A DNA stretch of 64,000 bases, from contig CAVPNU010000005.1 in the NCBI GenBank assembly GCA_963706855.1, positions 297,422 to 361,421 of the forward strand. The letters run 5' to 3'. The translations under genes were made by a program, and so were the position numbers. How positions within the stretch are numbered: the stretch's first letter is position 1; each line of letters opens with the position of its first letter. Below the pieces are notes generated by a model, which saw only the letters and a list, made by a program, of their open reading frames with translations, was not told where the DNA came from and searched no databases. This document shows, in pieces, positions 1 through 64,000 of the stretch. This DNA is from an uncultured Actinomycetota bacterium. GTDB taxonomy: Bacteria > Actinomycetota > Actinomycetes > Actinomycetales > Dermatophilaceae.

Positions 1-131
1 TAGACGAAGCCCGAGGTGAGGTAGAGCGCCTCGGCCGTCTCGTCGAAGTTGCTGCGGGCCAGGCCGGCCCGGACGGCGAGCGTGTCTGGGCGGAACGTGT
101 TGTCCCCCAACGCATCCTGCGGTGTGCTCAT
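1..131 (-). CDS. PLP-dependent O-succinyl/acetyl-homoserine sulfhydrylase-like (MetZ/MetY family), N-terminal fragment running off the window
   Basis: The reverse complement of 1-131 reads MSTPQDALGDNTFRPDTLAVRAGLARSNFDETAEALYLTSGFV, the typical Cys/Met-metabolism PLP enzyme N-terminus. Its ATG overlaps the stop of the upstream rhodanese gene (ATGA). Confidence 0.55.
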   Translation of the reverse strand, partial: MSTPQDALGDNTFRPDTLAVRAGLARSNFDETAEALYLTSGFV

Positions 132-541
132 CCCTGCCTCCACGGGAGTCCGGCGACCTTCCAGCCCGCCACGGTGCGGTGCCCGAACTCGTCGTGCGGG
201 CCCTCGAAGCCGTCGAGGACGTTGTATGCCGGGCCGAGCCCGGCCGCCGTGGCGGCCTCGGCGGCTGCCACGGAGCGCACGCCGGAGCGGCACAGGAAGT
301 AGATCGGCGCGCCGTCGGGCAGGCCCGAGTCCTGGAGCTGCTCGACGAAGTCGCCGTTGACGGCGCCGTCGGGGAACCGCTGCCACTCGACGGCGACGAC
401 TCGCTTGCCCAGGGCCGACAGGTCGGGCATGCCCACATAGGCCCATTCGGCCGCGGTGCGCACGTCGACGAGGACCGCGTCCTCGTCGGCCGCCAGCGCG
501 GCATACGCCTCCTCGGGCTGCACATCTCCCGCGTACGTCAT
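128..541 (-). CDS. rhodanese-domain sulfurtransferase (single domain)
   Basis: 137 aa ORF with rhodanese features (YFLCRSGVRS active-site Cys loop). Sits immediately upstream of the metZ-like gene. Confidence 0.8.
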   Translation of the reverse strand: MTYAGDVQPEEAYAALAADEDAVLVDVRTAAEWAYVGMPDLSALGKRVVAVEWQRFPDGAVNGDFVEQLQDSGLPDGAPIYFLCRSGVRSVAAAEAATAAGLGPAYNVLDGFEGPHDEFGHRTVAGWKVAGLPWRQG

Positions 542-595
542 GGCGCCAAGCCTAGGACCACCGCCACATGGCGAGACGGCAGGGCCAGATAGTGG

Positions 596-1210
596 TCAGG
601 TCACGCGTCGGGCGTGGCCGAGGAGGCGGGGCGCGGCGACATCGGTGTTGTCGACGACGATGGTCGCCCGGTCCTGCGGCGAGCAGGCGGCGAAGTAGAG
701 CTGCTGACCCTCGACATACCGGCGCAGGCTCGGGTGCCGGTGGTCGGGGCTCGACCCGTCGCGGACCGCCATCCTGCGCGCCGTCTCCTCGAACGGCACC
801 TCGAGGAACACGGAGAAGTCCCACGCGTCGACCAGCTCGTCGCGATGCAGGAACAACCCGTCCACGACCACGACCGCGGCGGCCGGCGCAAGCACCGAGG
901 GCGGCCAGAGCACCTGGTCGCTGGAGAGGTCGTGCGCCTTGGCCCGGTAGCGCCTCGACCCACCGGGACCGAGCGGCGTGAGCACGTCCTGCCGGAACCG
1001 CTCGTCGTCGTAGGAGTCGAGCCAGAAACCCTGGGCCGACGTCCGTCCCAGGCGGTACCGGCGGGCGCGGACGTGGTGGAAGTCGTCGACGGATATCCGG
1101 ACAGTGGGACGCCCGGCCCGCCCCAAGCACGACGCCAGCTCGTCCGCGAAGGTGGTCTTCCCCGACCCGTCGACGCCGTCGACAGCGACCAGCACGCAGT
1201 CCTCCGACAC
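596..1210 (-). CDS. udk: uridine kinase / PRK-family nucleoside kinase
   Basis: 204 aa with a P-loop (VDGVDGSGKTTFADEL) and a uridine-kinase-like ISVDDFH motif. Uniformly high GC3. Confidence 0.65.
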   Translation of the reverse strand: MSEDCVLVAVDGVDGSGKTTFADELASCLGRAGRPTVRISVDDFHHVRARRYRLGRTSAQGFWLDSYDDERFRQDVLTPLGPGGSRRYRAKAHDLSSDQVLWPPSVLAPAAAVVVVDGLFLHRDELVDAWDFSVFLEVPFEETARRMAVRDGSSPDHRHPSLRRYVEGQQLYFAACSPQDRATIVVDNTDVAAPRLLGHARRVT

Positions 1211-1275
1211 CGCCTCCGGAACCAGGGCGGCGATGCGCCGTCAGCAGCTCGGCCCGCTCCCCCGCCATGGACGAC

Positions 1276-2438
1276 TCAGGTCCGGTTGGTGAAGGCGATC
1301 GACGCGTTGCCGTCCGCCCAGACCTCCACGGCGGTGAGGGACCCCGGAGCCGCGGCGAGGCGCCATACGGTCTCGTGGGGGATCTGCAGGAGGTGGGCTA
1401 GCACGACCATGATCGGCTTGCGGTGGCACACGACGACCGTCGTGCCGCCTGCGGCGACGACCCGCTCGAACGCCGCGATGACCCGCTGCCGCGAGCTGCT
1501 CGTGGGACTCACCCCCAGGCCGGGCGTATGCCGGGTCGTTGCGCAGCGCCGCCAGCTCGTCGGGGTGGTCCCGGACCAGGTCCGCGATGCTGGCGCCGTC
1601 CCAGTCGCCGAAGTCCTGCTCGTCGAAGTCCGCGTCGACCTCGGGGCGGGCGCCGATGGCGGCTGCCACGGCCGCACCGGTCTCGCGGGCACGGGTCAGC
1701 GAGGACGTCACGACACGGGCCTCGCTCCCGTCCAGAAGGTGGGCCGTGGCCCGTCCCTGCGGCCTGCGCCTGCGCCTGGCCCTGGGCGTTGAGCGACGGG
1801 TCGGCTCCCCCGCGACCGTCGAGCTTCGACGCCACGGTGAAGTCGGTGACCCCATGGCGGATGAGCAGCACGCGGGTCGGGGTGCCCAGGTCCGGTGGCG
1901 CCTCGGTGGCCAGTGAGGTCAGCGGTGCGGGGTCGATGATCTCCTCGGTGGCCGCCTCGGCCGCCTCGTCGGTACCGGCATCCGGGGACGCCGCGTCGCC
2001 GACCATGCGGTCGACCGTCCCGCCGTCCATCCCGGTGTTGGACAGGGCGTCGGCGGCCTTGTTCTGCTCGCGCGGGACCCAGGTGTAGCGCACCGAGCCC
2101 CCGGCGCGGGACAGCTCGGCCACCTCGTCGCGGGCCTCCAGGGCCAGCCGCCGCATGTCGGCGTGCTTGATCTTCCACCGGCCGGCCATCTGCTCGACGA
2201 CGAGCTTGGAGTCCATCCGGACCTCGACGTCGGCCGCCGGGTCGATCCGCCGGACCGCCCGCAGCCCGGCGATGAGCCCGGAGTACTCGGCCACGTTGTT
2301 GGACGCCGTGCCCAGGGGTGCGGCGCCCTCCCAGAGCACCGCCTTGGTGCGGGCGTCGCGGACGAGCGCGCCGTAGCCGGCGACTCCGGGGTTGCCTCGA
2401 GACCCCCCGTCGGCCTCGACGACGAGTGCGCGACCCAC
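1276..2438 (-). CDS. bifunctional RNase H / histidine-phosphatase (alpha-ribazole phosphatase-like), Rv2228c-type. Reading frame is broken twice.
   Basis: N-terminal RNase HI domain (LVVEADGGSRGNPGVAGYGALV ... REQNKAADALSN) followed by a phosphoglycerate-mutase-family RHG domain (LLIRHGVTDF...). The protein continues across three frames (ORFs 1509-2495, 1241-1855, 1276-1692), with shifts near 1840 and 1680. Proposed GTG start at 2438. Confidence 0.7.
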
Positions 2439-2443
2439 CGGGC

Positions 2444-3180
2444 TCAGAGACCCGACTCGGCCGTGCGCACCAGGATGCGGCGGCACTCCTCGCACCGCAG
2501 CAGCTCGTCGGCCGGTGCGGCCTTGATGCGGCTCATCTCGACGTTGTTCAGCTCGAGCTGGCAGCCACCGCAGCGGCGCTGGCGCAGCGGTGCCGCGCCC
2601 AGGCCGCCGCTGCTGGCCCGGATCTTCTCGTACAGCGCGACGAGGTCCTCACCCACGCCGGCGACGATGTCGGCCCGAGGGGCGCCCACGCGGACGGCCT
2701 CGGCGTCGAGCTCCTTGAGCGCCGCGTCGCGAGCCGACGTCACCTCGGCGATCTCGGCGGCGAGGACGTCGCGCTGCGCCGCCAGCTGGGTCGCCGCGGA
2801 CTCGGCGTCCTCGGCGCGCTCCATCACCTCGATCTCGACGTCCTCGAGCTCGGACTGCCGGCGGGCCAGCGAGTCCAGCTCGTGCTGGAGGGCCTGCAGG
2901 TCCTTGGCCGTGCCGGTGCCCGAGTCGAGCCGCGACTGGTCGCGGGCGGCGCGGTCACGCACGAGCTGGACGTCCGCCTCGGCCTTGGCGACCTCGCGCT
3001 GGATGTCGCCGAGCTCGGTCTGGGCGCGCACCAGCAGGGAGTCCAGCGCCTGCGCCTTCTCCTCGCAGCTCGGCCAGGCGAGCCAGCTGCGGCAGGGTGC
3101 GCCGGGCGTGGGCGATCTGGTCGAGCCGGGTGTCGATCGCCTGCAGGTCGAGCAGTCGCCACTGACGGGACGGGTCGGCT
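2444..3180 (-). CDS. DUF164 zinc-ribbon protein (Rv2229c-like). Frameshift near 3045.
   Basis: C-terminal CxxC...CxxC ribbon (RRCGGCQLELN...LLRCEECRRIL) plus an N-terminal coiled-coil. The N-terminus (LKADPSRQWRLLDLQAIDTRLDQIAHARRTLPQLARLAELREE) is in another frame. Start codon unresolved. Confidence 0.65.
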
Positions 3181-3181
3181 T

Positions 3182-4051
3182 TCAGGACGTTCCTCCAATG
3201 CCTCGAGGCGGCTCAGCACCGACCACGAAATCCCAGGGATCGGTGCGCAGTGTAGAGATGTGGGTCTCCACCCTAGATGACGCGAAGCCCGCGGCTTCCA
3301 AAGAGCCCGACAGCCTGCGCGCGGCCTCCTCCAGCCACAGCGACTCGGTCGCCCAGTGCCCGGCGTCGACCAGGTACGGCGGCCCACCGCGCGACTCCTC
3401 GCGCGCCTCGAGCACCGGGTGGTGGCGCAGGTCGGCCGTGACGTAGACGTCGGCGCCACTGGCGCGCACGTGGTCGAACATGTCGTCGCCCGCGCCGCCC
3501 ATGACCGCCACCCGGCTCACCCTGCCGTCCGGCGGGCCGGCGACGCGTAGCCCGCCCGCGGCGCGCGGCAGGGCGGCATACAGGCCGGTCGCGAACTCGG
3601 CCAGGGTCGTGGGCGCCGCCAGGTCGCCCACCCGGCCCAGGGGCTGCCCCTCGACCACGGCGAGCGCCGACGTGGCCGTCAGGCCGCACGCGGCCGCAAG
3701 GGCGTCGTTGACGCCGGGGTCGGCGACGTCGGCGTTGGTGTGCGCGACGAACAGCGCGATGTCGTGGACGACCAGGGCCGTGACGCTGGCGCCCTTGGCG
3801 CTCGTCGTGGCCACGCTGTGTATGCCGCGCAGCAACAGGGGGTGGTGGGTCACCAGGAGGTCGGCGCCGAGGGCGCGCGCCTCCTCGATGACGGCGAGGG
3901 TCGGGTCGACGGCGAAGAGGACGCGCTCGACCGGCTGGGCGAGGTCGCCGGACACCAGCCCGACCTGGTCCCAGGACTGGGCCGAGTCGGGCGGATAGAG
4001 GGCGTCGAGCGCCTGGACGGCGTCGGCGAGAGTGGGCTGCGCAGGCTGCAC
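3182..4051 (-). CDS. Nif3-family dinuclear metal-centre protein (Rv2230c-like)
   Basis: 289 aa intact ORF with Nif3/YqfO-type conserved blocks (LLVTHHPLLL, HTNADV). Its stop overlaps the start region of the DUF164 gene. Confidence 0.85.
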   Translation of the reverse strand: MQPAQPTLADAVQALDALYPPDSAQSWDQVGLVSGDLAQPVERVLFAVDPTLAVIEEARALGADLLVTHHPLLLRGIHSVATTSAKGASVTALVVHDIALFVAHTNADVADPGVNDALAAACGLTATSALAVVEGQPLGRVGDLAAPTTLAEFATGLYAALPRAAGGLRVAGPPDGRVSRVAVMGGAGDDMFDHVRASGADVYVTADLRHHPVLEAREESRGGPPYLVDAGHWATESLWLEEAARRLSGSLEAAGFASSRVETHISTLRTDPWDFVVGAEPPRGIGGTS

Positions 4052-4052
4052 G

Positions 4053-4125
4053 TGGGCCCGGCCGGGCTCGAACCGACGACATCCACGGTGTAAACGTGGC
4101 GCTCTACCAACTGAGCTACAGGCCC
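4053..4125 (-). tRNA. tRNA-Val (anticodon TAC)
   Basis: Reverse complement is GGGCCTGTAGCTCAGTTGGTAGAGCGCCACGTTTACACCGTGGATGTCGTCGGTTCGAGCCCGGCCGGGCCCA. Cloverleaf with a 7-bp acceptor stem, TTCGAGC T-loop and anticodon loop TTTACAC. Confidence 0.9.
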
Positions 4126-4154
4126 CTGAGAGGTCAGAGGAGTCAGCGCAGAGG

Positions 4155-4631
4155 CTAGCCGAGATCCTTCAGGGCAGCGTGGTAGCCCGAGAAGTCGCGA
4201 CCCTCGCCGATCTCGTTGACCAGCGACCAGCGGATCACGCCCTCGGTGTCGACCAGGAACGTGCCGCGCACCGCGGCGCCGGCCTTCTCGTTGAAGACGC
4301 CGAACGCCTGGGCCACGCCACCGTGCGGCCAGTAGTCGGACAGCAGGGGGAAGAAGTACCCCTCCTTGTCGGCCCAGGCCCGCTGGCTGAACATGTGGTC
4401 GCACGAGATCGCGAGCACCTGGACGTCGTCGCTGACGAAGTCGCCGAGGTTGTCGCGGATCTCGCACAGCTCACCGGTGCAGATGCCGGAGAACGCGAAC
4501 GGGTAGAAGACGATGACGACGTTCTTGCGACCACGGAAGTCGGCCAGCGAGAACTCCTGGCCGTTCTGGTCCTTGAGGGTGAAGTCGGGGGCGGTGTCGC
4601 CGGTGCTGAGGGGCGCGCTCGAAGCGGTCAT
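4155..4631 (-). CDS. ahpE: AhpE-type 1-Cys peroxiredoxin
   Basis: 158 aa. Peroxiredoxin fold with FYPFAFSGICTGE (peroxidatic Cys). Position next to DUF3052 matches Rv2238c/Rv2239c. Confidence 0.9.
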   Translation of the reverse strand: MTASSAPLSTGDTAPDFTLKDQNGQEFSLADFRGRKNVVIVFYPFAFSGICTGELCEIRDNLGDFVSDDVQVLAISCDHMFSQRAWADKEGYFFPLLSDYWPHGGVAQAFGVFNEKAGAAVRGTFLVDTEGVIRWSLVNEIGEGRDFSGYHAALKDLG

Positions 4632-4652
4632 GGACGGCAGTCTGCCAGCGAC

Positions 4653-5150
4653 TCAGCGCCGGCCGGTCTTGGGGGCCACCAGGCGGGTGGCCGTCCAGTC
4701 CTCGCAGGCGTTGACCGCCCCGGAGGTGTGCAGCCCGGCGGTGGTCGCGGCCTCCTCGACGTCGCTGGCCTCGACGTGCCCGGCCCGGCCCGACTTGGGG
4801 GTCAGCAGCACGATGAACCCGCCCTCGGCGAGGTTGGTCAGCCCGTCGACGACCGCGTCGACCAGGTCGCCGTCCTCGGCACGCCACCAGATCAGGACCG
4901 CGTCGGCGACGTCGCCGTAGTCCTCGTCCTCGAGCTCGGTCGTGGTGAGGTCCTCGATCGCGAACCGCAGGTCGTCGTCGACGTCGGCGTCATAGCCGAA
5001 CTCCTGGATCACCTGACCGCTCGCGAACCCCAGGCGAGCCGCCGCACTCTGCGGCGCAGCCTGCGCGGAGGTACTCACTGCCTTCTCCATCCCTTGGGTG
5101 ACATCGATCCTTGTTGGCGACAGTCCATCGGGTCCCAGCCGCTTTTTCAA
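4653..5150 (-). CDS. DUF3052-like conserved hypothetical protein (Rv2239c-like)
   Basis: 165 aa acidic ORF downstream of ahpE. True start may be the internal Met (MEKAVSTS). Confidence 0.55.
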   Translation of the reverse strand: MKKRLGPDGLSPTRIDVTQGMEKAVSTSAQAAPQSAAARLGFASGQVIQEFGYDADVDDDLRFAIEDLTTTELEDEDYGDVADAVLIWWRAEDGDLVDAVVDGLTNLAEGGFIVLLTPKSGRAGHVEASDVEEAATTAGLHTSGAVNACEDWTATRLVAPKTGRR

Positions 5151-5174
5151 CTGAGACGGCAGAATCTGGTCCGA

Positions 5175-6606
5175 TCAGACCAGCGGGCGGCGGGCTCTGC
5201 TCGAGCGGACCCGCTGCTCGCCCAGCAGCCGTTCGGCGTCGGCGAGTCCCAGATGGGCGACCTCGGTGCGCACCGGCCCGGGGGTGGACCCGAGCCGGAC
5301 GGTGGCGACGCCGCGCCACCGCTGGACGAGGCCCTGGCGCACGGCGACACCCTGGATCCGCGCGTGCGGGACCACCTGGGCCTCCCTGCGCAGCACGCCG
5401 CTGCGCAGGACGAGGCTGTCGGGCGTCACGGCATACCCCCGGCGGCGCCAGCCCACGGGGTCGAGCACCCAGGCGCGGGAGGGGGCCGTCGTGAACCCGT
5501 GGCCCGGACCGCTGCGCGTGCCGGCGACCACCGCCAGCTCGGCCGGGAGCTCAGGGCGCACGAGCGCCAGCACCGCCAGGGCCTCGGGCAACGTGCCGAC
5601 GGGCAGCAGCAGCGTCTCGGTGTCCTGCTCGCCGTGCTCATGGACACCGGCGACGTTGACCCGCAGCCGCCACCATCCGGTCCACCGCCAGAACAGGGGC
5701 TGGACCAGACCGGCTGCCTGGATCCGGTGCAGCGGGACGGTCGTCGAGCGCAGCTCGGTGAGCCCGCGGTGCACGACGAGGCGGTCACCGCGGTGGTCGA
5801 GGGTGAAGTTCGCCTCGCGCACGAGGCTGCGGACATGGCGACCCGCGACGCCGAGCACCATCGGGCCGAGCCACCCGACGAGCTGGGGCAGCCCGAGGGC
5901 GAAACCGACGAGGAGCGTGGGCACGGCAGCCAGGAGGAAGGCCGTACCGCTGCTGAAGACCGCGGCCTGGACCAACCGGACGTTGGGGACCCGCACGACC
6001 ATGGCCGACGCCACCCGCTGCGCCGCCGGGGTCACAGCGCCTCGGCCGAGGCGATGGGCGCGGAGCCGGCCGCCCCGGACGTCACCTCGTCGGCCCGGCC
6101 GGCGAGCTCCATGAGCCGCTCGCGGACCTCCTGGGCGCGGGCGTCGGTGAGGAAGGCCAGCGTGATGTGCGAGCCTCGCCCGCCCGCCGACCGGACCACC
6201 ACCTCGGAGAGCCCGGTCAGCCGCGCCAGGACGGGTCGGGAGATGTCGACGGCCTGGATCCGGTCGAACGGCACCTGCCGGTGCTCGCGGAACAGCAGGC
6301 CTCGCCGGAGCTCGACGAACGCCGACCCGATACGAAACCTGGACACCCGCCACGAGACCCACGCACCGCCGACGATCGCCAGCAGGACGACCCCGGCGAC
6401 GGCGAGGGCCAGCAGCCGGTGCCCCTGGGTGGGGTCCTGGCTCCCGGCATCGGGGCCCTGCGCCGGAACAGGCGCTCCACCTGCTGGCTGAGGACGTAGC
6501 CCACGACGGCGACGAAGGCCACCCCGCCGCGCAGCAGCGGCGACAGGGGGTGCAGGTGCTGCCACTGGCCTTGCCCGTCGGACGACGCCGGGCCCGGGTC
6601 GCTCAC
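5175..6606 (-). CDS. YdbT-like membrane protein with repeated bacterial PH (bPH_2) domains. Reading frame broken at least twice.
   Basis: N-terminus (WQHLHPLSPLLRGGVAFVAVVGYVL) lies in the 6217-6606 frame. The first PH domain (FRIGSAFVELRRGLLFREHRQVPFDRIQAVDISRPVLARLTG) lies in the 6032 frame. Two further PH repeats lie in the 5175 frame. Shifts near 6440 and 6030. Confidence 0.6.
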
Positions 6607-7095
6607 AGCCCCGCCCGTTGGGACTCACCCCGGGCCACCAGCCGCTGGCGCAGCGCCTCCGCCTGGGCCACCGACAGACCCGGGATGTCGGCGCTGAGGT
6701 GCGGGGACGCGGTGTGCAGGGTGACCTCCGCGAGGCCGAGGACCCGGTCGAGCGGCCCACTCTGGACGTCGACGTACTGCAGCCGGCCATAGGGCACGCT
6801 GACCAGCGAGCGGTTGAGCCGCCCGCGCCGCACGACGAGCTCGTCCTCGAGCTCGATCCAGCTGATCGCCGGCACCTGCCGGACCACGACCCACGTCCCA
6901 ACGGCCCCGACGAGCAGGACCACGGCGACCGCCCACCAGAAGCCGGCGCGACACCAGGACCGCGAGCGCCACGGCGACGACCAGGGGCACGGCGAGCGCC
7001 GCGGCGAGGATCACCAGCCGCGCCGCGACCAGCCGCGGGGAGACCGGCTGCCACGGCATACCGGAGTCGTCGAACAGGCGGACGTCGGGGCCCAC
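6603..7095 (-). CDS. YdbS-like PH-domain membrane protein. Frameshift near 6950.
   Basis: A TM hairpin (LVAARLVILAAALAVPLVVAVALAVLV) is followed by a bPH_2 domain (WIELEDELVVRRGRLNRSLVSVPYGRLQYVDVQSGPLDRVLGLAEVTL) in another frame. Its stop overlaps the ydbT-like start. Confidence 0.6.
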
Positions 7096-7160
7096 GCTGG
7101 CCCCCCCGACGAGGTGTCACTCACGCCACCAACCTATTGCCGCATAGGGTCACGAGCATG

Positions 7161-7998
7161 GGTCGGGTCACCAGCCGCACGCCGAGCATCCGTGTCGAGG
7201 TCGGCGAGGACGACCTCCTGCGCGCCACGTCGCGGCCGGACACCCTCGCGGTCGAGGAGCCCCTGGAGATCCGGGTCGGTGGCACGTCGGTCACCGTGAC
7301 CATGCGGACCCCGGGCGACGACTTCGACCTCGCCATCGGCAACCTGCTCACCGAGGGCGTCCTGCGCCGGGCCGAGCAGGTGCACCAGCTGATGCACTGC
7401 CTCGACGAGGACGAGTCGGGTGCGCCCACCTACAACGTCGTGGACGTCACCCTCGCGCCCGGCGTCGTCCCCGACCTCGAGCGCAGCGCGCGCTCGGGCT
7501 ACCAGACCAGCGCGTGCGGGGTGTGTGGCAAGACGAGCATCGACGCCATCGCGGCGACCAGCCCGTATGCCGTGGCCGACGACCCCGTCGTGCTCTCCCC
7601 TCACGTCGTGGCCGGGCTGCCCGACGTGCTGCGCGAGCACCAGAAGGTCTTCGACCGCACGGGCGGGCTGCATGCGGCCGGCCTGTTCACCCCCGAGGGC
7701 GAGCCGCTGGTCGTCCGCGAGGACGTCGGGCGGCACAACGCGGTCGACAAGGTCGTCGGCTGGGCGGCGCGCGAGCGACCGCCTGCCGCTGACCGGCCAC
7801 GTGCTCGTCGTCAGCGGGCGGGCCAGCTTCGAGCTCGTCCAGAAGGCCGTCATGGCGGGGGTTCCCGCTCTGGTCGCCGTCTCCGCGCCGTCCTCGCTCG
7901 CCGTGGGGCTGGCCACGGAGGCCGGGCTCACCCTCGTCGGCTTCGCCCGGCCACCGCGCCTGACCGTCTATGCCGGCGCGCACCGGCTGGGCCTCTGA
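7161..7998 (+). CDS. fdhD: formate dehydrogenase accessory sulfurtransferase FdhD. Frameshift near 7775.
   Basis: FdhD motifs ([23 protein letters not shown]). The C-terminus ([34 protein letters not shown]) continues in the 7420-7998 frame. Confidence 0.8.
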
Positions 7999-8163
7999 GG
8001 GGCCGACAGTCCACGCCCGGATATATCTCGGCCACGCTCCGCATACTGGCCAGTAGCCCGGATCCGGTTGTGACCTGCGCCTCGTTGGGGTGGAAGATGG
8101 ACGCGAGGTCGCTGGCAACCCCGCGGCCCGCTGTGAAGCCCGCCTGAGAAAGGACCCACCACC

Positions 8164-10929
<2,766 letters not shown>

Positions 10930-10937
10930 GCGCCCGG

Positions 10938-11811
10938 ATGCCGAGCTCGCCCGGTCGCGTCGCCGTCACCGGCGCCTCGGGCAAGCTCGGGCGGGCGGTG
11001 GTCACCCATCTGGTCGACCAGGGCTGGGACGTGCTGGCCCTCGACCAGCACCGACCGGCGGAGGCGGTCACGCCCTTCGTCGCGGTCGACCTCACCGACT
11101 ACGGCCAGGTGGTGGAGGCGCTCGCCGGTGACGTCGACGAGCACCGGGGCGCCATCGACGCCGTCGTGCACCTGGCCGCGGTGCCCGCGCCCGGGGCTGG
11201 TGAGCAACGCCGCCACCTTCGCCAACAACTCGGCCGCGACCTTCCACGTCTTCGCCGCGGCCCGGGCCGCCGGGATCCGCAAGGTGGTCTGGGCCTCCAG
11301 CGAGACGGTGCTCGGCCTGCCGTTCGACACTCCCCCGCCCTACGCACCGGTCGACGAGGAGTACGCGCCGCGGCCCGAGTCGACCTACTCGCTCAACAAG
11401 GCGCTCGAGGAGGAGATGGCCCGGCACTTCTGCCGTTGGGACCCGGCGCTGAGCATGGTGGGACTGCGGTTCTCCAACGTCATGGAGGTGGGCGACTACG
11501 CCGCCTTCCCCTCCTTCGACGCCGACCCGCAGCTGCGCAAGTGGAACCTCTGGGGCTACATCGACGCCCGCGACGGCGCCCAGGCCGTGCGGCGGGCCCT
11601 GGAGCACCCCGATCCCGGCTGCGAGGTGTTCATCATCGCCAACGCCGACACGGTGATGAGCCGGACCAGCAGCGACCTCATGGCCGAGGTCTTCCCCGAC
11701 GTCGAGGTGCGTCGCGAGCTCGGCGACCACGAGACGCTGCTGTCGATCGACAAGGCCCGCCGGGTGCTCGGCTACGAGCCCGAGCACAGCTGGCGCGACC
11801 ACGTCGGCTGA
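10938..11811 (+). CDS. NAD-dependent epimerase/dehydratase (SDR family). Frameshift near 11195.
   Basis: Rossmann motif VAVTGASGKLG at the N-terminus. The remaining 227 aa lie in the 11128-11811 frame (YxxxK region, WASSETVLG). Confidence 0.7.
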
Positions 11812-11869
11812 CCGCTCGCGGGCGGCGCAGACGCCGCCGTTGTGGACGGCATACAAATAGACTTCCCGT

Positions 11870-13038
11870 ATGCCGTCCACGCACCTCGACACCTCGCTGG
11901 TCACCCTGCAGCGGGTCGAGCGGGCTGCGGGCGAGCTGTCCACCGCCGCGACGCGGCGGATGGAGGCCAGCCACGAGTGGTACCGCGCCCTGTCGGCCGA
12001 GGACCGCTCCTGGGTGGGACTCGTGGCACAGGCCGGCATCGGGGCCTTCATCGCCTGGCTGCGCGCCGGCGGCGACCAGGTCCCGGTGACCGCCGACGTC
12101 TTCGGCACGGCCCCGCGTGAGCTGACCCGCTCGATCACGCTGCGCCAGACGCTCGACCTGGTGCGGTCGGTGGTCGACGTCGTGGAGCTCGACGCGACCG
12201 CCCTCGCCGAGCCCGGCGAGGAGCAGGCTCTGCGGGAGTCGGTCCTGCGGTACTCCCGCGAGATCGCCTTCGCCGCCGCGGAGGTCTATGCCCACGCGGC
12301 CGAGGCGCGCGGCGCCTGGGACGCGCGGCTCGAGGGACTCGTCGTCGACGCGGTGCTCCGTGGTGAGGCCGACGACTCGATGCAGTCCAGGGCCGCCGCG
12401 CTCGGCTGGGGCACCACCACACGGGTCGCGGTGGTGGCGGGGAGCACGCCCGTCGGGCAGCCCGGCGGGGGTCGTGGACGGCCTGCGCCGCGCGGCCCAG
12501 CGCGTCGGGGTCGACACGCTGGCGGCCATCCAGGGGCGCCGGCTCGTGTGCATCCTCGGCAACGCCGAAGACCCGCTCGAGGCGACCCGGGCGGTGACCG
12601 ACCACTTCGGCGACGGTCCCGTGGTCGTCGGACCACGCGTACCCCACCTCTTCGCCGCAGGGCGCTCGGCGCGGGCGGCGCTCGCCGGCCAGTCCTGCGC
12701 GCACGCCTGGCCCCAGGCACCCCGCCCGGTCGCCGCTGACGACCTGCTGGCCGAGCGCGTCCTGGTCGGCGACGCCCCCGCCCGCGCCCTGCTGCTCGAC
12801 CGCATCTGGCATCCGCTGAGCGTCGGCCAGCGGCTCGCTGCTCGACACCGCCTCGGTCTACCTGGAGTCCGCCGGCGGGCTGGAGGGCACGGCGCGGTTG
12901 TTGTTCGTCCATCCCAACACCGTCCGCTACCGACTGGGCAAGATCGCCGACCTCACGGGATACCAGCTCACCGACCCCCACGACGCCCACACCGTCCGGA
13001 TCGCCCTGGCACTGGGTCGGCTGCGCAGCGTGCGCTGA
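11870..13038 (+). CDS. PucR/CdaR-family transcriptional regulator (Rv2242-like). Two frameshifts.
   Basis: N-terminal domain in the 11870 frame, middle in the 12288 frame, and C-terminal PucR helix-turn-helix (LLDTASVYLESAGGLEGTARLLFVHPNTVRYRLGKIADLTGY) in a third frame ending at TGA 13036-13038. Sits upstream of fabD as in mycobacteria. Confidence 0.7.
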
Positions 13039-13131
13039 CGCTCCGCTTTGGAGGTTTCCTCCAAAACATGCCCGGGATGTTGGTGCCAAACGGTCACGGT
13101 GAGGTCACGCCGCGACGGCAAGGCTGGGACC

Positions 13132-14067
13132 GTGATCGCGATCGTCTGCCCCGGACAAGGCTCACAGACCCCTGGCTTCCTCTCGCCCTGGCTGGAGCTG
13201 CCCGCCTTCCGCACGAGGCTCGAGAGCCTGTCCGAGGTCGCGGGACTCGACCTCGTGGCGCATGGCACCACCTCCGACGCCGAGACGATCAAGGACACGG
13301 CCGTCGCGCAGCCGCTCATCGTGGCGGCCGGGCTGGCCGCGGCAGCCGTCCTGCTCCCCGAGGGTCCCGGCTCCGCCGTGGGCGTGACCGCCGGGCACTC
13401 GGTCGGCGAGATCACCGCCGCGGCGTTGGCGGGAGTGCTGAGCGACCGTGACGCCATGACGTTCGTCCGCGAGCGCGGCCAGGGCATGGCCGCCGCCAGC
13501 GCGGTGACGGCGACGGGCATGAGCGCCGTGCTGGGCGGAGACCCCGCAGAGGTCGCCGCCGCGCTGGAGCGGCACGGGCTGACGGCCGCCAACGCCAACG
13601 GCGCCGGGCAGGTGGTCGCCGCGGGCACCCTCGAGCAGCTCGCCGCGCTGGCCGCCGACCCGCCCGCCAAGGCGCGGGTCATCCCCCTCCAGGTGGCGGG
13701 CGCGTTCCACACCCACCACATGGCCCCGGCCGTCGAGGCCCTCACGGCACTGACCGAGGGGTTCGAGACGCAGGCGCCCTCCGTGCCCCTGCTCTCCAAC
13801 GCCGACGGCGCCGTCGTGACCGACGGCTCCGAGGCGCTGACCCGGCTCGTCCGGCAGGTGAGCAGCCCGGTCCGCTGGGACCTGTGCATGCAGACCATGG
13901 TGTCGATGGGCGTCACCACGCTCATCGAGCTCACTCCGGCCGGCACGCTGGTCGGTCTCGCCAAGCGGGCGATGCCAGGAGTGACCACACTGGCAGTGAA
14001 GACGCCCGACGACCTCGCGGCGGCCCAGCAGCTCGTCACCGACCAGACCCACGCCTCGAAGGACTGA
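13132..14067 (+). CDS. fabD: malonyl-CoA:ACP transacylase
   Basis: GTG start gives VIAIVCPGQGSQ. Active-site GHSVGE motif present. Intact. Confidence 0.9.
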   Translation: MIAIVCPGQGSQTPGFLSPWLELPAFRTRLESLSEVAGLDLVAHGTTSDAETIKDTAVAQPLIVAAGLAAAAVLLPEGPGSAVGVTAGHSVGEITAAALAGVLSDRDAMTFVRERGQGMAAASAVTATGMSAVLGGDPAEVAAALERHGLTAANANGAGQVVAAGTLEQLAALAADPPAKARVIPLQVAGAFHTHHMAPAVEALTALTEGFETQAPSVPLLSNADGAVVTDGSEALTRLVRQVSSPVRWDLCMQTMVSMGVTTLIELTPAGTLVGLAKRAMPGVTTLAVKTPDDLAAAQQLVTDQTHASKD

Positions 14068-14068
14068 C

Positions 14069-15092
14069 ATGAGCACACCCACTCCCAAGGGCACCGGGAT
14101 CATCACGCAGGCGACGGGTGCCAGCCACAGCCGCATCCTCGGCGTCGGCGGCTACCGGCCGTCACGCGTGGTCCCCAACTCCGAGATCGTCGAGGCGATC
14201 GACTCCTCCGACCAGTGGATCCAGGAGCGCTCCGGCATCAAGAGCCGCCGCTTCGCCGCCAAGGACGAGTCCGTGGTCGACATGTCGGAGGCCGCGACCC
14301 GCGAGGCCCTGGCCTCCGCGGGCCTCGAGGCCGCGCAGGTCGACGCCGTGATCGTCGCGACGGTGACCCACCCGTACCAGACGCCTGCGGCCGCGCCGAT
14401 CCTCGCGGACCGGCTCGGCATCCGGGGTGCCGCGTTCGACATCTCGGCGGCCTGCGCCGGCTACTGCCACGGCATCAGCCTGGCGAGCGACATGGTCCGC
14501 GGCGGCTCGGCCCAGCACGTGCTCGTGGTCGGCGTCGAGAAGCTCTCCGACTTCACCGACCCCACCGACCGCGGGTACGGCGTTCATCTTCGGCGACGGT
14601 GCCGGGGCGGCCATCGTCGGCCCCAGCGACACCCCCGGCATCGGGCCCACCGTGTGGGGCTCGGACGGCTCCCAGTGGCGGACCATCTCCCAGCGCGACA
14701 GCTGGGTCGAGCTCAAGGACGCCGACGGGCTCGGCTCCCCCGCCATCGGCATGGCGGGCCAGGCCGTCTTCCGCTGGGCGGTCTGGGGCATGGCCCCGGT
14801 CGCCCAGAAGGCGCTGGACGCCGCGGGCGTGCGCGCCGAGGACCTCGACGCCTTCATCCCCCACCAGGCCAACATGCGGATCATCGACGCGATGATCAAG
14901 CAGCTCAAGCTGCCGCAGGACATCCCCGTCGCGCGGGACATCGCCGAGACCGCGAACACCTCGGCCGCCTCGATCCCCCTGGCCACCGAGCGGATGCTGC
15001 GCGAGGGCGAGGCGCCCCACGGCGGGCTCGCCCTGCAGATCGGGTTCGGCGCCGGGCTGGTCTACGCCGCGCAGGTCGTCGTCCTGCCCTGA
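14069..15092 (+). CDS. fabH: beta-ketoacyl-ACP synthase III. Frameshift near 14575.
   Basis: N-terminus ...AACAGYCHGISLA (active Cys) is in one frame. ...HQANMRIIDAMIKQL...GFGAGLVYAAQVV is in the 14427-15092 frame. An extra G in cgcGGGtac explains the shift. Confidence 0.85.
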
Positions 15093-15176
15093 CAGACTCC
15101 CGCTGGTCCGCGGGTGAACCGGGCCGACCAACGCAGTCACACCCATCGCACATCAACCACTAAGGAGCTGAGCCAG

Positions 15177-15425
15177 ATGGCGCAGAGCGAGCAGGAGATC
15201 CTCGAGGGCCTCGCGGAGATCGTCAACGAGGAGACCGGCCTCGACACCGAGTCGGTGCAGCCGGAGAAGTCCTTCACCGACGACCTCGACATCGACTCGC
15301 TGTCGATGATGACCATCGTGGTCAACGCCGAGGAGAAGTTCGGCGTCCGCATCCCCGACGACGAGGTCAAGAACCTCAAGACGGTCGGCGACGCGGTCAG
15401 CTTCATCGCCTCCAACCAGAGCTGA
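15177..15425 (+). CDS. acpP: acyl carrier protein
   Basis: 82 aa with the DLDIDSLSMM phosphopantetheine attachment motif. Confidence 0.92.
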   Translation: MAQSEQEILEGLAEIVNEETGLDTESVQPEKSFTDDLDIDSLSMMTIVVNAEEKFGVRIPDDEVKNLKTVGDAVSFIASNQS

Positions 15426-15535
15426 GCCTGACCGGCGCGGGGCGGCGGCGGCATACTCGTAGATCCGAGTGCCAGCCACCGCTCCGCGCCGGCGCACCAC
15501 CGACGCACCATCCCCACGAAGGAGCAGATCCAGCC

Positions 15536-16766
<1,231 letters not shown>

Positions 16767-16780
<14 letters not shown>

Positions 16781-17447
16781 GGCCGGGCCGCGTGTCCCCT
16801 ACTTCGTCGGCCGGGGCTTGCCGTTGGGCAGGAGCGGGATGGCTGACCAGCGGCGCTCGACGTGGTGCTCGACGTCGGGGTCGGGGTGGGGCTGGTCGCC
16901 GGCCTCGGGGCTGAGGTCGTCGAGACCGGGCGGGGCGTGACGCGCCGCGGTCTGGACGGCGACCGGGACTGCCCTGGACTGAGACCTGGACACCGATGCG
17001 CTGCGCGTCGGTGTGGCCGAGGTCGTCGGGCTCGCGGTGGTCGGGCTGGCGGTCGTCGGCGACGAGGACGGGGTCGTCGGCGATCGCCGGAGCCGGGTCG
17101 AGCCGGCGGCCACCGGCGCCTGGCTGCCGCGTCGAGGCGGCCCCGGCGTCCGGCATGAGGAACCCGAACACCGCCACGGTCGCCAGACCGGCGATCCACA
17201 GCAGCGCGACTCCGGGCACCGGCCGCCAACCGACCCGGCGCGAGGCGCCTCGATGCTGCACGAGCTCACGCAGGTAGGCGACAGCCGACGCCAGGGCGAC
17301 GGCGAGCACGAGCCACAGGCTCCAGGCGGCGATCGCCGTGCCCACGTTCAGCCGGGCGTCGACGATGCGCCAGGCGGACCACAGCAGCACGACGGCTGCT
17401 GCGGCGATGAGCCCGGCAGTGCGGGCGTTGCGGCGGGTCACTGGCAC
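16767..17447 (-). CDS. hypothetical membrane protein with a Pro/Asp-rich low-complexity C-terminus. C-terminal frame uncertain.
   Basis: Three predicted TM helices at the N-terminus. The 16799 frame gives an alternative C-terminus. An internal 15-bp tandem repeat lies at about 16990-17110. Confidence 0.35.
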
Positions 17448-17535
17448 CTCCCAGGTCTGGCGGTCAGCGCGACAGACTACCGGGAATGCCCCAAAAGCCC
17501 GGAAAGGAGCAGGTCAGCGGGCTGCCGGAAGGCGG

Positions 17536-18051
17536 TCAGCCGACCTTGTGCAGCCAGCGCACGGGAGCCCCGTCACCGGCATACCGGAAGGGCTCCAGCT
17601 CGGCGTCCCACTCGCTGCCGAGCAGCTCGTCGATCATCTCCGCCATCGCCTCCGGCGAGCCCTGGGCGAGCCGGATGACCTCGCGCAGGCGGTCCTCGTT
17701 GACGACCGCGTCGCCGCTGGCGGAGGTCCACGTGTGGTGGATGCCGAGGCGAGGGGTGTGCGACCAGCGCGAGCCGTCGCTGCCGGCGCTCGGCTCCTCG
17801 GTCACCTCATAGCGCAGGCCGTCCCAGCCGCGCAGCGAGGAGGCGAGCTTGGCGCCGGTGCCTTGGACACCCGACCACGGGAACTCCGCGCGGACGAGTG
17901 AGGCACCGGCAGGCTGAGGGGTCCAGTCGATGGAGAGCGGGCTCTGCAGAACCGCCTCCAGCGCCCACGTGATGTGCGGGCACAGCGCTGCTGGGGTGGA
18001 GTGAACGAACACCACCCCGCGGGTCATGACACGCGGCATCGCGACAGACAT
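17536..18051 (-). CDS. DUF3145-like conserved actinobacterial protein
   Basis: Intact 171 aa, high GC3, acidic C-terminus. Confidence 0.55.
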   Translation of the reverse strand: MSVAMPRVMTRGVVFVHSTPAALCPHITWALEAVLQSPLSIDWTPQPAGASLVRAEFPWSGVQGTGAKLASSLRGWDGLRYEVTEEPSAGSDGSRWSHTPRLGIHHTWTSASGDAVVNEDRLREVIRLAQGSPEAMAEMIDELLGSEWDAELEPFRYAGDGAPVRWLHKVG

Positions 18052-18126
18052 CCGGGCCTCCTTGGTGTGCGAGGGACGTCTTCCCCACGAACCTCTGCAC
18101 GGGTGGCTCGGCTGATGCCGTGATCT

Positions 18127-19814
18127 TCAGTTGCTGTGCGTGGCCCATTCTGCACCATGGATCACATCTGCACCAGCGCTTTCACCTGTGCCGCCACCGG
18201 CGCGGCGGATGACGACCCCGGCGGGGATGCTGCTCGCCACCGCCACAGCGGCGAGGACCGTGAGCGTCGCCCGTGCGTCCCAGCCTGCTGCCAGACCGGC
18301 CAGTGCGGTCCCGGCGGAGGAAAAGGCCACCTTCGTTCCCGCGACCGTCACGAAGACGGATCCGCGGGCCTCGGGGGGTGCGTACTCGCCGCGGGCGGCG
18401 AGGCTCAGAAGCCGTGACGACTGCCAGGGCGGGACCGTCGGGGGTGCGACGAACACGGCCAAGGACTGCGTAGGCGGCCACGACGGCTGGGAACCATCGT
18501 TCGAGCAGGACGACGGCGACCAGTGGTGGTGCGAGCGCGGCGACGAAGAGCACCATCCCCCGGTCCGGCTCCATCCTCAGGGGGCGGACGGTCAGGGCAA
18601 GTCCGCCGACCAGGCTGCCGAGTCCGAAAGCCACCGCCACCCACCCGCCGTAGCCGGTGGCCTGCTCCTCACCCAGGCTCATCCCCGTGAGCAGGGCGGC
18701 GGAGACGAGGAAGGCCCCGACCCAGGTGAGCAGCGCGACCCGTCGCAACGGGGCATGACGCAGCACTGCGGACAGCCCGGAGCGGGCCGCATCTGGTGAC
18801 GGGTGGGCGGGTTCGGTCGAAGAGCATGGGGTCGTTGGTCGTGGTGCGCATCGACGCGATCGCGGAGCTGGTGGCCGCCGCACAGGGAGGCGAAGGACGA
18901 CGTAGCCCTGGCCGACAGGCCATCGAGGGACCTCAGGCCGCCAACCGCGACTCCCGCCGCGGGGCGACGACCGCGGCGGCGAGCCGCTGCGACGAGGACC
19001 GGGGCGCCGCTACGGCGAGCGTAGGTGAGGCGTCGACCGCGCGCAGGCGCCGTGATCACGACCACGGCCAACGCAGCGAGGACCACGGACGCCACCGCTG
19101 TCCGAGCAGTGACCACATGGCTCCCCCGCGTCAGGGCGACCACCATGGCATACGCGACGGCCACGGCGAAGGCCGTCAGCCCCGAACGCTTCGGGCCGTG
19201 AGCGGACAAGGCGGGAGCAGCTGCCACAGCAGGATCACCTGTATGGCGACCAGGACGAACGCCTCGCGGAAGAAGTTGCCATCAGGGCTGTCAAAGCCGT
19301 GCAGGCGATCGCGGTCGGGTGCCAGCGCAGGGAGACGGCCACGAGGACCAGGAGCCCGAGCCCGTGAGAGTGCGACGGTCCCGAATCGTCAGCGCGACGC
19401 AGGTGGCCAGCACAGCACCGAGGAGGACGCCGATACCGAGCGACGGGGCCGACCCGAGTCCCTCGGTGCCGACCAGGAGCCGACCGGCCCAGTCCAGCCA
19501 CGTGCCCGGGACGAACGGGACGTCCTTGGTATCGCCGAGTGCTCGACCGCGACGTAGGTGGGCACGAGCACGAAAGCGTCCATGACGATCCCGAGGATGG
19601 CGAGGCCCGCCCAGCGCGCAAGCGTCACCCACGGCCGTGGCCACTCGGATGGCTTCGCCACGATCATCGCGCACACGATCAGACCCGAGGCCAGGGTGGC
19701 CATCGATGCCGTGTAGAAGTGCAGCACCAGCAGACGAAGAAGAGCAGCGGCGTCAGCCACGCCACCCGGCGGCGCTCGCGCACCAGAGCGCCAGCGTCCG
19801 CCCACAGCAACCAT
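18127..19814 (-). pseudogene. MFS transporter, reading frame broken at least four times
   Basis: TM-rich pieces lie in frames 19389-20123, 19291-19674, 18679-19227, 18182-18883 and 18127-18462. Frameshift density is higher than in neighbouring genes, so this may be a true pseudogene or an error hotspot. Confidence 0.5.
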
Positions 19815-20151
19815 GACGGTTACGCGTGCGGCCGGCCACCCAGGCAATCGGGTGTGACAGGAGCTGTATCGCCGGACACGACGTCGAGTCGGGGCACGCA
19901 AGCGAAGCGCCGGCCAGAGAGGGCTGGTGAGGAGCGCGGTAGCGATGCGGCGGGCCGGCCTCCCGGTGCGGGCCGCCAGGCGCCGCGCTCCAGCACCGTG
20001 CGTGCGCCGGTCGCGCCGGCGTCCATACAGCGCACCAGAACCGCCGCCACCATGAACGCCCCCAAGCGTTTTCCGAACACAGCGACACCCCTTCAACCGG
20101 TTACGTGTATGCGACCTTGCCACCTGAGGCGTAACCCGTCAAACTGGTGAC

Positions 20152-20701
20152 ATGAGCATGGTGCACATCGCGGGGAACACGGCGCTCGACTTCGTGGGCA
20201 CGCTCAGCGAACGCGGAACGGCCGACGAAGAGGGCCTGGTCGACCGTGCCGCCCTGGCTGCCTGGTACGTCGATGCCGGCCTGGTGGACCGGCCTCCCGC
20301 GGTGAGTGGATCCGATCTCGTGGCGGCCCGGCAGCTCCGCGAGCACCTGTACCTGCTTGCGTGTGCGCCCTGGTCGAGGGATCTCCGCCACCAGAGCGCA
20401 GCCGGTCGGCTCTCAACCGTGTCGCGCGTCGGCAGGGACCCGCGCAGACGCTCGGCCCTGACGGTCGACGGGCGCGCCGGGGTGACGCTGACGCCTGCCT
20501 CGCCGCTGTCGCCCAGGCTGGCGTGGAGCTGTTCGCGGACCGGACCGACGGGGCCGTCCGGTGCGCTGGGTCTGCGCCGACGACCGCTGCACGCACCCCT
20601 TCCTCGACCGCTCCCGAAACAAGCTGCGGCGCTGGTGCGACATGGCCACCTGCGGGGATCGCGCCAAGGTCCGCCGCTACCGCGGCACCCCTTCCGCCTG
20701 A
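20152..20701 (+). CDS. ABATE-domain / CGNR zinc-finger putative regulator. Frameshifts present.
   Basis: N-terminal ABATE-like segment (MSMVHIAGNTALDFVGTL...). The C-terminal CGNR zinc-finger RCTHPFLDRSRNKLRRWCDMATCGDRAKVRRYRG lies in another frame ending TGA 20699-20701. Confidence 0.6.
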
Positions 20702-20736
20702 TCCACCAGCGACGTGAGCGTGCGTATGCCGCGAGG

Positions 20737-23700
20737 TCAGGAGTCCTCGGCTGGAGGCCGATCACCGACGGGCAGAGTGAACGAGAACGTCGCTCCGCCA
20801 CCGGGCGTGGGGCCGGCGCAGATGCGGCCCCCGTGCTGCTCGACCAGCCCGCGGCAGATGGCGAGCCCCAGTCCGCTGCCGCCATGGTGGCGGGTGTCGG
20901 AGGAGTCGGCCTGTCGGAAGGGCTCGAAGATGACGTCGAGGTCACGGGCCTCGACTCCCCTGCCGTGGTCGGCGACGTCGAAGCGAACGTCGTGACCGGT
21001 GACCGTCGTGCTCAGCTCGACGGTGGAGCCAGCGGGTGAGAACTTGATCGCGTTGCCGATCAGGTTGGTCAGGATCTGGATGACTCGGTCTCCGTCGGCC
21101 AGGACCACACCGGGCGTGCCACCGATCGCGACGCGCACGTCTCGTTCGGTGGCCAGGACGGCGGTCTCCTCGACGGCGGTGGCGATGAGCGCTCTGACGT
21201 GGACGGTGTCGCGATGCAGGGCGAGCTGGCCCGCGGCGATGCGCTCCACGTCCAGGATGTCGGTGATGAGTCGGATGAGGCGGTCGGTGCTGGTCATGGC
21301 CACGTGCACCATGCGAGTGGCCCGGGGTGGCAGGGGCCCGGCGACGCCCCCGTCGAGGAGACCCAGGGCGCCGCGGATCGATGTCAACGGCGTGCGCAGC
21401 TCATGGCTGACCACGGAGATGAACTGGTTCTTCAGGCGCTCGAGAGCACGGCGTTCGCTGACGTCGCGGAAGACGACGACCGTGCCGGCTTCCTGCCCGT
21501 CCTGCACGATGGGGGCCGCGATGGACTCGGACTCGAAATGGGTGCCGTCGGCGCGGCGGTGTCGGCTGATGTTCCGACGGCCGGTCGCGTCGGGCTCATC
21601 GCCATCGCTGTCCGGCTCGGTGGGGATCACCTCGGCTTCGAGGCGACCGACCATGTCTTCGCGGGACCGTCCGAGCAGCGCGGCGCCGGCGTGGTTGACG
21701 AACGTGACCCGACGCGGCGGTATCCAGCCCGTAGATGCCTTCGCCTGCCGAGTTCAGGACGGTCTCCAGCTGGGTGGACAGCTGCTCGAGCTGTTGGGCG
21801 TGACGGGTCTGACGCAGCTCGGCGCGGTGACGTTCGACGACTCGGCCCAGCTGGGTGCCGACCTGGTCCATGATCCGCAGGAGGTCATCGGGGGGCTCCA
21901 TGGCCTGGGAGCTGAAGAACTCCAGCACGCCGACGGGTTCGTGACCCACCAGGATGGGAAAGGCACAGGTGGCGACCAGACCGGCCCGGCAGGCGGCTTC
22001 GTAACGGACGAAATGCGGGTCGGCCTCCAGGGGAGACAGGTAGACCGGCGAGGGGTTCGAGAGCATGGCGTGGACCAGCCTCACCTGACGCGTGGAAAGC
22101 GCCTGCGTGGCGTCCCGGAAGTCGGCGAACGCACCGGCGTCTGCTCATACCAGACCGAGTGCGCAAGAGCCGTGGGGTCGTCGTGGTCGGTCAGGTAGGC
22201 GTGGGCCAGCTGCCACCCGCCGAACTGGGCGAAGGACTCCAACGCGGCGCTCAAGGCCTGCTCCACCCCGATGGCCGAGTTCGACGCGGTGGCGACGGTG
22301 CTGAGCAGTTCCAAGGTGCGCGCCTGGTGCTGCAGCGCCAGCTCGGCGGCGTGCCGCTCGGTGATGTCTCGGGTGACCTTGCCGAACCCTCGGAGCTGCC
22401 CCTGCTGGTCGTGTAGCGCGGTCAGGACCGCGCTGGCCCAGAAGCGGGACCCGTCTTTGCGGACGCGCCACCCCTCGTCCACCGCGCGACCCTGCACGCG
22501 GGCGGTCTCCAGCTGACGTTCGGGTTTCCCCGCCGCGACGTCCTCCTCGGGGTAGAACACCGAGAAGTGCTGGCCGAGGATGTCCTGCTCGGCGTAGCCC
22601 TTGATCTGCTGCGCGCCGGCGTTCCAGGTGATGACACGGCCGGTGGGATCGAGGTTGTAGATCGCGATGTCGCGCACCTGGGCTACCCACAGCCGCAGGT
22701 TGTCCTGGCTGTCGTGGAGGTCAGCCTGGAGGCGTCGCTTCTCGGTGACGTCGCGGAAGCTCCAGACCCGGCCCGTGATGGCGTCGCCGACGCGCTCCGG
22801 TTGGGAGTAGCGCTCGAAGACTCGGCCGTCGCGGAACGTCAGCTCGTCGAAGCTGGTCATCTCCGGGTGGGAGTAGAGCTGTTCGACCCTGGCGATGAAA
22901 CCGTAGGGGTCCACGAGGTGGTCGACGACGGAGGCCATCACGCGGGCGTCGCTACCGGACTCCAGCAGGTGTGGGTCGAGCCCCCACATGCGGGCGAAGG
23001 TCGGGTTGTGCCCGACGATCCGGCCCGCGCGGTCCACGACCAGGATCCCGTCGACCGTCGACTCCAGCGTCGCGGACAGCAACGCCTCCGAGGAGGCCAT
23101 CTGGTGGTGTTCGCCGGCCGGACGATGGCCAGAGCTGCCAGCTGGGCCGCCCACTCGGGCAGGTCAGCGTCGGCTTCCGGGGGCTGCACCCCGGGCGGGT
23201 ATCGCAGCACGAGGCGTCCTAGCACCGCACCGGTGGCCGAGTGAATGGGCGTGGTCCGCACCGGACCGTGAGGGTCGCCGGCAGCTTCAGAACGATCCAC
23301 ACCGAGGGCCCCCACCGCCATCCCGGGTCCGCCGGTGGCGGTGAGGTCATCGGTCTCGATGACGCACCGGGCAGGCCCGCTGAGCCGTTCCACTGCGCGT
23401 ACGAGCAGCATCAGTGCCTGTGCCAGCTCTGCGCCAGCGGCCACTGCTTCGACGATCTCGACGTGGGCGGCCAGCTTCAGCTCGGTGCGCTTGCGGGTGG
23501 TGATGTCCAGCAGGAAGCCGTGGAGCAGCCCCTCGCCGTCGGGTCCCTGCTCCATGACTGCGTCATCAAGGACCCACACGACCTGCCCGTCGGGACGGAT
23601 GACCCGGTACTCCGAGCACGCCCGACCGCAGGTGTCGGCGGCAGAACGCTCCTGGGACAGGACCATGCCCTGGTCATGAGGGTGGATGTGGGCCATCCAG

Positions 23701-23900
23701 ATACCCGGGTCGCTCTGAAGCTGCTCGGCGGTGAAGCCCAGAATGCGGCTGACTGCACCACTGACATACAGCCATCGGCCGATCGGGCCCGGCTCGGCGA
23801 CGTACGTGGCCAGGCCCAGCCGCTCAGCCAGCGCGGACTCGGCAAAACGGGGAACGCCCACGGCGCCCCGCAATGATCTTCCCGTCTGCTCGCCAGTCAC
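20737..23900 (-). CDS. large cytoplasmic sensor histidine kinase of about 1050 aa (PAS-GAF-PAS-PAS-GAF-PAS-HisKA-HATPase_c). Three frameshifts.
   Basis: Pieces 22938-23900 (PAS/GAF), 22081-23154 (two PAS), 21596-22084 (GAF) and 20737-21654 (PAS tail, HisKA SHELRTPLTSI, HATPase N/G boxes) join into one protein with no TM segment. Shifts near 23100, 22085 and 21710. Confidence 0.75.
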
Positions 23901-23912
23901 GCTCGTCCTTCC

Positions 23913-26869
23913 TCAGGAGTCGGCGGTGAGGGTGCGCAGCAGGCCGATGACCTTGCGTGCGAACTCGTCCCAGGACTCCCCGGACTTGGTCACGAACCGG
24001 GTCTGACCGAGCAGCAGGCGACGCCGGTCCTCGGCGCTGAGCTGGGTGCCCGTGTAGACCAGCAGGGGTAGCGTCCGCAGCCGCTCCTCGCGTCGTAGCT
24101 CCTCGACCACGGCATACCCGTCGATGTCCGGCAGACCCAGGTCCAGGACGAGCAGGTCCGGGGGCACCTCACGGCTCATGGCCAGCGCCTGGGCGCCGGT
24201 GTGGGCGACCCGAGCACGAACGCCGTGGTCGGTGAAGAACATCGCCAGCATCTCGGCGACGTCTTCGTCGTCCTCGACCACCAGGACGCTGGTGGTCGGC
24301 CCGGTCCCCAGGGCCCGGCGTAGCGAGGCCATCAGGGCCTGCTGGTCGACCGGCTTGGTCAGCCAGGACGACGCCGCGGGGACCGCCATGTCGTCGGGGG
24401 CCAGCGCAGACAAGATGATGATCGGGATGTCCGCCGTCACAGGGTCGGCCCGCAACGCTGCGATGGTCTCCCAGCCGGACATGCCCGGCATCCGCAGATC
24501 CATCACCACCACGCTGGGCGCCTGGTCGCCGGCCAAGGCCAGGGCCTCGGGGCCACTATGGGCGCGCAGGGTGGCATAACCATGGGACTCGAGCATCGCG
24601 GAGAGGACCTCGACCACGTCGGGGTCGTCGTCGCAGACCAGGACCGCGCCCACCGGGAGCGGCCCGGCGCCCATCTCTTCGCCGGGAGCCGGCGCTGCCG
24701 GAAGGGTGAAGGTGAACGTGGTGCCCTGCCCGACCTCACTGGTGGCCCAGATCCGTCCGCCGTGCTGCTCGATGATCCCGCGACAGATGGGCAGCCCCAG
24801 GCCGGTGCCCGCTTTGGCGCGGCTGTCGGAGGCATCGGCCTGGGTGAACCGGTCGAAGATGGCCTCGAGCTGGTCGGCCGGGATGCCGCTGCCCTGGTCG
24901 GTGACGGTGAACTGCACGAGGTTCTTGGAGTCCGGTCGGCCCGGCCGCCAGCAGCACCGTGCTTCCCGGCGGAGAGAACTTGATGGCGTTGCTGATCAGG
25001 TTGGTCAGGGCTTGCGCCACTCGGTCCGGGTCTGCGAGCACCGTGGCGTTGATGGGCAGGGCGGCCAGCGTGACGTCGGCCTGCGCGGCCATGGCCCGCA
25101 TCTCCTCGATGGCGCCCGCGACGATCTGGGCTGCGGGCAGCGGAGCCAGGTCGAGCTCGAGCTTTCCTGCGGCCATCTTCTCGATGTCGAGGATGTCGTT
25201 GACCAGGCGCACCAGTCGCTGGCTGCTGTTCAGGGCGACATCGGCCATCCGCTGAGCCTTGGGTGGCAGCGCGCCGACGGCACCGCCGGCGAGCAACCCC
25301 AGGGCGCCTCGGATGGAGGTCAGCGGCGTGCGCAGCTCGTGGCTGATGACGGCGACGAACTCGTCCTTCATCCGCTCCAGGGCACGCTGCTCGGTGACGT
25401 CCTGCATGGTGCCGACCAAACGCACGAACTGGCCATCGGCATCACGGATCGCCTTGCCATGGGCGACGACCTCGCGCACCGCCCCGTCGGGCCGAACGAT
25501 GCGGTACTGCCCTTCGACGTCAGCGGGAGACTGGGCCACCGCATGACGGTTCCGCATCACCTCGGCCAGGTCTTCGGGGTGGACCCGCGCGGCGAACAGC
25601 TCCTCGTGGGAGCCGGGTGTGTGCGGTTCCAGACCCAGGATCCGGTAGAACTCCTCGCTCCACTCAGTGGCCCCGGTGCGGGGGTCCCACTGCCAGCTCC
25701 CGATGTGTGCCAGCTGCTGGGCAGCCTGCAGCTCGTCGTTGGTGTGGGCCTGTCGCTCGCTGGTGCTCTTCAGGTTGCGCAGCAGTGCGTCGTTGCGGCG
25801 AGCCAGCCGGTAGAGGAAGAAGGCGAGCATCAGCATCACCACCAGCACGGCGGCAGCCGCCGCGACGGTCCACGCCACGGCCCGCCTCTGCTCGCTGACG
25901 GCGGCCGCGCTCTCGACGGCGGCTTGCCTGGCCAGGTTGGTGGTCAGGTCGGCCTGAGGCTGCTCCAGAGCGGCGAAGGCGCGCTCGAAGCGCGGAAGCT
26001 GGGCTCGGGCGGCCGGCGGGTTGGTCGCGGCCAGGCCCACGAGGGCCACGGCCTGCGCGCCGTAGGACTGCAGGCGCGGACGCAGCTGGTCGACTTGCGC
26101 TGCGAGCGCAGCGTGGGCTGTCGACCGGGTCCAAGCGCCGCAGGTCACTGTCCAACCGGGCGACGTGCGCGCTGACGGCCTCCTGCGCCGCCGGGCGGCT
26201 TGCCCCAGCTTGGGTGTGGCTGAGGACCGCCGCCAAGACGTCGGCATGGAGAGTGTCGTGCAGCATGTCCGCGTCCTGCTGGTACCTCTGGGCCGTCAAC
26301 AGCAGCACGGCGTTGTCGTGCGCGCGGCTCACCTGGTCAAAACCGGTCAGAGCCGTGATCACCACCAGCAGCGGCAACACGAGCGACACCACCGCGGCGA
26401 TCAGCAGGCCGCGTCGCAGCGCGTGACCACTGGTCAGGTCCGGCCCCAGCAGGTCAGGTTCGCTAGCCACGGGAAGCCTCTCCCCCGGCGTGGCGGCGTC
26501 GGCGGGGTCGGCGGGGTCGGCGGGGTCGGCCAGAGCCTGGCGCAGCAACGCCACCTGCTCCAGACCGGCCCGGGCTTGCGCTTGCGGGTCGGCGTCGATG
26601 GTGTCCAACAGTGCTTCCAGGTCCCGGCCAAGCCGGCTCGCCAGCGGGAAGCCGAAGGTGCCTGCGGACCCCGCGAGCGAGTGCGCGGCGGCGCGCGCGT
26701 TGAGCCGCATCTCCTCGGGCAGGTCGCCGTCGAGCAGGGCCTGCAGGGCTTGGGCGATGACGTCGGCCCGGGCACCATTGCTGATCCGGGCACGCTCGCG
26801 GAAGCCGGCCATCGCATCATCGAGCTCGCTGTGCTCGACCCCGTCGGCACGGCCTGGGTCGGTGGTCAT
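23913..26869 (-). CDS. hybrid sensor histidine kinase of about 985 aa with an N-terminal Hpt domain. Order is Hpt-TM-helical sensor-TM-PAS-HisKA-HATPase_c-REC-REC. Two frameshifts.
   Basis: N-terminal Hpt signature AHSLAGSAGTFG. Two hydrophobic segments flank a helical periplasmic-type domain of about 200 aa. PAS (HIGSWQWD), HisKA (ISHELRTPLTSI), ATPase, then two receiver domains (VLVCDDDPD...DLRMPGMSG and VLVVEDDEDV...DLGLPDIDG). Shifts near 26135 and 24940. Confidence 0.75.
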
Positions 26870-27273
26870 CAGGACCAGCCCAGCAGTGCGGACAGCTCCG
26901 CGGGCAGAAGCATCGGGTCGAAGGGCTTCACGAGCACGCCCTCGACCGGCAGGCTGGCGAAGGCGGCGCGATCTGCGGCCTGGACCTTTGCAGTCAGCAG
27001 GACGATCGGGATATGGCGCGTGGCAGGCTCAGCTTTCAGTGCCAGCGCCGCCGTCGGGCCATCCATCCCGGGCATCATGACGTCCATGACGATGGCGTCG
27101 GGCTGCTCTGCCGTCGCCCGTTCCACGCCTTCGCGCCCATCGGCGGCGGTGGTCACGACCCAGCCCCCGACGGCCTCCAGGCTCATCGTGGCGACCTCCA
27201 GGATCAGGTCGTCGTCGTCGACGACAAGGACGCGCCGCTGCCCACCGACATTTGCCTCCGGAGCTGGGCTCAT
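26869..27273 (-). CDS. stand-alone receiver-domain response regulator (CheY-like, no output domain)
   Basis: 134 aa. Phospho-acceptor context VLVVDDDDLI...DVMMPGMDG...LLTAK. Stop/start overlap (TGATG) with the downstream hybrid kinase. Confidence 0.85.
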   Translation of the reverse strand: MSPAPEANVGGQRRVLVVDDDDLILEVATMSLEAVGGWVVTTAADGREGVERATAEQPDAIVMDVMMPGMDGPTAALALKAEPATRHIPIVLLTAKVQAADRAAFASLPVEGVLVKPFDPMLLPAELSALLGWS

Positions 27274-27448
27274 CGGGTCGCGAACGCCGGCGGTCGGGGT
27301 GCTTTGATGCGCATTCGCCTAGTGTGCCCGACTTACCCCCGGGACGCGCCCCGTTGCCGACACGTCGACGTGTGAGAAGCCCTGAGAGCAAAAGCGGTCA
27401 GTCTGGCCTCGGGCCGATGGCGGCCGGGTCCGGCCCACGCAGGCGTCT

Positions 27449-28493
27449 CTAACGGCTCGAGAGCACAGCTGAGGTCGAGCCGCCGGGACTCTCGCGGGGC
27501 AGGACGAGGTCGAACGCGGTTCTGGGATGGTGTGCTCGGACCATCCGACCGCCGCACGCCGCCGCAAGCTGCTCGGCCACTGGCAAGCCGATCCCCTCGC
27601 CGGCCGAGGATGACGGTGCCACCGCCGCGGTCGTGGGAGTGCCCTGGTCGGCGACCCGCAGCCTGACGCTGTCGGCCATGACGTCGACACTGACCTCGAT
27701 GTCCCCGACGCCGTGCTTGATCGCGTTGTCGATCAGGACGTCGAGCACCTGCGAGGCCGGCCCCGCCGGGGCCGGCACCTGACAGATGGGTAGCTCGCCG
27801 GCCAGCCGCAGCGCCCGCCCGGCGGCCCGGGCGGTCGATGCCCAGCGGTGCGTGGCGTGGACGGCCAGGACCGCCGGGTCGGTTTCGTAACGGCCCGCTG
27901 GCAACGCTGCCGCGCCGGGCCAGGGCCAGCAGGTCGGCGATGATGTCGGCGAGCCGGTCCACCTCCGCGCGAGCGCGCTGCAGGTCCGCCCGCACCATAC
28001 GCGGGGTCTCCGGATGCATCGTGAGCTCTTCGATCTGCAGCCCCAGCGCAGTCAACGGGGTCCGGAGCTGGTGCGCGACCTGGCCACTGAACGCTCGCTC
28101 CTGCGCGAGCTGGGCGTGCAGCCGAAGAGCGCTCAGGCGCATCGCCGCCAGCACGTCAGTCAGCCCATCGGCGTCGGTGGACGCCGATGGGCTGACAGCG
28201 CTGACCTCGTCGAGATGACGGGCGGCGTCCAGCAGCACCGCGTGGGAGCGCCGGTACCGCGTCTGCCCGCGCCAGGCCCGGGCGAGCAGCACGGTCGAGG
28301 GCACCGCGCCGAGAGCCGGCCGCCACCAGCCAGCCCACCAGCGTCCTACCGCTCGGCTCCCCCAGATGGGGAGCCGGGAGCCTGCCCGCTGGCGAGCTGC
28401 CACGGCCAGGACGGCGGCGGCCACGATGACGCCCAAGAGTGCCAGCCCCAACACCATTCCCGATAGGCGCCGACGCCGAGGCGTGCTGCTCAT
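27449..28493 (-). CDS. membrane sensor histidine kinase (short extracytoplasmic loop, HisKA + HATPase_c). Frameshift near 27900.
   Basis: N-terminal TM helix. HisKA H-box (AHQLRTPLTAL) in the 27333-28493 frame. ATP-binding domain (LIDNAIKHG...GEGIGLPV) in the 27449-27904 frame. Confidence 0.7.
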
Positions 28494-28735
28494 GAGTGCT
28501 CCCTGAACCGGCCCGGCGACGACGACTGAGGACGTTTGGCCCCAATGTATGCCGAACGCCCGATTTGAGGCTTCTTAGCGCGCTTCGGCCTCAGCCGGCT
28601 TTGGGTTGGGGGCCTCCGCGGGTCGAGCCCCCTTGACGCTCTGACACACTTTGCGATGTCACGGGGTCGGCTTCGGCCGACTCAGACGAACCTGAGCACG
28701 CTCCATGTCCGATTACGGGCACAGACGTGCTCGAT

Positions 28736-28812
28736 GGGGCAGTAGCTCAGTCGGTCAGAGCAGCGGACTCATAATCCGTCGGTCGTCGGTTCAAGCCCGA
28801 CCTGCCCCACCA
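28736..28812 (+). tRNA. tRNA-Met (anticodon CAT). Elongator type, though a tRNA-Ile2 (lysidine) cannot be excluded.
   Basis: GGGGCAGTAGCTCAGTCGGTCAGAGCAGCGGACTCATAATCCGTCGGTCGTCGGTTCAAGCCCGACCTGCCCCACCA. G1-C72 is paired and CCA is encoded. Confidence 0.85.
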
Positions 28813-28830
28813 CACCCTGTATTGCTTCGC

Positions 28831-28900
28831 CTGATGCTTGACGTTTGGCCTTCGGCTGATGGCTGACAGTGTTCCGGGTGATGCTTGACAGTTGTTCCGG
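28831..28900 (+). repeat. three imperfect tandem repeats of about 23-25 bp (cTGATGcTTGACagTTgTTCCGG), each with a TTGAC(-35-like) core, upstream of the hemerythrin gene
   Basis: Units at 28831-28855, 28856-28877 and 28878-28900. Local GC is lower than the surroundings. Confidence 0.5.
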
Positions 28901-28963
28901 CGCGGCAGAGGCGGCGGTCATTGACCGCGAGTCTGCGAGCCCGAGTGAGCGTTAGGGTGTGGC

Positions 28964-29467
28964 ATGGCCGACATCATCGATCTCATCGTCGAAGACCACC
29001 AGTGGTTCAGGCAGCGCTTCTTCAACCTCGATGCTGCCAGGAGCGAAGCGGAGCTGCGGGCCGTCTGGGAGCCCTTGGCCATCCGGCTGGAAACACATGC
29101 CGACGCCGAGGAGACGATCTTCTATCCTTCCTTGCTCAAACGGGGCGAGTCCGGTGACCCCAAGGACGAGACCGAAGACGCGATCCACGACCACAACGAG
29201 ATTCGCGACGCCATCAGGGCCGCCCGGGCTGAAGAGGTCGGCACACAGCAGTGGTTCGCGGCCGTCGGTGAAGCCAGGAAACAGAACGGCCAGCACATGG
29301 ACGAAGAGGAGCGCGAAGGCCTCCCCGACTTCCTCAAGAGCACGACGGGCGAGCTACGGCACGACCTCGCCATGCAATGGCTGCAGTTCTTCTACGAGCA
29401 CCCCCAGGGCAGGGGCGTCCCTGACGAGGACAAGGACCCCAAGGCCTACATCGAGGACAACGCCTGA
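28964..29467 (+). CDS. hemerythrin HHE cation-binding domain protein
   Basis: 167 aa with spaced His/Glu ligands (IVEDHQW..., HADAEE, HDHNEIRD, HMDEEE). Intact. Confidence 0.75.
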   Translation: MADIIDLIVEDHQWFRQRFFNLDAARSEAELRAVWEPLAIRLETHADAEETIFYPSLLKRGESGDPKDETEDAIHDHNEIRDAIRAARAEEVGTQQWFAAVGEARKQNGQHMDEEEREGLPDFLKSTTGELRHDLAMQWLQFFYEHPQGRGVPDEDKDPKAYIEDNA

Positions 29468-29565
29468 GCCTGCGGTGAGGGCCCCGCGTTCACGCTATCT
29501 CGCCGGCAGTCTGCAGCTGCGGCGCGCGACGCGCCGACCGGCATGCCGGGCCGCCTCCGGCCTGG

Positions 29566-31049
29566 TTGGATGGGCCGATGGGTCCAGTCGTGCGCGTCAC
29601 CGGGGGTCAGGTTCGAGGGTCGACACGCGACGGCGTCAACGCCTTCCTCGGCATCCCGTATGCCGCCCCGGCCGTGGGTGCGGACCGGTACCGCGCCCCG
29701 GGGCCGGTCGTCCCCTGGGACGGTGAGCGGGACGGGGCCTCGCCCGGACCGACAGCCAGCCAGGCGGCATACCCACCGCCGATGGATGCGCTCCTGCCGA
29801 GCTCGGTGGCACCTGGCGTCGACTACCTCAACGTCAGCGTCTGGGCACCGACCGACGGAGCCGACCGACCGGTGATGGTGTGGATCCACGGCGGGGCGTT
29901 CGTCCGCGGCGCGAACTCGTTGGCCGTGTACGACGGCTCCGCGTTCGCCCGCGACGGCGTGGTGCTCGTGAGCGTCAACTACCGCCTCGGGGTCCCCGGG
30001 TTCGCGGTGCTGGACGGCGCCCCGACGAACCTGGACTGCGCGACCAGATCGCGGCCCTGCAATGGGTGCGCGACAACGTCGCTGCGTTCGGTGGCAACCC
30101 GGATGACGTCACCGTGTTCGGGGAGTCCGCGGGCGGCATGAGCGTGGCGACTCTGATGGCCTCCCCCGCGGCACGCGAGCTGTTCCACCGGGCCATCGTC
30201 CAGAGCGGCGGCGCGACGGCCGTCTGCTCACTCGACGACGCGAGCCGGGTGAGCCGCGAGATCGCCGCTCGCCTTTCGGTCCCTGCGACGGCGGAGGCCT
30301 TCGCCGCCCTCGACCCCGACCTCGTGACGGCAGCTCAGTCAGCCGTGGGACTGGCGATGCAGACCGACCCCGACCCGGACCGATGGGGGCCGACGGTGCT
30401 CAGCGGCGGGCTCGGCATCATGAGCCTGTTTCCCGTCGTCGACGGCGACGTCGTCCCCGATGTCCCACTCGCCTGCATCGCCGACGGTTCCGCCGCCGGC
30501 ATACCCCTGCTCATCGGCACGACGCGCGAGGAGTTCCGGCTCTTCCTCGTGCCCACGGGCATCGCTGCGTCGGTGACGCGAGAGGCGTTGCCATTGTTGG
30601 CTTCTCGCTACGGCTGGCCCCAACAGGCCGTCGAGGTGTATGCCGCGAACCGCCCCGACGCCTCGCCCGGTGACCTCGCCTGCGCCATCCTCACGGATGC
30701 GGGGTTCCGTGTGCCGGCTCACCGTCTCGCGTCCGCCCACCACGGCGCGGGCGGGTCGGTCCATGCCTACGAGCTCGGCTGGCCGAGCCCCGTTGCGGGA
30801 CTGGGAGCCTGCCACGCCCTCGAGCTGCCCTTCGTCTTCGACACGGTGGGGCGTGGTGCGCCCATGGCAGGTGATGCTGCCCCGCGGCAGCTCGCCGACA
30901 CCATGCATCAGGCCTGGGTGGAGTTCGCACGTCACGGGGCGCCGGGGTGGCAGTCCTGGACGCCGCAGAGCCCGGCGGTCATGACGTTCGACGTGGACTC
31001 TCGCGTGGTCCTTGGACCGCGTGCCGACGAGCTGGCCATCTGGGACTGA
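29566..31049 (+). CDS. type-B carboxylesterase (para-nitrobenzyl esterase-like). Frameshift near 30040.
   Basis: N-terminus ([13 protein letters not shown] oxyanion hole) lies in the 29566 frame. GESAGG nucleophile elbow and the rest lie in the 29880-31049 frame. Confidence 0.8.
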
Positions 31050-31127
31050 GGGTCCTGACGGACCGCGATGCCACCAGCGCCCGGCAGGCGTACGCTGAAA
31101 GGGTCTAGGGGTCGGTAAGGACGTGTC

Positions 31128-32070
31128 ATGGGCCTTCAGGTCACCGTCGTCGTCATCGTCATCGTGCTGCTCGTGCTGCTGGCCATGGCCGTCAAGATCG
31201 TCAAGCAGTACGAACAGGGAGTGCTGTTCCGGCTCGGCAGGGTCGTGGGTGTGCGCCATCCGGGGCTGCAGCTGATCGTCCCGGTCATCGACGTGCTGCA
31301 CCGCGTGACCCTGCGCATCATCACCATGCCGATCCAGTCGCAGGGGATCATCACCCGTGACAACGTCAGCGTCGACGTCTCGGCCGTGGCCTACTTCCGC
31401 GTGGTCGACGCGGTGAAGTCGGTCGTCGCCATCGAGAACGTCCACGCCGCCATCAACCAGATCGCCCAGACGACCCTGCGCAAGGTGGTGGGCCAGCACA
31501 CCCTCGACGAGACGCTGTCCGAGACGGACCGGATCAACATGGACATCCGCAAGATCCTCGACGTGACGACGATCGAGTGGGGCGTCGAGGTGACGCTGGT
31601 GGAGCTCAAGGACATCCAGCTGCCCGACACCATGAAGCGAGCCATGGCCCGCCAGGCCGAGGCCGAGCGGGAGAAGCGCGCCAAGATCATCAACGCCGAG
31701 GGCGAGTCGCTGGCGGCCGCTGCCCTGGGTGCCGCGTCGGACACGATGATGGCCCACCCGCTGGCGCTGCAGCTGCGCAACCTGCAGAGTCTCGTCGAGA
31801 TCGGGGTCGACCGGAACACGACCGTCGTCTTCCCCGCCCCGCTGATGAGCACCATCGGAGAGCTCGGCGCCTTCCTCGCCAGAGAGAGCGCCGCCGCCGA
31901 TAGCGCCGCAGGCGCGCCACCGAGCCCGCCCCCGAGCCCACCGCCGGGTCCGCCAGTCCACCCCCGAGCCGACCTCCCCGAGCGCTCCACCACCGTAGGC
32001 GGCCCGCTCGGTCCGCACACGACGGCCACGTCGCCGATTTCGCACGCCCGCAGCGGTTCCTCGGTACTCT
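31128..32070 (+). CDS. SPFH/band-7 (stomatin/slipin-like) membrane protein. C-terminal end uncertain.
   Basis: N-terminal TM helix followed by an SPFH domain. The frame runs on without a stop, through a Pro-rich tail, into the next gene. True stop probably lost to a frameshift before about 32077. Confidence 0.7.
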
Positions 32071-32076
32071 CCAGCG

Positions 32077-32868
32077 ATGCTCAGCACTCGCGGCGCCACC
32101 CTCGCGCCCCTCGTCCTTGTCGGCCTGACCGCGGCGGCTGCTCTGGGCGCCTGCTCCAGCGGCGCGCCTGCTGCGAAGGGAAGCTCGAGCTCCACCTCCG
32201 CTCCCACGACCGCCACGTCGAGCGCTCCGTCGAGCCCCACGTCCAGCACGTCGAGCACCACCACGACCCAGGCGGTGGCCGCACCCCGCACGGCCGCCGA
32301 GCTGAAGAAGGCACTCCTCGAGCTCAGCGACCTGCCGTCCGGGTTCGCCATCGAACCACCGAGCAACAGTGGCGGCGGCCCCAAGGCCAGCTCGACCGAC
32401 CCCAGGTGCGCCGCGTTCGTCCGGCTGTCGAACGCCGACACGGCGCCCGGTGGGAAGGCGCATGCCGAGATCTCGTTCTCCGGTGGTCAGTCCGGCCCCT
32501 TCATCGACGAGGCGCTCGACGCCTTCGCCGGCGCAGCGAAGGTCGCCGCTCTGCAGGCGGAGTCCAAGGCCGCCATCGCGTCGTGCTCCAAGGTGACCCT
32601 GTCCGTGCCCGGCGCCGGGACGTCGGTCGTCACGGTGCGCCCCGTCAGCCCGCCGGCATACGGCGACACCCCGGTTGCCGCGCGGATGAACGCCACGGGT
32701 GGGACGTTGGACGGGCTGGAGATCACCGTGGTGACGACCGGCGTCGGAGACACCGTGGCATCGCTGAGCTTCGTCGGCGCCACCCCCGACGACATCGACG
32801 GCGCCACCAGCGCAGCGGTGGACAAGGCGACCCAGCTGCTGGGCGTCACGCCGCAGGCAACGTCCTGA
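32077..32868 (+). CDS. secreted lipoprotein with a Ser/Thr-rich linker
   Basis: Signal peptide with lipobox LGAC. 263 aa with high GC3. No recognisable catalytic motif. Confidence 0.55.
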   Translation: MLSTRGATLAPLVLVGLTAAAALGACSSGAPAAKGSSSSTSAPTTATSSAPSSPTSSTSSTTTTQAVAAPRTAAELKKALLELSDLPSGFAIEPPSNSGGGPKASSTDPRCAAFVRLSNADTAPGGKAHAEISFSGGQSGPFIDEALDAFAGAAKVAALQAESKAAIASCSKVTLSVPGAGTSVVTVRPVSPPAYGDTPVAARMNATGGTLDGLEITVVTTGVGDTVASLSFVGATPDDIDGATSAAVDKATQLLGVTPQATS

Positions 32869-32968
32869 CCTGACGCGGGGGACTCCGGGCGCACCACCCG
32901 GCGACGGATAGCATGCCGGCGTACGTTCGAGGGCGGTATCCCGTTCGCCCGATGCCGAAAGGGTCTGC

Positions 32969-33592
32969 GTGAACCAGCTCCGTCGCCTCGACGACCGGGT
33001 CCTCCTGGCCATCAACGACTTCGCCCGCCGCACCCCGCTGCTGCACGGTCCCATCAATGCCTACGCCAAGTACGGCGTGGTCGTGTTCGCGCTGCTGCTG
33101 CTCGCGGGACTGGTCGCCGCGCGCCATCGCAGCTCACGTGACCTCGCGGCGACCGGCTGGGCGGCCATCGCCATGCTGCTGGCGCTGGCGCTGAACCAGC
33201 CCCTCGGTCACGTCTTCGCCGAGCAGCGTCCGTATGTCGCGCACCCGGGCCTGCTGCGACTGGCCAGCGTCACGACCGACTTCTCCTTCCCTTCCGACCA
33301 CTCGGTGATGGCCGGAGCCGTCGCCGTCGGGCTGCTGCTGGCGCACCGCCGGCTGGGCGCCCTGGCCACTCTCGCGGCGCTGCTCATGGCTTTCGCGCGG
33401 GTCTACATCGCGGCGCACTACCCCTGGGACGTCGTGGGTGGGCTGGTGTTCGGAGGGCTCGTGGCGGGTCTCGGTTGGCTCCTGCTGAGGGCTCCTCTCA
33501 CCTGGGTCGTCGACCGGCTCCGCGCCGCGCCGGGTCTCCGCTCCGTCTTCGGCGTCCCGGCTACGTCGAACGGCGTCGGCCATCCGGCTTAG
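32969..33592 (+). CDS. PAP2-family membrane phosphatase
   Basis: GTG start. Contains PSDHS and SRVYIAAHYPWDVVGG (PAP2 signature). Multiple TM helices. Confidence 0.75.
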   Translation: MNQLRRLDDRVLLAINDFARRTPLLHGPINAYAKYGVVVFALLLLAGLVAARHRSSRDLAATGWAAIAMLLALALNQPLGHVFAEQRPYVAHPGLLRLASVTTDFSFPSDHSVMAGAVAVGLLLAHRRLGALATLAALLMAFARVYIAAHYPWDVVGGLVFGGLVAGLGWLLLRAPLTWVVDRLRAAPGLRSVFGVPATSNGVGHPA

Positions 33593-33624
33593 CCCGTTCT
33601 CGGGAACGAGCATCCGGACGGGCC

Positions 33625-33861
33625 ATGGTGAGGCCGAACGCGCGCGCGCAGACTGGGGTGGTGGAGATCTTGACGTTCACACCCCGACCGCCCGTGAGTG
33701 GGCCGGTCATCGCGTGTGCCGGCACCGTCGAGCTCGTCGACGGCGCGCGCTGCGACTGTCTCCTGCCGGACCACCGCCGCATCTACCGCGTCCGGTCCGT
33801 CGCGACCGGGGCCGAGTGCTGGGCCTACCTCGGCGAGCTCATGGTGCACGAGGTCGCCTGA
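33625..33861 (+). CDS. small Cys-containing hypothetical protein (78 aa)
   Basis: GC3 of about 90%. Sequence CAGT...CDC...C. No recognised family. Confidence 0.35.
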   Translation: MVRPNARAQTGVVEILTFTPRPPVSGPVIACAGTVELVDGARCDCLLPDHRRIYRVRSVATGAECWAYLGELMVHEVA

Positions 33862-33926
33862 GCGTCCTTGACCGAGCCGACCGGGACTGACCTGGGCAGA
33901 CCAGCCTGGGCGTGTAGGTTGCCGAG

Positions 33927-34707
33927 GTGACCGACCCCGAGCCCCTGGTCGTCCTCCAGGACGTCAACAAGCACTTCGGCGACCTGCACGTCCTGCGTGA
34001 CATCAACCTGACGGTCGGGCGCGGCGAGGTGGTCGTGGTCATCGGGCCCTCAGGCTCCGGCAAGTCGACCTTGTGCCGCACCATCAACCGGCTCGAGACG
34101 ATCGAGTCCGGCACCATCACCATCGACGGGAAGTCGCTGCCCGACGACGGCAAGGACCTCGCTGCGCTGCGCGCGGACGTGGGCATGGTGTTCCAGTCGT
34201 TCAACCTCTTCGCGCACAAGACCATCCTCGAGAACGTCACGTTGGCGCCCGATCATGGTCCGCGGCACCCCGGTTGCCGTCGCGGAGAAGCGGGCCATGG
34301 AGCTGCTCGAGCGCGTCGGGGTGGCCGCGCAGGCGCAGAAGCTTCCTGGCCAGCTCTCCGGCGGCCAGCAGCAGCGGGTCGCGATCGCCAGGTCGCTCGC
34401 GATGGACCCCAAGGTGATGCTCTTCGACGAGCCCACGTCCGCGCTCGACCCGGAGATGACCACCGAGGTGCTCGAGGTGATGGTGCGGCTCGCCGACGAC
34501 GGCATGACGATGGTCGTCGTGACCCACGAGATGGGCTTCGCCCGCAAGGCTGCCCACCGGGTCGTCTTCATGGCCGACGGTCAGATCGTCGAGCAGGCCG
34601 ACCCCGGCACCTTCTTCACCGCCCCTTCCTCAGCACGCGCCAAGGACTTCCTCGGTAGCGTCCTGCGCGCACTGAGCCACAGCCACCACCCACCACCATC
34701 GGAGTAG
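33927..34707 (+). CDS. glnQ: polar amino-acid ABC transporter ATP-binding protein (GlnQ-like). Frameshift near 34250.
   Basis: Walker [10 protein letters not shown], signature LSGGQQQRV, Walker [11 protein letters not shown] and H-loop, split between the 33927 and 34255 frames. Confidence 0.8.
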
Positions 34708-34714
34708 GAGCAGG

Positions 34715-35562
34715 ATGACCATTCGCCGGCTCGCGGCGCTGGGCGCTGCGCTGGTCCTCGTCGTGGGGCTGAGTGCGTGCGCGGGCGGCGTCTCCCGTGC
34801 CGGCGGTGGCGCCAAGCTCAAGGTCGGGATCAAGTTCGACGAGCCCGGACTCGGGTTCAAGCACGGTTCGACCTACAGCGGACTGGATGTCGACGTGGCC
34901 ACCTACGTGGCCGAGCAGCTGGGGTATCGAGCGTCCGACATCCAGTGGGTCCAGGCACCGTCGGCGCAGCGCGAGACGCTCATCTCGACCGGTCAGGTGG
35001 ACCTGGTGGTGGCCACCTACTCGATCACGGACCAGCGCAAGAAGAAGGTGTCCTTCGCCGGGCCCTACTTCGTGGCCGGCCAGGACCTCCTCGTCCGCTC
35101 CGACGACACGTCGATCACCGGGCCCGAGTCACTGACCGGCAAGAAGCTCTGCTCCGCCTCCGGCTCGACCTCGGCGCAGAAGGTCAAGGACAAGTACTCC
35201 GGCGTCCAGCTGCAGGAGTACCAGACGTACTCCGAGTGCGTGGCGGCCCTGGTCGCCGGGCGCGTGGATGCGGTGACGACCGACAACGCCATCCTTGCCG
35301 GGTATGCCGCGGAGCCGGCATACAAGGGCACGCTCAGGGTCGTGGGCAAGACCTTCTCCGCAGGAGCGTTACGGGATCGGCTTCAGGCACGGGCGACGTG
35401 GCGCTGTGCCAGAAGATCACCACGGCCATCTCGTCGATGATCTCGTCGGGAGCCTGGCAGCGGGCGGTCGACACGAACCTCGGCCCCTCGGGCTTCCGGG
35501 TCGACCGGGCGACGAACCCGCCGCAACCCGACCCATGCCCCACTGAGTCGACGAGCTCCTGA
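34715..35562 (+). CDS. amino-acid ABC transporter substrate-binding lipoprotein (family 3). Two close frameshifts near 35365-35395.
   Basis: Lipoprotein signal (LSAC). Family-3 SBP body. C-terminus (DVALCQKITTAISSMISSGAWQRAVDTNLGP...) lies in the 34777 frame ending at 35562. No permease gene follows. Confidence 0.7.
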
Positions 35563-36092
35563 CGTCAAGACAACGGCACCCCTGCTCGAACCCGGGCGGG
35601 GGTGCCGCGTCATCAGACTCCTACCCACCTACCGCGGCAGTGATGTGTTGCTGCGACCGCCCCACGGGCATACATTGAGTCGCTGGCCCCCGGGAAGGTC
35701 TACTGCGGACCTACCACCAGGGGGTCAGCCCATTTCCACGCCAGGCCGGGACCGCGGGTCGTTGGGCTGGGGAGCCACCTGGGGGCAAGGCTTGACCCAA
35801 CCGGGGGCCGCCGCATACCTCCCCGCTGTCACACTCGGGAATGAGGGGGAGGTCTGTCCGTGCAACCCTGCCGCCCGCAAGGACAGGCCCCCTGCCTTCC
35901 GATCAACGCCCCCGTCACCCCCAGTCGGGGGCGTTGCCCTGCCACAGCCCTGATGGACCGGGCGGTCGTGGTCAACGGTGCGCGTTCACCGCGTGTCACT
36001 GCGGCGTGAGGTGCTAGCCAGTGACTGGGTGGATCCTCAACGGGTGCCGCCCCCAACCGTGGGAGGCTGAGGGCGGTCAGATCGTGCGTGGC

Positions 36093-36168
36093 TGGCTCCC
36101 CCGGTTGGACTCGAACCAACAACCTGCCGATTAACAGTCGGCTGCTCTGCCAATTGAGCTACAGGGGA
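36093..36168 (-). tRNA. tRNA-Asn (anticodon GTT)
   Basis: Reverse complement is TCCCCTGTAGCTCAATTGGCAGAGCAGCCGACTGTTAATCGGCAGGTTGTTGGTTCGAGTCCAACCGGGGGAGCCA. Confidence 0.9.
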
Positions 36169-36259
36169 ATGGCCGCGGCGTTCCTGCCCGCGGCGCTGCG
36201 CAACGATAGCAAAGGATGCGGGCACTTCTGAAAACGGGGATGCGCGCGCGCCCGACCAC

Positions 36260-36777
36260 TCAGTCGAGGCCCACCTGCTCGCGCAGCTCCGCCAGGGCAC
36301 GAGCGGTCGCGGACGCCACTTCGTCGTCGTCGGCCCGGACCCCTCGACCCGTGACGACCTGCTCCACCAGCTCCCCTGTCGCGAGGTTCTGCCGGATGAC
36401 CACGCGCGCACTGCGGCGAGGACCCAGGTCGACGCGCTGCGCCAGCACGACGCTGGCCTGCACCCGCTCGCGCAGCGTCTCCGGCAGGAGCGTCGAGTCG
36501 CCGAGTGTCCACTGTGAGGGCCGGGCGCCGCCCACCCACGTGACCGTCAGCTGGCCCAGCTCGGAGGACCACGTGCCGGCATCCACCTCGTGCCACGGAC
36601 GGACGAGCGTGCGCATCCCGGCGGCATCCACGGCATACAGGCGGTGGTTGCTCAGCACGACGGTGACGCCCGTCGACTCCTCACGCGCCCAGGCGAGCAC
36701 GCGTTCGCCGGGGCCCAGCTCGAGGGCATGGCGGATCGGGCCGGGCAGCCGCTCGCCGCGGCGCAGGGAGAACGCCA
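36260..36777 (-). CDS. conserved hypothetical protein, possibly a PH/GRAM-like domain, translationally coupled to dnaG
   Basis: 172 aa (MAFSLRRGERLPGPIRHALELGPGERVLAWAREE...). Its ATG overlaps the dnaG stop (ATGA). Confidence 0.5.
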
Positions 36778-38720
36778 TCAGCTGGCCCGGTCGCGCAGCT
36801 GGGCCAGCTGACGCTGGAGGTCCTGGAGCGCACCGGAGAGCTGACGCGCCGCCGACAGGGTCGGACTGCGGGTCGGTCGCCATCCGGCGCATCGCCGACA
36901 TCGCGTCGCCGATCTGCCGGGTGAGCGCGACCTCCTTGACGCGGACGAGCAGCGCCTGGATGTAGCGGCGCTCCGGCAGCCCGGTCGCGCGGTCCATGCG
37001 GGTCGGCAGCTCGGCCACGGCCAGCTCGGACACGAGCCCGCGAACGGCCAGCGGCGCCGCCTCGGCCACCCGGTCCGCCCAGGCTTTGGCCGACAGTCCC
37101 TGCTGCAGGCCACCGATGCTGCGCACGCCGTCGAAGACCGCGCGATGAGCGGGCGCCGTGAACGCATCGGGCTCGATCGAGTCGACCTCGGCGGCGGAGA
37201 AGCTGTCGGGGTACTGCAACAGGCTCTGGAGCAGCTGGCGCTCCGCGAACACCACCGGGTCGCGCAGGTCGGGCACGGGCAGGGCGGCCCGGGCCTCCTC
37301 CACCGATGGCTCGGGCACGACGTCGGCGTCGGCGCGGGCCGGCGCCCCCGCGTCGGCCTTGGCGTCGCGCGCGGCCACGCGGCCGGCCCGGGCCACCTCG
37401 GCCTGGACCTGCTCGACCTCCACACCGATCCAGCCGGCGACCGTGCGGATGTACTCGGGCCGCATCGAGCTGTCGCGGATCGAGCTCACGATGGGCGCGG
37501 CGGCGCGCATGCCCTGGACCCGGCCCTCGGCGGTCGACAGGTCGAACCGGCTGATCGTGGTGCGAACGGCGAACTCGAACATCGGGATCGCGTCGTCCAC
37601 GAGATGCCGGACGGCGTCGTCGCCGCGCGCCACCCGGAGCTCGCAGGGGTCCATGCCGCCCTCGGCGACGGCGACGAAGGACTGGGACGCCCATCGCTGG
37701 TCCTCGCCGAAGGCGCGCATCGCGGCCTTCTGCCCGGCAGCGTCGCCGTCGAAGGTGAACACGACGCGGGCGGGCGCGAGGTCGGCCTCGTCGCGCATGA
37801 TCCGTCGCAGCATCTTGATGTGGTCCACGCCGAACGCCGTGCCACAGGTGGCCACCGCGCCCTCGATGCCCGCGAGGTGGCAGGCCATCACGTCGGTGTA
37901 GCCCTCGACCACGACCGCTTTGCGCTCTGCCGCAATGGATTTCTTCGCGGCATCGAGGCCGTAGAGGACGGTGGACTTCTTGTAGATGGGCGTCTCGGAG
38001 GTGTTGAGGTACTTCGCGGCGATCCGGTCGTCGTCGAAGAGCCGTCGAGCCCCGAACCCCACGGTGTCGCCGGTGATGTCGCGGATCGGCCAGACCAGAC
38101 GCCCCCGGAACCGGTCGTACAGCCCGCGGCTGCCCCGACCGGAGAGCCCGCCGAGCGTCAGCTCCTCGTCGGTGAAGCCCTTCGCGCGCAGGTGCCGCGA
38201 CAGCTCCTCACCACCGCGTGGGAGCGAAGCCCACACCGAACCGCTTCGCCGCCTCGCTGTCGAACCCTCGCTCGCGCAGGAAGTCGCGCCCGGCCCGCGC
38301 CTCGGGGGCGTTGAGCAGGGCGTGGTGGTAGAACTCCTGCGCCACCCGGTGCGCCTCGACGAGCCGCGACCGGCGGCCCAGGCTCTCGCCGTCGCGACCG
38401 CCCGGACGGCCGCCCTCTTCGTAGTGCAGCTCCATGCCCAGCTTCTGGGCGAGCCGCTCGACCGCCTCGGTGAAGGTCAGGTGCTCGACCTTCTGGACGA
38501 AGGAGATGACGTCGCCACCCTCGCCGCAGCCGAAGCAGTGCCAGGCGCCCACGGCGCCACGGACGGTGAACGACGGCGTCTTCTCGTCGTGGAACGGGCA
38601 CAGGCCCTTCATCGAGCCGGGGCCGGCCGAGCGCAGAGTGACGTGCTCGCGCACGACATCCTCGATCGACGAGCGCTCCTTGACGAGCGCGATGTCGTCG
38701 GTCTTGATCCGACCCGCCAC
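36777..38720 (-). CDS. dnaG: DNA primase. Two frameshifts.
   Basis: Zinc-binding N-terminus (CPFHDEKTPSF...CFGCGEGG) in the 38208-38720 frame. TOPRIM and core (EGYTDVMA...) in the 36260-38236 frame. C-terminal DnaB-interaction tail ...SAARQLSGALQDLQRQLAQLRDRAS in a third frame ending at 36777-36779. Shifts near 38215 and 36870. Confidence 0.85.
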
Positions 38721-38834
38721 TGGCCCTCCTGTTCGGCGCCGAGTCTAGGTGCTGGCACCGACGCGGCGCCGCGGAGCCCACAGATCGCCCGCCTCAGCGT
38801 CCCGCTCCGGCCCGCGGAGACGGCTCCGGCCGGG

Positions 38835-40075
38835 TCAGCTCCAGCGGGCGTACAGCGCCAGGGCGCGCACGTCGGTCAGGGACGCGACCTGGTCGACGAC
38901 CACCCGCAGCGCGGCAGCGTCGGAGTCGGCCGCCTTCCAGTCCCCCAGCAGGTCCGGGTCCAGCCGCCCCACGGGATCCTCCTGGTACGCAGCCACCAGG
39001 TCGCGCACCACCTCGCGCTGCCCGGCCAGCACCTCGACGCGCTCCTGGGCGTGCATGACGAAATGCGCGGCCACCGCCTTGAGCACGGCGCACTCTGCGC
39101 GCGTCGCGTCGGGCACGACCAGGTGCGCGGCATACCTCGTCAGCGCCCCTCCCCCGTGCGCCTCCCGGGTGGCTCCCTCGACCGCCACCACGAACCGGCC
39201 GATGAGGCGCGAGGTCATGTCCTTCAGTGCGGCCCGGTCGGTGCGCGACCCCTCGTATGCCGCGGGGACGGTCCCCGTGGCCAGCACCCGTTCCAGCGCG
39301 GCGCCGAGGGCGTCCGTGCCGAGGTCGGGCGCGTAGAGGCCCGCGGCGACACCGAGCACGGCGTCGACGTCGGCGGGGTCACGCAGCCGGCGCACGTCGA
39401 GCCGGCCCGAGGCGATCGCGTCCTCCACGTCGTGCACCGAGTAGGCCACGTCGTCGGACCAGTCCATGACGTCGGCCTCGATGCAGCGCCGGCCCGGCTC
39501 ACGTCCCTGCCGGAACCAGGCGAACACCTCGATGTCGTCGTCGTAGACGCCGAACTTCTCGCTGGGACCTCCGCTGGCGCCGGAGCCTCGGCCCGGGTCC
39601 ACGGGTACTTGGTCGCGGCGTCCAGGCTCGCCCGGGTCAGGTTCAGACCGGCGGGCCGTCCGTCGGGGTGGACCCGCTTGGGCTCCAGCCGGGTCAGCAG
39701 CCGCAGGGTCTGGGCGTTGCCCTCGAAGCCCCCGATGTCAGCCGCGACCGCGTCGAGCGCCTGCTCGCCGTTGTGGCCGAAGGGCGGGTGCCCGAGGTCG
39801 TGGGCGAGGCAGGCCGTGTCGACGACGTCGGCGCTGCAGCCCAGGGCCGCCCCGAACTCGCGGCCGATCTGGGCGACTTCGAGCGAGTGCGTCAGCCGGT
39901 TGCGCACGAAGTCGTCGTCACCCGGCTGGACGACCTGGGTCTTCGCCGACAGCCTGCGCAGCGAGGCCGAGTGCACGAGGCGAGCCCGGTCGCGGGCGAA
40001 GTCGTCGCGGTCGGCGCGCTTGTGCACGGGGTCCTCGGGGACCCAGCGCTCGCGGTCGGCCTCGGCGTATCCCAC
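38835..40075 (-). CDS. dgt: dGTP triphosphohydrolase (HD domain). Frameshift near 39570.
   Basis: HD motif ([12 protein letters not shown]...[13 protein letters not shown]) in the 39224-40075 frame (GTG start). C-terminal 255 aa in the 38835-39602 frame. Confidence 0.8.
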
Positions 40076-40084
40076 CCCGCGACT

Positions 40085-40744
40085 CTAGGACCCCCGTGCC
40101 GACGCGGCGGCCGCGGCTGCCCGTTCCACCCATCGCGGCGCCTCGCCGTAGCGCTGGCTCGGGATGAGCCGCCCGGCTGCGCTGTCGGCGAGCAGCTGGT
40201 CCATGCGCTTGTCGCGGGTGGCCTCCTGCTTGGCGGTCAGCACCCAGCTGATGGCGATCCTGCGGTACGAGGGGGTGGCCTCGGCCCAGAAGGCAGCCGC
40301 CCTCGCGTCGCTCTCGAGCCGCGCGGCATACGAGGGAGGGAAGGCCAGCTCGCCCTGCTCGTAGGTGTAGATGCCCGACCGCTCGGGGCGGCGACGGGCA
40401 AAGGCCGCCAGGCCGGGCGGTCGCATGCGCCCCTCGGCGGTGAGCCGCTCCACGGCCGCGATGTTGACCGCGCTCCACGTGCTGGTCGGCTTGCGCGGCG
40501 TCCAGCGCTGGCGCACCGCGTCGTCGTCGATGCGCTGGACGACCGAGTCGATCCACCCCCAGCACAGCGCTTCCAGCACCGCGTCCTCCCAGGTGAGCCC
40601 ACGGTCGCCGACGTGCTTCTTGTAGAGGCCCATCCACAGCTCGGTCGCCGTGTCGTGGTTGGCCTCGAGCCACGCGGCGAACTCCTCGGCGCCGCTGAAG
40701 AACAGCGCCGGCCGCTCGGGGGTGCCACCCCGCGTCCCGATCAT
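40085..40744 (-). CDS. YdeI/DUF1801-family protein
   Basis: About 220 aa starting MIGTRGGTPERPALFFSGAEEFAAWLE. The longer annotated ORF upstream of this Met is low-complexity and probably not coding. Confidence 0.55.
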   Translation of the reverse strand: MIGTRGGTPERPALFFSGAEEFAAWLEANHDTATELWMGLYKKHVGDRGLTWEDAVLEALCWGWIDSVVQRIDDDAVRQRWTPRKPTSTWSAVNIAAVERLTAEGRMRPPGLAAFARRRPERSGIYTYEQGELAFPPSYAARLESDARAAAFWAEATPSYRRIAISWVLTAKQEATRDKRMDQLLADSAAGRLIPSQRYGEAPRWVERAAAAAASARGS

Positions 40745-40808
40745 GGCGGCAGCCTGCCACGAGACAGCTCGACTTGCGTTGTCGCTGAAGCCCATCAAGG
40801 GTGGAGGT

Positions 40809-41366
40809 ATGAGCCATCTCAGCGGAAAGACCATCGCCTTCCTCGTCGCCAAGGAGGGCATCGAACGCGTCGAGCTGACCGAGCCGTGGCAGGCGGTCAC
40901 CGACGCCGGGGCGACGCCCGTGCTGCTCAGCCCCGAGACCGGCGAGGTCCAGACGTTCGACCACCTCGACAAGGCCGAGACCCGGCCGGTCGACAAGGCC
41001 GTCGCGCAGGCGTCGGTGGACGACTACGACGCGCTGGTCCTGCCCGGCGGGGTCGCCAACCCCGACGCGCTGCGCACGGACGAGTCGGCCGTGGGCTTCG
41101 TGCGCGACTTCGTGGCCAGCGGCAAGCCCGTCGCGGCGATCTGTCACGCGCCGTGGACGCTCGTGGAGGCGGACGTCGTCAAGGGCCGCACCGTGACCTC
41201 GTGGCCGAGCCTGCAGACCGACCTGCGCAACGCGGGCGCCGAGTGGGTCGACAAGGAGGTCGTCGTCGACGGCAACCTCATCACCAGCCGGAACCCGGGC
41301 GACCTGCCCGCCTTCAACGCCCAGCTGCTCGAGTCCGTCGCGCACGGAGCTGCCGCGACCTCCTGA
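40809..41366 (+). CDS. DJ-1/PfpI-family protein (type-1 glutamine amidotransferase-like)
   Basis: 185 aa with the nucleophile-elbow Cys in AICHAPW. Confidence 0.8.
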   Translation: MSHLSGKTIAFLVAKEGIERVELTEPWQAVTDAGATPVLLSPETGEVQTFDHLDKAETRPVDKAVAQASVDDYDALVLPGGVANPDALRTDESAVGFVRDFVASGKPVAAICHAPWTLVEADVVKGRTVTSWPSLQTDLRNAGAEWVDKEVVVDGNLITSRNPGDLPAFNAQLLESVAHGAAATS

Positions 41367-41379
41367 CCCGCGCGCCGGG

Positions 41380-42594
41380 TCAGCCGCCCGAGACCGACAG
41401 CTCGGCCTGCGCCACCTCGGCGCGGGCCGAGTCGTCGAGCGACCGGGACTCCAGCCACCCGTCGGGCAGGGCGACCCGTCGCGGCGATCCGGCGCGCCCG
41501 CGCTGGCCCTCGGCGTCCTCACCGGGCCACGGCGCGGTCGCGTCCAGGCCGGCGGCCAGCCGGTCCAGCGACTCCAGCGAGTCGACCAGCGCGAGCTGGT
41601 GCCGAACCGTCGACCCCGCGGGGAAACCCTTGAGGTACCAGGCGATGTGCTTGCGGATGTCGCGGCAGGCCTTCAGCTCGTCGCCGTAGAAGTCGACGAG
41701 GTACTCGGTGTGCCGCCGCATGGTGGCCAGCACCTCGCCGAGCGTGGGACGCACCCGGGCCGACGTGCCGGCGAAGGCCGCCGCGAGGTCCGTGAACAGC
41801 CACGGCCGACCCAGGCAGCCGCGGCCGACGACGACGCCGTCGCACCCGGTCTCCTGCACCATCCGCACGGCGTCCTCGGCCGACCAGATGTCGCCGTTGC
41901 CGAGGACCGGGACGCTGCGGACCGTCTCCTTGAGGCGCGCGATCGCCGACCAGTCCGCCTCGCCCGAGTACGCCTGCGAGGCCGTCCGGCCGTGCAGCGC
42001 CACCGCCGCGACACCGGCCCGCTCGGCGATGCGGCCGGCCTCGAGATAGGTCAGGTGGTCGTCGTCGATGCCCTTGCGCATCTTCACGGTGACGGGCACG
42101 GCATACGGGCTCGCCTCGCGCACGGCACCGGTGACGATGGCCTCGAAGAGGTCGCGCTTCCAGGGCAGGGCCGCGCCGCCGCCCTTGCGGGTGACCTTGG
42201 GGACCGGGCACCCGAAGTTGAGGTCGATGTGGTCGGCGCGGTCCTCGGTGACGAGCAGCCGCACCGCGGCGGCCACCGTCTCCGGGTCGACCCCGTAGAG
42301 CTGGATCGAGCGCGGGCTCTCGTCCGGGTCGTGCTCGATCAGCCGCATCGTCTCCGGCGAGCGCTCCACGAGGGCGCGGGAGGTGATCATCTCGCTGACG
42401 TACAGCGACGTGGCGCCGCTCGCCCCGCCGGCCTCCAGGCCCTGGTCGCCGTACTCACGGCACAGCTTGCGGAAGGCCCGGTTGGTGATGCCGGCCATGG
42501 GCGCGAGGACGACCGGCGACTCGATGGTGTGCGGGCCGATCTGCAGGGCAGGCATCAGCGCGGTCGGGGCGGGGTCGACGGTGGTGGCAGTCAT
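41380..42594 (-). CDS. dusB: tRNA-dihydrouridine synthase
   Basis: Intact 404 aa with a TIM-barrel Dus signature (LAPMAGITNRAFR, NFGCP, catalytic Cys region). Confidence 0.85.
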   Translation of the reverse strand: MTATTVDPAPTALMPALQIGPHTIESPVVLAPMAGITNRAFRKLCREYGDQGLEAGGASGATSLYVSEMITSRALVERSPETMRLIEHDPDESPRSIQLYGVDPETVAAAVRLLVTEDRADHIDLNFGCPVPKVTRKGGGAALPWKRDLFEAIVTGAVREASPYAVPVTVKMRKGIDDDHLTYLEAGRIAERAGVAAVALHGRTASQAYSGEADWSAIARLKETVRSVPVLGNGDIWSAEDAVRMVQETGCDGVVVGRGCLGRPWLFTDLAAAFAGTSARVRPTLGEVLATMRRHTEYLVDFYGDELKACRDIRKHIAWYLKGFPAGSTVRHQLALVDSLESLDRLAAGLDATAPWPGEDAEGQRGRAGSPRRVALPDGWLESRSLDDSARAEVAQAELSVSGG

Positions 42595-42620
42595 GGCCGC
42601 ACCAGTGTCCCATCTGCTGG

Positions 42621-43477
42621 TTGACTGGCCGAATGCGTGCCCTGCTCAGCGCCGACGCGCTGCTCCCCCAGCTCTCGGACGTGGTGCTGCTGGACGTCCA
42701 GTGGAACCTCACCAGCGCGGGCGGCCCGCCCGGCCGGGACCTGTATGCCGCGGCGCACCTTCCCGGCGCCCATCACGTCGACCTCGACGCGGAGCTCGCC
42801 TCGGCGCCCGGGCCCGGCGGCCGGCACCCTCTGCCCACCGCACAGGCCGTCGAGGCGCTGATGCGGCGGTGTGGCGCCTCGAACGACTCCGCGCATCGTC
42901 GTCTACGACCAGGACCTGTCGTATGCCGCGGCGCGGGCCTGGTGGGTGCTGCGGTACTTCGGGGCGCAGGACGTCAAGGTCCTCGACGGCGGCCTGTCCG
43001 CGTGGGTCGCGGCCGGCCTGCCCACGAGCACCGACGTGCCCGCGTCGGCCACGGGCACGGGCACGGGCACCTTCGAAGCCCGGCCGGGGCAGCTGCCCAT
43101 TCTCGACGCCGACGGCGCCGCCGCGCTGGCCCGCGACGGGGTCCTGCTCGACGCGCGAGCGCCGGAGCGGTTCCGCGGCGAGAGCGAGCCGATCGACCCG
43201 GTGGCCGGCCACATCCCCGGTGCCGTCAACGCCCCGACCGTCGACAACGCCCGGGCCGACGGCCGGTTCCTCGACCCAGAGGCGCTGCGACAGCGTTTCG
43301 AGAGCCTGGGCATCCAGCCGGGAGACGGACCCGTCGGCGCGTACTGCGGGTCCGGGGTGACCGCCGCCCACGAGGTGCTGGCCCTGCACGAGGCAGGGAT
43401 CGACGCGGCGCTCTACGTCGGGTCGTGGAGCGACTGGGTCACTGATCCCGACGCGACCCGTGGCGACCGGAGGCTAG
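42621..43477 (+). CDS. sseA: thiosulfate/3-mercaptopyruvate sulfurtransferase (tandem rhodanese). Two frameshifts.
   Basis: First rhodanese domain in the 42621 frame. Second domain with active-site CGSGVTA in the 42871 frame. The true C-terminus ...RPVATGG* is reached in a third frame (TAG 43475-43477). Confidence 0.75.
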
Positions 43478-43489
43478 GCGACACCGCCG

Positions 43490-44287
43490 TCAGACGCGGG
43501 CCGTGTCGCGACGGAACCGCCACACCGCCCCTCCGGCGAAGATGGCCAGCCAGACGAGGACGTTGACGACCGCGGCCGTGCCCGGGGCGGTGCCCTTCAG
43601 GGGTGCGTGCACGATCTGGTTGAGCCCGTACATCGGCGTGTAGGTGGCGATCGTCTGGAACGCCGAGCCGAGCTGGTTCAGCGGGACGAACAGCCCACCG
43701 AGGAAGGCCAGCAGCGCCAGCGCCGGTCCGAGGATCTGCATGACGTTCTCGCTCGGGAGCAGGTACCCCATGAAGACGCCGAACGCGGCGAAGACCAGCG
43801 ACCCCACCCAGGCGAGCAGCGCCGTCTCCACCCAGACCGGGCCGTCCATGTGCGCGCCGGACGAGGCGCCCGCGGCATACGTGACGACCACCGCGATCGG
43901 CGCCGAGCACCATCGCGACGAGCACCTTCACCGCGATGTATGCCGGTGCCGTGAGCGGCGTGAGCCGCAGCTGGCGGCTCCAGCCCTGGCTGCGCTCGAC
44001 CGCCACCATGGCGCCGCCCCCGGTGGTCGACAGCATCGCGCCGTAGAGGGCCATGCTGATCATGATGAAGCCGGCGACGTTGCCGTGACCCGCGCTCAGG
44101 TTCGGAGTACTTCTGGCCCGATGCCGAACATGAAGTAGAAGGCGACCGGCATGACCAGCGAGAAGATCACGGTGCGGCGGTTGCGCAGCATGCGGCGCAG
44201 CTCGAGGAACAACAGGGTGGCGTTGAAGCCGCCCATCGGCGGCACGCTGCGCTGAGGGGTCGACGGGGCGGCGGTCGTGAGGCTCAT
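43490..44287 (-). CDS. ABC-2 type exporter permease. Frameshifts present.
   Basis: TM-rich pieces in frames 44096-44287, 43413-44063 and 43490-43891. Confidence 0.65.
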
Positions 44288-45237
44288 CGGTCTGCTCCTG
44301 CCGGGGTCGGGTCGTCGGCGTCCTGGGACGTCAGCGAGATGAAGGCGTCCTCGAGGCCGCGCGAGGTGATCTCCAGGTCGCGGGCAGCGGTCGACGTCAG
44401 CAGGTGCCGCGCGACGGCGTCACTGTCCATGGAGGCGATCAGCACCGTGTCGCCTCGGAGCTCGACCGACTCCACGCCCGGAAGCGCCTGCAGCGCAACG
44501 GGATCCGCGTCAGCCAACGTCGCGCGAACCACCCGGCCTGACACCAGGGCCTTGACCTCGGCCGCGGTGCCGTCGGCGACGATCTCGCCTTGCCGCACCA
44601 GGACGATGCGGTCGGCGTAGGCGTCGGCCTCCTCCAGGTAGTGCGTCGCGAACACGACCGTGCGCCCCCGCTCGGCATCGGAGCGGATGGCGGCCCAGAA
44701 GTCGCGCCGCCCGGCGACGTCCATGCCGGTGGTGGGCTCGTCGAGGACGAGGAGCTCGGGGTCGGGCAGCAGCGCCATGGCGAACCGCAGCCGCTGCTGC
44801 TGGCCCCCCGAGCACTTGACCACCCGGCGCCCGGCGATGTCGCTGATCCCGGCGCGCTCCAGCACCTCGGCCACGGGGCGGGTGTCGGCGAACAGGCTCG
44901 CGGTCAGCCGCAGGGTCTCCTCGACGGTGAGGTCACGCAGCAGGCCACCGGTCTGCATCACCGCGGAGACCAGGCCGTGGCGCACCGCGGACTGCGGGTC
45001 CATCCCGTAGACCCGGGCCGTGCCACTGTCGGGGCGGGACAGCCCCAGCATCATGTCGATCGTCGTCGTCTTGCCGGCGCCGTTCGGCCCCAGGAAGGCG
45101 ACGATCTCCCCTGGGCGCACGGTCAGGTCGATCCCCCGGACGGCGTGAACGGCCCCGAAGCTCTTGGTCAGACCCGCGAGCTCGATCGCCGACACCGCGC
45201 CCGCCACACCAGGGCTGACGGTCTGCGTCTGTGTCAT
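44284..45237 (-). CDS. ABC transporter ATP-binding protein (partner of the ABC-2 permease)
   Basis: Walker A GPNGAGKTT, signature CSGGQQQRL and Walker B LVLDEPTTGMD. Start taken at MTQTQT. Confidence 0.85.
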   Translation of the reverse strand: MTQTQTVSPGVAGAVSAIELAGLTKSFGAVHAVRGIDLTVRPGEIVAFLGPNGAGKTTTIDMMLGLSRPDSGTARVYGMDPQSAVRHGLVSAVMQTGGLLRDLTVEETLRLTASLFADTRPVAEVLERAGISDIAGRRVVKCSGGQQQRLRFAMALLPDPELLVLDEPTTGMDVAGRRDFWAAIRSDAERGRTVVFATHYLEEADAYADRIVLVRQGEIVADGTAAEVKALVSGRVVRATLADADPVALQALPGVESVELRGDTVLIASMDSDAVARHLLTSTAARDLEITSRGLEDAFISLTSQDADDPTPAGADR

Positions 45238-45241
45238 GACC

Positions 45242-46534
45242 TCACAGTGCCACGCCGGCCCCACTCCGCGTGGGCACTGGCACGGTCACGACCCGCCGAG
45301 ATGGACCGCCAGTGGGACGACGGGCTCGTCGGGCGCGCGAGTCACGAGCCGGACCACCTCGTAGACCGGCGCCGGTCGCCGTGTTCCAGCCCAGGACCCA
45401 CCGCCCGTGCCGCCCCACTGCCGTGAACAGCACCGTGGTGGCGTCGGCCCAGCCGAGGACGGTGCAGCACGGGCTGACCCGTCCGGTGAGGCCGTCCGGC
45501 GACTCCGGAGCGAGCAGCACCCGGGCTGACCGGGCTTCTGCGTCGACGGCCACCAGCCCCTGGTAGATCGGGCCGTTCCCGCGCTGGATGACCGGATGCG
45601 TCAGGTTCTGGTCGAAGAACGCCACGGAGGCGGCGCGTTGGTCGGTGCTCACCGTCGCTCCCGAGATCTGGGTGACCGGGGCAGGGACGCGCTGCCCGGC
45701 TCGTCCGCCCGCGCCGTCCGCGCGAGCCAGCCGCAGACCGCCCGACCCGGTCGAGAGGCGGAACCGGCCGACCTCACGGCCAGGCGCCGGCAGCGCCTGC
45801 GGATGACTCGCGGTCGGGTCGAGGGTCCAGGCATGCGTCGTCGTCCCGGGCGACGATGAGGCCGTCCGCACCCCACCCCACCTCGCGGATCCGGTCTGGA
45901 GGGCACGGCATACGAGGTGGTGGCTCCCGACTGCGCGTCCAGGCGCACCACCCGGCCCGGCTGCGCGAAGAGCACGAACCGCCCATGGGCGTCGATGGCC
46001 TGGGGCCCGAGCACGGACGCGGGGTCCTCTGTCGGCGGCGATGACCAGGGTGAGGCGGTCGGCGAGCACGGGGCGTCCGCTGACAGGCACCAGGACCGGT
46101 TGGTAGCTCGTCGTGCCCGTCGACCGCAGGTACACGGCCGCGAGAGGCGTCCGCACGGCGGTTCGCGGTGACAGCGCAACAGTGGCGGCGTCGAGGTCGA
46201 TCGCGGGCGGGAGCCCCGCGGCGAAGTAGGTGAGCTCCGACTCCTTGCCCTCCAAAGGCAGCTGGGCGTATGCCGTGCCGTCCGCGAGCGTCTGCACGCC
46301 CAGCGACGTCGTGGTGCTGGGCCCCGGCGTGGGGACCGACCCGTGGCTGCCCCCGACCTGCACGGCCACGACAGCGAGGGCGGCGAGCGCTGCGGCGCTC
46401 GCCGCCCCGGTCCAGCCCCGGCGACGACTGCGCTGCCTGGCGAGCGCACTCTCCCAGGCTTCCTCGACGAAGTCCCGCTCGGAGAGATGCTCGCTCGCGT
46501 CCTCCAGCAGTGCGCCCAGCTCGGGCCGGCTCAT
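45242..46534 (-). CDS. putative anti-sigma-factor-like membrane protein downstream of the ECF sigma gene. Several frameshifts.
   Basis: Cytoplasmic N-terminus, one TM helix (AASAAALAALAVVAVQV), then an extracytoplasmic domain spread over three frames. Overlaps the sigma-factor stop. Confidence 0.4.
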   Translation of the reverse strand: MSRPELGALLEDASEHLSERDFVEEAWESALARQRSRRRGWTGAASAAALAALAVVAVQVGGSHGSVPTPGPSTTTSLGVQTLADGTAYAQLPLEGKESELTYFAAGLPPAIDLDAATVALSPRTAVRTPLAAVYLRSTGTTSYQPVLVPVSGRPVLADRLTLVIAADRGPRVRARAPGHRRPWAVRALRAAGPGGAPGRAVGSHHLVCRALQTGSARWGGVRTASSSPGTTTHAWTLDPTASHPQALPAPGREVGRFRLSTGSGGLRLARADGAGGRAGQRVPAPVTQISGATVSTDQRAASVAFFDQNLTHPVIQRGNGPIYQGLVAVDAEARSARVLLAPESPDGLTGRVSPCCTVLGWADATTVLFTAVGRHGRWVLGWNTATGAGLRGGPARDSRARRARRPTGGPSRRVVTVPVPTRSGAGVAL

Positions 46535-47025
46535 GAGACGTCACTCCTGGGCTCGTCGGATGCCCGCTCGGGCAGCACCCTGCGCAGGGCCTGGGTCGCC
46601 GCCCGGGCCTGAGCGCGCACGGTGCCGCTGGAGAGCCCCAGGATGTCCGCCGTCTCGGGCTCGCTGCGGTCGTCGAAGAAGCGCAGCACGAGGATCGCGC
46701 GTTGCCGCGGCGTCAGGGCGTCCAGCGCCAGCAGGAGGTCGGTGTGCGGCAGGCCCAACGTGGCGAGCTCACCGGCCACGACCGGTGCCTCGCGCTGCCG
46801 GCGGCGGCCGGCGGCGACGGCTTCGCGGTAGAGGCTGCGCCGCACCGCGAGCTCGGGGTCCTCACCTCTGACGCGCTCCCAGCGCCCGGCCAGCTCGGCC
46901 AGCGCTCGCCGCACCGCGTCCTCGGCGAGGGAGGTGTCCCCGCACACCAGCCAGGCGGCCCGGAGCAGACGGTGCTGCCGTGCGCGCACGAACTCGACGA
47001 ACTCCGCATCGACCTCGCGTCGCAT
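46531..47025 (-). CDS. ECF (sigma-70 family) RNA polymerase sigma factor
   Basis: 164 aa with region 2 and region 4 (ILVLRFFDDRSEPETADILGLSSGTVRAQ). Confidence 0.85.
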   Translation of the reverse strand: MRREVDAEFVEFVRARQHRLLRAAWLVCGDTSLAEDAVRRALAELAGRWERVRGEDPELAVRRSLYREAVAAGRRRQREAPVVAGELATLGLPHTDLLLALDALTPRQRAILVLRFFDDRSEPETADILGLSSGTVRAQARAATQALRRVLPERASDEPRSDVS

Positions 47026-47085
47026 CGCGCCTCCTGTGCGTCAACCCCTAGTAACGCACGAGCGACCCGGATCGGTTCACCTGCC

Positions 47086-48489
<1,404 letters not shown>

Positions 48490-48539
48490 GCGCAGAAGGC
48501 TACTGTGCGGCGGCATACCTCCGAGCGGGGCGGGGCCCC

Positions 48540-48861
48540 ATGGCCACCGGCGCCCGCGCCGTAACATGTCGGTCCGTGTCCACCCCGCGCGAACGCATCG
48601 AGCACGCCAGCCTGCCCGCCCTGACCTGGCTGAGCCGGCTCCCCCGGGCCATCCCCTTCCTCGCGGTGCTGGCCCTGATGGTCGCCGGCATCCTCGTGCC
48701 CGGCTGGGGCTGGGTCCTGCTGGCCCTCGTGCTGCTGTTCCTGGCTCTGGGTCGGCTACCTGTCCTGGCCGACGCTGGACCGGACCAACCGGATCATGCG
48801 CGGGACCATCGTGCTGTTCGTCGCGGCCGTGACCGTCACCCAGGCGTTCCCGCGCCACTGA
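48540..48861 (+). CDS. small hypothetical membrane protein. Frameshift near 48750.
   Basis: Two predicted TM helices. C-terminus [37 protein letters not shown] lies in the adjacent frame. Start uncertain (ATG 48540 or GTG 48576). Confidence 0.35.
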
Positions 48862-48882
48862 GCCGCCTCGCGACGTCGCTTT

Positions 48883-48919
48883 TGACAATCATTCTCATTT
48901 GCAGTGAGAATGATTGTCA
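48883..48919 (+). promoter_or_regulatory. two inverted Zur boxes (TGACAATCATTCTCA and TGAGAATGATTGTCA) forming a 37-bp AT-rich palindrome that overlaps the znuA start codon
   Basis: Each 15-mer matches the actinobacterial Zur consensus TGAnAATnATTnTCA in 13/15 positions. AT-rich island in a GC-rich region. The zur gene ends the operon. Confidence 0.65.
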
Positions 48920-49885
48920 TGACGATGCGCAGCACCCTCTCGCGGTGGACTGCCGCACGGGTCGCGCTCCCCCTGCTCTCCCTCGTCGCCGCCGTGGGCC
49001 TCACCGCCGCCTGCTCCACCGCGCCGGGCGCGGCAGCACCGGGCACGGTGAGCGTGGCCGCCGCCTTCTACCCGCTCCAGTTCGCCGTCGAGCAGGTCGG
49101 CGGGAGCCACGTGTCGGTGACCCCCGTGACCAAGCCGGGTGCCGAGCCGCACGACCTCGAGCTCACGCCGCGCGACGTGCTCGCCGTGCGCCAGGCCGAC
49201 CTGGTCGTCTACGAGCAGGGCTTCCAGCCCGCGATGGACGACGCCGTGAGCCAGGCCTCCAGCCACGCCTTCGACATCTCGACCGCCGCGCACCTCGACC
49301 TCGCGGCACCCGGCCGAGGGCGGGGCTCCCCAGAGCGCCGCACCCACCGGGGGTGCGGCGGGCGCCAGGGACCCCCACTTCTGGCTCGACCCCACCCGGT
49401 ACGCGAGCGTGGCCCAGGCCATCGGCGATCGCCTCGCCGCCGTCGACCCCGCCCACGCGGCCGACTACCGCGCCGGCGCCGCCCGGTTCGTGGCCCGGCT
49501 GACCCAGCTCGACCACGCCTACCGCACCGGGCTCGCGTCCTGCGCCCACAAGGAGATCGTCACCGGCCACTCCGCGTTCGGCTACCTCGCGCGCCGCTAC
49601 GGCCTCACCCAGGAGGGCATCGCGGGGGTCACGCCCGACGCCGAGCCCGACGCGTCCACCATGGACTCGATCGTGCAGCGCATCCGGGCCGACCACATCA
49701 CCACCGTCTACGCAGAGACGCTGGTGAGTCCGGCGCTGTCCGAGACGATCGCCCACGAGACCGGCGCGAAGGTGGCCGTCCTCGACCCCATCGAGGGAAT
49801 CACCTCGGCCTCCCGGGGCAAGGACTACTTTGAGGTCATGCGCTCCAACCTCGCGACCCTCCGGGCCGGACAGGAGTGCTCATGA
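48919..49885 (+). CDS. znuA: zinc ABC transporter substrate-binding lipoprotein. One frameshift near 49312.
   Basis: Lipoprotein signal (LTAAC), metal-binding SBP fold, flexible His/Gly/Ala-rich loop. A single C insertion (gcaCCCggcc) moves the remainder into the 49409 frame. Confidence 0.8.
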
Positions 49886-50700
49886 GCGACCAGCCGGTCA
49901 TCGACCTGAGGTCGGCCGCGTTCGGGTATGCCGACCGCGCCGTCATCGCGCAGGTCACCGTGCGCATCGAGCGCGGTGAGGTCGTGGCCCTGCTCGGGCC
50001 CAACGGCTCGGGCAAGACGACGCTCGTCAAAGGCCTGCTCGGCCTGAGCGACCATCTCGGCGGGCAGGTCCAGCTGTTCGGCGTCGACCTCGACCACTTC
50101 ACCGACAAGGCGCGGATCGGCTATGTGCCGCAACGGCATTCGCTGTCCGCCTCGGTGCGCGCCACCGTGCGCGAGGTCGTCGAGATCGGCCGGCTCCCGC
50201 ATCGTCAGTGGTGGGCCCCCTGGCGGCGCGGCGACTCGGCGATCGTCCAGGAGGCGCTCGAGCTCGTCGGCCTGGCCGACCGCGCCCACGAGGACGTCAG
50301 CACCCTCTCGGGCGGCCAGCAGCGTCGCGTGCTCATCGCCCGCGCCCTGGCCGCCCAGCCCGAGGTGCTCGTCATGGACGAGCCCACGGCCGGGGTCGAC
50401 GCCGCCAGCCAGGCCGTCCTCGCCCAGGTGCTCTCGCGGCTGGCCGCCCGCGGCACCACGATGCTCATCGTCACCCACGAGCTCGACGCCCTCACCGACA
50501 CGGTCTCGCGGGTGCTCTGCACCACCAGCGGCCGGATCGACTACGACGGCCCGCTGGGCGACTACCTCGGTGGCCACGCCCACCCTGCCGAGCCCCACGT
50601 CCACCACCACGCCGACGAGCTGACGTCCGCCGTCCCGGCCCTCCCGGCGGCGCCGACCGGACCACTCGACCGCGTCCGCACCGGGAGCCCCGATGACTGA
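49882..50700 (+). CDS. znuC: zinc ABC transporter ATP-binding protein
   Basis: Walker A GPNGSGKTT, signature LSGGQQRRV, Walker B LVMDEPTAGVD. ATGA overlap with znuA. His-rich C-terminal tail. Confidence 0.88.
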   Translation: MSDQPVIDLRSAAFGYADRAVIAQVTVRIERGEVVALLGPNGSGKTTLVKGLLGLSDHLGGQVQLFGVDLDHFTDKARIGYVPQRHSLSASVRATVREVVEIGRLPHRQWWAPWRRGDSAIVQEALELVGLADRAHEDVSTLSGGQQRRVLIARALAAQPEVLVMDEPTAGVDAASQAVLAQVLSRLAARGTTMLIVTHELDALTDTVSRVLCTTSGRIDYDGPLGDYLGGHAHPAEPHVHHHADELTSAVPALPAAPTGPLDRVRTGSPDD

Positions 50701-51694
50701 CCTGCTGGCACTGGACTTCATGCGCCAGGCACTGCTCGCCGCGCTCATGGTCGGCGTCGCCGCTCCGCTCGTCGGGGTGTTCCTCGTCCAGCGGCGGCTG
50801 TCCCTGATCGGTGACGGCATGGGCCATGTCGCCCTGGCCGGGGTGGCGGTCGGCGTCCTCACCGGCACCGCACCGGTCCTGACCGCCCTCGTCGCCGCGA
50901 TCGGCGCGGCGGTCGCCATCGAGGTGATCCGGGCGCGCGGGCGCACCAACGCCGACGTGGCCCTGGCCGTGATGTTCTACGGCGGCATCGCCGCCGGCGT
51001 CGTGCTCATCTCGCGCTCGAGCAGCAGCACGCCGGCCAACCTCACGGCATACCTGTTCGGGGCGATCCTCACCACGAGCACCGGCGACCTCTGGGTCTTC
51101 GCCACGCTGGCCGTCCTGGTCCTCGCGGTGACCTTCCTGCTGCGGCCCTGGCTGTTCGCGGTGGCCAACGACGAGGAGTACGCCCGCGCCACCGGCCTCC
51201 CGGTGACGGCGCTCAACGTGGCGCTCGCCGTCCTCACCGCCGTCACCGTGGTCGTCTCGATGCGGGTGGTCGGCCTGCTGCTCATCAGCGCCCTGATGAT
51301 CCTGCCGAACGCCACCGCGCAGCTGCTGGGGCGCAGCTTCGCGTCGTCCGTGCGGTGGGCCGTGGTCGTCGGCGTGGTGTGCAGCGTCGCCGGCGTGGTG
51401 GCGTCCTTCTACGCGGGCACGCCCTCGGGCGGCACCATCGTGCTGCTCGCGATCGCCGTCTTCGTCGCTGCCGCCGCCGCGGTGGCCATCCGCAGCCGGT
51501 ATGCCGCGCATCGGCACCGTCGCGCGGAGCGCCACGACCACGAGCACGGGACCGGCTGCGGACACCCCGTCGTCGCGCACGGCGACCACCTCGACTACGT
51601 CCACGACGGCCACCGGCACGCGGCCGCACCAGGGCCACTACGACGAGCACGACGCGGCTCGCCACGAGGCCGAGAAGGAGGCTGCCGCCGATGA
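50693..51694 (+). CDS. znuB: zinc ABC transporter permease with a His-rich C-terminal extension
   Basis: About 8 TM helices of the ABC-3 family. Tail AHRHRRAERHDHEHGTGCGHPVVAHGDHLDYVHDGHRH. Overlaps znuC and zur. Confidence 0.85.
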   Translation: MTDLLALDFMRQALLAALMVGVAAPLVGVFLVQRRLSLIGDGMGHVALAGVAVGVLTGTAPVLTALVAAIGAAVAIEVIRARGRTNADVALAVMFYGGIAAGVVLISRSSSSTPANLTAYLFGAILTTSTGDLWVFATLAVLVLAVTFLLRPWLFAVANDEEYARATGLPVTALNVALAVLTAVTVVVSMRVVGLLLISALMILPNATAQLLGRSFASSVRWAVVVGVVCSVAGVVASFYAGTPSGGTIVLLAIAVFVAAAAAVAIRSRYAAHRHRRAERHDHEHGTGCGHPVVAHGDHLDYVHDGHRHAAAPGPLRRARRGSPRGREGGCRR

Positions 51695-52143
51695 CCGGAC
51701 CCCGCACGCACGAGCGCGCCCAGACTTCCGCTTCGGAGGCGCCCGACTCGGGCCGGCGGCCGACCCGCCAGCGCGCCGCCGTCGCGGCGGTGCTGGCCGA
51801 GACCAGCGAGTTCTGCTCGGCCCAGGAGCTGCACGCCCGGCTGCGGACGATGGGCGACAAGGTCGGGCTGGCCACCGTCTACCGGAACCTGCAGGCCATG
51901 GCCGCGGACGGCGAGATCGACATGATCCGCACCGACGAGGGCGAGGCGGTCTACCGAGCCTGCTCGACCGGCCACCACCACCACCTCGTCTGCCGACGGT
52001 GCGGCACGACGGTCGAGGTCGAGGGGGCGGCGGTCGAGACCTGGGCGAGGACGGTCAGCGCCGACCACGGGTTCACCGAGGTCGACCACACCGTCGAGAT
52101 CGTCGGCCTCTGCGCCGACTGCCTAGCGCCCGCCCGGTCGTAA
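51691..52143 (+). CDS. zur: Fur-family zinc uptake regulator
   Basis: 150 aa with a winged-helix N-terminus, the HHHHLVCRRCG...CADC zinc sites, and a TAA stop. Cognate Zur boxes lie at the operon start. Confidence 0.85.
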   Translation: MTGPRTHERAQTSASEAPDSGRRPTRQRAAVAAVLAETSEFCSAQELHARLRTMGDKVGLATVYRNLQAMAADGEIDMIRTDEGEAVYRACSTGHHHHLVCRRCGTTVEVEGAAVETWARTVSADHGFTEVDHTVEIVGLCADCLAPARS

Positions 52144-52213
52144 CCTCTGCTAGCAGCAGTTCCTGACGCAGCAGGTGCAGCCTCTGCTGGCGGCCAAGTT
52201 CTGCTAGCAGAAG

Positions 52214-53005
52214 TTAGCGCGGGCCGGCGGTAGCGCGGTCGACGGCCCCGCCGTAGCGGCGGTCGCGCTCGGCATACGTCTGGATGGCCTGCCACAGGTG
52301 CCGCCGGTCGTAGTCGGGCCACAGCGTGTCCTGGAAGACCATCTCGGCGTACGCGCTCTGCCACAGCAGGAAGTTGCTGGTCCGCTGCTCCCCCGAGCTG
52401 CGGACGAACAGGTCGACGTCCGGCATGTCGGGCTCGGGCAGGTGTCGCGCGATCGTCTTCTCGTCGATCGACCCCGGCTTGAGCTTGCCGCGCTGGACCT
52501 GCTCGGCGATGCGTGCGACGGCGTCGGCGATCTCGGCGCGGCCGCCGTAGTTCACGCAGAAGTACAGCGTCAGCCCCGTGTTGTCGGCGGTGAGCTCCTG
52601 GGCCGTCTCGAGCTCCTTGATGACCGACCCCCACAGCCGCGGCCGGCGGCCGACCCACCGCATCCGCACGCCCCACTCGTGCAGCTGGTCGCGCCGCCGG
52701 CGGATCACGTCGCGGTTGAAGCCCATGAGGAATCGCACCTCGTCGGGGCTGCGCTTCCAGTTCTCCGTCGAGAACGCGTACGCCGACAGGTGCGTCACGC
52801 CGACCTCGATCGCCCCCGCGACGACGTCGAGCAGCGCCGCCTCGCCCGCCTCGTGGCCCTGCGTGCGAGGCAGGCCCCGCTGGTTGGCCCACCGGCCGTT
52901 GCCGTCCATGACGACCGCCACGTGGCGCGGGACCAGCTCGCGAGGGAGGGTCGGCGGGAGGGCGCCGCTCGGGTGGGGAAACGGCTTCGCGTATGCCGCG
53001 CTCAC
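52214..53005 (-). CDS. uppS: (Z)-isoprenyl / undecaprenyl diphosphate synthase
   Basis: GTG start. cis-prenyltransferase motifs [13 protein letters not shown] and [11 protein letters not shown]. Confidence 0.85.
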
Positions 53006-53757
53006 GCGGGAGTCGCCGTGGCGTTGGGGTCTCGTCGGTCCACGAGACGCAACGATCGCACACCGCGTTCGAGATGCCACTGCAGGAACGCGCTGGCGAG
53101 CGTGCTGCCCTCGCGCCGGTGCCGCGTCTCGGAGGCATCGGCCACCACCCAGTCGCCGGCGAGCAGGGCGGCGAGCAGGGCCAGGGTCTGGGGCGCCGGC
53201 GCAGCGGAGCCGGGCGGCCGGCATACGGGGCACACGGTGCCGCCGGCGGCGAGGTTGAACGCGCGGTGCGGACCGACCGCGCCGCACCGGGCGCAGTCGT
53301 GGAAGCTCGGCGCCCAGCCCGCGATGGCGAGCGCCCGCAGGAGGTAGGCGTCGAGGACCAGCCCGGGGTCGTGGACGCCCTCGGCCATCGAGCGCAGCGC
53401 CCCCTGCAGCAGGAGGTACTGCTGCAGGTTGGGCTCGCGCTCCTCGGTCAGCCGGTCGGCCGTCTCGAGCATGGCGGCGGCGCTCGTGTACGTCGTGTAG
53501 TCGCGGGCCAGCACGTCACCCCAGGACGCGAGCGTCTCGGCCTGAGTGACGGTGTCGAGCGAGCGGCCCTCGTAGCACTGGAGGTCGACCATCATCGCCG
53601 GCTCCAGGCGCGCCCCGAACCGGCTCTTGGTGCGCCGGACCCCCTTGCCCACGACGCGCACCTTGCCGAGCCCCCGGGTGAGCAGCGTGACGATGCGGTC
53701 GGCCTCGCCCAGCTTCTGGGTGCGCAGGACGATGCCTTCGTCGCGATAGAGGGGCAT
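53002..53757 (-). CDS. recO: DNA repair protein RecO
   Basis: About 250 aa from [23 protein letters not shown] with a C-terminal Cys4 zinc finger (CARC...CPVC). Overlaps the uppS start by 4 nt. Confidence 0.85.
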
Positions 53758-53875
53758 GGGTCCATTGTCTCTCGACCCGGCGACATCCACGGGACGCCGC
53801 GACGGCCTGTCTCTAGAACATACTGTTCGAATCGTGCGTATGCTGATGCCATGAGTACGGCTGCACTGGTACGGC

Positions 53876-54494
53876 ATGGCAGGCCTCGCTCCTCGACGTC
53901 GCCGACGACATCGCCCTCCAGCCGCTCGGCAGCGGGCTCCAGCGGACGACCCTGTCGCGAGGCGCCTGGGTCGACTACCGGCCCGGCTGGCTCGCGGCGG
54001 CCGACCAGCTGTTCGACCTGCTCCACCACGACGTGCCGTGGCATGCCGAGCGCCGCGAGATGTACGAGCGGATGGTGGACGTCCCTCGCCTGCTGAAGTT
54101 CTACGACCAGGGCGAGCCGCTCCCCCACCCGGTGCTGGCCCAGGCCCGCGACACCCTGAGCGAGTGGTATGCCGCGGAGCTGGGCGAGCCCTTCGTCACT
54201 GCCGGGATGTGCCTCTATCGGGACGGGCGTGACTCGGTGGCCTGGCATGGCGACCGCATCGGCCGGGCCAAGGATCTCGACACCATGGTCGCGATCCTCT
54301 CGGTCGGCTCGGCGCGCTCGCTCATGCTGCGACCGCGCGGGGGCGGCGAGTCGATCGGCTTCTCCCTCGGCCACGGCGACCTGGTCGTCATGGGTGGCTC
54401 GTGCCAACGCACCTGGGACCACTGCATACCCAAGACCGCCAAGCCCGTCGGGCCGCGCATCTCGATCCAGTTCCGCCCCCGCGGCGTCCGCTGA
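53876..54494 (+). CDS. AlkB-like 2OG-Fe(II) oxygenase. Frameshift near the 5' end.
   Basis: C-terminal 153 aa ORF has the HxD...H triad context (WHGDRIG...HCIPKT). The N-terminal about 50 aa ([34 protein letters not shown]...) lie in another frame. Confidence 0.65.
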
Positions 54495-54540
54495 CCGAGG
54501 GCGTCAGCCGCGCCGGCCAGGCCGACCCAGCGGGCGCCGG

Positions 54541-56313
<1,773 letters not shown>

Positions 56314-56522
56314 TCAGCCCGGGCAACGCGACTCCGCGACGAGGGGCGGCTGATCGGTCAGGCCCCGCCGCGGCGGCGAAGGAGAAGGCGCAGAGAACGC
56401 ACGCGACGAGGGTATGCCGCGGCCGCGGCATACGTCCATGGAGCCCAGCATCCGGACGGGGTGACCACTTGCCGAGGCGCCACGGTCCGAGTACGACTGA
56501 GGTACCCGCGAGGAGGCAGCTC

Positions 56523-58467
56523 ATGACCCATGTCACCGACAGCGAGTCGCGCGCGGTGGCCGAGGCCGCCCGCGAGACCGAATGGGACCGTCCCAGCTTC
56601 GCGCGCGGCCTCTATCTCGGGCGGTTCGACCTCGACCTGGTCCATCCCCATCCTCGCGCCCGGCCGGAGGACGAGGCGCGCGGCGAGGAGTTCCTGAAGC
56701 GGCTGCGCGAGGTCTGCGAGGGCTTCGACGGGACCCGGATCGAGCGCGACGACCGCATCCCGGACGAGTACCTCGCGGCGCTCACCGAGATCGGCGCCTT
56801 CGGGATGAAGATCCCGCGCGAGTACGGCGGTCTGGGGCTGACCATGTCGTCGTACGGCAAGGCGCTGGTCCTCGCCGGGTCGGCGCACCCGAGCATCGGC
56901 GCGCTGCTGTCGGCGCACCAGTCGATCGGCGTCCCCGAGCCGGTCAAGCTCGTCGGCACGCCTGAGCAGAAGCAGGCCTTCCTCCCCCGCTGCGCGGCCG
57001 GCGCGATCTCGGCCTTCCTCCTCACCGAGCCCGACGTCGGATCCGACCCGGCCCGGATGGCGAGCACGGCCACCCCGACGCCGGACGGCACGGCATACCT
57101 GCTCGACGGGGTGAAGCTGTGGACCACCAACGGCGTCGTCGCCGAGCTGCTCGTCGTCATGGCGCGGGTGCCCGCTCGCGATGGCGAGCGCGGCGGCATC
57201 ACGGCGTTCGTCGTCGAGGGCACCAGCGAGGGCATCACCGTGGAGCGGCGCAACTCGTTCATGGGGCTCAAGGGGCTCGAGAACGGCCTGACCCGGTTCC
57301 ACCAGGTGCGGGTGCCGGCCGAGAACCGGCTGGGCGCCGAGGGCGAGGGGCTCAAGATCGCGCTGACGACCCTGAACGCCGGCCGCCTGTCCATCCCGGC
57401 GATGTGCGCGGCTGCAGGCAAGTGGTCGCTCAAGATCGCCCGCGAGTGGTCGGGCGCCCGGGTCCAGTGGGGCCGGCCGGTGGGCGAGCACGAGGCGGTG
57501 GCCCAGAAGATCGCGTTCATCGCGGCCACGACGTACGGGCTCGAGTCGGTGCTCGAGCTGTCGGCGCAGCTCGCCGACGCCGGTGGCAAGGACATCCGGA
57601 TCGAGGCGGCCCTGGCCAAGCTCTGGGCCAGCGAGATGGCGTGGCGCATCGCCGACGAGCTCGTGCAGATCCGCGGTGGCCGCGGCTACGAGACGGCGGC
57701 GTCGCTGGCGGCTCGCGGCGAGCGCGCGGTGCCCGTCGAGCAGGTGCTCCGCGACCTGCGGATCAACCGGATCTTCGAGGGCTCGACCGAGATCATGCAC
57801 CTGCTCATCGCCCGCGAGGCGGTCGACGCCCACCTCAAGGCCGCGGGCGACCTGGCCTCACGCGACGCCGACCTGCGTCACAAGGCTCGTGCGGCGGTGG
57901 GTGCCAGCGGCTTCTACGCGACGGTGGCTGCCGCACCTCGTGGCAGGCCAGGGGAACCTGCCCACCTCGTATGCCGAGTTCGGCCCGCTCGCGGAGCACG
58001 TGCGCTACGTCGAGCGCGCCTCCCGGAAGGTCGCCCGGCAGACGTTCTACGCGATGTCACGGTGGCAGGCCCGGCTGGAGTACCGGCAGGCGTTCCTCGG
58101 ACGGGTCGTCGACATCGGGGCAGAGCTGTTCGCCATGTCGGCGGCGTGCTCGCGAGCCGCGATGCTGTGCGCCGATGAGGCGGCTGGTCGCGGGAGCGAT
58201 GGCGGCGGGCGGTCGGCCCAGCAGCTCGCCGACGCCTTCTGCAGCCAGAGCCGGCTGCGGGTGGACCGGCTGTTCGAGGAGCTGTGGACCAACACCGACG
58301 ACCGGGACCGGCGGGTGGCCCAGGGCGTGCTGGCCGGCGACTACCGGTGGCTGGAGGCGGGGGTGCTCGACCCGTCCGAGGGCACCGGGCCCTGGATCGC
58401 CCCGTGGTCGCCGGGACCGAGCGAAAGCGAGTCGGTCTGGCGCAGTGCGGTGAGCCGGCTGCGCTGA
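56523..58467 (+). CDS. long-form acyl-CoA dehydrogenase with a C-terminal extension. Frameshift near 57920.
   Basis: ACAD N-terminal, middle and C-terminal domains in the 56310 frame (start MTHVTDSES). The extra C-terminal domain continues in the 57583-58467 frame. Confidence 0.75.
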
Positions 58468-58488
58468 GCCCGGCTCGCCGAGACTCGC

Positions 58489-59583
<1,095 letters not shown>

Positions 59584-60519
59584 TCAGAAGCCCAGCCGCT
59601 GGAGCTGCTTGGGGTCGCGCTGCCAGTCCTTGGCGATCTTGACGTGGAGGTCGAGGTGCACGCGCTGCCCCAGCAGCTCCTCGATGCCCTGTCGGGCGGT
59701 CGTGCCCACCTCGCGCAGGCGCGCCCCACCCCGGCCGATGATGATGGCCTTCTGGGACGAGCGCTCGACGAACACGTTGACCCGCACGTCGAGCAGCGGC
59801 TTGCCCTCGGGGCGCCCCTCGCGGGGCAGCATCTCCTCGACCACGACCGCCAGCGAGTGGGGCAGCTCGTCACGCACGCCCTCGAGCGCGGCCTCGCGGA
59901 CCAGCTCGGCGATCATGACGGCCTCGGGCTCGTCGGTGAGCACGCCCTCGGGGTACAGCGGGCCGGGCGAGCTCGGCAGGTAGGAGGCGAGCACGCCGGC
60001 GACCTCCTCGACCTGGGTGCCGTCGACGGCCGAGCACGGCACGATGGCATCCCAGCTGCCGAGCTGGTCGATGGCGATCAGGTGCTCGGCCAGCCGCTGC
60101 CGGTCGACCCGGTCGGTCTTGGTCGCGATCGCCACGACGGGTCGCCGCTTGGCCTGCTGGAGCTCGGCCAGCTCGCGGGCGATGAAGGAGTCGCCGGGGC
60201 CGATCCGCTGGTCCGCGGGCAGGCAGAACCCGATGACGTCCACCTCGAGCAGCGTCTCGCGGACCACGTCGTTGAGCCGCTCACCGAGCAGGGTGCGCGG
60301 CTTGTGCAGCCCGGGAGTGTCCACCAGCACCAGCTGGTACTGGTCGGTGGTGACGATGCCGCGGATCGTGTGCCGGGTCGTCTGCGGCTTCGAGGACGTG
60401 ATCGCGACCTTCTGGCCGACGAGCGCGTTCGTGAGGGTGGACTTGCCCGCGTTGGGGCGGCCGACGAGGCACGCAAAGCCCGCGGCATACGGCCTGTCGG
60501 TCATGACACTGCCTTTCAT
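59584..60519 (-). CDS. era: GTPase Era
   Basis: G1 GRPNAGKST, G3 DTPG, and a KH domain at the C-terminus. Start chosen at the ATG preceded by an AGGAG RBS. Confidence 0.88.
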   Translation of the reverse strand: MKGSVMTDRPYAAGFACLVGRPNAGKSTLTNALVGQKVAITSSKPQTTRHTIRGIVTTDQYQLVLVDTPGLHKPRTLLGERLNDVVRETLLEVDVIGFCLPADQRIGPGDSFIARELAELQQAKRRPVVAIATKTDRVDRQRLAEHLIAIDQLGSWDAIVPCSAVDGTQVEEVAGVLASYLPSSPGPLYPEGVLTDEPEAVMIAELVREAALEGVRDELPHSLAVVVEEMLPREGRPEGKPLLDVRVNVFVERSSQKAIIIGRGGARLREVGTTARQGIEELLGQRVHLDLHVKIAKDWQRDPKQLQRLGF

Positions 60520-60520
60520 G

Positions 60521-61851
<1,331 letters not shown>

Positions 61852-61869
61852 GGGAGGCTCACGAGGCGC

Positions 61870-62366
61870 ATCAGGAGGAGGTGCGGCCGCGACCGGCGAG
61901 GAAGGTCAGCAGCAGCTGGCGCTGGAGCTCGAACATCTCGCGCTCCTCCTCGGGCTCCGCGTGGTCGTAGCCGAGCAGGTGCAGGATGCCGTGGGTCGTC
62001 AGGAGCAGCAGCTCCTCCTCGGTCGCGTGACCCGCCTCGGCGGCCTGCCGGGCGGCCACCGACGGGCACAGGACGATGTCGCCGAGGACGCCCTCCTGCG
62101 GGTCGTCGCCCTCGCGCCCGGGCCGCAGCTCGTCCATGGGGAAGCTCATCACGTCGGTCGGGCCCGGGCAGGTCCATCCACTGCACGTGGAGCACCTCCA
62201 TGGCCGCCTCGTCGACGAGCCGCAGGCACAGGTCGGCGCCGGGGTGCACCCGCATCTGCTCCATGACGTACTTGCTCAGCGCCACCAGCTCGAGCTCGTC
62301 GAGCTGGTGGTCGGTCTCATTGAGAACGTCGACGCTCACGCTGACCTCGCCCTCCTCGACCTGCAT
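61870..62366 (-). CDS. ybeY: rRNA maturation endoribonuclease YbeY. Frameshift near 62155.
   Basis: HGxLHLxGYDH metal-binding motif ([11 protein letters not shown]) in the 61871-62152 frame. N-terminus in the 61848-62366 frame. Confidence 0.8.
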
Positions 62367-63403
62367 CCCGGCCGTCCCGCTGGTCGCGGTGCTGGACCTC
62401 GTCCCAGCGGCCGTAGGCGTCGACGATGGCGCCGACGAGCCGGTGCCGCACGACGTCCTGGGGGGTCAGCATCGAGAAGTGGATGTCCTCGACGTCCGCC
62501 AGGATCTCGCGGACGACGCGCAGGCCCGACTTCGTGCCGTCGGGCAGGTCGACCTGGGTGACGTCACCCGTGACCACCATCTTGGAGCCGAACCCGAGCC
62601 GGGTCAGGAACATCTTCATCTGTTCCGGCGAGGTGTTCTGGGCCTCGTCGAGGATGATGAACGCGTCGTTCAACGAGCGGCCACGCATGTAGGCGAGCGG
62701 GGCGACCTCGATGGTGCCGGCTGCCATGAGACGCGGGATCGACTCGGGGTCGACCATGTCGTGCAGCGCGTCGTAGAGCGGGCGCAGGTAGGGGTCGATC
62801 TTGTCGTTGAGCGTGCCGGGCAGGAAGCCGAGCCGCTCCCCCGCCTCGACGGCCGGCCGGGTCAGGATGATCCGGTTGACCTGCTTGGCCTGGAGCGCTG
62901 CGACCGCCTTGGCCATCGCCAGATAGGTCTTGCCTGTGCCTGCGGGGCCGATGCCGAACACGACCGTGTGCTCGTCGATCGCGTCGACGTAGTGCTTCTG
63001 GTTGAGCGTCTTGGGCCGGATGGTGCGACCGCGGTTGCGTCACGATGTTCATGGTGAGCACGTCGGCGGGTCGCTCGGTCGTCTGGGCGCGCAGCATGCT
63101 GATCGACCGCTCCACCGCGTCGCGGTTGAGGGGCTGGCCGCCCTCGATGACGAGCAGCAGCTCGTCGATGGTCCGCTCGGCCAGGGCCACCTCGGCACTC
63201 GGGCCGGACAGGTGGAACTCGTTGCCCCGCACGTGGATCTGCAGCTGCGGGAAGGCTCGCTCCATCGTCCGCAGCAGCTCGTCGCGCGGTCCGAGGAGGG
63301 TGACCATCTGCACCTGCGGCGGGATCACGACGGTGTGTGTGGGCGCGGGCCGGGCGGCATCGGGCGCGCCGTCCAGCGTGGTCGGATGATCGGCGTCAGG
63401 CAT
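62350..63403 (-). CDS. phoH: PhoH-like ATPase. Frameshifts near 63010 and 62390.
   Basis: KH-like N-terminal domain in the 62564-63403 frame. P-loop [13 protein letters not shown] and the PhoH core in the 62317-62961 frame. Confidence 0.8.
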
Positions 63404-63479
63404 GGTCCGTCCAGTCTACGGTGCGCTCAGCCACGGTGCCGCTCAGCAGCCGGCCCCGTCCCGCGGACTGCCAGCCGCG

Positions 63480-63861
63480 TCACCCGGGCGGCCATCCCAT
63501 GACCCGGCCCCCGAGCACGTGGACGTGAGCGTGGAAGACGGTCTGGTGGGCGTCGCGCCCGGTGTTGAAGACCGTGCGGTAGCCGCCCTCGTCGATGCCC
63601 TCCTGATGCGCAACGGCCGCGACCGCGCCCATGAGGGGAGCCACCTCGGCGGGGGCCTGCTCCGACCAGCGCCGCCACAGTCGGCACGTGCCGGCGGGGC
63701 ACGACCACGACGTGGGTCGGCGCCTGGGGCTCGAGGTCGCGGAAGGCGACCGTGTGCTCGTCCTCGTGCACCACGGTGGCGGGGATCTCACCGGCGACGA
63801 TGCGACAGAACACGCAGTCGGGGTCGGTCGGGACGTCGGTCGGAGCCTGCGTGGGCGGCAT
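63480..63861 (-). CDS. HIT-family nucleotide hydrolase. Frameshift near 63660.
   Basis: N-terminus CVFCRIVAGEIP in one frame. Histidine triad HAHVHVL in the 63480-63911 frame. Confidence 0.75.
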
Positions 63862-64000
63862 GAGCCCGAGACTACCGGCGGGTCAACCGAAAGACAGGGT
63901 TGCGCGTCCATGGAGCGTGAGACCGTTGGGTGTGGCTGAGCGGAACCGCCTCGGCGCGGCCGCCGAGAGCTCCGCCGACGCAGGGGTCGCGGAGCTGTAT

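Follow-up and report, generated by a model that had tools for sequence, protein, structure and literature searches.

Frameshifts in about half the genes of an uncultured soil actinobacterium contig are assembly errors that probably stem from a mixed-strain consensus

Does an uncultured soil actinobacterium whose genes are broken in large numbers have a decaying genome, or is its sequence record at fault, and if so, how did the errors arise? The window, i.e. the whole stretch of 64,000 nucleotides that was analysed, is a contig of a Pedococcus-like organism with 72% GC and roughly 62 genes. A preliminary description, made from the letters alone, had found frame changes throughout the window and ascribed them to uncorrected long-read indel error in homopolymers. 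The frame changes are assembly errors and not a biological feature; the homopolymer part of that account does not hold.

Frame switches were located by a codon-usage Viterbi pass, which gave same-strand switches without stop codons. The continuity of the genes was followed by Pfam profile collinearity and by tblastn with the open reading frames of relatives, whose successive HSPs fall in different frames of the window. Pfam domains are collinear over the switches for CT398, His_Phos_1 (twice), FdhD, Epimerase, GGDEF_2 (PucR), ACP_syn_III (FabH), GAF_2, HATPase_c, COesterase, ABC_tran, DNAG_N, Rhodanese, ABC2_membrane, DUF6703, ZnuA, CNNM, YbeY and HIT. In total, ~60 frame changes were found in ~30 genes, about half of those in the window (Table 1). 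The frame changes were thus rightly called pervasive, the number of affected genes is the one given before, and the two jumps reported for dnaG were found again.

The relatives are the contigs L081-L090 and L171-L177, 94-97% identical to the window and derived from at least seven independent short-read soil metagenomes and the MAG GCA_036000045.1. They cover 53% of the window; in the other 47% (1-5.2 kb and 22-45 kb), which has no close relative, shifts are placed only to ~20 nt. Over the ~31.6 kb aligned to relatives, 33 one-base insertions and five one-base deletions are private to the window (1.2 per kb; sign test for the excess of insertions, P = 4e-6), which bears out the view that one-base insertions are typical. 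Already in the first alignment, 10 private one-base insertions were counted in the window and 0-1 in each relative. The shifts known from the frame alone have a weaker +1 bias (about 11 are +1 and six are -1). Two loci stand out. The CNNM/CBS gene was correctly singled out as dense, with eight events in 1.33 kb (Poisson P = 3e-4) instead of the about six proposed, and the MFS locus, for which at least four jumps had been claimed, is a clear outlier with at least 10 in the region. Outside these two hot spots the counts per 500 nt are near Poisson (variance/mean 1.2); the uneven distribution described earlier is borne out in part. Polymorphism among the relatives is not visibly raised at the CNNM/CBS gene, and its cluster of eight insertions counts against the strain-mixture account given below.

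Table 1. Frame changes, other private indels and intact control genes in the window. "Both-allele" is defined in the text; +1 and -1 give the direction of the frame change.
Feature	Position	Strand	Observation
RNase H/histidine-phosphatase fusion	1488..1759	-	two +1, near 1759 and 1488 (~20 nt precision); His_Phos_1 positions 1-188 collinear over both junctions; tblastn in three frames
CT398/DUF164-like zinc-ribbon gene	3064	-	+1 nearby; CT398_CC 1-180 spans; tblastn frame -3 to -1
YdbT-like gene, three bPH_2 domains	6008..6463	-	lacks 24 + 28 nt at 6008/6041, within 15-nt tandem repeat of L081, and 1 nt at 6463; tblastn in three frames; one relative only
YdbS-like bPH_2 gene	6948..7105	-	173 aa in relatives; +1 at 6948; -1 at 7105, where the missing G had stood between C runs
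Intergenic extra G	7154	+	4 nt upstream of fdhD start codon
fdhD	7774	+	extra A between two G, GCGCG[A]GCG; L081 + L082 alignment; FdhD-NarQ profile spans
Intergenic one-base deletion	8018	.	GGG to GG
aceE	8164..10929	+	intact control, 921 aa, no indel; 99.0% amino-acid identity to L081 over full length
NAD-dependent epimerase	11190	+	extra C, CC to CCC; four relatives; Epimerase profile spans
PucR-family regulator	12449	+	both-allele; window CCCG, relatives CCG (3) / CCC (1)
PucR-family regulator	12822	+	extra G between C and T; four relatives
fabH	14576	+	both-allele; window CGCGGGTAC, relatives CGCGGG-AC (3) / CG-GGGTAC (5); nine relatives compared; ACP_syn_III profile spans
acpP-fabF spacer	15475	.	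both-allele; window CAGCCA, relatives CA-CCA / CAG-CA; nine relatives
Hypothetical protein, 211 aa in relatives	16942..17131	-	two +1, both at both-allele G/C sites
MFS-like membrane gene	18411..19805	-	strain-variable locus, other genes in its place in L081 and L084; 24-nt + 1-nt insertions at 18411-18456; at least 10 small insertions at 18820-18993 (alignment to L083); about 7 more frame changes at 19019-19805 (low-penalty frame decoding)
PAS/GAF histidine kinase	21716	-	extra G; alignment to L084
PAS/GAF histidine kinase	22140..23102	-	two more changes near 22140 and 23102 (-1 direction); switches without stop codons; GAF_2 profile spans 22140; no close relative
Hybrid histidine kinase	24932..26118	-	changes near 24932 and 26118; HATPase_c 2-110 spans 24932
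Sensor kinase (ORF 27333-28574)	27898	-	+1; C-terminal half of the long ORF resembles non-coding sequence
Carboxylesterase	30034	+	-1; COesterase 23-514 spans junction
Amino-acid ABC transporter ATPase	34240	+	+1; ABC_tran 1-137 spans junction
dnaG	36860..38209	-	GTG start at 38720; +1 near 38209, spanned by DNAG_N profile; +1 near 36860; true C-terminus ...QLAQLRDRAS* in another frame
dgt (dGTPase)	39564	-	frame change between HD and HD_assoc domains
Rhodanese (SseA-like) sulfurtransferase	42892	+	+1; Rhodanese profile spans junction
ABC-2 permease	43897..44109	-	two frame changes; ABC2_membrane 6-200 spans both
Hypothetical protein, 414 aa in L177	45369..46040	-	four +1 (45369, 45837, 45899, 46040); L176 + L177 alignment
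glyS	47086..48489	-	intact control, 467 aa, no indel; protein identical in three independent metagenome contigs
DUF6703 gene	48744	+	extra base (CC pair); three relatives; DUF6703 profile spans
znuA	49308	+	extra A splits C4 run, window GC[A]CCCGG, relatives GCCCCGG; three relatives; ZnuA profile spans
znuB 3' part	51625..51686	+	+1 at 51625 (both-allele G/C), -1 at 51686; L171 + L175
alkB-like 2OG-Fe(II) oxygenase	53875	+	14-nt insertion at start codon, an imperfect copy of adjoining sequence; start lost
Acyl-CoA dehydrogenase	57919	+	extra G; L171 + L172
CNNM/CBS (CorC-type) gene	60617..61834	-	eight +1 (60617, 60714, 60820, 61060, 61206, 61384, 61602, 61834), three of them clear both-allele G/C sites; four relatives
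ybeY	62159	-	both-allele C/G site
phoH	63034	-	+1 within short divergent patch
HIT-family gene	63664	-	both-allele C/G site
Both-allele sites with at least three relatives	12449, 14576, 15475, 16942, 17131, 60714, 60820, 61834, 62159, 63664		

In the relatives, which come from independent metagenomes, every gene is intact. When the bases found only in the window are dropped, all 24 comparable genes regain full length with no internal stop and 92.5-100% amino-acid identity. The window's private coding substitutions number 14, and all lie at codon position 3. Amino-acid identity is equal upstream and downstream of each shift (in fdhD 98.0% before and 98.6% after), and the stitched CNNM/CBS protein aligns over 100% of its length with intact 441-aa proteins, at 97% identity. 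Apart from the indels, the genes are under normal purifying selection. In addition to the controls in Table 1, fabF, fabD, leuA, era, asd and dusB are intact; aceE, leuA, glyS, fabF, dusB, asd and era had all been listed as such beforehand. Since the removal of the indels restores the genes and the substitutions are confined to third positions, the shifts are artefacts and not gene decay. A comparison of the shift sites with orthologues, as had been advised, thus supports an error in the production of the sequence over mass pseudogenisation, as the preliminary description itself preferred. Its warning that only raw data could separate true pseudogenes from errors was too pessimistic, as the relatives decide the matter for 53% of the window.

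Genuine decay of the lineage is accordingly highly improbable, even though half of the genes are broken and the MFS gene, in its strain-variable region, could be a real pseudogene. Essential single-copy genes are struck (dnaG, fabH, ybeY, znuABC), none of the relatives at 94-97% identity has a broken gene, there are neither nonsense codons nor private non-synonymous substitutions, and conservation is not lowered downstream of the shifts. Moreover, a non-templated insertion beside the alleles of a SNP is no known mutational outcome. Reductive decay, as in Mycobacterium leprae, comes with nonsense mutations, deletions, non-synonymous drift and a codon bias that is lost downstream of lesions; the window resembles it in the large share of frame-disrupted genes and has none of these accompanying signs. 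The chance that the frames are restored during expression, by programmed ribosomal frameshifting or transcriptional slippage, is negligible. The +1 direction of most shifts is the only point in its favor, whereas up to eight shifts fall in a single gene, orthologues with 97-99% protein identity lack them, and no shared slippery motif or homopolymer was found at the shift sites. In endosymbionts, transcriptional slippage at poly(A) tracts rescues frameshifted genes and requires long homopolymer tracts. The frameshifted genes of the window are likewise apparently essential, but their shift sites are not homopolymeric.

How the errors arose can be read in part from the insertion sites. At 10 of the 22 sites with at least three relatives, two neighboring bases of the window correspond to the alternative alleles of a SNP that segregates among the relatives: when one window base is dropped, the sequence of one group of relatives is obtained, and when the adjacent base is dropped, that of the other. 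Site 51625 behaves in the same way, with two relatives. In 8000 simulated random insertions this both-allele pattern arose in 6-9%, as compared to the 45% observed (binomial P = 8e-6). Four of the seven insertions in 10.4-18 kb lie at most 5 nt from a position at which the window passes from one of the two haplotype groups of relatives to the other. A synonymous alternative allele exists at 12 of the 18 non-duplicative coding insertions versus 47% expected, a weak trend (P = 0.07). As half of the testable insertions thus fall on SNPs of the relatives with both alleles kept, a consensus over mixed strains is indicated and not base-calling in G/C runs.

The frameshifts are therefore probably consensus errors from a co-assembled mixture of closely related strains of this organism, and the window is most probably a MAG contig that was produced, or polished, with long reads through consensus calling of the pile-up type. 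We infer all three elements, namely the strain mixture, the use of long reads and which step of consensus calling went wrong. Two co-assembled strains would differ at one base, in most cases by a synonymous exchange of G and C at codon position 3, the type of SNP most frequent in a genome of 72% GC. In the alignment of some reads this difference would be represented by a deletion and an insertion, not by a mismatch. The consensus would then retain the backbone base and take in the inserted base too, so that the record would end with both alleles side by side, i.e. with a one-base insertion and a shifted frame. Partial-order-graph consensus tools should not emit both alleles, and the argument therefore needs a caller of the pile-up type. 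In hypervariable stretches the consensus may thread both haplotypes and generate closely spaced small insertions and short, inexact tandem copies, which fits the MFS locus and the insertions of 14-34 nt. The remaining insertions could reflect SNPs that occur in the sampled population alone, or else insertion errors of the ordinary random kind where coverage was low.

The latter could also be the whole cause. Random single-base insertion in a low-coverage or unpolished long-read consensus, for instance of the PacBio CLR type and with partial or incidental overlap with SNPs, would account for the prevalence of insertions, their independence of homopolymers and the 12 of the 22 testable sites that are monomorphic among the few relatives (e.g. 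the A at 7774, the A at 49308, 60617, 61384 and 61602). The stretch 18820-18993 also looks like raw, insertion-rich read sequence, and a second, SNP-independent error process may be at work as well. As the sole cause it is nevertheless unlikely: the both-allele pattern is far more frequent than in the simulations, such a process should also have left substitution errors at first and second codon positions and none are seen, and only 24% of the insertions extend a neighboring base, versus about half if random. The inserted base differs from both neighbors in 25 of 33 cases (48.5% for random insertion in the same sequence, P = 0.001). Two of the 33 lie inside a run of three, versus 20% expected for runs of at least three, and none in a longer run; one of the five deletions lies in a run of three or more, and none in one of four or more. 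The only clear homopolymer event is the intergenic deletion at 8018. Miscalled homopolymer lengths, by long-read, 454 or Ion Torrent chemistry, are hence very improbable; as the main cause they are refuted by these contexts, which fall below random placement, and by the resolved sites. In fabH, cited before as cgcGGGtac, the additional base is a T that follows a GGG also present in the relatives; in the PucR gene, cited as cGGGGGt, the indels at 12449 and 12822 lie outside the G5 run at 12466-12472; and in znuA, cited as caCCCggcc, an A splits the run (C[A]CCC). Nanopore consensus errors are mostly deletions, unlike the insertions found here. On the other side, such miscalls are the best-documented source of frameshifts in long-read assemblies (PMC9262707), and G/C runs are so common (CGGGGGT occurs in 22 copies) that nearly every shift has one nearby. 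A deliberate or computational alteration of the sequence, with simulated random insertions, has a very slight chance. Its single-base events and nearly Poisson rate outside the two hot spots would fit, but simulated insertions would neither match natural SNP sites with the alternative allele nor shun identical neighboring bases, and would not be expected to cluster in a strain-variable locus alongside imperfect tandem copies.

Errors of the class favored here, i.e. polishing errors over mixed haplotypes, exist in diploid assemblies, and indel frameshifts in Nanopore and PacBio assemblies are measured by IDEEL-type tests; proovframe reportedly corrects them in long-read assemblies and MAGs. Strain differences and indels are known to degrade strain-oblivious long-read assemblies (Strainberry, PMC8302730). 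As in a collapsed haplotype or strain consensus, two or more haplotypes would have been merged into one mosaic sequence with errors at variable sites; a SNP written as a dinucleotide was not found described in the literature searched. In long-read assemblies, the documented indel-induced frameshifts are homopolymer length miscalls that fragment gene calls (PMC9262707). The window shares with them that one-base indels, and indels only, fragment normal genes and can be repaired by means of relatives, and it differs in that its insertions avoid homopolymers and about half of them fall on strain SNPs with both alleles kept. Automated gene calls in the window will, as had been foreseen, come out fragmented.

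When the window was decoded by a seven-state Viterbi pass, using a codon-usage model trained on long intact ORFs, the coding potential was found to jump frame repeatedly on the same strand without a stop codon at the junction. The frame segments were stitched and then scanned against Pfam, and domains proved to be collinear across the junctions: CT398, His_Phos_1 (twice), FdhD, Epimerase, GGDEF_2 of PucR, ACP_syn_III of FabH, GAF_2, HATPase_c, COesterase, ABC_tran, DNAG_N, Rhodanese, ABC2_membrane (twice), DUF6703, ZnuA, CNNM (twice), YbeY and HIT. Independently of Pfam, consecutive HSPs fell in different frames when the ORFs of relatives were compared by tblastn. Over the whole window, about 60 frame-changing events affect about 30 of the roughly 62 genes, in agreement with the preliminary description, which had put the affected genes at about 30. 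The two shifts it had seen in dnaG are also present: one interrupts the DNAG_N domain, and past the other the real C-terminus of DnaG (...QLAQLRDRAS and stop) lies in another frame. The genes that it had called intact (aceE, fabF, glyS, leuA, dusB, asd and era) are so.

By its gene content the window is a typical actinobacterial housekeeping stretch; its G+C content is 69-73% throughout, and it has three tRNA genes. The gene order starts with NIF3, CT398-like, an RNase H/phosphatase fusion, DUF3052, AhpC, YdbS/YdbT-like, fdhD and aceE, followed by an epimerase, a PucR regulator, fabD-fabH-acpP-fabF and DUF3145. A variable locus is next, before PAS/GAF and hybrid histidine kinases, a carboxylesterase and an SPFH gene. 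Farther along lie dnaG, dgt, dusB, an ABC-2 transporter, a sigma factor, glyS and znuACB-zur. Towards the end of the window are uppS, recO, alkB, leuA, an acyl-CoA dehydrogenase, asd, era, CNNM, ybeY, phoH and HIT. Among named organisms Pedococcus is closest: a Pedococcus MAG has an AceE 95% identical to that of the window, and the CNNM protein is 97% identical to a 'hemolysin family protein [Pedococcus sp.]'.

Closely related contigs were reached through exact look-ups of the window ACP and GlyRS and through look-ups of 97%-identical CNNM homologues. They derive from MAG GCA_036000045.1 and at least seven independent JGI, ENA and Logan soil metagenomes, share 94-97% DNA identity with the window and cover positions 5214-18993, 20770-22086 and 45241-64000 (53% of the window); no close relative was obtained for 1-5.2 kb and 22-45 kb. 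Whereas the ACP and GlyRS look-ups worked, no identical protein was on record for the aceE, AhpC, DJ-1, hemerythrin, DusB and ABC ATPase products. With a threshold of E <= 1e-100, a homology search for GlyRS gave only one match (62%), our guess being that this cut-off is too strict for partial metagenome proteins, and a 2771-aa stitched polyprotein query returned long multidomain proteins only. The relatives found by an Era-based metagenome scan reach at most 91% amino-acid identity (~85% nucleotide), which makes them usable for frames and not for SNP-level tests.

In the contigs of 94-97% identity every gene is unbroken and has its normal length (among others FdhD 279 aa, epimerase 293, PucR 388, FabH 340, ZnuA 324, CNNM 441, YbeY 155 and PhoH 363). 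Multiple alignments showed that the lesions are private to the window. Over about 31.6 kb aligned, single bases have been inserted at 33 sites and lost at 5 (1.2 events per kb), and there are a few longer insertions. In the first alignment alone, the window had 10 private one-base insertions against 0-1 in each relative.

The preliminary description had taken the frameshifts for artefact rather than biology, and on this main point it was right. Upon removal of the window-only bases and translation in the relatives' frame, all 24 comparable genes became full length, with no internal stops and 92.5-100% protein identity (most 96-99.5%). The identity is alike on either side of the shifts, as in FdhD (98.0%/98.6%), PucR (98.0%/97.6%/97.2%) and FabH (97.6%/96.6%), and the stitched CNNM product, despite eight shifts, matches intact 441-aa proteins at 97% identity from end to end. 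The window has 14 private substitutions in 6.5 kb of coding columns, all 14 at third codon positions and none at first or second positions. In a decaying lineage, nonsense and non-synonymous changes would build up no more slowly than indels, yet about 30 frameshifts are seen here and neither kind of change. Moreover, essential genes (dnaG, fabH, ybeY) are affected as readily as accessory ones, and phoH and znuA/B are also hit. The lesions are therefore regarded as artefacts of the production of the record, and genuine pseudogenes or genome decay, which would also call for relaxed selection, are rejected. Programmed frameshifting or slippage fares no better, as the shifts are missing from the orthologues and the 33 insertion contexts have no common motif. 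It might also be supposed that a real lineage does carry the extra bases in its DNA, for example through some heteroduplex-repair outcome after inter-strain recombination that inserts non-templated single bases preferentially at SNP positions. Such an organism would need to live with, or get around, about 60 frameshifts, those in dnaG and fabH included, and this reading is considered barely credible.

Homopolymer miscalls as the main cause, which the preliminary description had proposed, did not survive comparison with the relatives. Among the 33 inserted bases, 25 are unlike both neighbours, 6 form a pair, 2 form a run of three and none lies in a longer run. For a random base at a random position in the window sequence, 48.5% would be unlike both neighbours and about 20% would fall in a run of at least three; the insertions thus shun homopolymers (P = 0.001 in the neighbours test, P = 0.02 in the run test). 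Among the five deletions, run shortening is seen just once (GGG to GG). The three sites that had been named as resolved homopolymer insertions read otherwise as well. In fabH the GGG is the same in the relatives and the extra base is a T (CGCGGG[T]ACGG); in the PucR gene the G5 run has the same length in the relatives and the indels lie elsewhere; in znuA an A has been put into a C4 run (GC[A]CCCGG versus GCCCCGG in the relatives). The motif CGGGGGT occurs 22 times in the window, which equals the chance expectation. In DNA of 72% GC a G/C run lies near almost any position, which accounts for the earlier impression.

In the parts covered by several relatives, many insertions fall on positions at which the relatives differ among themselves, and at such positions the window holds both alleles side by side (see the table). 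In the test for such sites, removal of one window base had to give one group of relatives and removal of another, non-equivalent base the other group. The two bases proved to be adjacent, and the agreement was either exact or broken only by mismatches at other positions of the 15-mer. This was found at 10 of the 22 insertion sites with at least three relatives, compared with 6-9% of random insertions simulated in the same alignments (n = 8000; binomial P = 8e-6), and simulated insertions or noise were rejected as the explanation. In the 10.4-18 kb region, 4 of 7 insertions are at most 5 nt from a switch between the relatives' two haplotype groups; the window is mostly B-like there with scattered A alleles, a mosaic that natural recombination could similarly yield. 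The same inspection gave no clear pattern at 59-64 kb. Of the 18 non-duplicative coding insertions, 12 would be synonymous if taken for an alternative allele, against 47% by chance, a weak trend (P = 0.07). The remaining 12 of the 22 sites are not polymorphic among the available relatives, and some of them may be simple random insertion errors or SNPs that occur only in the sampled population. Intergenic DNA, about 8-10% of the aligned sequence, holds seven of the 38 one-base events (18%), some of which may reflect genuine strain variation and not error.

Positions of sites and features, in window coordinates unless a relative's contig is named
Position	Strand	Feature	Remark
6008-6041		Repeat region	Without 24 + 28 nt of the L081 repeat
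7154, 11816, 13045, 53822, 56466		Intergenic one-base events
8018		Intergenic one-base event	Deletion, GGG to GG
12449		Insertion, PucR gene	Relatives CCG or CCC; window CCCG
12466-12472		G5 run, PucR gene	Same length in relatives
12822		Indel, PucR gene
14576		Insertion, fabH	Three relatives CGCGGG-ACGG, five CG-GGGTACGG; window CGCGGGTACGG
15475		Intergenic one-base event	G/C polymorphism; GC or CG in window
16942, 17131, 60714, 60820, 61834, 62159, 63664		Insertions	G/C polymorphism; GC or CG in window
18100-20820		Strain-variable locus	Between DUF3145 and PAS/GAF kinase
18411-19805	-	MFS-like membrane gene
18411-18434		Window-only insertion	24 nt
20152-21039	+	ABATE-domain ORF	Non-coding by codon model
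31119-32873		SPFH/Band 7 ORF	Stop probably lost via shift near 31880
near 36860		Shift, dnaG	C-terminus in another frame
near 38209		Shift, dnaG	In DNAG_N domain
53875		Window-only insertion	14 nt; abolishes alkB start
54536		Window-only insertion	34 nt
58483		Window-only insertion	24 nt; in frame
60617-61834	-	CNNM/CBS gene
L081, near 800-860		YdbT-like gene	15-nt tandem repeat (GGGCCATCGGCCGCA)
L173:3116-5284		PhoH, 722 aa	LAGLIDADG match
L013, ~10001-12762		aceE in two ORFs	219 aa + 834 aa, different frames

The uneven distribution claimed in the preliminary description holds for two loci only. Outside the MFS locus the counts per 500 nt are near Poisson (variance/mean 1.2), and the absence of indels over the 2.77 kb of aceE (P = 0.04) is unremarkable given the number of genes. 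With 8 insertions over 1.33 kb (P = 3e-4 given the window mean), the CNNM gene represents a genuine hot spot. Its cause was not found through correlation with polymorphism or inspection of haplotypes; the number and diversity of the relatives vary along the window, so that a correlation between indel density and their polymorphism is uninformative. At the MFS locus the relatives hold different genes. Compared with L083, the contig of a relative that shares the MFS-like gene, the window shows first an insertion of 24 nt, next a 170-nt stretch with at least 10 small insertions, and finally about 7 further frame changes up to 19805. Such dense insertions are what a mixed-strain process would give in a hypervariable stretch. 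The four longer window-only insertions resemble imperfect tandem copies of adjoining sequence, and those of 14 and 34 nt recall the pattern at the MFS locus.

The strain-variable locus carries the MFS-like gene in the window and L083, a 477-aa membrane protein with a glycosyl/methyltransferase in a second relative (L081) and an esterase in a third (L084). Pfam scans of ORF fragments between 18.1 and 20.9 kb gave weak YfhO and ABATE matches only and did not confirm the MFS assignment.

Consensus error from mixed strains is a better description of the cause than homopolymer error. Since the close relatives all come from soil metagenomes, the contig is likely metagenome-assembled, and the record would be a single consensus from the reads, presumably long ones, of at least two strains that occur together. 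Some reads may have been aligned across a SNP as a deletion plus an insertion instead of a mismatch; at the fabH site, two SNPs close to each other can indeed be represented in this way. A consensus step of the pile-up type would subsequently retain the backbone base and accept the insertion, generating a +1 shift. If insertions were accepted more readily than deletions, the bias of 33 to 5 would be accounted for. The avoidance of homopolymers is expected because the two alleles of a SNP are different bases by definition. In hypervariable stretches the same process could produce dense insertions and short imperfect tandem copies.

Indel frameshifts in long-read assemblies and MAGs are well documented and usually put down to homopolymers (PMC9262707), and a mixture of strains is known to impair strain-oblivious consensus (PMC8302730). 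The window resembles these cases in being an assembly error. It differs from the documented homopolymer errors in its non-homopolymeric +1 insertions at SNPs, where both alleles are kept. The literature searched gave general support for long-read frameshift errors and no description of this both-allele signature.

The frameshifts themselves are biologically unimportant, and dnaG, fabH, ybeY, phoH, znuA and the other affected genes are almost certainly intact in the organism. About half of the proteins predicted from the record will be truncated or split, so that pseudogenes, gene losses or small novel ORFs inferred from this genome would be wrong. Homopolymer-aware polishing or filters would miss the signature; strain-aware consensus, or frameshift correction guided by proteins or relatives, would catch it. 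If the same consensus step has been used across a catalogue of MAGs from strain-rich habitats such as soil, the conversion of SNPs to dinucleotides may be widespread. The practical value lies in a warning on the record and in an error type that can be recognized from sequence alone, by comparison with near-identical contigs.

Some minor observations concern individual genes. The tandem repeat in the YdbT-like gene of L081 is partly missing from the window; with one relative only, a copy-number difference and a collapse are indistinguishable. The SPFH/Band 7 ORF has about 300 extra codons, Arg/Pro-rich and non-coding-like, that overlap the start of the next lipoprotein gene. In one 96% identical relative (L173), PhoH is extended from the usual ~363 aa; the extension, probably an intein, is missing from the window and from two other relatives (L171 and L174). 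Finally, in the isolate reference genome of Flexivirga alba NBRC 107580 (L013) both parts of the split aceE match the window AceE, a frameshift in another public genome.

Follow-up and report, generated by a model that had tools for sequence, protein, structure and literature searches.

The minus-strand gene cluster at positions 20737–28493 of the window (the whole 64-kb stretch of DNA that was analysed) probably encodes a multi-input His-Asp-His-Asp relay that is specific to Intrasporangiaceae and ends in a single-domain response regulator. The fusion of an Hpt domain to the hybrid kinase and the frameshifts in the kinase genes would then be artefacts. Sequence comparison shows a genuine cluster of signalling genes that is maintained in one soil actinobacterial family (Intrasporangiaceae); it is an uncharacterised example of an already known kind of phosphorelay. 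The features are listed in Table 1; gene C is designated REC where gene orders are given.

Table 1 Features of the cluster in window coordinates.
Feature	Position	Strand	Description
Gene D	27449..28493	(-)	Membrane-anchored (N-terminal) HisKA + HATPase_c kinase, ~347 aa after correction of one frameshift
-10-like element	27321..27327	(-)	GCACACT, 6 nt upstream of the uORF ATG
Upstream ORF (uORF)	27270..27314	(-)	14 codons, MRIKAPRPPAFATR followed by stop; TGA stop overlaps REC ATG (ATGA)
Gene C (REC)	26869..27273	(-)	Intact 134-aa receiver-only ORF, single-domain response regulator; Pfam Response_reg E = 7e-23
Hpt	26463..26869	(-)	Pfam Hpt PF01627 E = 2.8e-7; ATG at 26869 overlaps REC stop
Tandem repeat	26492..26527	(-)	Three copies of a 9-nt unit encoding the PADPADPAD linker between Hpt and B; repeat family D6
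Gene B	23913..26470	(-)	Hybrid histidine kinase, ~850 aa from GTG at 26470; Pfam
Gene A	20737..23900	(-)	Soluble multi-PAS/GAF histidine kinase, ~1055 aa, without receiver; starts 12 nt past B stop
Frameshift in D	~27894-27907	(-)	
Frameshifts in B	~26114 and ~24934-24944	(-)	
Frameshifts in A	~23109-23118, ~22135, ~21708-21722	(-)	

Gene content and domain organization

Pfam analysis of both the raw ORF fragments and the frame-corrected proteins gave three HisKA/HATPase transmitters, three receivers, and one Hpt domain, which bears out the count in the initial annotation. By inspection, the phospho-acceptor motifs are complete (SHELRTPL in A and B, AHQLRTPL in D, and AAHSLAGSAGTFG in Hpt), and the D/D/T-S/K residues were found in all three receivers. 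The spacings reported there also hold, with a TGATG overlap joining C to the next ORF and 12 nt separating B from A. The number of four genes is doubtful; Hpt is a gene of its own in all the relatives examined, which makes five genes likelier.

As read in the window, B extends over 23913–26869 (minus strand) and consists of Hpt, TM, a loop of ~190 aa, TM, PAS, HisKA, HATPase_c, REC, and REC. The Pfam E-values of the frame-corrected protein are 2.4e-19 for HisKA, 1.3e-31 for HATPase_c, and 2.7e-39 for the two Response_reg domains, and the motifs SHELRTPL, MDLRMPG, and LDLGLPD were read directly. The AF2 model of the sensor region (pLDDT 88) is a four-helix bundle, for which Foldseek gave the 4HB sensor domains 4k0d, MCP2201, Vc1313, and Tar/Tsr with TM-scores of 0.7–0.85. 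B is modelled as carrying an extracytoplasmic four-helix-bundle sensor between its two TMs.

The Pfam layout of A is PAS, probable GAF, PAS, PAS, GAF, PAS, HisKA, and HATPase_c. Full-length orthologues with 54–62% identity are present in Pedococcus, Nostocoides, and Phycicoccus. A belongs to the hybrid-kinase clade though it has no receiver. The DHp similarity between A and B is 66% (81% in helix alpha-1), compared with medians of 63% and 81% between B and unrelated hybrid kinases; this level is no higher than that of the unrelated kinases and so gives no specific partner signal.

Neither HAMP nor a recognisable sensor domain was found in D by Pfam. Its orthologues (56–90% identity) form ~21 clusters, after which identity drops sharply to ≤44% with DraK-like kinases. 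The DraK-type kinases (DraK_HK_N, PF18092) are 32–44% identical to D in the core and share the H-box HQLRTP, but the D orthologues lack the DraK N-terminal sensor and HAMP, are ~80 aa shorter, have an even shorter lid, and are not adjacent to an OmpR-type regulator. Assignment of D to a DraK/DraR-type system was rejected, as PF00512 and PF02518 are the sole Pfam domains of D and its 21 orthologue clusters, and PF18092 and PF00672 are confined to matches at ≤44% identity. D has the H-box AHQLRTPL and a short ATP lid, with the HQ and the lid deletion conserved across the alignment. The distance from N-box to G2 is 43–47 residues (A/B family median, 61), and Gln replaces the acidic residue at H+1 while Thr is kept at H+4. 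Of the two activities of HisKA kinases, kinase activity alone depends on the acidic residue beside the phospho-His, and phosphatase activity alone on the Thr/Asn (PMC3510030). These features are suggestive, not diagnostic, of a phosphatase or sink role of D. The distant DraK-like matches with a recognised H-box all have Gln at H+1 (98/98) and lids of 48–56 residues, and many of these matches resemble ordinary kinases in having HAMP and DraK sensor domains. The H+1 Gln and the shortish lid are thus traits of the clade and not proof that D is a dead kinase.

The Hpt–B junction

In the window, Hpt reads in frame into B, and an ancestral TAG stop (26463–26465) survives in another frame. Correction of a 1-nt indel near the G5 run at 26482–26486 yields an Hpt of ~135 aa. 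Hpt is a stand-alone gene of 102–156 aa in L001, a contig 95% identical to the window, and in the related loci L003, L004, L005, and L082–L087, and over all relatives examined its length is 102–160 aa. Likewise, 16 of the 17 best Hpt representatives are stand-alone (104–160 aa), and the motif AAHS[LV]AG[SA]AGTFG is invariant in the alignment of eight Hpt orthologues. All 31 B orthologues (724–870 aa, and one partial protein of 643 aa) are devoid of PF01627. They start at the position equivalent to GTG 26470, except for P0011, P0014, P0025, P0030, and P0031, which are N-terminally truncated or partial; P0001, which is 94% identical to B, begins with VASEPD. It is almost certain that Hpt has its own, fifth gene, which an indel joined to B in this assembly. 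The hybrid kinase with an N-terminal Hpt, on account of which the combination looked unusual, is probably an artefact, since a 1-nt correction undoes the fusion and the B orthologues lack the domain. The fusion could, however, be real, strain-specific and in frame. The window and L001 differ by 23 nt in the PADPADPAD repeat region.

Receiver C and its upstream region

Within the module, C shows the highest conservation, with orthologues at 62–80% identity in all related loci and an identical protein in L001 (three synonymous and zero nonsynonymous codon differences). No NCBIfam equivalog matched C above its cut-off. The -10-like element GCACACT is also found at the exact 6-nt spacing in L001, L003, L004, L005, L082, L083, and L086, with variants in L168 (CAGACT and 7 nt) and L085/L087 (CACCAT and 6 nt), and the pattern GCACACT-N6-ATG occurs once within the 64-kb window. 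Nine loci keep both the promoter-like motif and the uORF, which has 12–14 codons, a variable peptide sequence, and an xTGA overlap with the REC start. The element is the probable promoter of a REC-Hpt-B(-A) transcription unit, and the 14-codon uORF is probably leaderless.

The spacer between D and C (175 nt) holds this conserved element. Because REC has its own -10-like element and uORF, D is probably transcribed separately from the REC-led unit, though linked to the relay; D is convergent with B in five other loci. The single four-gene operon expected from the initial annotation is therefore unlikely, as Hpt is likely a separate gene and D, upstream of the REC element and uORF, is likely not co-transcribed.

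Conservation and integrity of the locus

REC, Hpt, B, D, and A are repeatedly neighbours in Intrasporangiaceae (Pedococcus, Terrabacter, Phycicoccus, and Nostocoides), while their order and orientation vary among loci and the flanks are otherwise unrelated. The search for co-occurrence in other genomes thus indicates that the genes belong together. The order REC-Hpt-hybrid kinase is common to L003, L005, L082, L083, L084, and L086, where, as in the window, REC, Hpt, and B follow one another directly and their stop and start codons overlap. D orthologues adjoin B in L002, L082, L083, L084, and L086, and D stands beside B in one orientation in these loci and in the other in the window and L001. 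A orthologues adjoin REC-Hpt in L085, L086, and L087; the one in L086 is next to REC-Hpt-B-D, and those in L085 and L087 are divergent from REC-Hpt, with a further hybrid kinase gene after the A orthologue. In L168, Hpt is missing between REC and B, and REC abuts B likewise in L081, where the contig end cuts the locus just upstream. D is absent from L003, L004, and L005, and A from most loci. As some relatives lack Hpt, D, or A, the five-part set is not obligatory. Upstream of REC, L082 alone has both a MEDS/RsbW-like kinase and a STAS protein; L168 has just the kinase. Linkage that survives rearrangement is a classic sign of functional coupling, and its persistence here through differing arrangements and unrelated flanks argues for functional coupling of REC, Hpt, B, D, and A.

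All three kinase ORFs are interrupted in the window, and the six frameshifts in total are packed into 7.7 kb. Such packing would fit a decaying pseudogene locus with real frameshifts, as would the broken ORFs held in the database as products (P0032, 470 aa; P0245, 386 aa). However, these products trace to one 978-kb contig, frame switches are as dense outside the cluster (0.73 per kb) as within it (0.77 per kb), an unrelated COesterase gene of the window is also split, and L001 lacks the extra base at ~26114, the sole shift that it covers. The six frameshifts are on these grounds almost certainly assembly errors. Decay is very improbable also in view of the frame-corrected proteins, which have no internal stops and retain every motif, and of the mostly synonymous substitutions: the codon differences from L001 in REC, Hpt, and the B N-terminus (20 synonymous vs 11 nonsynonymous) show the pattern of purifying selection. 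Actinobacterial genomes are rich in orphan kinases, and A and D could be orphans of unrelated pathways lying by chance beside a small REC-Hpt-hybrid kinase relay. Their absence from several related loci (L003, L004, L005, and L168), the highly rearranged flanks, and the D/C gap with its promoter-like element agree with this explanation. We nevertheless consider chance juxtaposition quite unlikely, because D is a narrow family found beside B in both orientations where context is available, A orthologues stand beside orthologous REC-Hpt pairs in three loci with two architectures, and the linkage persists through rearrangement.

Output of the proposed relay

In a receiver-domain HMM search of the six-frame translation of the window, C and the receiver pair of B were the sole matches, and the neighbourhoods of 12 related loci show no conserved output response regulator near the module. 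The earlier claim that no output regulator is encoded holds for the window and these neighbourhoods, and the proposed search for a conserved regulator partner in relatives leaves the cluster without an output domain. A classical two-component system was rejected, as no DNA-binding or enzymatic response regulator adjoins the module in the window, L082, L083, L085–L087, or L168. A CheA/CheW/CheY-like pathway was also rejected; CheW, MCPsignal, and H-kinase_dim are absent from the cluster proteins and scanned neighbours, and the kinases are of the HisKA type. Of the branched multi-input phosphorelay suggested initially, the several kinase inputs and the missing output domain are retained, and the single four-gene operon is not.

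The succession of hybrid kinase, Hpt, and response regulator is the canonical multistep relay. Its parts are present here, namely hybrid kinase B (HisKA, HATPase_c, and C-terminal receivers), an Hpt with the conserved His, and the linked receiver C. B would sense an extracytoplasmic small-molecule or envelope cue via the Tar-like four-helix bundle and a cytoplasmic cue via PAS, autophosphorylate at the HisKA His, and transfer the phosphoryl group to one or the other of its own two receivers, from which it would pass to the stand-alone Hpt and then to C. C~P may contact an unlinked target by protein-protein interaction, like CheY, DivK, MrrA, and RedF. The cytoplasmic PAS/GAF kinase A would add a second input to the same receivers by a putative contact with C or B. 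D, as a sensor-less, membrane-anchored kinase of the DraK-like clade, may target C directly, phosphorylating it as a second kinase, dephosphorylating it, or both. One promoter just upstream of REC would drive REC, Hpt, B, and probably A, with the leaderless uORF translationally coupled to REC, and D would be expressed apart from this unit. Single-domain response regulators are known to serve as hubs or terminal regulators (PMC5964349, PMC2755868).

It is rather unlikely that C is instead a phosphate sink or buffer, with D draining C~P and a DNA-binding or enzymatic response regulator elsewhere, as the true output, taking phosphate from Hpt, A, or D; this corresponds to the sink network offered as an alternative in the initial annotation. 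The lack of a local output domain, the short N-box-to-G2 distance and H-box residues of D (cf. PMC3510030), and the precedent of RedE/RedF (PMC2755868) favour such a sink, but the Gln and the shortish lid are traits of the DraK-like clade, and the top conservation of C fits a specific downstream partner better. The Myxococcus xanthus RedCDEF system also comprises kinases and receivers only and lacks an output domain, and its membrane kinase, dual-receiver module, second kinase-like protein, and controlled single-domain regulator have counterparts here (PMC2755868). RedE, which cannot autophosphorylate, dephosphorylates the single-domain regulator (PMC2755868), and D could plausibly do so here. 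In contrast to the present locus, RedCDEF has no Hpt, whose part is played by the RedE HisKA, the two receivers of RedD form a separate protein (PMC2755868), and there is no third, PAS/GAF kinase. The resemblance is at the domain level only, as searches indicated no orthology, and a RedCDEF-type four-component system was rejected because the locus has an Hpt and carries its dual receiver as part of kinase B. Likewise unlikely is a RedCDEF-like kinase/phosphatase circuit, specific to Intrasporangiaceae, with an Hpt at its centre. There, A and B would load C via the B dual receiver and Hpt, the DraK-derived D, sensor-less and with a truncated lid, would be a dedicated phosphatase or reverse-flow sink, the leaderless uORF would gate relay expression, and C would act on an unlinked non-transcriptional target, e.g. 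an RsbW/STAS partner switch such as lies beside it in two relatives.

Comparison with known systems

Multistep relays with a separate Hpt include LuxN/LuxQ-LuxU-LuxO of Vibrio and hybrid kinases-HptB of Pseudomonas. In these and in the His-Asp-His-Asp relay proposed here, several kinases converge, and hybrid kinase(s) feed a small stand-alone Hpt and then a separate receiver; the terminal acceptor is the bare receiver C here, whereas LuxO belongs to the NtrC type of regulators and HsbR is a REC-PP2C protein. The genes for a hybrid kinase, an Hpt-like protein, and a further kinase are clustered without a DNA-binding regulator also in the putative Caulobacter HmrABCX pathway (PMC11481889). The LuxU, HptB, and Hmr relays show no sequence orthology to this locus, with no NCBIfam equivalog above cut-off, and unlike their hosts, the host here is actinobacterial. 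The Caulobacter hub MrrA is, like C, a single-domain receiver without an output domain, and it is proposed to collect phosphate from several kinases and to relay the signal further (PMC5964349). LovK and PhyK are the kinases to which MrrA hands phosphate on, and the PhyR partner switch is under its control (PMC5964349), but no partners of this sort were found near the present locus. Loci with at least two transmitters, several receivers, and no output domain are reported to be abundant (PMC3018481), and RedCDEF (PMC2755868), HmrABCX (PMC11481889), and MrrA (PMC5964349) are worked examples of kinase/receiver loci of this kind.

As a lesson for annotation, a one-base indel in an error-rich assembly yields an exotic-looking N-terminal-Hpt hybrid kinase that is absent from error-free relatives. 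Hpt-based relays are uncommon in Actinobacteria, and to our knowledge none has been dissected there. The HPt domain was present in only 14.5% of surveyed actinobacterial species (PMC4558063). The compact, conserved set of five proteins, in which each phospho-acceptor site is identifiable, offers a tractable system in which to study the sharing of one single-domain regulator among several kinases in a Gram-positive soil lineage, and the binding partners of such regulators.

Gene content and surroundings of the cluster

The minus-strand ORF list over the cluster (20737-28493), in a window with a G+C content of ~71%, consists of fragments and not of four clean genes. Pfam searches on the raw ORF fragments and on proteins stitched across the frame changes confirmed the domain inventory of the initial annotation (three transmitters, three receivers and one phosphotransfer domain, Hpt) for the small membrane histidine kinase D, the receiver-only protein C (REC), the hybrid kinase B and the soluble PAS/GAF kinase A. 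A complete set of phospho-acceptor motifs was found across the cluster, and the TGATG overlap between the receiver and hybrid kinase genes and the 12-nt gap between the two large kinase genes hold as first described. None of the cluster proteins fits an NCBIfam equivalog. A receiver HMM run against the six-frame translation of the 64 kb detected no receivers beyond the three in the cluster. The window is therefore without any output-domain regulator, and the original statement that the cluster encodes no output module is true across its whole length.

Coordinates of features in the cluster and its surroundings.
Feature	Position	Strand	Description
D	27449-28493	minus	membrane anchor, HisKA, HATPase_c (Pfam)
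C (REC)	26869-27273	minus	intact ORF, 134 aa, receiver-only (Pfam)
B as read	23913-26869	minus	Hpt, TM, ~190-aa loop, TM, PAS, HisKA, HATPase_c, REC, REC (Pfam)
A	20737-23900	minus	PAS, probable GAF, PAS, PAS, GAF, PAS, HisKA, HATPase_c (Pfam)
Frame change sites	~27894-27907, 26114, 24934-24944, 23109-23118, 22135, 21708-21722	minus	orthologue alignment
Hpt-B linker repeat	26492-26527	minus	three tandem 9-nt units
G5 run	26482-26486		near the end of Hpt
-10-like element	27321-27327	minus	GCACACT
Upstream ORF	27314-27270	minus	stop overlaps REC start codon
14-bp palindrome	27360-27373	minus	ACACGTCGACGTGT, perfect
tRNA-Met	28736-28812	plus	
Hemerythrin gene	28964-29467	plus	167 aa
Carboxylesterase gene	29566-30141 / 29880-31049	plus	broken across two frames
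Runs of short frame segments	60713-63337, 6035-7115		segments of 100-250 nt
Low-coding stretch	18071-20820		AT skew +0.25
YfhO-like match	19389-20123	minus	weak (Pfam)
ABATE/CGNR gene	from 20152	plus	Pfam

Divergent from D and upstream of it are the genes for tRNA-Met (the only Rfam match) and hemerythrin. A genomic island at the tRNA was dropped as a candidate, there being neither a repeat of the tRNA 3' end nor att-like direct repeats. Hemerythrin also precedes the module in a Pedococcus MAG (locus L086); the two hemerythrins are only 23% identical, the adjacency was treated as coincidence and a conserved partnership was dropped. The GC3 frame model shows hardly any coding signal in the low-coding stretch, and the ORFs tested there gave no Pfam matches except for the YfhO-like match and the ABATE/CGNR gene.

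Frame changes and the Hpt-B junction

Alignment with orthologues placed six frame changes in the cluster: one in D, two in B and three in A. We consider these to be assembly errors because the extra base at ~26114 is absent from L001 (a 1.5-kb metagenome contig, 95% identical), the neighbouring carboxylesterase gene is also broken, the density of same-strand frame switches is much the same inside and outside the cluster (0.77 vs 0.73 per kb by a crude frame HMM), the frame-corrected proteins contain no internal stops, and synonymous changes predominate among the codon differences from L001 (synonymous:nonsynonymous 3:0 in REC, 4:4 in Hpt and 13:7 in the B N-terminus). The broken ORFs exist as recorded protein products, P0032 (470 aa, a 100%-identical fragment) and P0245 (386 aa), on one shared 978-kb contig, probably of the very assembly from which the window comes. 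Indel errors appear to extend throughout the assembly, the frame HMM giving ~0.7 same-strand switches per kb over the whole 64 kb. Short frame segments occur in two runs far from the cluster.

What looked most unusual in the initial annotation was the fusion of Hpt, TM and kinase inside a four-gene operon. The Hpt frame of the window enters B solely because the linker differs in length from that of L001, which is 23 nt shorter in this region; the window linker contains the repeat unit GGCGGGGTC (plus strand), and the three copies encode PADPADPAD. Hpt is a gene of its own (102-156 aa) in every related locus possessing it. In L001, L003 (Terrabacter terrigena), L005, L082, L083, L084 and L086 it has REC on one side and the hybrid kinase on the other, and stop and start codons usually overlap; it is separate also in L004, L085 and L087, which have REC-Hpt in divergent orientation. 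PF01627 is absent from all 31 B orthologues (62-94% identity), and these begin at the equivalent of the window GTG 26470, save five N-terminally truncated or partial sequences; the N-terminus of the closest, P0001 (VASEPD), is identical to that of the window. Of the 17 best Hpt relatives among 1.84 billion cluster representatives, 16 stand alone, at 104-160 aa. The ancestral Hpt terminus (GEASRG-TAG, overlapping the GTG) persists in the window in another frame, and its restoration needs one single-base indel near the G5 run. Given the separate Hpt genes of the relatives and the B orthologues without PF01627, and because indels number about one per kb in this assembly, the hybrid kinase with an N-terminal Hpt is most likely artefactual, a reading that we hold with good confidence.

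Linkage across relatives

The relatives are Intrasporangiaceae (Pedococcus, Terrabacter, Phycicoccus and Nostocoides). Flanking genes differ between loci, and the signalling genes remain together in varying arrangements. This persistence of linkage through much rearrangement argues for functional coupling of the genes. Membership varies, which shows that the core consists only of REC and a hybrid kinase, in most cases joined by Hpt. D belongs to a narrow family of ~21 clusters (56-90% identity), beyond which identity drops to <=44%.

Gene arrangements in the window and related loci (arrowheads give direction).
Locus	Arrangement	Remark
Window, L001	D> REC> Hpt B>	A> next, in window
L086 (Pedococcus MAG)	REC> Hpt> B> <D A>	
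L082, L083, L084	REC> Hpt> B> <D	
L002	B> <D	REC truncated, Hpt missing
L004 (Phycicoccus)	GAF-HK> <Hpt <REC B>	
L085, L087	<Hpt <REC A>	then a different PAS-PAS-HK-REC-REC-Hpt hybrid
L168	REC> B>	without Hpt
L081	same REC-B junction as L168	ends at contig edge

The search for a conserved output-regulator partner that had been proposed at the outset found no such regulator recurring beside the module in the related loci compared. A metagenome scan with the generic REC-alignment patterns [IV]VMDVMM and LVVDDD[ED]L gave no further orthologous loci among the matches listed. Cyanobacterial matches to B were rejected as orthologues, their likeness being limited to the kinase core. One such match, from Nostoc sp. 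106C (L020, 9242-14464), is a single 1740-aa protein with REC, an OmpR-type DNA-binding domain, Hpt, REC, PAS, GAF, PAS, PAS, HisKA, HATPase and two REC, an entire relay including output in one polypeptide, and a 128-aa receiver-only gene comes after it.

Several related loci have features of their own. At L002 1-700 all that is left of the receiver is the C-terminal 52 residues, behind a YkuD-like ORF, and there is no Hpt, with B and the convergent D intact; this reflects a genuine deletion or else chimerism of the MAG contig. L082 (6535-8673) and L168 (6858-7997) carry orthologues, 70% identical, that combine MEDS with HATPase_c_2 (RsbW-like), 0.5-1.6 kb upstream of REC; in L082, genes for a STAS protein and a GAF-ANTAR protein are found alongside. 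The window has nothing comparable, and these proteins are a possible lead to the target of the receiver, which may be a partner-switching module. In L083, the receiver gene is immediately preceded by a class III nucleotide cyclase gene (2263-3522), and a phage-type integrase and an HTH gene (14437-15778) lie ~7 kb downstream of the module.

Upstream region of the receiver gene

The layout upstream of REC was compared among the window, L001, L003, L004, L005, L082, L083, L086, L168, L085 and L087. A -10-like CACACT is common to nine loci, and exactly 6 nt after it an ATG opens an ORF of 12-14 codons whose TGA overlaps the REC start. L168 has the variant CAGACT with 7 nt, and the corresponding ATG of L085 and L087 shares the reading frame of REC itself. 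The pattern of element, spacing and ATG occurs once in the window. The peptide sequence of the upstream ORF (uORF) is poorly conserved; its length and the stop-start overlap are conserved. The 6-nt spacing fits a leaderless transcript starting at the ATG, as known from actinobacterial promoters. The arrangement suggests that the uORF may be a leaderless, translationally coupled leader peptide, and on this layout REC would head its own unit, REC-Hpt-B, here probably with A. Co-transcription, initially proposed for all four genes, would thus hold for this unit, while D, 175 nt upstream of a REC gene with its own promoter-like element, is probably expressed separately. In mycobacteria it is well established that short leaderless ORFs can serve as first cistrons (PMC4633059; bioRxiv 10.1101/834739).

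A scan of 20-29 kb for sigma-70 promoters and terminators gave nothing above chance. The palindrome lies ~35 nt upstream of the -10-like element in the window and is shared with L001; its absence from more distant relatives leaves a role as an operator unsupported.

Sensor and kinase features

The AF2 model of the region between the TM segments of B (pLDDT 88) matches the periplasmic four-helix-bundle sensors of HK Adeh_2942, MCP2201, Vc1313 and Tar/Tsr with TM-scores of 0.7-0.85 and weak E-values. This sensor has no significant Pfam or PDB match by sequence, and the fold search alone was informative. The kinase core of A is a paralogue of that of B (72-74% nucleotide identity over ~530 nt). 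Unusual similarity of the A and B DHp domains was rejected, as the similarity equals the family background and therefore identifies no partner.

All D orthologues have the motif AHQLRTPL and a shortened ATP lid. Under the rule for HisKA kinases, kinase activity depends on an acidic residue at H+1 and phosphatase activity on Thr/Asn at H+4 (PMC3510030), by which D would lean towards phosphatase activity. Gln at H+1 was found in 98 of 98 DraK-like matches having a recognisable H-box, in a word-indexed search itself biased towards the Gln motif, and the idea that D is a dead kinase was consequently downgraded. A bias of D towards phosphatase activity can only be hypothesised, because distant DraK-like kinases share both Gln at H+1 and the shortened lid.

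Proposed relay and comparison with known systems

The best-supported model is a multi-input relay in which B, together with A, would feed the receivers of B, then Hpt and finally C. C would also be acted on by D, either a second kinase or a phosphatase, and C~P would signal to an unlinked target through protein contact. Clusters with several transmitters and receivers and without an output domain are reported to be abundant (PMC3018481), and RedCDEF (PMC2755868), the MrrA hub (PMC5964349) and HmrABCX (PMC11481889) are worked examples. By sequence-level criteria the locus is a multistep phosphorelay; it differs from a classical two-component system and from RedCDEF, DraK/DraR and the Che pathway. 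Judged from its genes, it is an uncharacterised actinobacterial example of what would be an already known kind of relay, and it gains some further interest from the conserved uORF and from the scarcity of HPt domains, which a survey detected in only 14.5% of actinobacterial species (PMC4558063).
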